A stretch of 64,000 bases of DNA from Eledone cirrhosa (lineage: Eukaryota). Both the position numbers and the translations under genes were made by a program. The stretch spans positions 387,624,001 to 387,688,000 of the forward strand of contig OZ024741.1 in NCBI GenBank assembly GCA_964016885.1, written 5' to 3'. Numbering within the stretch: position 1 is the first letter of the stretch; each line of letters opens with the position of its first letter. Positions 1 through 64,000 of this stretch are shown here, piece after piece. The notes under the pieces were generated by a model. That model saw nothing but the letters and a program-made list of their open reading frames with translations. It was not told the origin of the DNA and made no database searches.

Positions 1-996
1 TCAATTATATTACTAAATCCATTGGAATGCTTGATTATTTTCAAAATGATTTCAAAATCCTAGAGGTTGTCTTTCATTAGAAATATGGTAATAAAGGGGT
101 TAATCAGGAATGACAGTAAAAGATTAATTAATTGATGGAAATCTTCTATGATTATCTTGGTTCATGAGCAATAACTGTTTGAAGAATGCCTAACATCACC
201 ATATATATATATGTGTATATGTGTCTATATATATATATACATGTAAATAAATATGTATGTATGTATCTATCTATCTACACACATTAGTTAATTCATTAGT
301 AAATCTCATGGTATGCGTTACTTGCAGCTAAAATCCTAGCAGACTATTATTTCTTCAATGCCAGTCAATTTGAATTTTACCAAATTTCCTTCCTTCTCTC
401 TTTTTGTTGTCTTGTCTTATATATCTTTTCTCCACTTTCTATTTTCCTCTCCTTTTGTTCTTCTCTCTCTCTCTATTATATTTTATTTCATTATAATCAT
501 CTATATATGTGTGTGTGTTTCTCTCTCTGCCCTGTGTTGTTGCTATTGATAAAGGCCACCATACCTGTGCGTTGGAAGGTTAGGTTTTTGCACGTAGTTT
601 AACCAGTTGCCAGATCTAACTCTTCCAGCTCATAGTTGTGGGACAGAGCATCAGCAGCAGCACCCTCCAAGAAGACTCTCCAGTAATGTTTTCATATCTC
701 ATTCAATATATAACACACCTCTAACCCTATAGACACACACACAAGGACAGGCAGATAAACATAAACACATAGCAATAAACTGCTAAATTATTGGTAAGAT
801 TATTATGCTCTGTTAGAAGAAATTTCCATGGTGTGTGTGTTTTTCTGTGTTTGTTGAGCTTCCATCATAGTCATTTTATTGTTAAGTTATTTTCCTCTGT
901 TAAAATATTTTCTGTGACTTCTTCAGTTTCAATTAATGGGTATTGGATGAAAAAAAAAGAATGTATTTCAGTTTGAATTATACTTAACAGAAATAC

Positions 997-999
<3 letters not shown>

Positions 1000-1052
<53 letters not shown>
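1000..1052. repeat. (TA)n microsatellite (others at 4626, 55214, 55543-55612, 56330, 60943; (CA)n at 10782-10831)
   Basis: Direct reading. Confidence 0.95.
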
Positions 1053-1054
<2 letters not shown>

Positions 1055-1711
1055 GTGTGTGTGTGATCATTTTATGTCTATTTTCCATGCTGGCATGGGT
1101 TAGACATGTTGTCATGACATCTTGCTCATATATTCCATTTTGGCATGGCTTCTATAGCTGGATGCTTTTCCTAATGCCAGCCACTTTGCAGTATGTTCTG
1201 AATACATTTTATTGTGGCACCAGCATTACCACTTTACAGGGTTCGTTGGGTGTTGTTTTTTGTGGCACCAGCATATATACTGCTTTCCAGGTGGTTTGTG
1301 TCAAAAGTCACAACAAATCCTTTGCACTCGGTAGAATGTATGACCATATGTAAGCAAGATGCAAACCCCTCAGCCTGTCCGGGAAGTCAGTAGCTTCACT
1401 TCTACTGTATTGGTCTATATAGACCTGTCCAACTCATGCTAACAGGGAAAACGGACATTAAACAATGATGATGATATATATATATTATTAGTGATGGGGT
1501 AGTGAGTTGCTTATAAAAGTGAACTTGCACTGATACAATTTGAATTATTGTTTGGATCTAATAACAACTTGTTCTAGTTGACATAGCAGCAGCAGTGGAT
1601 AGACACACAGACAGATAGTGTTATATATATATATTACACCCCTACACACACATATATATAATTTATATCTGTATAAAAACAGTGTCTGTAGCTGATACTG
1701 CACCAACATGT

Positions 1712-4563
1712 ATCATCATCATCATCATCACCGTTTTACGTCCGTTCTTCCACGCTAGCATGAGTTAGACGGGTTGTCCTGTTGTGGGCAGTGTCTGGTC
1801 GGCTGACCATGCCTTGCCATTACAGGAACTGCTTTGGCTTGATTTCTACAGCTGGATGCCCTTCCTAACACCAACCTCATTTACAGGGGTGCTTTTTCGT
1901 GGCGCCTACACCTCCACTTTACAGTGTGGGCTGGGTGCTTTTTTGCAGTGGGGGGTGTGGGGGCATATTGTCTATATGCTTCAGCTTGTACCCATGGGAG
2001 GTCGGGTACTCTGTATTACTGCGTGACGCCAGAGATCACGGTCGTGTGTCATCACCTTTGAGAGGTGTAATTGGGTAAGGTCGGCTTTTATCACCTCATC
2101 TCAGGTCATCTTGGGTCTCCCCACTCCGCGGTTTCCATCGACTTCTAGTGCTCTGCACCTTTTTATGCAGCTGTCATCCTTCATACGCATCACATGTCCA
2201 TACCAACGCAACCGCCTCTCCTGCACACAGCATTTGATTCCTCTTATGCTCAGTCTCTCTCTCAATTCATTTATGCTTTGTCGTTCGCGTATGTTACTAT
2301 TACACATCCATCGGAGCATGCAGGCTTCGTTTCGCTCTAATCTACGTAAGTCTTCCACCTTCAGCGCCCAGGTCTCTCTACCATTCAACATCGCTGCTCG
2401 GATACATGCATCATACAGTCTGCCTTTCATTTTGAGGAAGAAGCCTTTTGCAGCTAGCAGTGGTAGTAGTTCCCTAAACTTCTTCCATCCCGTTCTTACC
2501 CTAGTTATTGTACTTTCTGAACACCCACCTCCGCTGCTAATTCGGTCACCTAGGTAGCAGAAGCTGTCTACTGTTTCTACAGAGCCCTCCCAGAGATTGG
2601 TGGTACTTGTTTCCTGTGGCTGTTTGCTGCTTGCTGTCTCAGCACAGCTGCTGCATGTGAAGCCTACATTCTTAATTAAGCTTCCTGAGATCCCGCTACA
2701 TGTGTACCCATTGTTTGCATTTGGGGCAGAGAATGGAGTTCCTACATACTGAGCAAGGCCATTTCCCTGAGGGGATCTGGGTTCTGTTTTCTCGTCTACT
2801 TACAAGGACCTTAGTCTTTGTCATGTTGACTTTGAGACCTTTTCTTTCTAGTCCCTGCTTCCAAGTTTGGAATTTCTTCTCTAGTTCTACCATAGATTCA
2901 GCTATAAGTGCGAGGTCATCAGCATACAGGAGTTCCCATGGGCATCCGGTCTTAAACTCCTCCGTTATTGCCTGCAGGACTATGATGAACAGGAGGGGGC
3001 TAAGAACAGAGCCCTGGTGGACCCCAACCTGTACGCTAAATTCCTCGCTATACTCATTGCTAATCCTAACTTTGCTGACTGCTCCCCTATACATGGCTTG
3101 TACTGCTTTCACAAGCCATTCATCCACTCCTAGTTTTCTAAGAGCCCACCAGATTACAGCACATGAAACTCTGTCAAAGGCTTTCTCAAGATCGACAAAT
3201 GCCAGGTAGAGTGGCTTACTTTTAGCTAGGTACTTTTCCTGTAACTGCCTGACAAGGAAGAGGGCATCAGTGGTGCCTCTTCCTGGTACAAACCCAAATT
3301 GCATCTCGTCTAGTTTCACCCGGTCCCTAATCAACTGTGCTATAACTCTTTCTGTTACTTTCATGATCTGGTCCATCAGCTTTATACCTCTATAGTTTCC
3401 TCTATCTAGTGCATCACCTTTACCTTTGTAGCAGTTGACAATGATGCTACTGCACCAATCTTTTGGTATGACACCTTCTAGTATTACCTGGTTAACAATA
3501 CGTGTGGTTATAGTGTGACCTACAGACCCAGATGCCTTCAGCATCTCGGCAGCTATACCCGATGGACCGGTTGCCTTCCCCATCTTCATATCTTTGATTG
3601 CTTTACTTACTACGCTGCTGCTGACTTGTACTGCTGGCCCCTCTATAGGGTCTACTTGGGGTAGGGTCTCTTCTTCCCATGCATTCTCCTCATTTAGTAA
3701 TCTATCATAATGACTCTTCCATGCATCTTTCTTCTCAGCGCTTGTGAGGGCAAGCTCACCTTTATCATTCCGGATACACTTCTCTCCAATGACATCACAA
3801 TTCTCTCTGACACACTGCCTCGCAATCTTGAACACCTCCTGTTTCTGGTCCTCACGTTGCAAAACATGCTTGAATTTTTTATCCTCTGCTTCCCTCCTAG
3901 TTAAGTATACTTGTCGTCTAGCTTCCCTCTTGGTCTCTATGTAATGTACCCTGCTCCCCCCGTTCTTCCATTCTTTCCATGCGTGTCTCTTGGCCTTAAC
4001 TGCCTCATCTACCTTATTGTTCCACCACCAAGTCACTCTCCTCCTGCTTGTGGTCTTACTCCAGCCACAGACCTCATCCGTCGCCTCTAGTAAGTTATTT
4101 TTTAGGAACTCCCAGTTCTCTTCTACATTGAATGTCTTTATTTGTTCTTCTTTACTGTCGTAGGCGTTGAGTAAAATATCTTTAAATCTGTTACTGGTTG
4201 AGGGGTCTTTCAGCTTCCAGATCTTTCTTCTCCAGGTTGGCCTCTGTTTCCAGGTTCGTCTAGTTCTGACTGTGAGGTCGCTGACAACTAAGCTATGTTG
4301 GGATGTACATTCCTCACTAGGGAAGGCTTTTGTGTTTACGACCGTCCATCTGTCACGTCCTCTGATGAGGATAAAATCTATCTGACTAGAATGTTCCCCT
4401 GATCTATCGGTGATCGGATGGTTGTCGGGTTTTTTGAAGTTTGTGTTACATGTCATTGGCGTCACAGAATTCTAGAAGTCTGAATCCTTTCCTCATTTCT
4501 TGTGCCAACCCCATGGCGTCCATGGACTCTATTGAAGCCGTCGCAGTGTTTACCTACGTGTCC
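1712..4563 (-). mobile_element. RTE-clade LINE, 5'-truncated within the endonuclease, frameshifted (family 1)
   Basis: ORF 2696-4465 has the APE C-terminus (QIDFIL, SQHSLV) and RT motifs (QFGF, AFVDLEKAFDRV, HQGSVLSPLLF, LYADDL), then a Cys motif. ORF 2101-2430 has the RTE C-terminus (RLRWYGHVMR). 3'UTR ends in a (GAT)n tail at 1712-1730. Frameshifts near 2700 and 4480. Confidence 0.95.
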
Positions 4564-5664
4564 GTATGTATAAATATATACACATATCTTATATGTAAGC
4601 ATGGAGAAGTGCACTAACAGCCGAATATATATATATATATATATATATACAGAGAGAGAGAGAGAGAGGGGGGGAGGGCGATATTATACTTAGATTTCTT
4701 TCTTGTTCAACCCATTAAGTTCTTTTTATATATATTTTTCACATCTACACTAAATTTCAAATGGTTTGATCTTATGAAATTTGGTAGATGGAAACTGCAG
4801 GAGCTCATCATATCCTTTGTTTACATCTGTGTCTATGTTTTATGGCTTGTAACTTAGTAGTTTGACAATTAGATATTGATGAAATAAGTACAAAGATTGA
4901 TGAAAAATAAATACTGAGGTCGATATGATGAAATGAATTAAATCCCCTAAATATATCTAGTAGAGCAACTATGTTGTTATTTAGAAGCTAGTAACGGAGA
5001 AAGCAAAACTCAGAGCCTGTCTAGGTAGTTAGATACATAACAATGTGGCAATTGTTTATCACATTGGTTTGCTTCATTCAACAGCTTCATTAATTCAATG
5101 GTCTTCTGTCCTACTTCTTTATACTTCCATTTACCTTTCTCTAGCTATTTGCTATCACTCAACCCTTTTTGATAACGAAATGGCATACCAGTCACTAAAG
5201 AAAATTAGAGTTAATTTTTTAAAAAATGTTATTTTTAATTTGTTGTCACCTGACACATGTATTCCTATATTAGCATAGGTGTAAACTATATTTTTTTTCT
5301 TTACTTCTGAAGATTTAGGACATTTATATACCGTCTGGCTGCCTTTTTTTTTAAATTTCTAATCACTTGAAAGCAACAACAGTAGTAGTAGCAGCAGTTG
5401 TAGTAGTAGTAGTGAGAGCCTCTGAGAGGAATTATATCAGATGGTACAAAGTTTCTTTCTTGTGTTTTCCTACCACCTTTCTGTAAATGCAAGTCTTCAA
5501 TATATGCAAATATTTTCTTTGATCTCAAGAACACCTTCCCCACCCACCCCAGGTTACCACCACCACCACCACCACTACCATCAACATTACATGATTATTG
5601 GGGGGGTACAATAGCTGTCTTTGAAATCATATTTTCTACAGTTTCTAGTTCATCATCATTATTC

Positions 5665-5845
5665 AATTGGCAATATCAGAAGAGGGTTGGACGCCATGCT
5701 TTCCAGCATAGTTACGTCCCTTTACGGTCTGAGTTCAAATCCCGCCGAAGTTAAATTTGCCTTTCATCCTTAGGAGTCGATAAAATAAAGTACCAGTAAT
5801 GCATTGGGATAATTGCTGGCCTTGTACCAAAAGTAGAAATGATTA
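5665..5845 (+). mobile_element. tRNA-derived SINE S1
   Basis: A box ttggcaatatcag, B box gagttcaaatcc, core gcctttcatcc...gtcgataaaataaagtaccag. Confidence 0.88.
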
Positions 5846-6129
5846 TTCAATGTTTTTCCATGTTTGTATAGGTTGGATGAGTCCCCTCTAGTACAGCTTT
5901 CCTCCACCTATTCTCTCGTCACCTCTTCTGTGTCGTTCAGTGTTCTGAGGTTAACTCTCACCACTTCTATTCTGGTTTTCCTTTTCTGCAATCCACCTTC
6001 CATGTGGATATCCTGGCACTGTTTGCCTACTGTGTATTGTAATCCACATCATGTGTCCATACATGTGTCGAACTACAAATATCAACATAGATTTGCTCAA
6101 TCAGGAGGAGCTTGGGGATAAACACATGC

Positions 6130-6500
6130 CACTATGGCTGTATAGTTAAAGAATTTGCTTCACAACCATGTGGTTTTGGGTCCAGCCCCACTACAGTGCA
6201 CCTTGGATGTATCATCATCATCATACATCCATTGTTCTACACTTGCATGGACTAGACGGGTCCTTCTCAGTACATCATCTCTCCACTTTTCGCGGTCCTT
6301 TGTTACATCTGTGAGCTTTAGTTATCTGAGATCTGCTCTCACCACTTCCAGCCAAGTCTTCCTTAGTCTTCCTCTACTGCGGCTTCCTTCCATTGGGATG
6401 ACTTCTTCACCTAGCAATCATCTATAGCCTCAGATTAACCAATGCTTTGCAAGTGAAATTTGATAGACAGAAACTGCAGAAGCCTGTCATATACATGTGT
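6130..6500 (+). mobile_element. tRNA-derived SINE family S2, interrupted by an antisense RTE-tail insert (6208-6400)
   Basis: tggctgtatagttaaag...gggtccagccc head; resumes ctatagcctc...gaaactgcagaagcc; homologous to 60170-60325. Confidence 0.75.
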
Positions 6501-6589
6501 GTGTATTTGTGTTTGTGCCTTTGCCTATGTCCTGTAACTTAGCAGTTTGACAAGAAGAAATTGATTAAGTAAGTATTAGACATGGAATA

Positions 6590-7430
6590 ATTATAAGGAT
6601 CCCCAAGCAAGACCAGCCGAGCTCATGGCTGTTATCCAACCATCTTGCTCGGGATCTACCTTTGGAGTTCCTGTAAAATCTGTCGAGCGATTCTTTCTTG
6701 AGACATTCTAACCACATGCCCATAGTATTTGAGTTATGATTTCTCAATTCGGAGAAGTAGTGCCTCTACTAGAAGTGACTCTCTGATCTCCTAGCTATGC
6801 ACTCTATCGAGTAACGTAACTCCAAAGCCCCTTCAGAGAAGCCCCATTTCAGCCACTTGTATTCGTGATCGTATTCCTTCAGTCATTACCCAAGATTCAT
6901 GACCATAGGTAAGGATTGAAATGAATACCAAATTGAAAATACCGAGTTTGGCTTTTACACCTACCTCCCTTCTTCTGATTACTGAATACTGAAGCTGGCA
7001 CATTGCTGCACCAGCTCCTGCAATTCTTGCACTTAATTCAGCTGCCTGCCTTCCATCACTCTTGAACACAGCCTCTCAAACTTCTCCACCTGCTTCAGTG
7101 GAGCTCCATTCACATGTAGGGTGCACTGCACTAGCTTCCTTGGGAGGACGAGTATCACAGCTTTCACAGTACTGATTTTCATTCCAGCCATGGAAAAAAA
7201 CCTATCGAGTGCAAGTCAGAGATCACCTTCTGTTGACTTAAGTAACACCATGTTGTTTGCAAATTCTAGCCAGCTGATTCCACACCTGCCAGTCATGATA
7301 CCACTTCCAGCCCAGCTGCTGCACATGTCAATCCTGTTCATGAAAATAATGAACTGGAGAGATGACAGTACGCACCCTTGGGGGAGTCTGATTTTCACAT
7401 AGAATGGTTTTGATAACGTGATTATTCTCA
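6590..7430 (-). mobile_element. Degenerate RTE LINE fragment (family 2)
   Basis: Minus frames: LPQGCVLSSLQFIIFM, LEFANNMVL (FADD remnant), ILTYGHESWVMTEGIRSRIQVAEMG. Confidence 0.85.
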
Positions 7431-8084
7431 AAATTATTTGAAGGTCATAGTCAGTGTCTTTCTTTAGAAATATGGTGATAAGTTGAATAATAAAATAGTG
7501 CTATCTAAAGGAGAAAGAATACTATCAAATTTCTTCTGGGTAGAAATAAAGAAAATATGTAAGACTGTCTGTCGTAGTTGATTGAGGCTGAAACTTGAGA
7601 TACAATCTACATGAGCAGTATAATTTCTTTTTCCCCAATTAGTTTTAATATCAGGCACTTATATACTGTATACCCTCCAAACACTGGTACTAGGAGATTT
7701 TCTTGATATGGGCATTTTTTTATCATATCGGAATCTCTCCCCTTCTCCCTCCTCTCTCTCTGTTTATATATATACATGTTTACCATCATCATTTAACATA
7801 ATGTATGTGTAAACACACATACACATGATTTTTATCATCATCATCTATGTGTAAGATTTATGTATACACACACACACACACATATATTTATATATATACA
7901 TATATATACCGATATACACACGTGTGATATTTAAACATCTTTTTTTAGCATTTTATTTATATATAGTTTCTCATTTTTTAATAAACATTTACTTTCTTAT
8001 TAAGATAAAACATGGTTTTTTTTTTACAATGACCGTGTAGTCGCCCTTGACTGAGTAATCTTATGATTAAAAAATTGGACGTCG

Positions 8085-8428
8085 GTCAGTTCTGATAATG
8101 AATATTCCAGTTTGAACAACAGAACAGCTTTAATGCAAGTAGCTGAGCATTCCACAGACACATGTTCCTCTAACATCATAGTACTCAGGGAGATTCAGCA
8201 TGATGCAGTATTGGACCTCTGTTGGTTCTATTAATGAATGTTCCAGTTTGAACAGCAGAACAGCCTGCATGTAAGTAGCTGAGCATTCCATAGACACATG
8301 TTCCTCTAACATAGTACTCAGGGAGATTCAGCATGATGCAGTGTTGGACCTCTGTCAGTTCTATTAATGAATGTTCCAGTTTGAACAGCAGAACAGCCTG
8401 CATGTAAGTAGCTGAGCATTCCAAACAC
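8085..8428. repeat. About 2.5 tandem copies of a 133-136-bp unit
   Basis: gaat(a/g)ttccagtttgaac at 8100, 8236 and 8369. Confidence 0.9.
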
Positions 8429-8478
8429 ACTTAGCTACATCTTGCAGCATGCTATTTGGAAGCCAGTGAACTACCATC

Positions 8479-8707
8479 TTAACCCGTTAGCATTTAAACC
8501 GGCTGTATTGGGCCAGAATTCTATCACCTCTTTCTGTTCAAACTGGCCATAACTAGCCTCCCATACTTATGTTAAGGTATTTTTCTCAAAATTAATAATA
8601 TCAAAATCTCATAGATTTGATATTATGTGAGATAATTATGTGAGGTAAAGCCTTTACCACAAAAATACAATAGTAAATATAGAGTAATGTAAATGCTAAA
8701 GGGTTAA
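8479..8707. mobile_element. TTAA-flanked MITE (piggyBac-type ends)
   Basis: ttaa-cccgttagcatt...aatgctaaaggg-ttaa. Confidence 0.8.
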
Positions 8708-10783
8708 AAAGAAATGAAGCTACATACTTGATAATGCAGTCTAAGAAACAATATGTCTGCAATGTCTTTGATCCTAGTGTAGAGGTGTGGCTTAGTGCTC
8801 TTTCTGCTAGGAGTTGCAACTGGTAGATAATATCAATAATGGAAACATTGCTTCCTTGATTTGATGAGGTCCACCCCACTCAGTGGGTGAATGAGGTCTG
8901 GGATCTTGTTGTTCAACTTCTAGAACTAGATAGAAACAATAGATAGATGTGGATTATGATGTAGAGGTATACTCTTGACAAATTAGTTTGATATGGTTTT
9001 GATTTTAATTTGTGATATTATATCTCATCTTCGTTTGCATTGTTTATGCCTTGGAGGGGGGGGGTGTAATGCTGTCTCAATTCACCCTTTTCCCCTAGAA
9101 ATCAAAGTCTTTGTTTATCTCAGAAATCAATATATTTCTCAGATAAAAATAAAATGATAATTACTTTATATGAGAACATGTTTCATTATCTTGTTTTTAG
9201 TTGTATATAAGCAAGGCGATATAAATTTATAGCCATTTTAATTTAAATATTCTGTCTTTGGACTTTATTTTTAACATCTTGATGATTAATGCTGTGGAAT
9301 TTGGAACAGGAGAATGAGTATATGAAAAACATTCTTGTTCTCATGTGAAAAATCTTGCAGTTGTTATGAAATTACTTTAGTTTGTTTTCAGTTTGTTGAG
9401 AAATAATAAAATAATGATTTTTTATTAAAAAAATTAACAAGGTCATATGGAATATATGACATTCATAATTTTTCAAAGGGCATTAGCCTCTTGATTCAAA
9501 GAAATAATACTAGTGGTTTATTGCTGTGTCAGATATAGTTATTTCTAATTTTAAATACAGTTTATAGTTAGACATAATGAACTGAATTTGTGTTGCAAAA
9601 TAGGGGGGAAAAAATAAAAAAAAATAACCGAAAGAGATCCCTGGAGCATGTTGTAGTGTTCAATAGATAACATTAGTAGATTGACTACTAGTCATAAATA
9701 ACATTCTCAGAGAGACCTGGAGCATATTTTCAAGCTAGATAATCTAAGACTAGTAGATTTGTTTTGCTCAAAGGACACAACAGGTCAGTTGTAGTGAGTT
9801 GTACACTCTTAATCTTGGCTGGTTGACTTTATCTGAGGTCTCCAAAATGCTCATGGGCATTGCAACTTCCTCCTGATTAAGCCATTAAAAAAGACCCTTG
9901 AATCAATAGTGTGATACTTTATCCCCACATATTTTGGCTAATGTGTTATGGTGTAAATCCCAAGGACTTTAACAGCTAAGTGTAAACATTATTTTGTCCT
10001 TCAACCATACACCTTATTCTCCCAAAATGACAGTCTTATTTTATGGTATTCTGAAGGTCATTAAACCACAGAAAAAAATAGAAAAAATGCCTATGTTAAA
10101 TTTAATCCTCTTACTGATAAATACTAGAATAGAAATACATTATGGAAAATTGAATTGTGAAGATACCTACATCCACCATCCTAAGTATTTGGAGACTAGG
10201 ATGATGATGATGTGCTAATTAAACTTAATAGGTCTTTTAATAGGATATTATCCATGTGAGTAATTTTAACTTGTCTCTTGATATAATGTTGCTTTGAAAT
10301 TAGTTCTGATTAGTTCTCTTAGCTTATCTATACATGTTTTTTGTTGTTTTTGCATCTAATTGACTTACTTATTCTTTATTTTTCATTCTACACCAACTGA
10401 TTTCACCTAATTACTCTCTTCTCAAGTTGTCAGCATATCACATCATCTTTTAATAAGACTAGATTAGATTAGACTTTTCTTATTAAATCTTTTTATAGTT
10501 GTACCCCTTTATTGTTGTCACTATCATCATTATCACATCTCCTTTTTTATGCCAGCATGGGTTGGATGAGACATTCTGAAGCAGTATTTTATGGCAAGCT
10601 GGATGCCCTTTCTAAAGTCAACTTTAGTTTTTTTGTTTTTTTTTTCTTAAGTAAGGTACTTTATTCCACTGGTTTTAATAGTAAGCTGAGAGAGTTACTG
10701 TTTATGTGGCACAAAGATTTCATCAACTACTCAAGCAGTGTCAATGTGAAAAACTCACACAGACACACACACATGCTCATGCA

Positions 10784-10838
<55 letters not shown>

Positions 10839-10839
10839 T

Positions 10840-10972
10840 TACAGGCTTCTGCACAGTTTCCACCAACAAAATTCACTCAAAAGGCATTGGTTGACTTAAG
10901 AATACAGTAGAAAACACTTGCCCAAGGTGTCATGCAATGAAACCACTTGCTTGCAAAGTAAACTTCTTAACA
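10840..10972 (-). mobile_element. SINE S2 copy with (CA)n tail on + strand
   Basis: Reverse complement of the S2 body (ggcttctgcacagtttcc...cttgcccaaggtg). Confidence 0.7.
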
Positions 10973-10986
10973 TGTAATATTTTTTA

Positions 10987-13900
10987 TTATTTGTGAGTAT
11001 TGGTAGTGTTATTGACAGTATTGGTAGCGTTATTTGTGAGTATTGGTAGTGTTATTTGTGAGTATTGGTAGTGTTATTTGTGAGTATTGGTAGTGTTATT
11101 TGTGAGTATTGGTAGTGTTATTTGTGAGTATTGGTAGTGTTATTTGTGAGTATTGGTAGTGTTATTTGTGAGTATTGGTAGTGTTATTTGTGAGTATTGG
11201 TAGTGTTATTTGTGAGTATTGGTAGTGTTATTTGTGAGTATTGGTAGAGTGTTATTTGTGAGTATTGGTAGTGTTATTTGTGAGTATTGGTAGTGTTATT
11301 TGTGAGTATTGGTAGTGTTATTTGTGAGTATTGGTAGTGTTATTTGTGAGTATTGGTAGTGTTATTTGTGAGTATTGGTAGAGTGTTATTTGTGAGTATT
11401 GGTAGTGTTATTTGTGAGTATTGGTAGTGTTATTTGTGAGTATTGGTAATGTTATTTGTGAGTATTGGTAGCGTTATTTGTGAGTATTGGTAGTGTTATT
11501 TGTGAGTATTGGTAGTGTTATTTGTGAGTATTGGTAGTGTTATTTGTGAGTATTGGTAGTGTTATTTGTGAGTATTGGTAGTGTTATTTGTGAGTATTGG
11601 TAGTGTTATTTGTGAGTATTGGTAATGTTATTTGTGAGTATTGGTAGCGTTATTTGTGAGTATTGGTAGAGTGTTATTTGTGAGTATTGGTAGAGTGTTA
11701 TTTGTGAGTATTGGTAGTGTTATTTGTGAGTATTGGTAGTGTTATTTGTGAGTATTGGTAGTGTTATTTGTGAGTATTGGTAGTGTTATTTGTGAGTATT
11801 GGTAGTGTTATTTGTGAGTATTGGTAGTGTTATTTGTGAGTATTGGTAGTGTTATTTGTGAGTATTGGTAGTGTTATTTGTGAGTATTGGTAGTGTTATT
11901 TGTGAGTATTGGTAGTGTGTTATTTGTGAGTATTGGTAGTGTTATTTGTGAGTATTGGTAGTGTTATTTGTGAGTATTGGTAGTGTTATTTGTGAGTATT
12001 GGTAGTGTTATTTGTGAGTATTGGTAGTGTTATTTGTGAGTATTGGTAGACTGTTATTTGTGAGTATTGGTAGAGCGTTATTTGTGAGTATTGGTAGAGC
12101 GTTATTTGTGAGTATTGGTAGTGTTATTTGTGAGTATTGGTAGTGCTATTTGTGAGTATTGGTAGAGCGTTATTTGTGAGTATTGGTAGAGCGTTATTTG
12201 TGAGTATTGGTAGAGCGTTATTTGTGAGTATTGGTAGTGCTATTTGTGAGTATTGGTAAAGTGTTGTTTGTGAGTATTGGTAGTGTTACTTGTGACTATT
12301 GGTAGAGCGTTATTTGTGAGTATTGGTAGAGCGTTAGTTGTGAGTATTGGTAGAGCGTTAGTTGTGAGTATTGGTAGAGCGTTATTTGTGAGTATTGGTA
12401 GAGCGTTATTTGTGAGTATTGGTAGTGTTACTTGTGACTATTGGTAGAGTGTTATTTGTGAGTATTGGTAGAGCGTTATTTGTGAGTATTGGTAGAGCGT
12501 TATTTGTGAGTATTGGTAGAGCGTTATTTGTGAGTATTGGTAGTGTTATTTGTGAGTATTGGTAGAGCGTTACTTGTGACTCTTGGTAGAGCGTTATTTG
12601 TGAGTATTGGTAGAGCGTTATTTGTGAGTATTGGTAGTGTTATTTGTGAGTATTGGTAGAGCGTTATTTGTGAGTATTGGTAGAGCGTTATTTGTGAGTA
12701 TTGGTAGTGCTATTTGTGAGTATTGGTAAAGTGTTATTTGTGAGTATTGGTAGTGTTATTTGTGAGTATTGGTAGAGCGTTATTTGTGAGTACTGGTAGA
12801 GCGTTATTTGTGAGTATTGGTAGAGCGTTATTTGTGAGTATTGGTAGAGCGCTATTTGTGAGTATTGGTAGTGCTATTTGTGAGTATTGGTAGAGTGTTA
12901 TTTGTGAGTATTGGTAGTGTTATTTGTGAGTATTGGTAGTGTTATTTGTGAGTATTGGTAGTGTTATTTGTGAGTATTGGTAGTGTTATTTGTGAGTATT
13001 GGTAGTGTTATTTGTGAGTATTGGTAGCGTTATTTGTGAGTATTGGTAGTGCTATTTGTGAGTATTGGTAGTGCTATTTGTGAGTATTGGTAGAGTGTTA
13101 TTTGTGAGTATTGGTAGTGTTATTTGTGAGTATTGGTAGTGTTATTTGTGAGTATTGGTAGTGTTATTTGTGAGTATTGGTAGTGTTATTTGTGAGTATT
13201 GGTAGTGCTATTTGTGAGTATTGGTAGAGTGCTATTTGTGAGTATTGGTAGAGCGTTATTTGTGAGTATTGGTAGAGCGTTATTTGTGAGTATTGGTAGA
13301 GCGTTATTTGTGAGTATTGGTAGTGTTATTTGTGAGTATTGGTAGTGTTATTTGTGAGTATTGGTAGTGTTATTTGTGAGTATTGGTAGTGTTATTTGTG
13401 AGTATTGGTAGTGTTATTTGTGAGTATTGGTAGTGTTATTTGTGAGTATTGGTAGTGTTATTTGTGAGTATTGGTAGCGTTATTTGTGAGTATTGGTAGT
13501 GCTATTTGTGAGTATTGGTAGAGCGTTATTTGTGAGTATTGGTAGAGCGTTATTTGTGAGTATTGGTAGAGCGTTATTTGTGAGTATTGGTAGAGCGCTA
13601 TTTGTGAGTATTGGTAGAGCGCTATTTGTGAGTATTGGTAGAGCGCTATTTGTGAGTATTGGTAGTGCTATTTGTGAGTATTGGTAGAGTGTTATTTGTG
13701 AGTATTGGTAGTGTTATTTGTGAGTATTGGTAGTGTTATTTGTGAGTATTGGTAGTGTTATTTGTGAGTATTGGTAGTGTTACTTGTGAGTATTGGTAGA
13801 GCGTTATTTGTGACTATTGGTAGTGTTATTTGTGAGTATTGGTAGTGTTATTTGTGAGTATTGGTAGTGTTATTTGTGAGTATTGGTAGTGTTATTTGTG

Positions 13901-16292
13901 AGTATTGGTAGAGTGTTATTTGTGAGTATTGGTAGAGCGTTGTTTGTGAGTATTGGTAGAGCATTGTTTGTGAGTATTGGTAGAGCGTTATTTGTGAGTA
14001 TTGGTAGTGTTATTTGTGAGTATTGGTAGTGTTATTTGTGAGTATTGGTAGTGTTATTTGTGAGTATTGGTAGTGTTATTTGTGAGTATTGGTAGAGCGT
14101 TATTTGTGAGTATTGGTAGAGCGTTATTTGTGAGTATTGGTAGTGTTATTTGTGAGTATTGGTAGAGTGTTATTTGTGAGTATTGGTAGTGTTATTTGTG
14201 AGTATTGGTAGTGTTATTTGTGAGTATTGGTAGTGTTATTTGTGAGTATTGGTAGTGTTATTTGTGAGTATTGGTAGTGTTATTTGTGAGTATTGGTAGA
14301 GCGTTATTTGTGACTATTGGTAGAGCGTTATTTGTGAGTATTGGTAGAGCGTTATTTGTGAGTATTGGTAGCGTTATTTGTGAGTATTGGTAGTGTTATT
14401 TGTGAGTATTGGTAGTGTTATTTGTGAGTATTGGTAGTGTTATTTGTGACTATTGGTAGAGTGTTATTTGTGAGTATTGGTAGAGTGTTATTTGTGAGTA
14501 TTGGTAGAGTGTTATTTGTGAGTATTGGTAGAGTATTATTTGTGAGTATTGGTAGTGTTATTTGTGAGTATTGGTAGTGTTATTTGTGAGTATTGGTAGT
14601 GTTATTTGTGAGTATTGGTAGAGCGTTATTTGTGAGTATTGGTAGTGTTATTTGTGAGTATTCGTAGTGTTACTTGTGAGTATTCGTAGTGTTACTTGTG
14701 AGTATTGGTAGAGTGTTATTTGTGAGTATTGGTAGTGTTATTTGTGAGTATTGGTAGTGTTACTTGTGAGTATTGGTAGTGTTATTTGTGAGTATTGGTA
14801 GAGCGTTATTTGTGAGTATTGGTAGTGTTATTTGTGAGTATTGGTAGTGTTATTTGTGAGTATTGGTAGTGTTATTTGTGAGTATTGGTAGTGTTATTTG
14901 TGAGTATTGGTAGTGTTATTTGTGAGTATTGGTAGAGTGTTATTTGTGAGTATTGGTAGAGTGTTATTTGTGAGTATTGGTAGAGTGTTATTTGTGAGTA
15001 TTGGTAGTGTTATTTGTGAGTATTGGTAGAGCGTTATTTGTGAGTATTGGTAGAGCGTTATTTGTGAGTATTGGTAGTGTTATTTGTGAGTATTGGTAGT
15101 GTTATTTGTGAGTATTGGTAGAGCGTTATTTGTGAGTATTGGTAGAGCGTTATTTGTGAGTATTGGTAGAGCGTTATTTGTGAGTATTGGTAGCGTTATT
15201 TGTGAGTATTGGTAGCGTTATTTGTGAGTATTGGTAGCGTTATTTGTGAGTATTGGTAGTGTTATTTGTGAGTATTGGTAGTGTTATTGACAGTATTGGT
15301 AGTGTTATTTGTGAGTATTGGTAGAGTGTTATTTGAGTATTGGTAGAGTGTTATTTGTGAGTATTCGTAGTGTTACTTGTGAGTATTGGTAGAGTGTTAT
15401 TTGTGAGTATTGGTAGTGTTACTTGTGAGTATTGGTAGAGCGTTATTTGTGAGTATTGGTAGTGTTATTTGTGAGTATTGGTAGAGCGTTATTTGTGAGT
15501 ATTGGTAGTGTTATTTGTGAGTATTGGTAGTGTTATTTGTGAGTATTGGTAGAGTGTTATTTGTGAGTATTGGTAGTGTTATTTGTGAGTATTGGTAGTG
15601 TTACTTGTGAGTATTGGTAGAGTGTTATTTGTGAGTATTGGTAGTGTTATTTGTGAGTATTGGTAGAGCGTTATTTGTGAGTATTGGTAGTGTTATTTGT
15701 GAGTATTGGTAGTGTTATTTGTGAGTATTGGTAGAGCCTTATTTGTGAGTATTGGTAGTGTTATTTGTGAGTATTGGTAGTGTTATTTGTGAGTATTGGT
15801 AGTGTTATTTGTGAGTATTGGTAGTGTTATTTGTGAGTATTGGTAGTGTTATTTGTGAGTATTGGTAGTGTTATTTGTGAGTATTGGTAGAGCGTTATTT
15901 GTGAGTATTGGTAGTGTTATTTGTGAGTATTGGTAGTGTTATTTGTGAGTATTGGTAGTGTTATTTGTGAGTATTGGTAGTGTTATTTGTGAGTATTGGT
16001 AATGTTATTTGTGAGTATTGGTAGTGTTATTTGTGAGTATTGGTAGTGTTATTTGTGAGTATTGGTAGTGTTATTTGTGAGTATTGGTAGTGTTATTTGT
16101 GAGTATTGGTAGTGTTATTTGTGAGTATTGGTAGTGTTACTTGTGAGTATTGGTAGTGTTATTTGTGAGTATTGGTAGTGTTATTTGTGAGTATTGGTAG
16201 TGTTATTTGTGAGTATTGGTAGAGTGTTATTTGTGAGTATTGGTAATGTTATTTGTGAGTATTGGTAGTGTTATTGACAGTATTGGTAGAGC
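10987..16292 (+). repeat. Minisatellite, 22/24-bp unit (ttatttgtgagtattggtagtg / ttatttgtgagtattggtagagcg), about 230 copies
   Basis: Direct reading; continuous for 5.3 kb and runs into a SINE at its right end. Confidence 0.99.
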
Positions 16293-16488
16293 ATCAAACA
16301 ACATGCTTCACAGCATTGAGTTATGGCCCATTATGTTCTGAGTTCAAATCCGGCTGAGGTTAGCTTTGCTTTTCATCCTTACAGGGTCGATAAAATAAAG
16401 TGCCAGTCACACACTGGGGTTTTATTCGACTTTATCCTCCACCAAAATTGTTGACTTTGTGACTAAATCAGAAACCGTTATTTGTGAG
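16273..16488 (+). mobile_element. tRNA-derived SINE (family S1) abutting the minisatellite
   Basis: Head attgacagtattggtagagc, B box gagttcaaatcc, core ctttgcttttcatccttacagggtcgataaaataaagt; homologous to 19780-19995. Confidence 0.9.
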
Positions 16489-16797
16489 GAATTCAATAAG
16501 GTGAAAACTTTTGTGATACAGAAATGTGTGTTTAAGGTGGAGTGAGTGAGATAAATAGGAAAATTAGCATAAGATAGTTATCAGTTGATAATCTTTTAAA
16601 AGGTAAGTGTTTATTTCAGGTTAAGTAAAAGCAGTAGAGTCATGTCTCATGATGATGTTGGTGGTGGTGGCAGTAGTGGTAGTGGTGATGATACTTTTAG
16701 GTCAAGTTTGGACAATATGTTTATTTTCTCAGGCTCTACAACCTAAATACATTGATTTAGGTTACTGCTAATGATATCAGGTAATCACCACTTTCAG

Positions 16798-17325
16798 CAG
16801 AGGCTGCTATTACAACCAAACCCCACTGAAGGTGGTGTAGTGGGTCTTCTCCCACCACCTTCACTAGAGGTTGCTATCACAACCAAACCCCTCTGAAGGT
16901 GGTGTAGTGGGTCTTCTCCCACCACCTTCACTAGAGGTTGCTATCACAACCAAACCCCTCTGAAGGTGGTGTAGTGGGTCTTCTCCCACCACCTCTACCA
17001 GAGGTTGCTATCACAACCAAACCCCTCTGAAGGTGGTGTAGTGGGTCTTCTCCCACCACCTTCACTAGAGGTTGCTATCACAACCAAACCCCTCTGAAGG
17101 TGGTGTAGTGGGTCTTCTCCCACCACCTTCACTAGAGGTTGCTATCACAACCAAACCCCTCTGAAGGTGGTGTAGTGGGTCTTCTCCCACCACCTCCACT
17201 AGAGGCTGCTATCACAATCAAACTCCTCTGAAGGTGGTGTAGTGGTTCTTCTCCCACCACACCACTACCTTCAGAGATTGCTATCACAACCAAACCCCAC
17301 TGAAGGGGTGTAGTAGGTCTCCCAC
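16798..17325. repeat. 67-bp minisatellite, about 8 copies, each with an internal hairpin
   Basis: Units start at 16867, 16934, 17001 etc.; tgaaggtggtg...caccaccttca is an 11-bp inverted repeat. Confidence 0.95.
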
Positions 17326-17986
17326 ACTTCAAAATTGTTGTTGTTTTCTTTTGTTTCTACAAGATTATAATCCTGAATAATTGTTCTTGCTTGCCTATCA
17401 GAGAGAGAGAGGGGGGGGGGAGATTGAGAAACAGACAGAGAAACAGCGAGAGAAGAAAAGTGTTTGTGTTTACTGTTTACTTTGTACAGATGATTAGAGA
17501 TAGTGAGTACATGTTTAAGATAGTGGTGTACCTTTTGCTATTTTAGATTCTAAATTTGTTACTGAATCTCCTCTCACTGTTGTCTATAGAAGTAAACAGT
17601 TCCATACATATGGAACTTTCTCAAATAAGCGAAACCAAATGCTTGTTCACACAGCACTTATGACTGACACTAGTGTCTTCTCTTCTTAACAGTATTTATC
17701 TACTATAGTAATTACATTGCAAAAGAGTCATTTTAGATATTTAAGAACATACAAACACCTTTTTGTTTAGTTTCTTGAGGTGCCAAAATGTTCATTGCAC
17801 TTCTCTGACCTGGTCACTGACACAATTCCACTTTGACTCTGAAATTGGCCATTATACTTTTGTCAAAGATGTCATTATTACAAAGATCATTTTGGTACAG
17901 TTTTCTAATTCCTCAAAGACATTTTTATTCTCAGAATAATAGGCCAAACATCTTTATCTCTGAATCGTAATAGAATGGATGTGAGT

Positions 17987-18237
17987 TTAACTCTTTTAAA
18001 ACCAACCTGTCTGAGAAAGCCCATGACTCTATGATACAAAATCTCTCATTTTGCATTGTCTGTATTTAAATTAAAATCTTCTTTCATAAGTTTTTGTAAG
18101 AAATGTTGTCAAGTTACATACCAAACACTAGTTTAATAATGAGAAAGTTAGTTATATTACTAAATCTTTCTAAATTCTTGGTTATTTGAAAATTATGAGC
18201 TGTGTCTTTCATTATAAATTCAGTAACAAAAGGTTAA
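17987..18237 (-). mobile_element. TTAA MITE family M1
   Basis: ttaactctttt...aaaaggttaa; internal homology to other M1 copies (1-103, 23135-23348, 33392-33660, 35572-35963, 58557-58780). Confidence 0.7.
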
Positions 18238-19304
18238 ATAGAGTATAAAGGTTGAAACACAGACAATTTCTTCCAGAGTAGGGGAAAGAGATAGAAGAAA
18301 GAGTGGCTAGTTGATTTTCATCAACTCCTAGAGTCTCCCCAACAACGTCGTTTTTACCTGCTCAAAACGTCTAGAGAGAGCTAAGATGGAGTTTCCACTG
18401 ATTGCACTGCCTGATTGGTTGAAGGCTGTGTGTACTTGGATACATTGCAGTTTCCAAGGACAAAGCCACTTCTATCTAGGGAAGGGGTATAGTAGATTGT
18501 ATTGCCTTGTTAATTTATCAACTCAGAGTATGTAAAAGACAAAATCAATCTTTTTGTCATTCAACTTATGACCATCCTTACTTTTTGTCTCTTTAAGGCT
18601 GGCTATATTGGACTATAGAATCCAGTGTGTCCTTTCCTTCTTTAAGACAATAGGTAGTAGTGATTTGAAGCAAATTTAGTTGCTATACCTAGCGGGGCTA
18701 GTAACCATGTAGAGGCTCCATTGCTGGAATATATATTTAGTTTTTGTGTTATAGGTCTCTTCTTATCCCCCTCCCCATCCCAGTTAGATTTACATATCTG
18801 TAAGGCATGGTGGTTGGTTTGGGTGAGTAGGTGGATGGGGAACGGCTTTCTGCTGACATTAACTTCACTACTTTCAAAGATAACAGAATTTACTTCTTGC
18901 TTACTCATCAGAGGTCATGACATCGAAAAAAATTATTAAAACAAACTTCATGAATATAAGTAGGTTCATTAAAGAACCCACTTCATGTCTTTCTGACAGA
19001 ATTGCTTGTCTGAACATAGTTGAAGGAGGTGTAATTAAAGATACCTTTCTATACATCAATCAATAATTATCTTACACACATTAAATAAATGGTGTTAGTG
19101 TTTTATTTTGTTTTATTTTGTAATCAGAAGTGTCTTTCAATGAATTGTTGTTGTTATGTAGACCTTAGCCCTGCTCAACCTTGTCTGAGCAGTCATGTGA
19201 TCAAAGGTGTTCCAGCGGTGATTAGCTAGGCTTCTTGTATATCTGCAAGTAAGTTTGACCTATGTGTCCTTCCATTTATATACATACTTACATACACAAC
19301 AAAA

Positions 19305-19620
19305 AGTATCCAACCCACCCAGTAAGGTGGACGTGTTGATAACACGAAAAAAGCACCCAGCCCACCCTGTAAAGTGGTTGTGTTGGTGGCATGATGAAAA
19401 GCACCCAGTTTACACTGTAAGGTGGTCATTTTGGTGCTTCAATGAAAAGCACCCAGTCCAAGCTGTAAATGTGGCTGGCATTAGGAAGGGCATCCAGCCG
19501 TAGAAACCAAACCAGAAACAGTTCTGTATGAGTACCTGATCTGACTTGTCTCATAACGGGACAAATCGTATAACGCATGCTAGCATGGATAAATGGCCAT
19601 TAAACAGTGAAGATGATGAT
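19305..19620 (+). mobile_element. RTE 3'UTR-derived fragment
   Basis: Repeated cacccag...ctgtaaagtgg units, ggaagggcatccagccgtagaaac motif, gatgatgat tail. Similar pieces at 1066-1270(-), 26040-26195, 29545-29795, 32355-32536, 53750-54065 and 54995-55215. Confidence 0.75.
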
Positions 19621-19779
19621 ACACACATACATATATTAAGTATGCAAAAGCAGTCATAATAGAATGTGTGTGTGTGAATATATATATATATAGAGAGAGA
19701 GAGTTTAAATTCTCTTGTTTCTCTTTTACTGGGAATAAGTATACATATTTGCGTTGTTTGGATATATATTATTTTTATT

Positions 19780-19995
19780 GATTGGCAGTATCGGTAGAGC
19801 ATTGGACAACATGCTTTGCAGCAGTGAGTTACGGCCCTTTGCATTCTGTGTTCAAATGTCGCCGAAGTTAGCTTTGCCTTCATCTTTACGGGTTTGATAA
19901 AATAAAGTACCAGTAATGCACTGGGGTCGATTTAATCAACTTTCCCCTCCCCTTCTAATTACTGGCCTTGTGCCTAAAGTAGAAACAATTATTAG
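19780..19995 (+). mobile_element. tRNA-derived SINE S1
   Basis: gattggcagtatcggtagagc head, gtgttcaaatgtc, same core and tail. Confidence 0.9.
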
Positions 19996-20789
19996 TGTAA
20001 AACTAACTGAAATATTTGAGGGCCCCTAATTTTTGGTTGAACATAAAATTATTTTGTTTTTGTTATATATATATATTAAAAAAAGTTTTATGATTTTCAT
20101 TTTGTAAATCCATAAAATTTATCTGTGTTAAACATTTTTGACATATGACATAAGGCATGAGATATTCTACTTAGAGATTTGAGACTGTTGACTGAGATAT
20201 TGAAGAAGCTGCTAGTCCTATGTGGCAGGCCGGTGTCCTTTTATCCTTGATGTTGTTTACAGTGGAGAAAGTTTTATCTTACTTTAAATTTTACTCAGTG
20301 AGATTCAACTTCTCCAACTGCAAACTTCATCAACCTCTCACACTTTCAATGGCTGCCAGCAATATGCACCTTCATCTTTATTTCACTCTGGTGGTACCGT
20401 CTTCTTTATCTATTTTTCTTTCCATTTTTTAAATCCATTTCAAATAAATTGTTTAGTTATCCATTGTTTTACTTGTTTTAATTTACATTTTATTTATTTT
20501 ATTATTTTTTTTCATTTTTATTTTACATATTTTTTTTATTTTTCTTTGCTGTAATAAAAATTATATAAAAAATATAAAATCTCTTCATAACTTATTTTAA
20601 ATTTAGAAAAACAACAATATAAAACAAACAATTAATTGTTAAAAGATCTGTGCACATTAGAAAAAATGGATTGAGTAATTCATTGAAGTGCTGAAATTAT
20701 TGTCAGTTAATTTGATTGTGTGAGCTTTTTCCTTTAATACCAATCTAGCATTGTGCAAAGTCTATAATCATTATGTTCCCACAGCTGGT

Positions 20790-21015
20790 GCAACCAGTCA
20801 TTGGGGTGCCACTCTAGATGTTTTCATAGCCAGTCGTCACCATTGGTCTCTATTCTCCATCATGCATAGTAGGGTCTCAGTGTTGTGACCAGTCAAGTCT
20901 TTGATTTTGTCAGACCAGGATTTTCTTTGTCTGTCTCTCTTTTGCCCGCCCTCAACTATGCCCTGAAGGATGGTTTTAGACAAAGTGTGGTGAGATACAT
21001 GACCATACCAGGCAA
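20790..21015 (-). mobile_element. RTE LINE 3' fragment (family 3, BovB-like C-terminus)
   Basis: Minus strand reads approximately AWYGHVSHHTLSKTILQGIVEGGQKRDRQRKSW. Confidence 0.7.
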
Positions 21016-22064
21016 TTCAGAGTAGAAATGTCCTCACTTTTCTGTGATGGGAGGCAGGATTTCAGCTCAGAATGCACTGAGCTAGAACAGATACTGCAAA
21101 ATGTCTTGCAGTACTGTAAAGACAATTTAACAATTGTGCCAATCAACCACCTATGGGCTGGTACTTTGTTTATTGACCCCTTGAAAATGGAAGGGAACGT
21201 TGACTTTGGAAAGATTTGAACTCAGAGTGCAGAAAATCAGAACTAGTACCAAAACATTTAATCCAATGTTCTAATAGCTAAAGGTGGTGAATTGGCAGAA
21301 TAATTAGAACATCAGGTAGTGCCTTGTGGTATTCGTTTTGAAGTCAACTTTGCCTCTCATCCATTCGAGGTCAATAAAAAAAAATTACAAGTCTAGTACT
21401 TGATTCGTTTCTTCCTTTATGCCTCTTTCTCACTTCCTGGAAGAAATCTGCTGTATTTAGACCTGGAGAGGTTCTGAGTTCTACCAGATTTAAAAATGCC
21501 TTAGAAATGCTGTATGTCAATATGCGCCCCTACAACTCTGTCAGGAGTTACAGGACCATACCACCATATACCCAATAACTTTGTTAATTTGTTCCCTATC
21601 TTTAAAAAGCAAAGTACAATTTTCTATGGAAAAATAATTTCAACATTTTTATACTGAGAAATTTTGTTTATTGCTAAAGCTCCAGTCCTGCCTGACAATG
21701 GGTTTGCAACTATAAAGTTCCTCTCTGCATTTCAAACCTGGGCAATGTGCTTTGAGGAAAACCAGCAATTGTTCATGCATGCCATTCTTGCCACACTACT
21801 GATGTCCCAAGGGAAAAACAAAGGCTGATACAGCTTGGTACTGGTGTCATCACAAATTATTTTTTCCAGCTGTGTGAACTGGAGCAATGTGAAATAGACT
21901 GTCTTGCTTAAAGACACATTGTACTGCCTAGTCTGGAAATCAAATTTACAACTTTATGATTGCAAGCCTGACATTTTAACTCTTAACATCCTGTAATTAT
22001 TTTGCAGAAAATATCTAAAAATGGGTTTGTAATTCAAATGTTTATAGAATCTTTATTAGTGGAC

Positions 22065-22632
22065 ATCATCATCATCATTACCATTTTACGCCCATTTTTC
22101 CATGCTGGCATGGGCAATGTTAGGTCAGGTGTCAATGTCTTGCTCATACAGAACTGATTTTGGCTGGTTTCTACAGCTGGATGCCCTTCCTTGCGCTAAC
22201 TTCATCTACAGTGAGTACTGGGTGCTGTTTGTCGTGATACCTACATGACCACTTTACAGTGTGGACTGGGTGCTGTTTGTCGTGATACCTACTTGACCAC
22301 TTTACAGTGTGGACTGGATGCTTTTTGTCGTGACATCTACTTGACCACTTTACAGTGTGGACTGGATGCTTTTTGTCGTGACACCTACAAGACCACTTTA
22401 CAGTGTTGGCTGGGAACTTTTTACCATGTCACCATCTATGGTGATGTATGGGAGGGTGGGGTAGAGTGGTGTATACAGTATATATGCTTCAGGTTCAGCT
22501 TGTGCCCCTGGGAAGTCGGGACTTCTGTATAACCGCGTAACGCCAGTGATCTCCATCCTGTGTCATCGCCTTTGAGAGGTGCAATTGGGCAAGGTCAGCT
22601 TTTATCGCTTCATCCCAAGTCTTCCTGGGCCA
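22065..22632 (-). mobile_element. RTE family 1 3' end with expanded 48-bp 3'UTR repeat
   Basis: Homologous to 1712-2110; (CAT)n on + strand at 22065; 4-5 tandem 48-bp units at 22218-22430. Confidence 0.85.
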
Positions 22633-23484
22633 TTTTCACCTACTAAAGTGGGTTAACCTTATAGGCCCCATGAAAAGGTTGAAGAAACATTTTATGGCTG
22701 AATGCCCTGCCTGGTGCCAACTCTTTTAGTCATCTTGAATGACATGCAGGGATATGGTGTAGTTATACTAAACTGGATACACACAGCAATGAAAAGAACA
22801 TATAGCTTTACATTAAAATATATATTTTTAATGATCTTTCTCTGTAATAACCACTGAAAAACGCATAAATATCTCAATTGCCATTCGCCCAACTCCTAAA
22901 GATTTTAGGCTCCATATCGACATGAAGAAAGCAATAATAACACCACTCCAGTATTCAGCTTGGCATTCTACATTGCAAAACTTTGAAAACCTGATTCACT
23001 GGTTTAACTTAATGTTCAAGGAAGAGCATTCTCCAACACTTGCAAACATCCAGTTTTACAAGGCTGTCCAGCCCATCTAGACAAGGAACTTTGGTCCTTG
23101 GCATTGTAAATGTTTTCGTATTCAATGAAAATTATGGATATGAACCATTTCATTTCCATAGTTCTAATAAAAAATGCCTATTCAGCTGATGTTTGGAACA
23201 TAACTTAACAATGGTTTTTAAATAAAATTATGATGGAAGTTTTTTTTTTTTTTTTTTTTTTTTAGATAAATGTAAACATTTTAAAATAAACAGTTTTGTA
23301 TGATGGAACCAGGAACTGGTTTCAGGTGGTTTGGTATTAGAAGGGCTAATTCACTAGGAAAATGTTCGTTTGGGGTTACTTTCTAAAATAATTTACTACA
23401 GTTTGAAAGTTTTGTGCTACATTTTCTGAAATTAACCTGCCAACTCAGCATGCATATACTAGATCTTTGTTTATAATATTATGA

Positions 23485-24305
23485 AAATGAAAGCAGGCTG
23501 TATGATGCCTGCATACGAACAGTAATGTTGCATGGCAGTGAGACCTGGGCATTGTGTGCAGAGGATATACGCAAACTGGAGAGGAACGAAGCTTGCATGC
23601 TCCGCTGGATGTGTAATAGTAATATATGTGAACGGTAAAGCACAAACGAACTAAGGGAGAAATTAGGAATAAGAGGGATCAGATGTTGTTTACTCGAGAG
23701 AAGACTACGTTGGTACGGTCACGTGATGTGCATGAAAGACGACAGCTGTATAAAAAAGTGCAGGGTGATAAAAATAGATGGTAGCCACGGAGTAGGCAGA
23801 CCCAGAAAAATCTGGGACGACTTGATAAATTCCGACCTCACACACTTACACCTCTCCAAGACAATGTCACTGGACCGAGATCTTTGGCGCTACACAGTAA
23901 TACAGAAGACCCGCCTTGCCTAAGTACAAAGCGAAACCTACAGTCAGTAGGCACCTCTAACAAAAATACACCCCCGTCCCACCACCCCCACCCCATCCAC
24001 ACCACCCCTTTCAATGTAAAGTTATGTTGGTACCACAACATCCAGTCCGAAACAAATGAGGTCGTGTAGGTGTCACGACAAAAAAAAACAGTCCACGCTG
24101 TAATGTGGCCGTGTAGGCAACACGGTAAAAACCTCCCAGTCCACACTGTAAAAGTGGTTGGTATTAGGAAGGGCATCCAGTCGTAGAAAACCCGCCAGAC
24201 AGTCCTATGCGAGCAAGACAACCAATCTTGCCTCAAGTGGGAAAATTCCCGTCCAAACCCATGCAAGCGTGGAAGATGGACGTTAAACGATGATGATGAT
24301 GATGA
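23485..24305 (+). mobile_element. RTE family 1 3' fragment
   Basis: RLYDACIR...RLRWYGHV...DRDLWR, then 3'UTR and (GAT)n tail at about 24288-24305. Confidence 0.9.
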
Positions 24306-25410
24306 ATTAACTAAGATTGTAATGTAAATTGTGGTTGTTTTGTCCTTTTATCAAGCCTCTGTAGAAATATTTGAGAGAAGCTGAATATGGGATTTAAGCT
24401 AACCAGCGAAAAGTATGTAGCCAACAAACTTCCAGATTTAAAACTAAACTTTATAGTGTAACCCTACCTTCAAGATCCTATCAGCCTGGAATTATTATTG
24501 TATCTAAGACTCACTAATAATTCTCTTAAGTATAGCCTAAAATGTTATTAATCTCTATACAGCTACTTGTAAAAAGCAGACTTTGTACTCCGAAATTATT
24601 ATTTTTATTTGTACCTAATTCTACTTAGCATAGCCTGAATGGATTTTATACCATTTAGAACAGTTTAAAGTTTCCCCGACATAACAGATTCCAATGTAAA
24701 TGATGTTAGTTATTTAGAAAATGGTTGGTGCCATATCTATCAACTGGTTCATAAAATAGTTTGGTTACTTGATCAGAATGCCAATTAACGAACCATCTAT
24801 GTAGACCCTATAAAACCAGTTATTTCGACTTCAGAGGAAGACCAAATAGATTCAAGGAGTTGCAGACACACTGCACACTTACAGCATGACACTACTGCAC
24901 ATCTCATGCCTTACTACAGATGCATCTTCATCACCCTGTGAGTTTCCTTCCAGAGGCACCTTGGCAAACAAAATGAATAAAAGATAGAAGTTATATAGGA
25001 AATGTCTCATATTATTTTTTACACTATGTAACAGCAGTGTTTTAAGTCCTTTTCCCTCCTGTAAAGCAGAGGTTAACCTTTTGGGCATCAGAAAAGGCTT
25101 CATACTCATTACGGGGTCTTTTTGAGGCAATGTTTTACATTTGGATGCCTTTCCTGTCACTAAACAACCCTTTTAGTCACTTCTTATGCCAAGTAGGAAT
25201 ACAGTGTACCTATTCTAAACTGTATACACAAAGCTGTGTGTATTTCTATAAACAATATTTTCAGTTAATTCAATGATTATGTGTTTGGGGTTAAAATGTA
25301 CCATGCCTACTTTTGAATAACCGACATACAGTTAAGTGATCAATAATGACAGTAAACAGTCTGTCTTAATATTGAAACCAACTATCTAACTTGACTGGTC
25401 TTTATGTTTC

Positions 25411-26040
25411 TTAACCTATTTGTGACCATATTTCTAATGGAACACACTATTTACTATGTATATTTGAATATAAGCCAACCCCCTATTTCATGCCTGAGAA
25501 ATAGGCAAACATCCAAACCCTGTTTATTAAGTCGAGGCTGCTAATCAACACATTGTGTTTAGATGGTGCAGTTTTGAAATTCTTAAGAGTGGAAAATGTA
25601 TTTCAGAAGTTTTTATATATTGATATTTAAAATGTTTTAAGTGTCATTTAGAGCATATTTTTTGTGTCACTACTCCATTATATAATGATTTTCTTTTACC
25701 AATTTCCACCTGTTTTGAAGGCCATATTCTTTCAAAACACATCGAAAACAATAGAAATTTCACTGTCAAAGTGAAACTGTTATAATATTCACCTCCAAAA
25801 GTGAAACCAGTATAATATTCACTTCCAAAGTAAAAATATTATAGCACCTGATGTTCGTAGAATGTGACAAATTTGTTGTCATATATTTCTCATCATATTG
25901 TATGTGTTTCATTTAATCTTTGAAATAATCAAGACTTTTGGAGAGGTTTAGTAAAATAGTTAATTTTTTCCTTTTAAGATGATGCTTAAAGTTTCTTAAA
26001 TAAAATTATGGTGGGAAGTTTTTTTAAAAATATGAACAAA
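25411..26040 (+). mobile_element. M1 MITE containing a pogo/Tc-like MITE (about 25452-25900)
   Basis: ttaacctatttgtgacc start; insert begins tactatgtatatttgaatataagcc and is homologous to 34596-35077. Confidence 0.7.
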
Positions 26041-27669
26041 ACTGTAAATGTGGTTGGCATTAGGATGAGTATCCAGCTGTAGAAACCAAGCCAGAAACAG
26101 TTCTGTATGAGCAAGATAGTCACCTGATCTGGCTTGTTTCACAATGGTCTAACCCATGATAGCATGGGAAAATGGTTTTATGAGTGATGATGATCATCAT
26201 CATCACTCATAAAACCAGAGATGGTTTCAAGCAAGTTTCCAAGAAAAAGCTAAAGCAAGATTTAGCTAGAGGCCTGCCCCTCACTTGTTTCATGGTCTTA
26301 AATAGTTTCTGTCCTGGCAGGAGTGGACCACACTGTATCTATTATTCTGAATCCTTGCTGTTACTGGTGTGTTGAATAGTTTTTGACTCCCAGAAAAGAA
26401 ACTTCTCTTCAGTTTTGGCATTGTTTGCTTGAGTAGACAGACAGAAAACAAGTAGACATCACGTCATCATCATCATCATCATCATTTTGAAGTCCATTTT
26501 TCCATGCTCATATAGGTTGGACAGGTTTTCTTCAGCACAGTCACATTCCTTCATCATTATCTCCATCTCCACGAGTCACAGTGATTTGAGATCAGCCTTC
26601 ACAACCTCCACTCAGGTATTCCTTGGTCTACCTCTACTGTAGTTTCTTTCCACTGGGATTTCCTGGCTCGTCTTCATTCAGCGATCATCATCAATGCGCA
26701 AAAATTACATTTAAGTATTGTTTTATGATAATCAATAGACATTATATGAAGAAAATTATAAAACAATGGTATGAACCTGGACAGTGTAGGAGAACCCCAG
26801 GCGCAAGTTGTCTCATGGTCCCAGTGGATGGATAGCATAACCATGGAAGATAGTAAGCATCAACACATTGAGTTATCCTTGAGTCAGATACCTAATTTGA
26901 ATACCTACAATGGAGTAAATGGACTCCCCTAAAAGCTAGGAACATAACAAAAATATTTATTACAAAACATAATGGCAGGTGTTAATTTTGATATGAATAT
27001 TTAAAAACTGCCATTTTTTTAATCATAGAACCAGTGGACACTTGTTAGCAAATAAGTTAAAGAATTTTCGTCAGTTTTTGTTACTGTTTAGTCAGGGACA
27101 GAAGGGCAGTTCCCATGACACCTTTTCAGGGTTTCTGTGAATAGTGAGAGGAAAGGGAGGAAGGTATCTTCACAGTGGAGACCTGGCCTAAATGCTTGCA
27201 ACAGAGTGGACTCTATTAAAGGCACTCATGAGTCAAGTGGTGGTGTTAAATTGGACAAGTTTTGTGTTTGAATTTGGAATTATGTAACAATTAACATCTT
27301 TGTTCAATGCAGAATCTTACATTCCATCATTATTATTTGTCTGTCTTTAAGTGGTTCTCTCTGAAATTAAAAATGAAAATACAAAGTAGTTGGCTTTATA
27401 TTTCTGAAAACAATACATCTCAGTTATAGCTGCCATTATTTGGACTGTTATAATATCAATATATGCTGTCTGTCTGACACTGCCAGTTAGAGAAGTCTTC
27501 TCACACCCCTACCAATAGATTACATTTCTTGAAATTGGCCTTTCTATTGTCTATATTGTGACCACCTATCAATGTTGTCTGCCTTTATTGACAAGGAAAT
27601 TCTATTAAAATGTCAGCTATATACTATATAAAGACATTACTCTCTCTTTTTGTCTCTCAAACTTATGTT

Positions 27670-28116
27670 TCATTTTTCTTCTTTTTCCTCGCCCTCCCTC
27701 TATCTATCTCTATCTCCCTCTATCTATCTCTATCTCCCTCTATCTATCTCTATCTCCCTCTATCATCTTTCTTTTACTTCTTTATCTCCTACACCCTTCT
27801 TAACTTTCTCACGTCTTTATATCAACTCTCATCTCACTGTCACCGCTCTCTATCGCACTTTTATTTCTCTCCCACTCTCTATCATTCTCTAACCACTCTC
27901 ACCTCTCTCCTTTCCATCTTTCTCAGCACCCACCCTCTCTCTATTTCATGTTATTCTCTCACCTCTCTCTCTCTTTCTCTCTCCTTTCCATCTTTCTCAG
28001 CGTCCTCCCTCTCTCTATTTCATGTTATTCTCTCACCTCTCTCTTTCCTTTCCATCTTTCTCAGCACCCCCCCCTCTCTCTGTTTCATGTTATTCTCTCA
28101 CTTCTCACCCTCTCCA
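27670..28116. repeat. Polypyrimidine low-complexity tract with ctccctctatctatctctat and ~60-bp repeats
   Basis: Direct reading. Confidence 0.85.
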
Positions 28117-28230
28117 ATATAAAATAGGATTGCTAATTTTTTTCCAATCACAATGTCTAGACAACAGTGTAGGCAATAGATTCTTTAAACATTGATCATA
28201 ATGTTTGAACCTTGTCTGTAAAAAAAACAG

Positions 28231-28863
28231 TTAACCCCATCACTACCATGTTTTTAATGAAAGACACTGCCTATGGTTTTCAATTCTTCTTCAGCCACTT
28301 TCCTGGGAGGGTCATGAGGGTCAAAAGCAACTCCAAGAGAGACCTGTTGAATGTTGTCCAACTGTCTTGCTCGAGGTCTATCCCTAGGTCTCCTGGTTGG
28401 TTTTGCTTGTAAAATCTGTCCAGCAATTCTTTCTTGAGACATTCTAACCACATATCCATAATATCGGAGAAGAAGCAGTTTTACCTGGAGTGATTTTCTA
28501 ATCTCCAACATATGCACTCTCTCAAGTAACATTACTCTAACAACCCTTTGAAGGAACCCCATTTCTGCCGCTTGTATTCACAATCATATTTTTTCGGTCA
28601 TCACCCAAGATTCATGGTAAGGGTTGGCATGAATACTGAATTAAAGATTGCGAGTTAAATTAATTTTGAAAATAATCAAGAATTTGAAAGATTTAGTATA
28701 AAAATACCTAATTTTTTCATTATCAAGCTTGTATTTGGAACATAACAAATTACTTTACATAAATTTACAATGTAAGGTTTTTAGAGAATTATAGAATCTT
28801 TTTGAACAGTTTCATATCATAGAACAGGTTCGGCTTTAGGCAGTTTGGTAGCAAAAGGGTTAA
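28231..28863 (+). mobile_element. M1 MITE hosting an RTE fragment
   Basis: ttaacccc...aaaagggttaa ends. Confidence 0.78.
28285..28655 (-). mobile_element. RTE family 2 3' fragment nested in a TTAA MITE
   Basis: ORF 28254-28562 (EMGFLQRV...YYGYVVRMSQER...RPRARQLD) is homologous to 6590-6950. Confidence 0.8.
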
Positions 28864-29157
28864 ATGTCTAAATTCTGAGATGAGATATTTTATATTACAC
28901 TTTGTAAAGAATATCACTGATCACATATTTCACTGCTTTACAAGAGTGATGAGAGTGTCTAATTTGGTGTTGAATATATATCATTAGGAAACATTGCTTG
29001 AAAAGTTATGTGCATGCACGCACACACATACACACATGCACAGGCATTCATTCTCTCACTTTACATTATCAGCATTGTATGCTGATAATGTTGATCTGGG
29101 CATTGGTTGTGCGTATGTGTATGTAAAAACACATGCACACACACACACACATACAGT

Positions 29158-29450
29158 AGGCCTCCATAAAGTTTCCAAAATTCTACTGACAGTATATTAT
29201 CCAACCTGAAACTATAGGAGAGACTTGCCCATGTTGCTTATGTAGTGGGAGGGAATCTTAAACCATGTGGTCAAGAAGCAAACTCCTTAACCATACAACC
29301 CTACATGTTGAACCATGTGGTAACTCCTTAACCATACAGCCATAGATGTTGAACCATGTGGTAAAGAAGAAAACTCTTTAACCATACAGCCATACATGTT
29401 GAACAATGTGGGAATGAAGCAAACTCCTTAACCACACAATCATACATGTT
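29158..29450 (-). mobile_element. SINE S2 with 4x tandemly repeated 5' head
   Basis: Body at 29158-29260, then aaccatgtgg...aaactccttaaccatacagccatacatgttg four times. Confidence 0.8.
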
Positions 29451-29796
29451 TTGTTGTTCATAAGTGAGAATTTTCCAACTATTAACCACATATATATATA
29501 AATGTGAAGAATAAAATTATCTAAACTGGTATGTAAAGCATTTGGTGTTAGGAAGGGCATTCAACCATAGAAATCTTTCCAAGTAAAAGGTCAAGAGAAT
29601 TCTTCAATTGTGTTATGAGCACAACAAACCTCAAAATACACCCAGCACACCCTGTAAAGTGTTGGAATGTTTATGAGATGTAGGCCCCAGGCCTGCCTGA
29701 GATGTCAATAGCTCCAATTTAATACTGACTTGGTCTGACAACCCCTCCAACTAATGCCAGTGTGGAAAAGTGGATATCTGATGATGATGATGATGG

Positions 29797-30005
29797 TTTT
29801 TGATTTAGGTACAAAGACAACAATTTTGGGAAAAGACGATTAAATTGCCCTCAGTGCATTACTGGCACTTTATTTTATCGACCCCATAAGGACGAAAGGC
29901 AAAGCTAACCTTGGCGAGATTTGAACTGAGAACTTAAAGGCATGTAACTATATGTTGTGAAGCATGTTGTGCAATGCTCTACCGATACTGCCAATCCACC
30001 ACCCT
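29797..30005 (-). mobile_element. tRNA-derived SINE S1
   Basis: Reverse complement of the S1 sequence (gctctaccgatactgccaatcc at 29976-29997). Confidence 0.88.
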
Positions 30006-30251
30006 TGATGATGATAATAATGTTGACTACACTCTTGAGTAGATGTATTTCTTAAACAAATTTTCATCTCTAGCAAGATGTTTAATGTCACAGAAATGTT
30101 TGTTTTGTAAGTGACCTTTATAGAAAGATCTATGATAGCAGACAACCCGAGATGATTGTTATGCCATGAAATCTTGAGGACTGTCAGGTCTTCATTAATC
30201 TGCTCTCACTGGCCAAAGAAGTAAAATCTTCTATTTAAAGGTTGTTAAATG

Positions 30252-31691
30252 TTAACTCTTTTGATACCAACCCATCTGAAACCACCCTGGCTTTTATTAT
30301 ATAAAACTGCCTGTTTTAAAGTGTTCATATATTAAAATATTTCATCATAATTTTATTTAAGAACTTTTTTTCAAGTAATGATCCAAACTTAATAATTACA
30401 AAATTAGTTATTTTACTTGAAGCTATCTACAATGTCTATGGATCCTTAATGAGACTGAAAAAGGTTTATATCATTAGCAGTCTTCCTCTCGATTTCTGCT
30501 GTGCATCTTCTACAAGCAAAGTACTCCCTTCCTGTTAGTCTACTTGTTATCCCACTACATCTTTTGTGCACCCAAGATTTACATTGTGTACATTGCATGG
30601 AGTTTATGCCTACTCCTTTTCTGCATATTGAGCATGGCCACTTTCCTGAGAGAATCTGGGTCCTCTCTTCTCTCCTACTCACTAGCACTTTAGTTTTGGC
30701 TAAGTTTACTCTCAGGCCTTTTGATTCCAAATTCAGTTTCCATAATTGGAATTTATTTTCTAACTCTTTATTGGTTTCAACTATAAGGACCAAATGATCT
30801 GCATAGAGAAACTTCCATTGGCAGCCCATTTTAAACTCCTCTGTTATAGCCTGGAGAACTATGATGAACAACAATGGGCTAAGAATTGAATCTTGATGAA
30901 CTTCTACCTGTACCTTGAATTCCTTGCTAAACTCATTTCCTACTCTCACTTTACTGACAGCTCCTCTGTGCATAGCTTTCATTGCGCTCACAAGCCATTC
31001 TTCTATATCTAATTTCCTTAAGGACCACCAGATAACAGATCGGGGTAGTCTATCAAAGGCCTTTTCTAGATCAACAAAAGCTAAATGTAGTGATTTGTTT
31101 TTGGCTAAGAACTTCTTCTGTAGTTGCCTCGCTAAGAGCAGTGCATCTGTAGTGCTTTTCCCAGGCATGAAACCAAACTGCATCTCATCTATTTTGACTA
31201 TTTCCCTAATTAGCTGTGCTATAATTCTTTCGGTCACTTTCATAATTTGGTCCATTAGTTTTATTCTTCTATAATTGCTCATTTTTAGAGCATCATCTTT
31301 GCCCTTGTAGCAATTTATGATTGTACTGCTGCACCAGACATTGGGTATGACGATGTCATGTATTACTTGATTTACTATACAGGTTTCTATTTTGACTCCT
31401 ACCTCTCCCGATGCTTTCAGTATCTCAACAATTATTTCTGATGGTCTTGCAGTTTTACCATTTTTCATCTTCTTGATTGCGTCTTTGACCTTAAAACTAT
31501 CAACTTCAATAGCTGGTCATTCCTTTGGGTAAGTTGGGGGTAGTTTCTTTTCCTCCCATTCATTCTCTACATTCATTGATCTCTCATAGTAACATTTCCA
31601 GACCTCTTGGAAATGCTACTATGAGAGATCACTATTAATTGAAATGCATGGGCAGTGTATCTTTTTAGAAACATGGTAACAAAAGGGTTAA
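30252..31691 (-). mobile_element. M1 MITE hosting an RTE fragment
   Basis: ttaactcttttgatacc...ggtaacaaaagggttaa ends. Confidence 0.78.
30418..31610 (-). mobile_element. RTE internal RT fragment with no 3' tail, nested in a TTAA MITE
   Basis: ORF 30446-31468 has RT motifs (AFVDLEKAFD, LYADH) and WPCSICRKGVGINSMQCTQCKSWVHKRC. Confidence 0.92.
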
Positions 31692-31844
31692 TATTTTTAG
31701 TGATTAAGTTTATTAACCGACTGAAGAAAGGAATATGTTTTTCTGTGTTATTACTTTGGTTTAAATAATCAATTTAAAAAAAAATTTTAGTAAAAGAATC
31801 TCATAGATTTTTCTACAAAAGAAAATGTTTCTATTTACTTTCAG

Positions 31845-31975
31845 TTCTACAACTTGGACTATGAAACCATTTCTTGCTTGACCACTTTTGAACATCTTAT
31901 CTATGTATGTCAGAGCAAACCAGGACATAGCTTTGAAAATTCATCCTTTAATCCAAATTGCCGTGGAGCAAACTG
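31845..31975 (+). CDS. SZT2: SZT2-like internal exon A (FYNLDYETISCLTTFEHLIYVCQSK...)
   Basis: tttcag acceptor, gtaag donor, 131 nt, phase 0 to 2, joins the next exon in frame. Resembles the SZT2 segment recalled as 'SMLSFEYLIQLCQSK'. Confidence 0.85.
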
Positions 31976-32963
31976 GTAAGTTATATACATCCTTTATAGT
32001 AGCACTAATCTTGATTTTAAAACTGGAACTGACAAAATCATTTGAGTAGATGGCTCTTTTAAATCACCTTTTCTAATAATATAATCATTATTCTGTTCAG
32101 AATTATCTCTCAGTGGTATGTCTTGGTCACAGATGAGAGTAAATAACACCACCACCAGCAACAACGACATCAACATCTGCAAATTAGCTCACAAACCGTC
32201 AGCCAAGGCTTTTATTGCAACAGAATGACTTCTATGACAAGAATAGTTTGTTTACTAAATCTATAAGACTTTATTTAAGGTCCTTCATACCTAACCTCAG
32301 TGTCTAGGTGTAGGTAAATGAGTGCTGAGCAGGAATTAACAATTTGTAAAATAAATGCTGTAAAGTGGTTGGTGATTAGGACATCCAGCCATAGAATGCT
32401 ACCCAAATAAAGGATTGGGAGGACCCTCAGTTCTGTCAAAGACATGACAACTTCTCCTTCAATACTGACTTGGTCTATGTAGACTTTTCCAACCCTTGCT
32501 AACAGGGGAAGCTGATGTTAAGATGATGATGATGATGTATACACCATCCCTAGGCAGATACCAAAGTAACTGAAATATGGTGACTCCTTAAAATAAACCC
32601 TGAAATAGCCATTAAGCAAAATAAGCTCATGATTAGGGCCTCAAGTAAAGAAGGGACCTACAGTTTTTTATCTGTACAGAATAAAGGCATTTTTCCATAT
32701 GCAGTATATGGGTATACCATAATCTCTTCAGTGATTAAAGCTTTTAAAAGACTTAATCAGACTCTGCTTAAAATACTCACAGTGAGACTAACTTCATGTT
32801 TATTATACATAAACATTCGCTCAGATTATGTGTGTGTGCATGCACACACGTACACACACACACACTATGTATGTATATGTATGCAAAAAGTAAACAGAAA
32901 TAAAGCAAATGACACAATACAATGAAGAAATATATTAGTTTAATACTTGATATAGAAGGAAAA

Positions 32964-33002
32964 GAGTCTTAGCGTTTTGGACACAAGTCCTTCATCAGAA
33001 TA
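32964..33002 (-). ncRNA. Degenerate minimal hammerhead-like motif
   Basis: Minus strand CTGATGA-a-ggac-ttgt-gtcc-aAAAcg; stem I and cleavage site not convincing. Confidence 0.35.
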
Positions 33003-33784
33003 TAGAATGAGAGATACTCATGATGAGCTGAGAGAGACACAAGACACAATAGGAATCAGTTGTAGCATACAGGAAAGATGTTTGTACTAGTTAGACATGT
33101 AATACATATGGATGATGATTATTAGGTGAAGAAGTGCCAGAAGTTCTATGGGAAATGAGGTCATGGAGGTAGATCAAGAAAGTCCTGGGTAAGTATAGTG
33201 AAGGCCAACAAGAAAATACACTTCACAAAGGAAAGAAACAAGTGGAGAGATTCTATACTGGAGAGGACTTGTCTAATCCATGCGCGCATTGAAAAATATG
33301 TAAAAATTATGGTAGTTATGTATACACATGCCGACACACACATGCACACACATTCTGTGGAAGGTGATTATACAAGGAATTATGAGAAAATTAACCAAAT
33401 TAATATTTTTATTACAATATTTTTAATGAAAGACTCTACCAATGTGTTTCAAATGATTTTGAAAATATTCAAGAATTTGAAAGGAATTAGTAATTCAAGA
33501 ATTTGGAAGTATTCTTATTATTACACTGATGTATGGAGCATCTTAGCAAATGTTCTTACATAAAAACTTGAGAGAAAGCGTTTAGACAAATATAAACATA
33601 TTAAAAGAAACATCTTAATATTGTAGAAACAGGTGATTTGAGGCAGTTTGGCATTAGAAATAATGCTGGTCCATCCACTAGTTCCTTGCTTACCTTGTTC
33701 TCTGGATTTTATTTCTGTCTATGTATTTATATAATTTGCCTTCTCTCTCTCTCTCCCCTCTCCACCCTTTATTTATATTTCTAG

Positions 33785-33942
33785 CTCCAGTTCAGAGAGA
33801 TTCCAGCCTAATGACCCAGCAGAAGATCCCTATTTGAATCTTTCAAACAACCATGTATGCACAATTCCTTTCCCATATAATTTGCTGGTTCTTCTTCCAC
33901 GCTGTCAACAAGCACAGTTGGTATTTTCTGCATATACTGTCA
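33785..33942 (+). CDS. SZT2: SZT2-like exon B (...VCTIPFPYNLLVLLPRCQQAQLVF...)
   Basis: tttctag acceptor, gtaagt donor, 158 nt, phase 2 to 1. Matches recalled SZT2 '[21 protein letters not shown]'. Confidence 0.9.
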
Positions 33943-34529
33943 GTAAGTAGTTTATAAATAAACATATTGTATCTTCAACTTGGTATCGTTCCCACACTTT
34001 TTCTTATTTTATATACTATTCTTACTCTACTTTCATAAAGGATTCCACCTGAAATGCTATAGAATGGAGAAACAGACATAAGTTAGATATAAATCTGATA
34101 ATCTTGAAAGTTGTTGTGCTGTAAATTGTCCTGATCATTGTAAAAAAGCATTAGAGTAAAGACTTCAATTTTTAATATGTTGCAGCCATAGTGCTGTTTT
34201 GTACTTTTCAAGAATGTTTTAATAATGTGGGTCCATGTGGTACAGGACATTAAGAATTTAAAACAAAACAAAAAAGAAACAAACAAGTAAGGATTATACG
34301 GCTGTATTTCTGTGATAACTTCTTAACCAGAATAGTGTTTATTGATTGGACAAAGTCCACCACAAGATGAGATATATGTCTATTTGTTTTACAATATAAC
34401 AGCCAAAGTGGATGTGCAAATATGCCAATTGAAATGTGCCACACACAAAACACAAAATGTGAGGCTAATAGTTCTAACAATAGTATGAGTTAAGGCAAAC
34501 CAAAATGTGAAAATATTTTTATATTCTGT

Positions 34530-35263
34530 TTAACCCTTTTCTTACTGAATTTCTAATGAAAGACACTGTTTATAATTTTTAAATAATTTTGAAAGTACCA
34601 TATATACTTGAATATAAGCTACCCTTCCATCATTTTATGTCTGAGAAATAACAAAAAAAATCCAAACGCTGTGCATAAGTCCAGACAATTAATCAACACA
34701 AAATGTTTTAAAATTCTCATGAGTGGAGAATATATTTATGAAGTTTTAATATTTTGATATTTAAAATGTTTTAAATATCGTTTAGAGCATAGTTTTTGTT
34801 CCATAACTCCATAATGCAGTGATTTTTTTACCAATTTCCGACTGTTTTGAAAGCCATATTCATTTTAAACATATAAAAAATGAATTACACATCAAAAGTG
34901 AAACCAGTGTAATATTCACCTCGAAAGCAAAAATATTTTAGTATCTCATTTATGTAGAATTTTAAAGTTGATGAAAATCAGCAAAATATTGACCCTGAAT
35001 ATAACTCAAATCTCCATTTTACTATCGATTTTGTTTTTGTCACATATTTCTTGGCTTATACATGAGTATATATGGTAATTTGGAGAGATTTAGTAATACA
35101 ACTTTCTCATATTTATCTAATACTTGGAACATAACTTAACAAAGGTTCTTAACTTAAAACTTTGATGGAAAGTTTTTGGATAAATATAAACACTTTAAAA
35201 CAATCAAGTTTATAATGTTGCACCCAGGGACAGTTTCAGACATTTGGGTTTCAAAAGGGTTAA
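34530..35263 (+). mobile_element. M1 MITE hosting a pogo/Tc-like MITE
   Basis: ttaacccttt...aaaagggttaa ends. Confidence 0.82.
34596..35077. mobile_element. Tc1/pogo-like MITE
   Basis: TIRs taccatatatacttgaatataagc / gcttatacatgagtatatatggta with TA ends; internally deleted copy at 52569-52736. Confidence 0.8.
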
Positions 35264-35340
35264 ATAATAATTTGATGTAAAGAAAAAAAAAATGAAATCA
35301 ATGTGCTTAGTTAATACTTTTTTTTAAATTTTGTCTTCAG

Positions 35341-35550
35341 ACCATTCTGTGTATCCTGACAAAGAATGGAAAACTCCCAACAACATATTGTTTGAGATAT
35401 TTTTAGCCAAACTGAAAGCTTCTCATGGTCGAGAAATTAAACTGTCTCTGAAAGACTGTCAGGAATTTACAAAGTCTTTGACAAAACGAAAGACTGAGAG
35501 AACCATGTCAGCTTCTTCTTTATTCAATGAAACACAGCATGAAGAATCAG
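35341..35550 (+). CDS. SZT2: SZT2-like exon C (...PNNILFEIFLAKLKASHGREIKLSLKDCQEF...)
   Basis: tcttcag acceptor, gtaaag donor, 210 nt, phase 1 to 1. Lies within ORF 35331-35627; phases consistent with neighbours. Confidence 0.88.
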
Positions 35551-35984
35551 GTAAAGAAGCTTTTCACTTGTTTAACCCTTTAAGTGAACATAATTCTAAG
35601 GAAATACAATCTATTTTAATTAATTAACAAAGACTTTTGAAGGATTTACTAAAAATATTATTTTATTACTAAGATAGTAACTTAACATGGTTCTTATAAA
35701 AAATTATGTTAGAAAATTTTAATTTAAATTATCATTATCTTCATTCCGACCACAGTCGAGCATTCCTAACAAAGTCCCTCCATAATTCACAATTTTCTAT
35801 TGCTCCTGGCAACTGCTCCCTACTGAGGTTTGTATCGTCTGAGAGTTGATCGATGAAGGTTCGAGCAAGTCTTCCTTAATTTAAATAGGCACCCTTTAAA
35901 ATGGGTGGTTTTGTTTTATAGAACCAGAGCTGGTTTTGGCTGGACTGGTATCAAATGGGTTATATTCTTTCATTAGTTTCAAAG

Positions 35985-38900
35985 GTACGGTATTTGTTTT
36001 AATAAAACTTGGAAGGATGATATGCACTGTTGACCTGGATAAGGTTTGAAATCAGAATGTAAAGAGAAGTAACCAAATAGCACAATGTATTTTGTCTGAC
36101 ACTCTACTGATTTTGTCAAAAGCTCAATGTATTTTGTCTGACACTCTACTGATTCTGTCAATAGCACAATGTATTTTGTCTGACACTCTACTGATTCTGT
36201 CAAAAGCTCAATGTATTTTGTCTGACACTCTACTGATTCTGTCAATAGCACAATGTATTTTGTCTGACACTACTGATTCTGTCAATAGCTCAATGTATTT
36301 TGTCTGACACTCTACTGATTCTGTCAAAAGCTCAATGTATTTTGTCTGACACTATTGATTCTGTCAATAGCTCAATGTATTTTGTCTGACACTCTACTGA
36401 TTCTGTCAATAGCTCAATGTATTTTGTCTGACACTACTGATTCTGTTAATAGCACAATGTATTTTGTCTGACACTATTGATTCTGTCAATAGCACAATGT
36501 ATTTTGTCTGACACTCTACTGATTCTGTCAATAGCACAATGTATTTTGTCTGACACTATTGATTCTGTCAATAGCACAATGTATTTTGTCTGACACTCTA
36601 CTGATTCTGTCAATAGCTCAATGTATTTTGTCTGACACTCTACTGATTCTGTCAATAGCACAATGTATTTTGTCTGACACTATTGATTCTGTCAATAGCA
36701 CAATGTATTTTGTCTGACACTCTACTGATTCTGTCAAAAGCACAATGTATTTTGTCTGACACTCTACTAATTCTGTCAATAGCACAATGTATTTTGTCTG
36801 ACACTCTACTGATTCTGTCAATAGCTCAATGTATTTTGTCTGACACTCTACTGATTCTGTCAATAGCACAATGTATTTTGTCTGACACTATTGATTCTGT
36901 CAATAGCTCAATGTATTTTGTCTGACACTCTACTGATTCTGTCAATAGCACAATGTATTTTGTCTGACACTCTACTGATTCTGTCAATAGCTCAATGTAT
37001 TTTGTCTGACACTCTACTGATTCTGTCAATAGCACAATGTATTTTGTCTGACACTATTGATTCTGTCAATAGCACAATGTATTTTGTCTGACACTATTGA
37101 TTCTGTCAATAGCTCAATGTATTTTGTCTGACACTATTGATTCTGTCAATAGCTCAATGTATTTTGTCTGACACTCTTCTGATTCTGTCAATAGCACTAT
37201 GTATTTTGTTTGACACTCTACTGATTCTGTCAATAGCACAATGTATTTTGTTTGACACTATTGATTCTGTCAAAAGCTCAATGTATTTTGTCTGACACTA
37301 TTGATTCTGTCAAAAGCTCAATGTATTTTGCTTGACACTACTGATTCTGTCAATAGCTCAATGTATTTTGTCTGACACTCTACTGATTCTGTCAATAGCA
37401 CAATGTATTTTGCTTGACACTACTGATTCTGTCAAAAGCTCAATGTATTTTGTCTGACACTCTACTGATTCTGTCAATAGCACAATGTATTTTGTCTAAC
37501 ACTCTACTGATTATGTCAATAGCACAATGTATTTTGTCTGACACTCTACTGATTCTGTCAATAGCACAATGTATTTTGTCCGACACTATTGAATCTGTCA
37601 ATAGCTCAATGTATTTTGTCTGACACTCTACTGATTCTGTCAATAGCACAATGTATTTTGTCTGACACTCTACTGATTCTGTCAATAGCACAATGTATTT
37701 TGTCTGACACTCTACTGATTCTGTCAATAGCTCAATGTATTTTGTCTGACACTCTACTGATTCTGTCAATAGCACAATGTATTTTGTCTGACACTATTGA
37801 TTCTGTCAAAAGCTCAATGTATTTTGTCTGACACTCTACTGATTCTGTCAATAGCACAATGTATTTTGTCTGACACTATTTATTCTGTCAATAGCACAAT
37901 GTATTTTGTCTGACACTCTTCTGATTCTGTCAAAAGCTCAATGTATTTTGTCTGACACTCTTCTGATTCTGTCAAAAGCACAATGTATTTTGTCTGACAC
38001 TATTGATTCTGTCAATAGCACAATGTATTTTGTCTGACACTCTACTGATTCTGTCAAAAGCACAATGTATTTTGTCTGACACTCTACTAATTCTGTCAAT
38101 AGCACAATGTATTTTGTCTGACACTCTACTGATTCTGTCAATAGCTCAATGTATTTTGTCTGACACTCTACTGATTCTGTCAATAGCACAATGTATTTTG
38201 TCTGACACTATTGATTCTGTCAATAGCTCAATGTATTTTGTCTGACACTCTACTGATTCTGTCAATAGCACAATGTATTTTGTCTGACACTCTACTGATT
38301 CTGTCAATAGCTCAATGTATTTTGTCTGACACTCTACTGATTCTGTCAATAGCACAATGTATTTTGTCTGACACTATTGATTCTGTCAATAGCACAATGT
38401 ATTTTGTCTGGCACTATTGATTCTGTCAATAGCTCAATGTATTTTGTCTGACACTATTGATTCTGTCAATAGCTCAATGTATTTTGTCTGACACTCTTCT
38501 GATTCTGTCAATAGCACTATGTATTTTGTTTGACACTCTACTGATTCTGTCAATAGCACAATGTATTTTGTTTGACACTATTGATTCTGTCAAAAGCTCA
38601 ATGTATTTTGTCTGACACTATTGATTCTGTCAAAAGCTCAATGTATTTTGCTCGACACTACTGATTCTGTCAATAGCTCAATGTATTTTGTCTGACACTC
38701 TACTGATTCTGTCAATAGCACAATGTATTTTGCTTGACACTACTGATTCTGTCAAAAGCTCAATGTATTTTGTCTGACACTCTACTGATTCTGTCAATAG
38801 CACAATGTATTTTGTCTAACACTCTACTGATTATGTCAATAGCACAATGTATTTTGTCTGACACTCTACTGATTCTGTCAATAGCACAATGTATTTTGTC

Positions 38901-41900
38901 CGACACTATTGAATCTGTCAATAGCTCAATGTATTTTGTCTGACACTCTACTGATTCTGTCAATAGCACAATGTATTTTGTCTGACACTCTACTGATTCT
39001 GTCAATAGCACAATGTATTTTGTCTGACACTCTACTGATTCTGTCAATAGCTCAATGTATTTTGTCTGACACTCTACTGATTCTGTCAATAGCACAATGT
39101 ATTTTGTCTGACACTATTGATTCTGTCAATAGCACAATGTATTTTGTCTGACACTCTTCTGATTCTGTCAAAAGCTCAATGTATTTTGTCTGACACTCTA
39201 CTGATTCTGTCAATAGCACAATGTATTTTGTCTGACACTCTACTGATTCTGTCAATAGCTCAATGTATTTTGTCTGACACTCTACTGATTCTGTCAATAG
39301 CACAATGTATTTTGTCTGACACTATTGATTCTGTCAATAGCACAATGTATTTTGTCTGACACTATTGATTCTGTCAATAGCTCAATGTATTTTGTCTGAC
39401 ACTATTGATTCTGTCAATAGCTCAATGTATTTTGTCTGACACTCTTCTGATTCTGTCAATAGCACTATGTATTTTGTTTGACACTCTACTGATTCTGTCA
39501 ATAGCACAATGTATTTTGTTTGACACTATTGATTCTGTCAAAAGCTCAATGTATTTTGTCTGACACTATTGATTCTGTCAAAAGCTCAATGTATTTTGCT
39601 TGACACTACTGATTCTGTCAATAGCTCAATGTATTTTGTCTGACACTCTACTGATTCTGTCAATAGCACAATGTATTTTGCTTGACACTACTGATTCTGT
39701 CAAAAGCTCAATGTATTTTGTCTGACACTCTACTGATTCTGTCAAAAGCTCAATGTATTTTGTCTGACACTCTACTGATTCTGTCAATAGCACAATGTAT
39801 TTTGTCTAACACTCTACTGATTATGTCAATAGCACAATGTATTTTGTCTGACACTCTACTGATTCTGTCAATAGCACAATGTATTTTGTCCGACACTATT
39901 GAATCTGTCAATAGCTCAATGTATTTTGTCCGACACTATTGAATCTGTCAATAGCTCAATGTATTTTGTCTGACACTCTACTGATTCTGTGAATAGCACA
40001 ATGTATTTTGTCTGACACTCTACTGATTCTGTCAATAGCACAATGTATTTTGTCTGACACTCTACTGATTCTGTCAATAGCTCAATGTATTTTGTCTGAC
40101 ACTCTACTGATTCTGTCAATAGCACAATGTATTTTGTCTGACACTATTGATTCTGTCAAAAGCTCAATGTATTTTGTCTGACACTCTACTGATTCTGTCA
40201 ATAGCACAATGTATTTTGTCTGACACTATTGATTCTGTCAATAGCACAATGTATTTTGTCTGACACTCTTCTGATTCTGTCAAAAGCTCAATGTATTTTG
40301 TCTGACACTCTTCTGATTCTGTCAAAAGCTCAATGTATTTTGTCTGACACTCTACTGATTCTGTCAATAGCACAATGTATTTTGTCTGACACTACTGATT
40401 CTGTCAATAGCTCAATGTATTTTGTCTGACACTCTACTGATTCTGTCAATAGCACAATGTATTTTGTCTGACACTATTGATTCTGTCAAAAGCTCAATGT
40501 ATTTTGTCTGACACTCTACTGATTCTGTCAATAGCACAATGTATTTTGTCTGACACTATTGATTCTGTCAATAGCACAATGTATTTTGTCTGACACTCTT
40601 CTGATTCTGTCAAAAGCTCAATGTATTTTGTCTGACACTCTTCTGATTCTGTCAAAAGCTCAATGTATTTTGTCTGACACTCTACTGATTCTGTCAATAG
40701 CACAATGTATTTTGTTTGACACTACTGATTCTGTCAATAGCACAATGTATTTTGTCTGACACTCTACTGATTCTGTCAATAGCTCAATGTATTTTGTCTG
40801 ACACTCTACTGATTCTGGCAATAGCACAATGTATTTTGTCTGACACTCTACTGATTCTGTCAATAGCACAATGTATTTTGTCTGACACTATTGATTCTGT
40901 CAATAGCTCAATGTATTTTGTCTGACACTCTACTGATTCTGTCAATAGCTCAATGTATTTTGTCTGACATTACTGATTCTGTCAATAGCACAATGTATTT
41001 TGTCTGACACTATTGATTCTGTCAATAGCACAATGTATTTTGTCTGACACTATTGATTCTGTCAATAGCACAATGTATTTTGACTGACACTCTACTGATT
41101 CTGTCAATAGCACAATGTATTTTGTCTGACACTATTGATTCTGTCAATAGCACAATGTATTTTGTCTGACACTCTACTGATTCTGTCAATAGCTCAATGT
41201 ATTTTGTCTGACACTCTACTGATTCTGTCAATAGCACAATGTATTTTGTCTGACACTATTGATTCTGTCAATAGCACAATGTATTTTGTCTGACACTCTA
41301 CTGATTCTGTCAAAAGCACAATGTATTTTGTCTGACACTCTACTGATTCTGTCAATAGCACAATGTATTTTGTCTGACACTCTACTGATTCTGTCAATAG
41401 CTCAATGTATTTTGTCTGACACTCTACTGATTCTGTCAATAGCACAATGTATTTTGCTTGACACTACTGATTCTGTCAAAAGCTCAATGTATTTTGTCTG
41501 ACACTCTACTGATTCTGTCAATAGCACAATGTATTTTGTCTAACACTCTACTGATTATGTCAATAGCACAATGTATTTCGTCTGACACTCTACTGATTCT
41601 GTCAATAGCACAATGTATTTTGTCCGACACTATTGAATCTGTCAATAGCTCAATGTATTTTGTCTGACACTCTACTGATTCTGTCAATAGCACAATGTAT
41701 TTTGTCTGACACTCTACTGATTCTGTCAATAGCACAATGTATTTTGTCTGACACTCTACTGATTCTGTCAATAGCTCAACGTATTTTGTCTGACACTCTA
41801 CTGATTCTGTCAATAGCACAATGTATTTTGTCTGACACTATTGATTCTGTCAAAAGCTCAATGTATTTTGTCTGACACTCTACTGATTCTGTCAATAGCA

Positions 41901-44900
41901 CAATGTATTTTGTCTGACACTATTGATTCTGTCAATAGCACAATGTATTTTGTCTGACACTCTTCTGATTCTGTCAAAAGCTCAATGTATTTTGTCTGAC
42001 ACTCTTCTGATTCTGTCAAAAGCTCAATGTATTTTGTCTGACACTCTACTGATTCTGTCAATAGCACAATGTATTTTGTTTGACACTACTGATTCTGTCA
42101 ATAGCACAATGTATTTTGTCTGACACTCTACTGATTCTGTCAATAGCTCAATGTATTTTGTCTGACACTCTACTGATTCTGTCAATAGCACAATGTATTT
42201 TGTCTGACACTCTACTGATTCTGTCAATAGCACAATGTATTTTGTCTGACACTATTGATTCTGTCAATAGCTCAATGTATTTTGTCTGACACTCTACTGA
42301 TTCTGTCAATAGCACAATGTATTTTGTCTGACACTATTGATTCTGTCAATAGCACAATGTATTTTGTCTGACACTCTACTGATTCTGTCAAAAGCACAAT
42401 GTATTTTGTCTGACACTCTACTGATTCTGTCAATAGCACAATGTATTTTGTCTGACACTATTGATTCTGTCAATAGCACAATGTATTTTGTCTGACACTA
42501 TTGATTCTGTCAATAGCACAATGTATTTTGTCTGACACTCTACTGATTCTGTCAATAGCACAATGTATTTTGTCTGACACTATTGATTCTGTCAATAGCA
42601 CAATGTATTTTGTCTGACACTCTACTGATTCTGTCAATAGCTCAATGTATTTTGTCTGACACTCTACTGATTCTGTCAATAGCACAATGTATTTTGTCTG
42701 ACACTATTGATTCTGTCAATAGCACAATGTATTTTGTCTGACACTCTACTGATTCTGTCAAAAGCACAATGTATTTTGTCTGACACTCTACTAATTCTGT
42801 CAATAGCACAATGTATTTTGTCTGACACTCTACTGATTCTGTCAATAGCTCAATGTATTTTGTCTGACACTCTACTGATTCTGTCAATAGCACAATGTAT
42901 TTTGTCTGACACTATTGATTCTGTCAATAGCTCAATGTATTTTGTCTGACACTCTACTGATTCTGTCAATAGCACAATGTATTTTGTCTGACACTCTACT
43001 GATTCTGTCAATAGCTCAATGTATTTTGTCTGACACTCTACTGATTCTGTCAATAGCACAATGTATTTTGTCTGACACTATTGATTCTGTCAATAGCACA
43101 ATGTATTTTGTCTGACACTATTGATTCTGTCAATAGCTCAATGTATTTTGTCTGACACTCTTCTGATTCTGTCAATAGCACTATGTATTTTGTTTGACAC
43201 TCTACTGATTCTGTCAATAGCACAATGTATTTTGTTTGACACTATTGATTCTGTCAAAAGCTCAATGTATTTTGTCTGACACTATTGATTCTGTCAAAAG
43301 CTCAATGTATTTTGCTTGACACTACTGATTCTGTCAATAGCTCAATGTATTTTGTCTGACACTCTACTGATTCTGTCAATAGCACAATGTATTTTGCTTG
43401 ACACTACTGATTCTGTCAAAAGCTCAATGTATTTTGTCTGACACTCTACTGATTCTGTCAAAAGCTCAATGTATTTTGTCTGACACTCTACTGATTCTGT
43501 CAATAGCACAATGTATTTTGTCTAACACTCTACTGATTATGTCAATAGCACAATGTATTTTGTCTGACACTGTACTGATTCTGTCAATAGCACAATGTAT
43601 TTTGTCCGACACTATTGAATCTGTCAATAGCTCAATGTATTTTGTCTGACACTCTACTGATTCTGTGAATAGCACAATGTATTTTGTCTGACACTCTACT
43701 GATTCTGTCAATAGCACAATGTATTTTGTCTGACACTCTACTGATTCTGTCAATAGCTCAATGTATTTTGTCTGACACTCTACTGATTCTGTCAATAGCA
43801 CAATGTATTTTGTCTGACACTATTGATTCTGTCAAAAGCTCAATGTATTTTGTCTGACACTCTACTGATTCTGTCAATAGCACAATGTATTTTGTCTGAC
43901 ACTATTGATTCTGTCAATAGCACAATGTATTTTGTCTGACACTCTTCTGATTCTGTCAAAAGCTCAATGTATTTTGTCTGACACTCTTCTGATTCTGTCA
44001 AAAGCTCAATGTATTTTGTCTGACACTCTACTGATTCTGTCAATAGCACAATGTATTTTGTTTGACACTACTGATTCTGTCAATAGCACAATGTATTTTG
44101 TCTGACACTCTACTGATTCTGTCAATAGCTCAATGTATTTTGTCTGACACTCTACTGATTCTGTCAATAGCACAATGTATTTTGTCTGACACTCTACTGA
44201 TTCTGTCAATAGCACAATGTATTTTGTCTGACACTACTGATTCTGTCAATAGCTCAATGTATTTTGTCTGACACTCTACTGATTCTGTCAATAGCACAAT
44301 GTATTTTGTCTGACACTATTGATTCTGTCAATAGCACAATGTATTTTGTCTGACACTACTGATTCTGTCAATAGCTCAATGTATTTTGTCTGACACTCTA
44401 CTGATTCTGTCAATAGCACAATGTATTTTGTCTGACACTCTACTGATTCTGTCAATAGCACAATGTATTTTGTCTGACACTCTACTGATTCTGTCAATAG
44501 CTCAATGTATTTTGTCTGACACTCTACTGATTCTGTCAATAGCTCAATGTATTTTGTCTGACACTACTGATTCTGTCAATAGCACAATGTATTGATTCTG
44601 TCAATAGCACAATGTATTTTGTCTGACACTACTGATTCTGTCAATAGCACAATGTATTTTGTCTGACACTCTACTGATTCTGTCAATAGCACAATGTATT
44701 TTGTCTGACACTACTGATTCTGTCAATAGCTCAATGTATTTTGTCTGACATTCTACTGATTCTGTCAATAGCACAATGTATTTTGTCTGACACTCTACTG
44801 ATTCTGTCAATAGCACAATGTATTTTGTCTGACACTATTGATTCTGTCAATAGCTCAATGTATTTTGTCTGACACTCTACTGATTCTGTCAATAGCTCAA

Positions 44901-47900
44901 TGTATTTTGTCTGACACTACTGATTCTGTCAATAGCACAATGTATTTTGTCTGACACTCTACTGATTCTGTCAATAGCACAATGTATTTTGTCTGACACT
45001 CTACTGATTCTGTCAATAACACAAAGTATTTTGTCTGACACTATTGATTCTGTCAATAGCTCAATGTATTTTGTCTGACACTCTACTGATTCTGTCAATA
45101 GCACAATGTATTTTGTCTGACACTCTACTGATTCTGTCAATAGTACAATGTATTTTGTCTGACACTATTGATTCTGTCAATAGCTCAATGTATTTTGTCT
45201 GACACTATTGATTCTGTCAATAGCACAATGTATTTTGTCTGACACTATTGATTCTGTCAATAGCTCAATGTATTTTGTCTGACACTATTGATTCTGTCAA
45301 TAGCACAATGTATTTTGTCTGACACTCTACTGATTCTGTCAATAGTACAATGTATTTTGTCTGACACTATTGATTCTGTCAATAGCTCAATGTATTTTGT
45401 CTGACACTATTGCTTCTGTCAATAGCTCAATGTATTTTGTCTGACACTATTGATTCTGTCAATAGCACAATGTATTTTGTCTGACACTATTGATTCTGTC
45501 AATAGCTCAATGTATTTTGTCTGACACTATTGATTCTGTCAATAGCACAATGTATTTTGTCTGACACTCTACTGATTCTGTCAATAGCACAATGTATTTT
45601 GTCTGACACTATTGATTCTGTCAATAGCTCAATGTATTTTGTCTGACACTATTGATTCTGTCAATAGCACAATGTATTTTGTCTGACACTATTGATTCTG
45701 TCAATAGCTCAATGTATTTTGTCTGACACTATTGATTCTGTCAATAGCACAATGTATTTTGTCTGACACTCTACTGATTCTGTCAATAGCTCAATGTATT
45801 TTGTCTGACACTCTACTGATTCTGTCAATAGCACAATGTATTTTGTCTGACACTCTACTGATTCTGTCAATAGCACAATGTATTTTGTCTGACACTCTAC
45901 TGATTCTGTCAATAGCACAATGTATTTTGTCTGACACTCTACTGATTCTGTCAATAGCACAATGTATTTTGTCTGACACTCTACTGATTCTGTCAATAGC
46001 ACAATGTATTTTGTCTGACACTCTACTGATTCTGTCAATAGTACAATGTATTTTGTCTGACACTATTGATTCTGTCAATAGCTCAATGTATTTTGTCTGA
46101 CACTATTGATTCTGTCAATAGCACAATGTATTTTGTCTGACACTCTACTGATTCTGTCAATAGCACAATGTATTTTGTCTGACACTCTACTGATTCTGTC
46201 AATAGCTCAATGTATTTTGTCTGACACTACTGATTCTGTCAATAGCACAATGTATTTTGTCTGACACTCTACTGATTCTGTCAATAGCACAATGTATTTT
46301 GTCTGACACTCTACTGATTCTGTCAATAGCACAATGTATTTTGTCTGACACTCTACTGATTCTGTCAATAGTACAATGTATTTTGTCTGACACTATTGAT
46401 TCTGTCAATAGCTCAATGTATTTTGTCTGACACTATTGATTCTGTCAATAGCACAATGTATTTTGTCTGACACTCTACTGATTCTGTCAATAGCACAATG
46501 TATTTTGTCTGACACTCTACTGATTCTGTCAATAGCTCAATGTATTTTGTCTGACACTATTGATTCTGTCAATAGCACACTGTATTTTGTCTGACACTAT
46601 TGATTCTGTCAATAGCACAATGTATTTTGTCTGACACTATTGATTCTGTCAATAGCACAATGTATTTTGTCTGACACTATTGATTCTGTCAATAGCACAA
46701 TGTATTTTGTCTGACACTCTACTGATTCTGTCAATAGCTCAATGTATTTTGTCTGACACTATTGATTCTGTCAATAGCTCAATGTATTTTGTCTGACACT
46801 CTACTGATTCTGTCAATAGCACAATGTATTTTGTCTGACACTCTACTGATTCTGTCAATAGCACAATGTATTTTGTCTGACCCTCTACTGATTCTGTCAA
46901 TAGCACAATGTATTTTGTCTGACACTCTACTGATTCTGTCAATAGCACAATGTATTTAATCTGACACTCTACTGATTCTGTCAATAGCACAATGTATTTT
47001 GTCTGACACTATTGATTCTGTCAATAGCACAATGTATTTTGTCTGACACTACTGATTCTGTCAATAGCTCAATGTATTTTGTCTGACACTATTGATTCTG
47101 TCAATAGCTCAATGTATTTTGTCTGACACTATTGATTCTGTCAATAGCTCAATGTATTTTGTCTGACACTCTACTGATTCTGTCAATAGCTCAATGTATT
47201 TTGTCTGACACTCTACTGATTCTGTCAATAGCACAATGTATTTTGTCTGACACTATTGATTCTATCAATAGCACAATATATTTTGTCTGACACTATTGAT
47301 TCTGTCAATAGCACAATGTATTTTGTCTGACACTATTGATTCTGTCAATAGCTCAATGTATTTTGTCTGACACTATTGATTCTGTCAATAGCACAATGTA
47401 TTTTGTCTGACACTCTACTGATTCTGTCAAAAGCACAATGTATTTTGTCTGACACTATTGATTCTGTCAATAGCACAATGTATTTTGTCTGACACTATTG
47501 ATTCTGTCAATAGCTCAATGTATTTTGTCTGACACTATTGATTCTGTCAATAGCACAATGTATTTTGTCTGACACTACTGATTCTGTCAATAGCACAATG
47601 TATTTTGCTTGACACTACTGATTCTGTCAAAAGCTCAATGTATTTTGTCTGACACTCTACTGATTCTGTCAATAGCACAATGTATTTTGTCTAACACTCT
47701 ACTGATTATGTCAATAGCACAATGTATTTTGTCTGACACTCTACTGATTCTGTCAATAGCACAATGTATTTTGTCTGACACTATTGATTCTGTCAATAGC
47801 ACAATGTATTTTGTCTGACACTCTTCTGATTCTGTCAAAAGCTCAATGTATTTTGTCTGACACTCTTCTGATTCTGTCAAAAGCTCAATGTATTTTGTCT

Positions 47901-50900
47901 GACACTCTACTGATTCTGTCAATAGCACAATGTATTTTGTTTGACACTACTGATTCTGTCAATAGCACAATGTATTTTGTCTGACACTCTACTGATTCTG
48001 TCAATAGCTCAATGTATTTTGTCTGACACTCTACTGATTCTGTCAATAGCACAATGTATTTTGTCTGACACTCTACTGATTCTGTCAATAGCACAATGTA
48101 TTTTGTCTGACACTACTGATTCTGTCAATAGCTCAATGTATTTTGTCTGACACTCTACTGATTCTGTCAATAGCACAATGTATTTTGTCTGACACTATTG
48201 ATTCTGTCAATAGCACAATGTATTTTGTCTGACACCACTGATTCTGTCAATAGCTCAATGTATTTTGTCTGACACTCTACTGATTCTGTCAATAGCACAA
48301 TGTATTTTGTCTGACACTCTACTGATTCTGTCAATAGCACAATGTATTTTGTCTGACACACTACTGATTCTGTCAATAGCTCAATGTATTTTGTCTGACA
48401 CTCTACTGATTCTGTCAATAGCTCAATGTATTTTGTCTGACACTACTGATTCTGTCAATAGCACAATGTATTGATTCTGTCAATAGCACAATGTATTTTG
48501 TCTGACACTACTGATTCTGTCAATAGCACAATGTATTTTGTCTGACACTCTACTGATTCTGTCAATAGCACAATGTATTTTGTCTGACACTACTGATTCT
48601 GTCAATAGCTCAATGTATTTTGTCTGACACTCTACTGATTCTGTCAATAGCACAATGTATTTTGTCTGTCACTCTACTGATTCTGTCAATAGCACAATGT
48701 ATTTTGTCTGACACTATTGATTCTGTCAATAGCTCAATGTATTTTGTCTGACACTCTACTGATTCTGTCAATAGCTCAATGTATTTTGTCTGACACTCTA
48801 CTGATTCTGTCAATAGCACAATGTATTTTGTCTGACACTCTACTGATTCTGTCAATAGCACAAAGTATTTTGTCTGACACTCTACTGATTCTGTCAATAG
48901 TACAATGTATTTTGTCTGACACTATTGATTCTGTCAATAGCTCAATGTATTTTGTCTGACACTATTGATTCTGTCAATAGCACAATGTATTTTGTCTGAC
49001 ACTATTGATTCTGTCAATAGCTCAATGTATTTTGTCTGACACTATTGATTCTGTCAATAGCACAATGTATTTTGTCTGACACTCTACTGATTCTGTCAAT
49101 AGTACAATGTATTTTGTCTGACACTATTGATTCTGTCAATAGCTCAATGTATTTTGTCTGACACTATTGCTTCTGTCAATAGCTCAATGTATTTTGTCTG
49201 ACACTATTGATTCTGTCAATAGCACAATGTATTTTGTCTGACACTATTGATTCTGTCAATAGCTCAATGTATTTTGTCTGACACTATTGATTCTGTCAAT
49301 AGCACAATGTATTTTGTCTGACACTCTACTGATTCTGTCAATAGCTCAATGTATTTTGTCTGACACTCTACTGATTCTGTCAATCGCACAATGTATTTTG
49401 TCTGACACTCTACTGATTCTGTCAATAGCACAATGTATTTTGTCTGACACTCTACTGATTCTGTCAATAGCACAATGTATTTTGTCTGACACTCTACTGA
49501 TTCTGTCAATAGCACAATGTATTTTGTCTGACACTCTACTGATTCTGTCAATAGCACAATGTATTTTGTCTGACACTCTACTGATTCTGTCAATAGTACA
49601 ATGTATTTTGTCTGACACTATTGATTCTGTCAATAGCTCAATGTATTTTGTCTGACACTATTGCTTCTGTCAATAGCTCAATGTATTTTGTCTGACACTA
49701 TTGATTCTGTCAATAGCACAATGTATTTTGTCTGACACTATTGATTCTGTCAATAGCTCAATGTATTTTGTCTGACACTATTGATTCTGTCAATAGCACA
49801 ATGTATTTTGTCTGACACTCTACTGATTCTGTCAATAGCTCAATGTATTTTGTCTGACACTCTACTGATTCTGTCAATCGCACAATGTATTTTGTCTGAC
49901 ACTCTACTGATTCTGTCAATAGCACAATGTATTTTGTCTGACACTCTACTGATTCTGTCAATAGCACAATGTATTTTGTCTGACACTCTACTGATTCTGT
50001 CAATAGCACAATGTATTTTGTCTGACACTCTACTGATTCTGTCAATAGCACAATGTATTTTGTCTGACACTCTACTGATTCTGTCAATAGTACAATGTAT
50101 TTTGTCTGACACTATTGATTCTGTCAATAGCTCAATGTATTTTGTCTGACACTATTGATTCTGTCAATAGCACAATGTATTTTGTCTGACACTCTACTGA
50201 TTCTGTCAATAGCACAATGTATTTTGTCTGACACTCTACTGATTCTGTCAATAGCTCAATGTATTTTGTCTGACACTACTGATTCTGTCAATAGCACAAT
50301 GTATTTTGTCTGACACTCTACTGATTCTGTCAATAGCACAATGTATTTTGTCTGACACTCTACTGATTCTGTCAATAGCACAATGTATTTTGTCTGACAC
50401 TATTGATTCTGTCAATAGCACAATGTATTTTGTCTGACACTCTACTGATTCTGTCAATAGCTCAATGTATTTTGTCTGACACTATTGATTCTGTCAATAG
50501 CTCAATGTATTTTGTCTGACACTCTACTGATTCTGTCAATAGCACAATGTATTTTGTCTGACACTCTACTGATTCTGTCAATAGCACAATGTATTTTGTC
50601 TGACACTCTACTGATTTTGTCAATAGCACAATGTATTTTGTCTGACACTCTACTGATTCTGTCAATAGCACAATGTATTTAATCTGACACTCTACTGATT
50701 CTGTCAATAGCACAATGTATTTTGTCTGACACTATTGATTCTGTCAATAGCACAATGTATTTTGTCTGACACTACTGATTCTGTCAATAGCTCAATGTAT
50801 TTTGTCTGACACTATTGATTCTGTCAATAGCTCAATGTATTTTGTCTGACACTATTGATTCTGTCAATAGCTCAATGTATTTTGTCTGACACTCTACTGA

Positions 50901-51891
50901 TTCTGTCAATAGCTCAATGTATTTTGTCTGACACTCTACTGATTCTGTCAATAGCACAATGTATTTTGTCTGACACTATTGATTCTATCAATAGCACAAT
51001 ATATTTTGTCTGACACTATTGATTCTGTCAATAGCACAATGTATTTTGTCTGACACTATTGATTCTGTCAATAGCTCAATGTATTTTGTCTGACACTATT
51101 GATTCTGTCAATAGCACAATGTATTTTGTCTGACACTCTACTGATTCTGTCAAAAGCACAATGTATTTTGTCTGACACTATTGATTCTGTCAATAGCTCA
51201 ATGTATTTTGTCTGACACTATTGATTCTGTCAATAGCACAATGTATTTTGTCTGACACTACTGATTCTGTCAATAGCACAATGTATTTTGTCTGACACTA
51301 TTGATTCTGTCAATAGCTCAATGTATTTTGTCTGACACTCTACTGATTCTGTCAATAGCACAATGTATTTTGTCTGACACTCTACTGATTCTGTCAATAG
51401 CACAATGTATTTTGTCTGACACTCTACTGATTCTGTCAATAGCACAATGTATTTTGTCTGACACTCTACTGATTCTGTCAATAGCACAATGTATTTTGTC
51501 TGACACTATTTATTCTGTCTGACACTCTACTGATTCTGTCAATAGCACAATGTATTTTGTCTGACACTATTGATTCTGTCAATAGTTCAATGTATTTTGT
51601 CTGACACTCTACTGATTCTGTCAATAGCACAATGTATTTTGTCTGACACTCTACTGATTCTGTCAATAGCACAATGTATTTTGTCTGACACTCTACTGAT
51701 TCTGTCAATAGCACAATGTATTTTGTCTGACACTCTACTGATTCTGTCAATAGCACAATGTATTTTGTCTGACACTCTACTGATTCTGTCAATAGCACAA
51801 TGTATTTTGTCTGACACTCTACTGATTCTGTCAATAGCTCAATGTATTTTGTCTGACACTCTACTGATTCTGTCATCCAATGCCACCACCA
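35985..51891 (-). mobile_element. Old S1-type tRNA-SINE split by the 40/42-bp satellite
   Basis: Minus strand: head ggtggtggcattggatgacagaatcagtagag at 51891-51860. After the array: ctttacattctgatttcaaacc...ggtcaacagtgcatatcatccttcc...aaaacaaatacc (B box + core) at 36075-35988. Confidence 0.8.
36076..51875. repeat. Satellite, 40/42-bp unit (aatagcacaatgtattttgtctgacactctactgattctgtc), about 380 copies, 15.8 kb
   Basis: Direct reading; explains all LSDTLLILSIAQC / TESVECQTKYI ORFs. Confidence 0.99.
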
Positions 51892-53018
51892 TATACTTAA
51901 TCATAATTTGCAATATTAACATATTTTAAGAGGGTTTTGTAGTTTGCTTGGTGCACTGTGTTAGTGTATAAAGCAGTATGTTATTTGAAGACTCTGAAAA
52001 TGCAAAGCGGATGGTAGATTTTGGAATAAATTGAAGGTAACAAAGATGCTGGTGTGTCACCTGTTATTTTATTTACCTGTACTAATATTTCAGGTCTAAA
52101 AACCCTTCGCCAGAAGATTATAAGAAAATGGATTGAACTACCTGCTATTCTTGTCGTTATTTTTCTTCTTTTTAAGATTTGTAGCCAGGTTTTGATCATT
52201 TAAGTTGGATTAAATAGTAATAATTGCCATTGTAAAATCTGACTCTTTTAGATTATTGAAATAAGACAGCACCAAGTTTCACCATTTAAGGTGAGACTTG
52301 TTGTTACTGAAATCCAAGTCAGCATTCATCAACAGACCTGTAATTAAAGGCATATTTCAAAAGTTTATCAAGAATGTTCTTCCTTAATCTCCCCCCCCCC
52401 CCTCAAAAAAAGAAAAAAACATTAGCATATCATTTGAGTGAGATTTAACTAGAAGTTCAAGTGGCTACTAAAGGTGTTGGCATTAAAAAACTGTTTGAAA
52501 AGTCCTGTCCAACCCATACCGGCATGGGAAAGCAGAAGATATGTAAAAACAATGACAATGATGATAATTATATACTCGAATATAAGCCAACCCCACTCTT
52601 TTATGTCTGAGAAATGGGCAAAAATCCAAACCTTATTTATGTAGAATTTAAAGTTGGTGAAAATCGTCAAACTATTAACCCCAAATATAATCCGACTCCC
52701 CCTTCTACAATCGGCTTATTTTTGAGTATATATGGTGTACTTAATCACATTGCTTTGCATCCTGAATCCCCCCCCCCCCACACACACACATCACCACCAC
52801 CAACTCCACCTCATTATTCTCAAGTAAGAGGTGAATAGCTAAGAATGGAGAAAAACAATTCATAACATTAAAATATTTCTCTTGTCTAAAAAGAAATTTG
52901 TTTTCCAACAAAAGATAAAAGAATTCCTCTTAATTTAAAATCTAATATATAAAATATATTTTAATATTAAACCGAATCAAATTTTTCTTTTCCTTTTTTC
53001 CATTTTCCTTTTATGTAG

Positions 53019-53365
53019 ATTCTTTTTATGATAAAAGAACTAACCCAGGTGGACCAGAGGATACATGCAGTAAAGATTCAACAATTGGTAAAGATGGCTG
53101 CAACAATACTGCTCCAACAAAATGGTGCTGTTTTATTCAAGACATTAATCATTCACATATGTTCCTGATATTTGTCCCAGCATCTTTTGATGACTTGCTC
53201 ACTCTGAAATCCAGCAGCTTCACAGAGACATTGCATGATAATCTGGAGATTGTTGCAGTAAAGGAGTGGGACCTAGGTTGCCAGAAACTATCTGATCAGT
53301 TGTCTGATGAGGTGCTATCAAATAAAGAAAGACTTTCAAATGATTCATTGCCAACAACGGAACTG
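53019..53365 (+). CDS. SZT2: SZT2-like exon D (...KWCCFIQDINHSHMFLIFVPASFDDL...)
   Basis: Polypyrimidine tract + tgtag acceptor, gtaatt donor, 347 nt, phase 1 to 0. Resembles recalled SZT2 '[25 protein letters not shown]'. Confidence 0.88.
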
Positions 53366-54139
53366 GTAATTCCTTTCTTTTAATATTTTCCTATTCAGTA
53401 CCTTCTACTATCACCCTTCTATATTGTTAGTCATAACTCTCTCTCTCTCCCTTATATCAATCTTCATCGACATTTCTCATCACTCATCCTATCATGCTTC
53501 TCATGCTGTTTTCCTATTCCATCTCCTTACCAACAGCTTACTTGTAGCTATTGCTATCTCTTTTCCTTTACCATCCTTTCATTCCTATCATTTCTGTTTT
53601 TCCTCACATTATTTTTACCTTCTTGGTCATCACTACTATTAACTCTTTTATCAAATTTGCCTTGGGAAAAACAAAGACAACAGAGTAGAGAGCCCTCTTT
53701 AGTTATGCAAGGGGAAAAACTCCATCTCTAGTCTTGATAAAATATACCTAGTACACTCTGTAAACTGATTGATGACCGGAGACTACATAAAGAAAGCAGA
53801 CTTTTCACTCTTGTTGAGGACAAAACAACCTCTCTAGTGTTGGTGTCACAATAAAATGCAACCAGTACATTATCTAAAGTAGTCAGTGCTAGGAAGGGCA
53901 TCCAGCTATAGATATCATGTCAAAAACGGAATGTACGAGTGAGATGTGTTCCTCTGACTTCAATAGGAGAGCAGTGCCTTCAAACTGATAAGAACTGACT
54001 TGCACCATGACAACCTGCCCAACCTCTGCCAGCATGGAAAAATAACATAACATTGCTGATGATGGGGGATTATGATGGCTAAGATGTTGGTGACAGGAAT
54101 GTTTATATTTCATTCAAAAGCTTTAAAATTTAATATCTA

Positions 54140-54385
54140 AATAAAGCACTAGTAACGTACTGGTGTTAATTTAATTGACTTTCCTCTCCCGACAATTTGT
54201 TGGTATTGTGCCTAATTTAAAAAACTTTATTATTATTGTTGTTCAAATCTCACCGAGGTTAGCTTTGCCTTTGATCCTTATGGGGTTGATAAGATAAAGT
54301 CCTAGTAATGCACAAGGGTTGATTTAATTGACTTTCCCCTCCCCGAAAATTGTTGGCTTTGTGCCTAAATCAGAAACAATTTTTA
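54140..54385 (+). mobile_element. Two partial S1 SINE 3' halves in tandem
   Basis: Tail ttaattgactttcc..cccga..aatt.gttgg..ttgtgcctaa present twice; B box/core at 54241-54300. Confidence 0.7.
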
Positions 54386-54638
54386 TTGTTGTTGTTCTTA
54401 GAAATTTGAAAATATACTTTATAATGGAAAGACCATCTTAATTCAGGGTGTAATTACATTATTTCTATAGTTGTACATAATTTGCTTTTTTTTTTAATAG
54501 CAATATATATATATATTGGACTTTTGTATTGCTAAGGAAACACGGTATGTTTATAGCTAAACATTTAGAAAGCCGTAGCTATGCAAAAACACTGGGGACT
54601 ATCGCCCTCTGGTGGTGTCCAGCAGAAGCAAGGGGGAC

Positions 54639-54684
54639 AATTGTCATTGCATTTCGAACTTAACTGGTTCTCATCAGGACGATC
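54639..54684 (-). ncRNA. Type-I minimal hammerhead ribozyme, decayed (U16.1>A)
   Basis: Minus strand: gatcgtc-CTGATGA-gaac-cagttaa-gttc-GAAA-tgca-at-gacaatt. Confidence 0.75.
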
Positions 54685-54740
54685 CTTCCCACTCTTGCGA
54701 CTCGACTGTTTTCAAGTCCAGCAGTTGCAAGAGTGGTAGG

Positions 54741-54786
54741 GATCGTCTTGATGAGAAGCAGTTAAATTTGAAATGCATCAATGATT
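54741..54786 (+). ncRNA. Type-I minimal hammerhead ribozyme, decayed (C3>U, stem II mismatches)
   Basis: gatcgtc-tTGATGA-gaag-cagttaa-attt-GAAA-tgca-TC-aatgatt. Confidence 0.7.
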
Positions 54787-55538
54787 ATCCCCCTTGCTTC
54801 TACTGGAGACCACCAGAGGGCAATAGCCCCCCCCCCCCCCCGGTGTTTTTGAATAGCTACAACTTTCTAAATGTTTATCTATAAATATACTGTGTTTCTT
54901 TAGAAATACGAAATTCCAATACATATCTGTATACGGCTATCTTTGAAGCTAAATCCTAATTCTATATATATATATATGTATATATATATTAAAAAATACA
55001 GTCCTCGCTGTAATATGGTCGTGTAGGTAACACAGTAAAAAGCTCCCAGTCCACAATGTAAATATGGTTGGTGTTAGGGCATCCAGCCGTAGAAAACTGC
55101 CAAGTAGTCCTATACGAGTGAGACACGGTGACCCAACCAATCTTGCCTCAAATGGGACAATTCCCGTCTAACCCATGCTAACATGGAAGATAGACATTAA
55201 ACGATGATGATGATATATATATATATATATATATATATAGTTCAAAATGACAAACAAACGCAAGAGTCAATGGTACATAGTGTTATTAGCTTCACACTTC
55301 ATGTGAATGGGTGGGGGTTGTTTATATATATATATATATATAAAGTTTATTTTCTCTCTTAACATAGTGAATACCGAAGTTTATTTGTGATTGAATAATA
55401 ATATTATAACAATCTCATAATATTATTAATATTTGGTTTGTTATTATTATATTATTATTATTCACTCACCAATACATATGTGTGTGTGCGTGCACATAAA
55501 TATGTATGTATGTATGTATGTATATATGTATAGATAGG

Positions 55539-55612
<74 letters not shown>

Positions 55613-55644
55613 AAGATTTACATATACATAAAGTCACAGATATA

Positions 55645-56327
55645 TATGTGGCAACCGGTCACATCGTGGCTCAATGAAGAATTAATAAATTAAATAATCA
55701 GAGCAATATATCATAAATCATGTCCTTAGAATTATTAGATAAAATATATACCATTTCCTCTCCCAATTAGCATAATTAACCATATAAAAAAATCAATTAG
55801 ACCAGGCAATTGGGCGATATTTGGCTGCGCTTTCTAGCAACCAGCCTACCCGCCATAAGCAACTAATCACATTCTTTTTAACTTGACCACTGCCACGTCA
55901 CGATTCTTAGCCATTTTTTAATCTATTTTTGGCGCAATCGCTTTGGAAAATTAACTGTCTAACTGAGTTTGTCTCCTGAAGAGTCTGTTACTCGAGATTT
56001 ATCCTTAATAGGATATCAAAAAATACGGACAAAACCATGGTAGAGATGTAATTACGGTATATACACGTTTCTTCTAAGTTTAAATTTACACCTAATTGTG
56101 TATGGTTGACGGTTTATTTAGTCAGTTTCTACATGCTGTTGAAATGTTGGGTAAATACTCTATTGGGGTCACCGCGAAGAGCCTGCTTTCGGTTATTTAT
56201 CTAATATTTCTTCATAGGAGCCTTTATTCTTATAGCCTTGTCTAATTGATTTTTTATATGGTTTATTATGCTAATTGGGAGAGGAAATGGTATATATTTT
56301 ATCTAATAATTCTAAGGACATAATTTA

Positions 56328-56336
<9 letters not shown>
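55645..56336 (+). mobile_element. Inverted-repeat element in (TA)n, Penelope-like remnant
   Basis: About 104-bp inverted arms at 55706-55810 and 56232-56336; internal hammerhead. Confidence 0.75.
55971..56047 (+). ncRNA. Type-I hammerhead with long stem II (G12>A)
   Basis: gtctc-CTGAAGA-gtctgt..(tatcct taat aggata)..acggac-aAAA-ccatgg-TA-gagat; stems I, II and III all pair. Confidence 0.72.
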
Positions 56337-56366
<30 letters not shown>

Positions 56367-56547
56367 TGTGTGCGTGTGTATATATCATCATCATCATTTC
56401 ACTTCTGCTTTTCCCTGCTTGCAAGGGTATGTGTGTGTGTATGTGTACTAATAACAAATATTTGCTCTATGGCTTTATATATACTTTTACACATATATGC
56501 AATCCTTATTGAACCCTCTTCGGATTTTGGTGTTCATATTTAGAGAG

Positions 56548-57217
56548 AAACGAAGATTAGAGAGAAACGAAGCCTGCATGCTCCGATGGATGTGTAATAG
56601 TAATATACGTGAATGACAAAGCATAAATGAATTGAGAGAGAGACTGAGCATAAGAGGAATCAAATGCTGTGTGCAGGAGAGGCGGTTGCGTTGGTATGGA
56701 CATGTGATGCGTATGAAGGATGACAGCTGCATAAAAAGGTTCAGAGCACTAGAAGTCGATGGAAACCGCGGAGTGGAGAGACCCAAGATGACCTGGGATG
56801 AGGTGATAAAAGCCGACCTTACCCAATTACACCTCTCAAAGGCGATGACACACGACCGTGACCTCTGGCGTCACGCAGTAATACAGAGTACCCGACCTCC
56901 CATGGGTACATGCTGAAGCATATAAACAATATGCCCCCACTCCCCCCACCGCAAGGTGGTCGTGGAGGTGCCACGGCAAAAAAGCACCCAGCTCACACTG
57001 TAAAGTGGACGTGTAGGCGCCACGAAAAAGCACCCAGCACCCACTGTAAATAAGGTTGGTGTTAGGAAGGGCATCCAGCTGTAGAAATCAAGCCAAATAA
57101 TTTCCTGTATGAGCAAGGCATGGTCAGCCGACCAGACACTGCCCACAACAGGACAACCCGTCTAACCCATGCTAGCGTGGAAGAACGGATGTAAAACGGT
57201 GATGATGATGATGATGA
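56548..57217 (+). mobile_element. RTE family 1 3' fragment, near-identical to 1712-2350 in inverted orientation
   Basis: ORF 56632-56916 nearly identical to 2101-2430; same 3'UTR; (GAT)n tail. Confidence 0.93.
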
Positions 57218-57742
57218 TATTTATTATTACTATATATATATATATATATATTTATATAAATCAATATGGATACATAAACTGTGGGGGTTTGTGGGTGTAT
57301 GTGTGTATTTTAACCAAAGACATACTTTTGTGACCCTCAGACGTCCTAATTGTGGAATTGGTGCTGATATCAAAGAATTCTATGAGACCAGCAATGAATT
57401 ATACCCATTGACAGGAAAAGTGATTTATTTACAATGGCATGATCAGCTTTCCAGCAGTGCACACATGCATTTAAGATTTATTCTCACATCAACATTGTTT
57501 CTATATTAGGTCAAGATGGATGAAATATGTTTCCCATCATTTACTGTGCATACACACTCTGAAATAGGCACCCTAGCACCTCTGCAAATGTATCCTCACA
57601 TATATAGAGAACATACGCACCCATATATACACACAGATTTAGCCATTATGGAAGTATTTGAATGAGCAATTACATACCAAAAAACACAATATATATATAT
57701 AGATGATGATGATGATGATATATTTTTTTTTTTTTCCCACAG

Positions 57743-58487
57743 AACTCTCAAAATATGAAAGGACAAAATTTACAACAAGGGATGAGTCATTCTCCTCTGC
57801 AGCAAACACAAATTCATTCTTTTCCACCACAATCTCCAGCACAAGTGGACTTTACTTTATCTCCTTTAATGGAGCAACCATCTTCAATTCAGTCTTCTTC
57901 AGAACCTGGCAAGATCTCATTATCTCCTCCTCAGATGAAGATTTCTTCTAATAAATCTAATGTTTCTCCATCTTCATTGATTGGAGCTTATTGTCAACCA
58001 TTCCAACAACAAGTATCACCGCTGCTCACCAATTTAGGGCATGATATTTCTTCAACAGAACAACTCAGTGATATCCCTAATTCAGTGCATTCTACTACAG
58101 AGAGCTCTTTTAATTTTCCTCCGGATAACATAAATTTCGAGTACGATGCTTCCTTGTTCCAAAAGAAAGAAAATTTTGTGATTCCTGTTTACATCTATGA
58201 CTGTGCATTGTCAAGAATCACTGACTCCCTTGTTCACAAAAGTACTTTCACATTACCTGCTGATATCTATGAGGACCAACGGTTCCTTGTAAACTTTTAT
58301 CCAGGATATGAGCCCTTTTCTAAAGTATTCAACAATTTGGATATCCATGATGATAGCAGTGAAGGGGGTCGTCACAGCACAGCTTCTTTAGATCGACGTT
58401 CTAATGACAGCACTTCAGACTACCCTGGTGAATTCAAAAAACAGAAAGAGAAAATCATTGAAGTGTTTTGTAGTAGCTATGTTACTG
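57743..58487 (+). CDS. SZT2: SZT2-like exon E (S/P/Q-rich stretch, then FVIPVYIYDCALSRITDSLV...FCSSYVT)
   Basis: T-run + cccacag acceptor, gtgagt donor, 745 nt, phase 0 to 1. Forms the core of ORF 57755-58633. Confidence 0.9.
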
Positions 58488-58991
58488 GTGAGTTATTTAA
58501 CAGAGGGATATATTCATATTCTATTTTCTGGCTAATGTCTTGTAAATCCTATTTTATTTACCCTTTTGTTGTCATATTTGTAATGATAACCACTGCCTAT
58601 AATTATCAAATAATCAAGAATGGAAAGATTTAGCAAAATAGCTTTCTTATTATTAAGGTGGTGTTTTTAGCATAACTGAACAAAGGTTCTGATATAGAAT
58701 TATGATGGAAAATATTTAGATAAATATATACCCTTTACAACAAACAGTCGTTCGAGTTGGTTTGATATCAAAAGGTTTAAAGGCATTTACTCAAACAGAA
58801 TATGAGAATAGTAATCTCTTTACAGTTATGGTTCTCAGATAAAATTCTGTTGGACAATTTTAATTTAAGTAGAAATCCTTTTAAAACGGTTGGTTTTATT
58901 TCATAGAAACAGAGGTGGTTTTAGGTAAGTTTCTATGAAAACAGCTAGATTTTTCTCATTTACTAATTCTACATAACATGGTTTATTTTAG

Positions 58992-59235
58992 GAATTTTCC
59001 GTAATTTGACCGATCAACACTATGTAGACAAAATGGACATGGATGCAGCAGTGAATATATGTGAAGAATTGTTACCCATAGAAATTAACATTGTGAATTT
59101 CTTACATGCTACCTGTGGACATTTTCGACAAGCTATCACCACACTGAAACAGAATGCAGAGGAAGATGGTTCTTCTTTTTTAGGAAGTGGCTCTCCACGT
59201 AAATCAGCAGTCCGGTTTGCAGACAGCAGTGAAAG
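58992..59235 (+). CDS. SZT2: SZT2-like exon F (GIFRNL...DMDAAVNICEELLPIEINIVNFLHATCGH...)
   Basis: ttttag acceptor, gtgagt donor, 244 nt, phase 1 to 2. Strong similarity to recalled SZT2 '[28 protein letters not shown]'. Confidence 0.93.
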
Positions 59236-59295
59236 GTGAGTTATGTAATGTTGTCTGGTTTGTTTCCCTTCAAAATATGATGTAGAAGTGGAGAG

Positions 59296-59942
59296 TGGTA
59301 GGAAGGGTATTCAGCCATAGAAAACTTGCCAAGCAGAGGTGAGAGAATTCTTCAGTTGTGTCAGGGGCACAACAACCTCTTTAGTGTTGGTGCCATGATA
59401 AAATGCAACCAGTACGCTCTGTAAAATGGTTGGTGATAAGAAGGGTGTGTACCTGTAGAAAACTTTCCAAAACAAGGTTGAGCGGACTCTTCAGTTGTGT
59501 CAAAGGCACAACAAGCACCTTAGGTGCAATAATAAAACTAACTCTATACACTTTGTAAAGTGGTTGGTGATAAGTAGGGCATCTAACCATAGAAAACTTG
59601 TCAAACAGAATTGAGAAGACTCTTCAATTGTGTCAAGGGCATGATAACCTCCCTAGTCTTAGTGTCACAATAAAACATGTCAAGTACACTCTGTCAAGTA
59701 GTTGGTGATAGGAAGGGCATCTGGCCATAGAAAACTTACCAAATAAATGGATCAGAGAACTCTTCAGTTGTGTCAAAGACATGACAACCTCCTTTGGGCT
59801 GATAACACAATAAAATGCAGCCAGCACGCTCTGTAAAGTGAAGGAATGTATATATGCAAGATGTGGGCCCCAGTTAAGTACTGATTTAGTCTGTGATGAC
59901 CCGTCCAACTCTTGCTATCATGGGAAATGGACATTAAATGAT
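59296..59942 (+). repeat. About 4 tandem diverged copies of a ~137-bp RTE-3'UTR-like unit
   Basis: (g)aaggg...ccatagaaaact...tcttcagttgtgtca...ctgtaaagtggttggtgata recurs at about 59300, 59440, 59575 and 59711. Confidence 0.8.
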
Positions 59943-60130
59943 AATTATTTCTACTTTTGGCACAAGGCCAGCGATTATCCCAGTGCATTACTGGTACTTT
60001 ATTTTATCGACCCTGTAAGGATGAAAGGCAAAGTTAACCTCGGCGGGATTTGAACTCAGAATGGCAAGGGCCGTAACTCTATACGTCAAAGCATGGCGTC
60101 CGACCCTCTACCGATACTGCCAATCCACCA
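59942..60130 (-). mobile_element. tRNA-derived SINE S1, young subfamily
   Basis: Reverse complement nearly identical to 63271-63458; intact A and B boxes. Confidence 0.92.
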
Positions 60131-60169
60131 TGATGAAATGTATATGTAGAACCTCCAAAATTAATAAAG

Positions 60170-60325
60170 TGTAGCTGTATGGTTAAAGAGTTCATTTGCA
60201 ACCATCTGATTCTTGGGTCAGCCCTGCTGTGCAACACTTTGGGCAAGTATCTTCTACTATAGCCTTGAGTTGATCAATGTCTTGTGAGTGGAATTCAGTA
60301 AATGGAAACTGCAGAAGCCGATCGT
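60170..60325 (+). mobile_element. SINE S2
   Basis: gtagctgtatggttaaag head, gggcaagtatcttctactatagcc...gaaactgcagaagcc. Confidence 0.8.
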
Positions 60326-60484
60326 ATACTCTTTTACTCTTTTACCTGTTTCAGCCATCCGACTGAGGCCATGCTGGGGCACCAATATATATATATATAT
60401 ATATTGGTGCCCCAGCATGGCCTCATATATATATATATATATATATATTGGTGCCCCAGCATGGCCTCATATATATATATATAT

Positions 60485-60938
60485 GGGATAACAAGTTATC
60501 GTTAAAGGTAATCCAGTTAGAGGTTGTGAGTACTCTGTATTGTGGATAGTTCTAACGTACGGCGTTGTTTGACTCAACAAGAGGTTTCCTTATTTAGGTA
60601 GCGAGTTCGTGAGAATTCCTATGCAGGTTTATCTTGGAGTAATAATAGTGAAAGAGTGAAGAATAACATGGTCGTCTGTACAAAAAGGCTTTTATTTCTA
60701 GTATTAACAATTGTTTCATTGATCAGGTGAGTCTAAAGGCTATATATATACCAATGCCATATGTAAAACCTCCAGTATTCCGATGATTTGATCAGAGGCA
60801 AACACTGTATTTAAGGTTGAGTGACGCAACTTCGAGTGATTAGCAGCCTTTAGACTCACCTGATCAATGAAACAATTGTTAATACTTGAAATAAAACCCT
60901 TTTTGTACAGCCGACTATGTTATTCTTCAATCTTTCAC

Positions 60939-60942
<4 letters not shown>
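60485..60942 (+). mobile_element. Inverted-repeat element in (TA)n, Penelope-like remnant
   Basis: 96-bp inverted arms at 60646-60741 and 60845-60940; (TA)n on both sides. Confidence 0.78.
60771..60889 (+). ncRNA. Degenerate type-I hammerhead with long stem II
   Basis: tccagtatt-CcGATGA-t-ttgatcag...ctgatcaa-t-GAAA-caattg-TT-aatacttga. Confidence 0.6.
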
Positions 60943-60977
<35 letters not shown>

Positions 60978-61254
60978 TGATTATAATGGAGTATTCCACT
61001 ATTACTTTTGGAAAGGTGAGATAAGTTCAATGTACACTAAAAGTCCTCAGTGTATAAGGAATTTAAAAAAATATATATAAACCCATGCAAGCGTGGAAGA
61101 TGGCCGTTAAACGATGATGATGATGATATACTTTCAAAGTTCTTATTGAGGTCAGTATAGGTAGCAGAGCATTATTATTTAAAATGTAAAAAAACTAAGG
61201 TTAACAACTTAAATCCATTGTTTAACTATTCATATTGTAAACCAAGTAATACTA

Positions 61255-62970
61255 AATGGTGTTACACCGAATGATTGGTGCAACTACAAGGGTAAAGGAG
61301 ATGCACTAAATAGAGAAAACTATAGAGGCTTCAAGTTGATGAACCAGGTCATGAAAGTAACAGAAAGAGTTATAGCACAGCTGATTAGGGACTGGGTTAA
61401 ACTAGATGAGATGCAGTTCAGATTTGTGCCAGGTAAAAGCACTACAGATGCTCTCTTACTTGTGAAGCAGCTACAGGAGAAGTACAAACCATGTAAAGAG
61501 GAGCAGTCAGTAAAGTTAGGATTAACAATGACTGTAGCGAGGAATTTAGTGTGCAGGTTGGCATCCACCAGGGCTCTGTAGTTAGCCCTCTCCTATTTAT
61601 TATTGTTCTGCAGGCTATAACAGAGGTGTTTAAGACTGGCTGCCCATGGGAACTCCTGTATGTGAATGACCTTACACACATAGCTGAATCTATGGCAGAA
61701 TTAGAAAAGAAATTCCAAACCTGGAAGCATGGCCTAGAAACAAAGGGTCTTAAAGTCAACCTGACAAAGACTAAGATCCTAGTTAGTAGAAGGGAAAATA
61801 GAGCTCTGATCCCCTTTGCTCAATGTGAAGGAAAGGTGAAATTCCATCCTCTATTCCAAGGATACACAAGAAATGTAGTGGGATCTCAGGAAGTTTAGCT
61901 AAGGTTTTATATGTAGCCATTTCACCAGAGCAGTAAGCACCAAACAACCACAGAAAACAAGCGCTATCAAATTCTGGGAAGTAACCAGAGCGAGAACAGG
62001 ACGAAAGAAGTTCAGGGAGATACAATCACTGCTAGCTACAAAAGGCTTTTCCCTCAAAATGAGGGGTAGATTGTATGATGCATGTATACGAACAGCAATG
62101 TTGCATGGTAGTGAGGCCTGGGCACTGGGTGCAGAGGACTTGTGAAGATTGGTAAGAAATTAAGATTGCATGCTTTGATGGACATGAAATAGTAATATAT
62201 ATGAATGAAAAATTATAAACGAACTGAGAGAAATTAGTAATAAGAGGAATCAGATGCAGTGTGCAGGAGAGGAGAATGCGTTGGTATGGACATGTGATGT
62301 GTATGAAGGATGACAGCTGTATAGAAAGGTGCAGAGCACTCAAAATTGATGAAAGCTACGGAGTAGGAAGACCTGAGATGAGGTGATAAAAGCTGACCTT
62401 GCACAATTGCACCTCTCAAAGGTGACAACACAGGACCGAGATCTTTGGTGTTATGCAGTAATACAGAAGATCCACCTTCCCATGAGCACAAGCTGAAGTA
62501 TACATATAGTAATGCACCACCTTCACCTCCGCCCCCCTTCCATGCACTTCTCATGAGCACAGGCTGGAGCATACATTTAGTGTGCACCACCTTCACCTCC
62601 ATTTCCTTCCATTTACCTCCCACGTCCTGTCACTCTGCCACTCACACATATCCATATTCCCATCTCCCCAATCCCCACACACCTCTCCCACCAAAGTCCC
62701 CAGCCCACACTGAAAAGTGGTTGTGATGGCGACACGACAAAAAGCGCCCAGCCCACACTGTAAAGTGGTTGTGTAGGTGTCAACAAAAAGCACTCGGTAC
62801 TCACTGTAAATGTGGTTGGCATTAGGAAGGGCATCCAGGTGTAGAAACCAAGTCCAAAACAGTTCAGTATGAGCAAGACTTGGTCACCTGACCTGGCCTA
62901 TCTCACAACAGGACAACTCGTTTAACCCATGCTAACGCTGAAAAATGGACATTAAACGGTGATGATGATG
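61255..62970 (+). mobile_element. RTE family 1 copy with internal deletions
   Basis: NYKGKGDALNRENYRG, HQGSVVSPLLF, WYGHV remnants, 3'UTR, (GAT)n at 62960-62970. Confidence 0.9.
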
Positions 62971-63270
62971 TTTCTATACAGGTGATAATGGTACATACAT
63001 ATGCAAACAATAAGTTAATTGGAAACTGTTAATTGACAATTATTTACACCAAACATCATTCATATTACACCTGCATATCATCAGGAATTACAAAAAGGGG
63101 TAAAGTTTAACCAAATTCAACTTATCAGAATAGATATTATACCAAACATTCGGACATTGGCATACATTTAACGAAGACTGCACATGAAAACTTGCAAAGT
63201 TGTTAGAGATTGTGTTTATAGGTTGAGGTAAAAAGCATTACTTCATCATTTTAATATTATTAATATTTCT

Positions 63271-63458
63271 TGGATTGGCAGTATCAGTAGAGGGTCAGAC
63301 GCCATGCTTTGACGCATAGAGTTACGGCCCTTGCCATTATGAGTTCAAATCCCGCCGAGGTTAACTTTACCTTTCATCCTTACGGGGTCGATAAAATAAA
63401 GTACCAGTAATGTACTGGGTAATTGCTGGCCTTGTGCCAAAAGTAGAAACAATTATTA
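63271..63458 (+). mobile_element. tRNA-derived SINE S1, young subfamily
   Basis: A box tggcagtatcag, B box gagttcaaatcc; probable TSD atttcttg on both sides. Confidence 0.92.
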
Positions 63459-63797
63459 TTTCTTGTAATAGTTAGAAGAAAATTTATTGGTGGTTACATA
63501 TACAAAGAATATGAAAAGCAGGTAGTTCAGAGGCTATGGTAAGATTTTTGCATAAATAGATAAATATTATGTAGGAAACATGTAATTATCATGAATATTT
63601 GTCCAGTTTGAAGTTCAAATAAAAATATTTGATGATTATGGTAGTGCCCCAGCATGGTCTCAGTCTAATGACTTGGAAAATGCCATCTCCATATTTTCCT
63701 TAAAATGATCTCCTCCTCCTCCAAATGTCTTATGATAATTTTATTCCATCTTCAATATGTGAAATCCTTTTTAATCCCCCCGTCTCTGTTTGTCCAG

Positions 63798-64000
63798 GAA
63801 TATCGACCAGCCGTTGTTCCAGTTGCCCGCTGGCAGAGTACCAGTTCCGCTGGCACCAATGGAGGAAGGCTTCTCTTGTGAATACATTTCAGATTTGCAT
63901 CAGATCATTCCAACCAAATTTAAGGAGACAATGAGTACATGGTTCTTACCAGTACCAAATTGTCCAGGTTACTATTTCTACTGTCCTATTCAGTCAGGCT
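63798..64000 (+). CDS. SZT2: SZT2-like exon G, runs off window (...DLHQIIPTKFKETMSTWFLPVPNCPGYYFYCP...)
   Basis: tttgtccag acceptor, phase 2 matches the previous donor. Matches recalled SZT2 '[31 protein letters not shown]'. Confidence 0.92.

Follow-up and report, generated by a model that had tools for sequence, protein, structure and literature searches.

Two minisatellites on different copies of a tRNA-like SINE in Eledone cirrhosa, probably expanded independently from the SINE head

The window analysed here is a 64,000-bp stretch of the Eledone cirrhosa genome (C2:387624001-387688000 in a genome of 3.0 Gb) on a 416-Mb contig whose end is 29 Mb away. It contains two long tandem arrays (Table 1) that an earlier note had described together with their periods, and TRF found both: array 1 with a period of 22 and 233.9 copies, and array 2 with a period of 42 in two stretches, 36076-51507 (374.7 copies) and 51504-51875 (8.9 copies), with 92-94% matches in the two arrays. 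Splitting array 1 into its units yields three lengths, 22 bp (150 units), 24 bp (80) and 21 bp (3).

Table 1. Positions of the arrays, their host SINE copies and the neighbouring putative exons in the window
Feature	Position	Strand	Basis
Array 1: 22/24-bp units, n = 233, single locus	10987..16289	+	TRF, unit splitting
Left TSD copy, opening the first unit of array 1	10987..10997	+	sequence; TTATT-initial TSDs at other loci
SINE carrying array 1: nt 10-222 of the younger, long-tailed type	16273..16482	+	consensus identity
Right TSD copy, with the same sequence as the left half of the main array-1 unit	16478..16488	+	sequence
Likely host-gene exon, ending at a CAG/GT donor	35328..35549	+	open frame, donor read from sequence
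3' remnant of the array-2 host SINE, nt ~55-141, decayed B box	35989..36075	-	consensus identity
Array 2: 42/40-bp units, n = ~380, from nt 13-54 of the old SINE subfamily	36076..51875	-	TRF, consensus mapping
5' remnant of the array-2 host SINE, nt ~1-13	51876..51890	-	sequence
Likely SZT2 exon downstream of array 2, end approximate	53018..53365	+	weak SZT2 match, acceptor read from sequence
Open frame with likely SZT2 exon	58967..59236	+	SZT2 match

Both arrays adjoin remnants of a SINE whose 222-bp consensus we built from 29 relatives of the copy 3' of array 1. It is a short, dispersed, non-coding element of very high copy number (284 matches in a profile search of a systematic sample of 118 stretches of 10 kb, or 1.18 Mb), its copies have ATT-repeat tails and TSDs with an initial TTATT, and they fall into a younger and an older subfamily. 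The head of the element contains an exact match to the B-box consensus and a one-mismatch match to that of the A box. It shares TAGAGCGTC with the D-arm of a genomic tRNA-Ile, a 9-nt identity that places the AG site discussed below just 3' of the A box. Rfam called no tRNA in the single SINE copy scanned, ARAGORN found none within the 64-kb window, and there was no Pfam match. Its copy number, TSDs and tail are those of a tRNA-derived SINE, and its head may be tRNA-related. We take it to resemble the tRNA-derived SINEs of octopus, which Ohshima and Okada reportedly described in 1994; the likeness lies in the apparently tRNA-like head, the very high copy number and the ATT tail. Broken LINE-like reverse-transcriptase frames at 2104-4471 (-), 30449-31516 (-) and 61213-62142 (+) in the window, presumably RTE-like, are possible partners of the SINE.

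Array 1 opens with TTATTTGTGAG, and since the same sequence recurs at the 3' end of the SINE (16478-16488) we identify it as the TSD of that insertion. The dominant unit consists of 11 bp of target-site DNA, which is not SINE, and SINE nt ~18-30, with an AG overlap common to both parts. The half unit TATTGACAG is present in only 3 of the 233 units, namely the three of 21 bp; these SINE-like units (TTATT plus nt 13 onward) stand second, near the end and last in the array. The order of the units makes the following course of events likely: a short duplication of the head at the 5' junction of the SINE insertion would have produced an imperfect 24/23-bp pair (target site plus nt 18-30, then TTATT plus nt 13 onward) of which the first member was amplified, and the pair would have been duplicated and then expanded inside, a course from which the positions of the TATTGACAG units are expected. 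The host SINE is closer to the young consensus than to the old one (86 versus 77% identity). All 190 genome-wide matches to a 20-mer of the array-1 unit lie inside the window; array 1 is confined to one locus and forms no multi-locus satellite family. Public reads over the array-1 junction are dominated by other SINE copies. Related-species reads over window positions 16245-16780 contain joints from SINE nt ~42-45 back to nt 10, which suggests that head multimers also occur in that species.

Array 2 sits within an older copy, whose identity is 74% with the old consensus and 67% with the young one. In the consensus its unit is flanked by ATT at nt 10-12 and at nt 52-54, and slippage between these two triplets, 42 bp apart in the older SINE copy, would have started the array in the usual direct-repeat manner. 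Blocks of unit variants recur over 1-4 kb, which implies that large block duplications took place as well. The array-2 pattern has 401 genome-wide matches, of which 319 are in the window; the two that were inspected among the 82 outside both had a different unit. The array probably occupies an intron of SZT2. The 53018..53365 frame has a weak match to SZT2 residues 1117-1150 (E 0.011-0.03), and the 58967..59236 frame matches residues 1304-1350 (E 5e-4), colinear with the first. We infer that the likely exon at 35328-35549, which gave no PDB match, belongs to the same gene; its region has 17 differences in 381 bp from the related species. Another protein search returned no match at E ≤ 0.001. 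The likely intron (35550-53017, splice sites read from the sequence) is 17.5 kb long and about 90% of it is array 2, in line with the intron inflation that the earlier note had thought possible. A contig of the related species aligns to 35828-36117 (36 differences over 290 bp) and has 194 further letters beyond; by this alignment the host SINE of array 2 predates the split of the two species, and the array itself may be younger than the split, on what is suggestive evidence only.

How closely do the two units correspond? Both arrays adjoin a SINE remnant and their units overlap at nt 18-30, and to that extent they derive from a homologous SINE segment as the earlier note held; the left 11 bp of the array-1 unit are target site and fall outside the homology. 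The array-1 string quoted in support has no match in the window (the array-2 string has 175), for it joins the left half of 3 of the 233 units to the common right half. When compared with the array-2 unit against 1000 shuffles each, the dominant array-1 22-mer (p = 0.61) and the 24-mer (p = 0.31) show no similarity beyond chance, and only the rare last unit of array 1 resembles it (p = 0.002). The proposed independent origin from two SINE copies agrees with their different subfamilies and orientations, with the TSD inside the array-1 unit and with the single-locus occurrence of that unit.

The 24/22- and 42/40-bp length variants had been ascribed to loss of AG, and correctly so: AG is missing from TAGAG in 152 of the 233 units of array 1 and in 156 of the 380 scored in array 2 (41-65%). 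Mapped to the SINE, the losses in the two arrays coincide just 3' of the A box, where AG forms an (AG)2 doublet. We consider it likely that AG was lost twice, by slippage. This is favoured by a single occurrence of the deletion in an unrelated array (L240, below), by nine AG-less array-1 units in which the ancestral C is retained (GTAGCG), a type of which array 2 shows no example, by a linked private G>A in 120 of the 156 AG-less array-2 units, by exact sharing of only 7 bp around the short alleles of the two arrays, and by the different subfamilies of the host copies. A single origin, with the loss passed between the arrays (20 kb apart and inverted) or inherited from a rare AG-less SINE lineage, appears unlikely to us: the 7 identical bases come with no co-converted flanking markers, the host copies differ in subfamily, the termini of both host SINEs retain AG, and AG-less array-1 units with C exist. 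It draws some strength from a G>A at nt 14 that both host copies have and only 5 of 97 single heads share, from the apparent exchange of variants across loci in a 45-bp family (below), and from the rarity of the deletion elsewhere. AG deletion was found in none of 101 dispersed heads (one ambiguous) and, in scored stretches shorter than the window arrays (at most ~60 units each) and with the TAGAGYG context rare among them, in one unit of one of 49 arrays (an unrelated array, L240) and in none of 104 arrays of the 45-bp family (1,549 units, context mostly TAGAGGG and not TAGAGYG). These counts do not support loss of AG as a general trait of such arrays. These comparison indels come from the alignment-based list alone, and 49 of 60 loci gave an array; a regular-expression tally of AG-less units was dropped since a TTGGTAG variant at nt 11-17 made its counts too high. 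An AG-less unit beside the SINE body has 10 genome-wide matches, among which by eye only array 1 is true, against 27 for the AG-intact form. That AG-less units reach 41-65% in both of the two window arrays is a somewhat unusual coincidence, and counts against independent slippage, as does the near absence of deletions at the other dinucleotide doublets of the units.

The earlier note also saw in the A-box region a recurrent satellite seed and in the arrays possible series of partial TFIIIC A-box motifs. We regard it as very improbable that the A box drives amplification and that its multimers in the two arrays are bound by TFIIIC or influence chromatin. Both units do include part of the A-box region, no segment of the SINE is duplicated as often as the head (below), and 225 sites in array 1 are one-mismatch A-box matches, as in the SINE consensus. 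Yet in array 2 such matches are no rarer on the antisense strand (331 versus 258), target DNA replaces half of the A-box interval in array 1, the AG indel lies outside the A box, and most head units genome-wide start at the SINE 5' end instead of having the A box at their centre. Most of the affinity of TFIIIC resides in the B box. By the consensus motifs neither array 1 nor array 2 contains an exact A-box or B-box match, and arrays of TFIIIC sites are unsupported because the units lack a B box; according to PMC4490372, TFIIIC binds both boxes through two subcomplexes. No promoter or TFIIIC role is supported for the arrays, which are likely neutral. Taken together, we put the probability at roughly 0.8 that the two arrays are minisatellites on different SINE copies that expanded independently from the head, lost AG twice by slippage, and are neutral and recruit no TFIIIC. 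Their later growth would be due to the usual turnover of minisatellites, in a distal part of the chromosome of the kind in which head arrays are enriched.

Is the SINE head a recurrent seed of tandem arrays? We searched the genome for three copies of an 8-mer at a period of 18-48 anchored to the SINE body, with reversed controls. The head gave 172 matches, the B box 14, two body segments 4 and 36, and the tail 1, and the reversed controls all gave 0. Per 10,000 eligible copies, as estimated from 26-60 single matches in the sample, the rates are 26 for the head, 0.9 for the B box, 0.3 and 2.4 for the body segments and 0.07 for the tail. The head is a real duplication hotspot genome-wide. Its excess is weakened, and the suggestion of a general seed with it, because among 100 head matches listed 76 belong by eye to one 44-46-bp class that starts at the SINE 5' end; the other 24 represent 22 loci, of which 8 may be deletion derivatives and 2 are of 47 bp. 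Independent head junctions then number ~3-6 per 10,000 copies, against ~2 for the body segment with its own internal repeat. Mapping of TRF arrays to the SINE consensus, which in a random sample has little power, found one clearly SINE-derived array (L102) among the 203 complex tandem arrays of the 1.18 Mb, a second case (L123) being ambiguous with a score of 20, the control level; of 102 head-bearing SINE copies in the sample one was multi-headed. The SINE-to-satellite route is a minor source of minisatellites in this genome.

Several further repeats were seen in the course of these searches. A second, weaker hotspot lies at SINE nt ~122-154, where many of the 36 matches agree with a period of 33 bp, which coincides with the internal GGGGTCGAT repeat of the SINE. 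At L123 (4-2592 and 2730-2858) a head-like 28-bp array of ~93 copies, inverted, adjoins a SINE at nt 30, with similarity at control level. An unanchored triple-motif search (11,965 against 8,421 in its reversed control) counts units and not loci, and was not used for enrichment. The window also has short 47-48-bp arrays at 19294-19474, 22207-22414 and 62699-62818 with related units of another dispersed repeat, similar 48-51-bp arrays being present at L173, and minisatellites of 67, 133 and 138 bp at 16786-17320, 8074-8430 and 59295-59794, respectively. One 10-kb sample stretch, matched by period to L138 (C4, 316.0 Mb), has a ~1.58-kb tandem repeat whose units each contain a SINE fragment and a tRNA-Ile(AAT) gene, of which 7 were seen.

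The 45-bp class comprises at least 543 loci with two heads 45 bp apart (for example L179-L208, L256-L285 and L298-L355), and is the only one of the features tested that has the same unit at many loci; the two window arrays are both outside it. Among its arrays on C1-C3 (79 loci listed, one dropped as not of the 45-bp class), 72 of 78 are within 60 Mb of an end, where 29% are expected. Single heads are flat along the chromosomes (8 in 18, 26 in 62 and 20 in 38 sample stretches), and minisatellites in general cover 16% of the distal sample stretches against 7% of the interior ones. Copy number declines away from the end (rho = -0.30, p = 0.002, n = 104, the loci analysed being on C1-C4 and mostly in listing order, so that C1 is over-represented). 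The left end could be resolved in 82 loci. The leftmost head lacks nt 0-4 in 40 of them, all 40 of which have nt 0-4 at their internal junctions (26 with a TSD), and flank bases match the junction at 0 of 42 intact left ends. Since the internal junctions carry nucleotides that the leftmost head is missing, and the flank does not match, the junction was imported; slippage after insertion on microhomology with the flank is rejected for this family by the same 0 of 42. Folding of one SINE copy (z = -0.19) offers no structural reason for a junction at nt 44.

How was the junction imported? The bodies of the 104 arrays are of three subfamilies (61, 30 and 13). Arrays on one chromosome arm have rare variants in common (p = 0.0015 for 73 arrays, 0.013 for the 50 with at least 10 units, and 0.02 without the left arm of C1), but arrays of one subfamily do not (p = 0.85). 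There is local homogenisation too, with 66 of 94 variants of the body head present in the units. The pattern suggests exchange across loci as the best fit, with ready-made insertion and regional mutation bias as possible alternatives. We propose tentatively, at somewhat less than even odds, that the 45-bp minisatellite spreads among SINE copies by conversion of distal single-headed insertions, which take up units copied from other arrays and keep their own TSD, 5' truncation and body. It is also possible, if on balance doubtful, that the multi-head form was inserted ready-made, through transcription from an upstream head or jumps of reverse transcriptase onto short head RNAs, and then expanded only locally. 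The TSD brackets the whole multimer in 59 of the 82 resolved loci, 4 of 86 loci begin inside a unit, and the junction falls at a T3 run and is independent of the flank, all of which agree with ready-made insertion; such insertion fits poorly with three body subfamilies whose boundaries the variants ignore, with variants that track the chromosome arm, and with the presence of 13 of 15 dimers within 60 Mb of an end when single heads are evenly spread. L316 (C2, 392.29 Mb) and L348 (C4, 182.6 Mb) have the same left flank with 21 and 4 heads, respectively, which may reflect either duplication or repeated use of one target site.

Comparable repeats are known in reptiles. Vassetzky et al. 2023 (PMC10702118) describe squamate sSats as arrays whose units are taken from a segment of a tRNA-related SINE, with dominant variants and a subtelomeric preference that is stronger in longer loci, and leave open whether sSats exist outside squamates. 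By analogy, both arrays match this class of SINE-derived satellites. Array 2 continues into SINE on both sides and array 1 on its 3' side (half of its unit being target DNA); where sSats have at least four homogeneous middle units, our arrays have 233 and ~380; and the 45-bp family shares the subtelomeric preference. As in squamate sSats, a longer terminal unit runs to the SINE end, units number from a few to hundreds and one variant dominates many loci, whereas the units here are 19-50 bp against ~70-290 nt, stem for the most part from the head at its extreme 5' end, can include target-site DNA and are in an invertebrate host. Ahmed and Liang 2012 (PMC3389668; citing Jurka and Gentles 2006 and Haber and Louis 1998) describe human minisatellites in Alu and other TEs that arise by local duplication starting at short direct repeats, like array 2. 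AluS has regional hotspots, and in 136 cases the repeated part of the Alu is at the 5' end; the human cases average ~2.3 units, whereas the arrays here reach hundreds, and one fixed junction recurs at more than 500 loci. For cephalopods, PMC9223172 cites octopus tRNA-derived SINEs (Ohshima and Okada 1994), an octopus repeat annotation (PMC13282606) has in the passages searched no word beginning "satellite", and a literature search that took in few subscription journals found no report of SINE-head arrays.

The A-box and TFIIIC idea and the shared indel add little to this picture. The two arrays would extend SINE-derived satellites from reptiles to a mollusc host, and in array 2 the derivative of a single SINE copy makes up about 90% of a likely 17.5-kb intron. 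The more than 500 loci of the 45-bp family, each with a TSD and a subfamily-marked body, offer a countable system for the question of how one satellite variant comes to dominate. If the family does spread as we tentatively propose, the window arrays would be its one-off relatives, and the hundreds of thousands of SINE heads in this genome would be landing pads for a self-propagating minisatellite.

What the first reader, a model, noticed from the sequence alone, without database searches (positions are those of the whole stretch)
35985..51891. 15.8-kb satellite expanded inside the Pol III promoter head of a single SINE
Seen: on the minus strand the SINE 5' end (ggtggtggcattgg..gacagaatcagtagag) enters the array at 51891-51875. 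The B box and SINE core resume directly after the last unit at 36075. The unit (gacagaatcagtagagtgtcagacaaaatacattgtgctatt) aligns to the A-box-to-spacer segment of S1 SINEs (cf. ggcagtatcagtagagggtcagacgccatgc at 63276). So ~42 bp of a ~200-bp SINE became about 380 copies, making up 90% of an SZT2 intron.
Basis: partly seen in the sequence, partly recalled or inferred. Interest (0 to 1): 0.78.

Follow-up and report, generated by a model that had tools for sequence, protein, structure and literature searches.

The report
Satellite grown from one SINE head
A 42-base piece from the front of one short jumping-gene (SINE) copy, inside an intron of a likely SZT2 gene, is repeated 384 times in this genome but only twice at the matching site in a related organism, and hundreds of other copies of the same SINE have repeated fronts, so the genome likely shows satellite DNA being born from SINEs.

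Summary
Confirmed, and strengthened. Window 36076-51875 holds 384 units of 42/40 bp that match the A-box-and-spacer segment of an abundant SINE. A short SINE 5' remnant precedes the array and the SINE body resumes in register after it (minus strand). It fills 90% of a 17,468-bp intron of a likely SZT2 gene. One single-copy contig from a differently labelled organism spans both flanks with exactly two units, so a two-copy seed most likely grew to 384 here. Corrections: the B box is mutated; the host copy has no 3' tail or target-site duplication; no parent tRNA was found; and the locus is not unique. 745 genome loci show a duplicated head, and four other head arrays span 15-45 kb. The kind is known (squamate SINE-derived satellites, PMC10702118). 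The newer observation lies outside the window: most listed head duplications share one fixed 45-bp junction, are flanked by target-site duplications in about half of cases, and cluster near chromosome ends (33 of 37 on C1).

The parts
36076..51875 (-). Tandem array, 384 units (224 x 42 bp, 157 x 40 bp, 2 x 25, 1 x 61); unit = SINE consensus positions 14-55 (A-box-like motif and spacer, no B box)
51878..51891 (-). Remnant of the SINE 5' end that enters the array (4-nt insertion before unit 1)
35985..36075 (-). SINE body resuming in register at consensus position 56; 3' end, tail and target-site duplication not found
36042..36053 (-). B-box-like motif, 9 of 12 to the family consensus, G of GTTC replaced
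35341..35550 (+). Upstream exon of the likely SZT2 gene (donor GT at 35551)
   Evidence: no database hit of its own
53019..53365 (+). Downstream exon, weak match to human SZT2 1117-1150; in frame with the upstream exon
63261..63461 (+). Dispersed, unexpanded young copy of the same SINE family, used as independent reference

Best explanation
The array is a SINE-derived satellite that likely grew in place: one old SINE copy, antisense in an intron of a likely SZT2 gene, carries its 42-bp head segment twice in a related organism and 384 times here, most likely through a seed duplication before the two lineages split, followed by unequal exchange and slippage in this lineage. Shown: collinear flanks, unit identity, the two-unit orthologous site, block duplications inside the array. 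Inferred: the direction (2 to 384), and the mechanism of the seed (short ATT microhomology, or a copying slip at insertion). Also inferred: that the array is neutral passenger DNA, because the units lack a B box and the host B box is mutated.
For: Flanks and unit collinear with one consensus. In run X4 (organism B) a 484-bp contig of depth 15.5 (neighbouring single-copy contigs 16.2 and 17) aligns by letters 1-290 to window 35828-36117 (36 differences, 0 gaps). A contig of the same length, depth and strand aligns by letters 298-484 to 51840-52026 (19 differences, 0 gaps), with a joint going back 36 plus 6 letters, i.e. one extra 42-bp unit. The 42-bp units differ from their consensus by 2.0% on average, while the flanks differ from organism B by 10-12%. 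Exact internal repeats reach 688 bp at offsets of 0.5-6 kb, against at most 293 bp in 30 unit-order shuffles, as expected from block-wise unequal exchange. Other old-subfamily arrays resume in the SINE body in the same way (L001, L055, L056, L059). Seed duplication between short repeats followed by slippage, conversion or unequal crossing-over is the standard model for SINE-derived minisatellites (PMC6947457, passages).
Against: The orthologue rests on one contig in one run, recognised across two calls by length, depth, strand and complementary coordinates; there is no outgroup, so loss of copies in organism B is not excluded. The consensus shows no ungapped self-match of 7 of 10 or better at offset 42. 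A strict search for other old-subfamily duplications found 3 matches, none in this register. Four of the ten other arrays examined do not show a clear SINE body downstream in the stretch tested or were cut off (L052, L053, L054, L010). No target-site duplication marks the host copy.
Confidence: 0.8

Rival explanations
1. The array is ancestral and organism B collapsed it to two units by one deletion between outer units.
For: A single unequal exchange can remove almost all of an array (established knowledge); only two lineages were compared.
Against: Units here are only 2.0% from their consensus and show recent block duplications, so much of the present length is young, though homogenisation could also give this.
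Confidence: 0.1
2. Units were imported from another head array by ectopic conversion into a resident SINE, rather than copied locally.
For: Related 40-42-bp arrays in nearly the same register exist on C4 and C6. In the genome's 45-bp class the junction holds bases missing from the first head at some loci.
Against: The best other array is only 77% identical, and the two-unit state with the same junction is already present in organism B.
Confidence: 0.05
3. The array is real but its 15.8-kb length is inflated by assembly, or represents one allele of a very variable locus.
For: Exact internal repeats of 500-688 bp exist; no listed contig spans the array and no long reads were available.
Against: The array holds more than 16 distinct unit types in a non-periodic order, and no perfect multi-kilobase duplicate. 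A loose end into the array is seen in run X1 (1 contig, 13 letters), which may be the source sample and is not independent.
Confidence: 0.05

Closest known systems
SINE-derived satellites (sSat1-3) of squamate reptiles, Vassetzky, Kosushkin and Ryskov 2023, PMC10702118 (read parts 1-4 of 5 of the main text; supplements not read)
   Same: Tandem unit is a sub-segment of a SINE; a few to over 1,000 units per locus; terminal units run on into the SINE; long loci are homogeneous with alternating subvariants; tendency to chromosome ends; orthologous loci can differ in copy number.
   Different: Units there are about 70-290 nt and in snakes include box B. Here the unit is 42/40 bp with the A-box side only, both SINE sides are kept (a minor variant there), the SINE family is unrelated, and the orthologue differs by about 380 units. 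The parts read describe no fixed junction at SINE nucleotide 1 with target-site duplications around the array.
Alu- and B1-derived minisatellites (Jurka and Gentles 2006; Bois et al. 1998), seen only as cited in the review PMC6947457 (passages)
   Same: Short unit cut from a SINE and amplified in place; seed duplication followed by slippage, conversion or unequal crossing-over.
   Different: The units named in the review's table are 6-8 bp motifs, and it invokes 5-10-bp flanking repeats for the seed, which were not found here at offset 42.
tRNA-like tandem families of amphibians (PolIII/TAN, OAX, Rana/polIII, Hy/polIII), as summarised in PMC10702118
   Same: Tandem arrays containing Pol III promoter-like sequence.
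   Different: Those units are about 200 nt or longer and have no demonstrated parent SINE; here the parent SINE is present in over 136,000 copies and flanks the array.

Membership tests
SINE-derived satellite (sSat kind) | Tandem unit is a part of a SINE, shorter than the SINE | tested here: met
   38 of 42 to consensus 14-55; independent young copy hits at E 1.7e-7
SINE-derived satellite (sSat kind) | At least four middle monomers | tested here: met
   384 units
SINE-derived satellite (sSat kind) | Terminal unit continues into the SINE sequence | tested here: met
   both sides collinear
SINE-derived satellite (sSat kind) | High unit homogeneity, with locus-specific subvariants | tested here: met
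   2.0% mean distance among 42-mers; 42- and 40-bp variants
SINE-derived satellite (sSat kind) | Subtelomeric position | tested here: inconclusive
   28.6 Mb from the end of a 416-Mb contig; one locus cannot show a tendency; the 45-bp class does
Squamate sSat1-3 families proper | Derived from Squam1/2/3, unit about 70-290 nt | tested here: not met
   unit is 42/40 bp; Squam sequences were not compared directly
SINE (parent family) | Short, dispersed, high copy number | tested here: met
   about 200-220 bp; 136,277 and 223,863 exact two-motif matches
SINE (parent family) | Target-site duplications and simple-repeat tail | tested here: met
   seen in family copies; not found for the host copy
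SINE (parent family) | Head derived from a tRNA, with A and B boxes | tested here: inconclusive
   A- and B-box-like motifs by recalled consensus; no Rfam tRNA match; 5 pattern hits, none a tRNA gene
SINE (parent family) | Transcribed by RNA polymerase III | not testable with these tools
   needs Pol III or TFIIIC occupancy or small-RNA data

The most novel reading that the evidence does not exclude
The 5' head of this SINE family is a genome-wide satellite factory. A fixed junction joining nucleotide ~44 to nucleotide 1 is made again and again in copies of different subfamilies, most likely when reverse transcriptase re-copies the RNA's first 44 bases at insertion (rival: two-step conversion from existing arrays). 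These seeds grow into arrays of up to tens of kilobases near chromosome ends. Together with this locus (2 copies in one organism, 384 in the other) the genome would hold every stage of satellite birth from one retroposon, datable by target-site duplications and orthologues.
Probability: 0.35. Interest if true: 0.72.

Novelty: new variant of a known kind. Interest (0 to 1): 0.5.

Why it matters
How satellite DNA is born is usually argued from finished arrays. Here one locus gives a before-and-after pair (two units against 384) inside a recognisable SINE. The same genome holds hundreds of head duplications of all sizes, about half of those examined bracketed by target-site duplications, so seed formation, positional bias and growth can be tested directly. 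The array also multiplies one intron about tenfold. On the gene's sense strand each unit ends in an AG after a pyrimidine-rich stretch (seen in the sequence; any effect on splicing is untested). The locus alone is an example of a described kind; the fixed-junction class is what a specialist would want to follow.

Tried and rejected
Widespread satellite with unrelated flanks: rejected; other arrays share at most 77% and have their own periods. Coding potential: the array frames are only repetitive peptides broken by stops. Parent tRNA: not found by Rfam, a genome pattern or ARAGORN. Strong microhomology at offset 42: not found; the same-register search gave 3 matches, none in register. A general 'promoter hotspot': head duplications are 13-fold commoner than B-box duplications (745 of 136,277 against 92 of 223,863). 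But the 3' end gives 329 (no denominator, and by eye mostly nested tail pieces), close to the ~320 head cases left if the 57% share of the 45-bp class holds genome-wide, so the excess appears to be that one class. B-box arrays also exist (483 three-copy matches). Expression: no RNA holder listed. Pfam, the protein database and two of five PDB exon searches gave no SZT2 hit. Earlier findings of the scan: none shown. Literature searches for a cephalopod or invertebrate report of such arrays, or of fixed-junction head arrays, listed none by title or abstract start. One search was swamped by unrelated plant papers, and the library lacks most subscription papers.

Full report
The array is real. TRF finds period 42 from 36076 to 51875, and parsing gives 384 units, mostly 42 and 40 bp. 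The window is G000:C2:387624001-387688000 of a 3.0-Gb genome, 28.6 Mb from the end of a 416-Mb contig. That the animal is an octopod is my recollection from the repeat landscape; no call tested it.

The parent is an abundant SINE. Sixty-five near-full-length copies give a ~200-bp young consensus with target-site duplications (TSDs) and an ATT-rich tail. Twenty-nine copies closest to the host give a 220-bp older consensus. Exact two-motif patterns match 136,277 and 223,863 places. The unit equals consensus 14-55 at 38 of 42; this consensus was selected with host sequence, but an independent young copy also hits the last unit plus body at E 1.7e-7. A 14-nt 5' remnant precedes the array (0.11% of 20,000 random 22-mers score as high), and the body resumes at position 56 and runs to about 145. 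The B-box-like motif is 9 of 12 and has lost the G of GTTC; the 3' end, tail and TSD were not found. No parent tRNA was found, so 'Pol III promoter' is a motif-level inference.

The host gene is likely SZT2: three of five exons tested hit human SZT2 weakly but in order (no hit in 39, 40). The flanking exons splice in frame across a 17,468-bp intron, 90.5% of which is array. The SINE is antisense to the gene.

The decisive test was the orthologous site. Eight runs were listed, five holding part of the 3' flank; four were laid on one flank and three on the other. In run X4, labelled as a different organism, a 484-bp contig of single-copy depth aligns by letters 1-290 to 35828-36117. A contig of the same length, depth and strand aligns by letters 298-484 to 51840-52026, with a joint that adds one 42-bp unit. 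Both flanks are thus joined by two units. The exon-bearing contig differs at 25 of 506 letters and the intron flanks at 10-12%. This is one contig in one run, and without an outgroup the direction is inferred.

Inside the array, 42-bp units are 2.0% from their consensus, and exact repeats reach 688 bp at offsets up to 6 kb, against at most 293 bp in 30 shuffles. This fits recent block-wise unequal exchange. The seed mechanism is weaker: only a short ATT overlap joins the unit ends, with no 7-of-10 ungapped self-match at offset 42, and a strict search found no other duplication in this register among 3 matches. By eye, the arrays on C4 and C6 use nearly the same register.

The locus is not unique. 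Searching with the array found other head arrays with periods 36-49 bp. Four are as long or longer: C5 14.9 kb, C3 over 15.3 kb, C1 over 31 kb and C4 about 45 kb (the middles of the C1 and C4 arrays were inferred from search hits, not read in full). A one-per-locus pattern finds 745 duplicated heads, against 92 B-box duplications and 329 at the 3' end.

Of the first 100 of the 745 rows, 57 (counted by eye) share one junction joining SINE nucleotide ~44 to nucleotide 1; an exact junction pattern matches 11,649 times. On C1, 33 of 37 such loci lie in the first 40 or last 26 Mb of 443 Mb, against 3 of 22 other head duplications (Fisher p 7e-9) and 5 of 42 3'-end duplications (by eye). The boundaries were chosen after seeing the data, and only C1 and part of C2 were listed.

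I read 61 loci (those 57 plus 4 with other junctions). The median is 12 heads, 35 have ten or more, and 28 of the 56 with a visible 5' end have an automatically called TSD of at least 10 bp, a few perhaps spurious. Their bodies belong to several subfamilies. In 8 of the 56, six of them with the 45-bp junction, the first head is 5'-truncated against a TSD while inner junctions carry more of the 5' end, which plain local duplication cannot give. Yet in 16 short loci the first and last heads share 10 non-consensus variants, against a mean of 1.7 in 10,000 shuffles, none reaching 10. Re-copying of the same RNA's first 44 bases at insertion fits both facts but does not explain the distal clustering. 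Two-step conversion from existing arrays fits the clustering but is more complex. I favour the first, weakly. The focal array has a different junction and belongs to an older subfamily.

Comparison with what is known. SINE-derived satellites with hundreds to over 1,000 units, SINE-extended ends and subtelomeric bias are described in squamates (PMC10702118, main text parts 1-4 of 5; its supplements, unread, show loci with both SINE termini and may bear on how unusual this structure is). Alu- and B1-derived minisatellites and the seed-then-expand model are reviewed in PMC6947457 (passages). PMC4758252 (passages) gave nothing on satellites. Eight searches (listings only) showed no cephalopod report and no fixed-junction head arrays.

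The locus works like a squamate sSat but is not a member of those families. It is a new variant of a known kind, made more useful by its two-unit orthologue and by the genome-wide class around it. Interest 0.5.

Noticed in passing
window 10987-16289 (array) and 16273-16482 (SINE), + strand: A second head-derived array in the same window: about 234 copies of a 22-bp unit that appears to join the 11-bp target-site duplication to part of the SINE 5' end; a complete SINE body follows and the same 11-mer recurs after its tail.
   Followed up: partly
L131-L149, L151, L158, L173-L212 (G000 C1 and C2): Fixed-junction 45-bp head arrays in front of SINE bodies of several subfamilies, often TSD-flanked, clustered near chromosome ends; 11,649 exact junction matches in the genome.
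   Followed up: partly
L058/L059 (C4:75.20-75.24 Mb), L010/L057/L221 (C5:23.44-23.45 Mb), L051/L223 (C3:356.57-356.59 Mb), L225/L226 (C1:3.02-3.06 Mb): Four further head arrays of about 45, 14.9, over 15.3 and over 31 kb, with periods 42, 45, 47 and 44-45 bp.
   Followed up: partly
L117-L130 (C2:331.48 Mb) and L107-L115 (C2:19.50 Mb): Arrays built from the B-box segment (44-bp and 20-bp periods), so other parts of the SINE also amplify, less often.
   Followed up: no
window 29281-29450, 19294-19474, 22207-22414, 62699-62818, 59295-59794, 16786-17320: Short tandem duplications (41-138-bp periods, 2-8 copies), several apparently inside other dispersed repeats, suggesting that tandem duplication within repeats is common here.
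   Followed up: no
window 30446-31516 (-) and about 61213-62400 (+): Decayed reading frames that look like LINE reverse-transcriptase fragments (recalled resemblance, not searched); a possible partner of the SINEs.
   Followed up: no
window 52181-52353: One contig of organism B skips 173 bp here, with 20 other letters between, an indel in the same intron.
   Followed up: no
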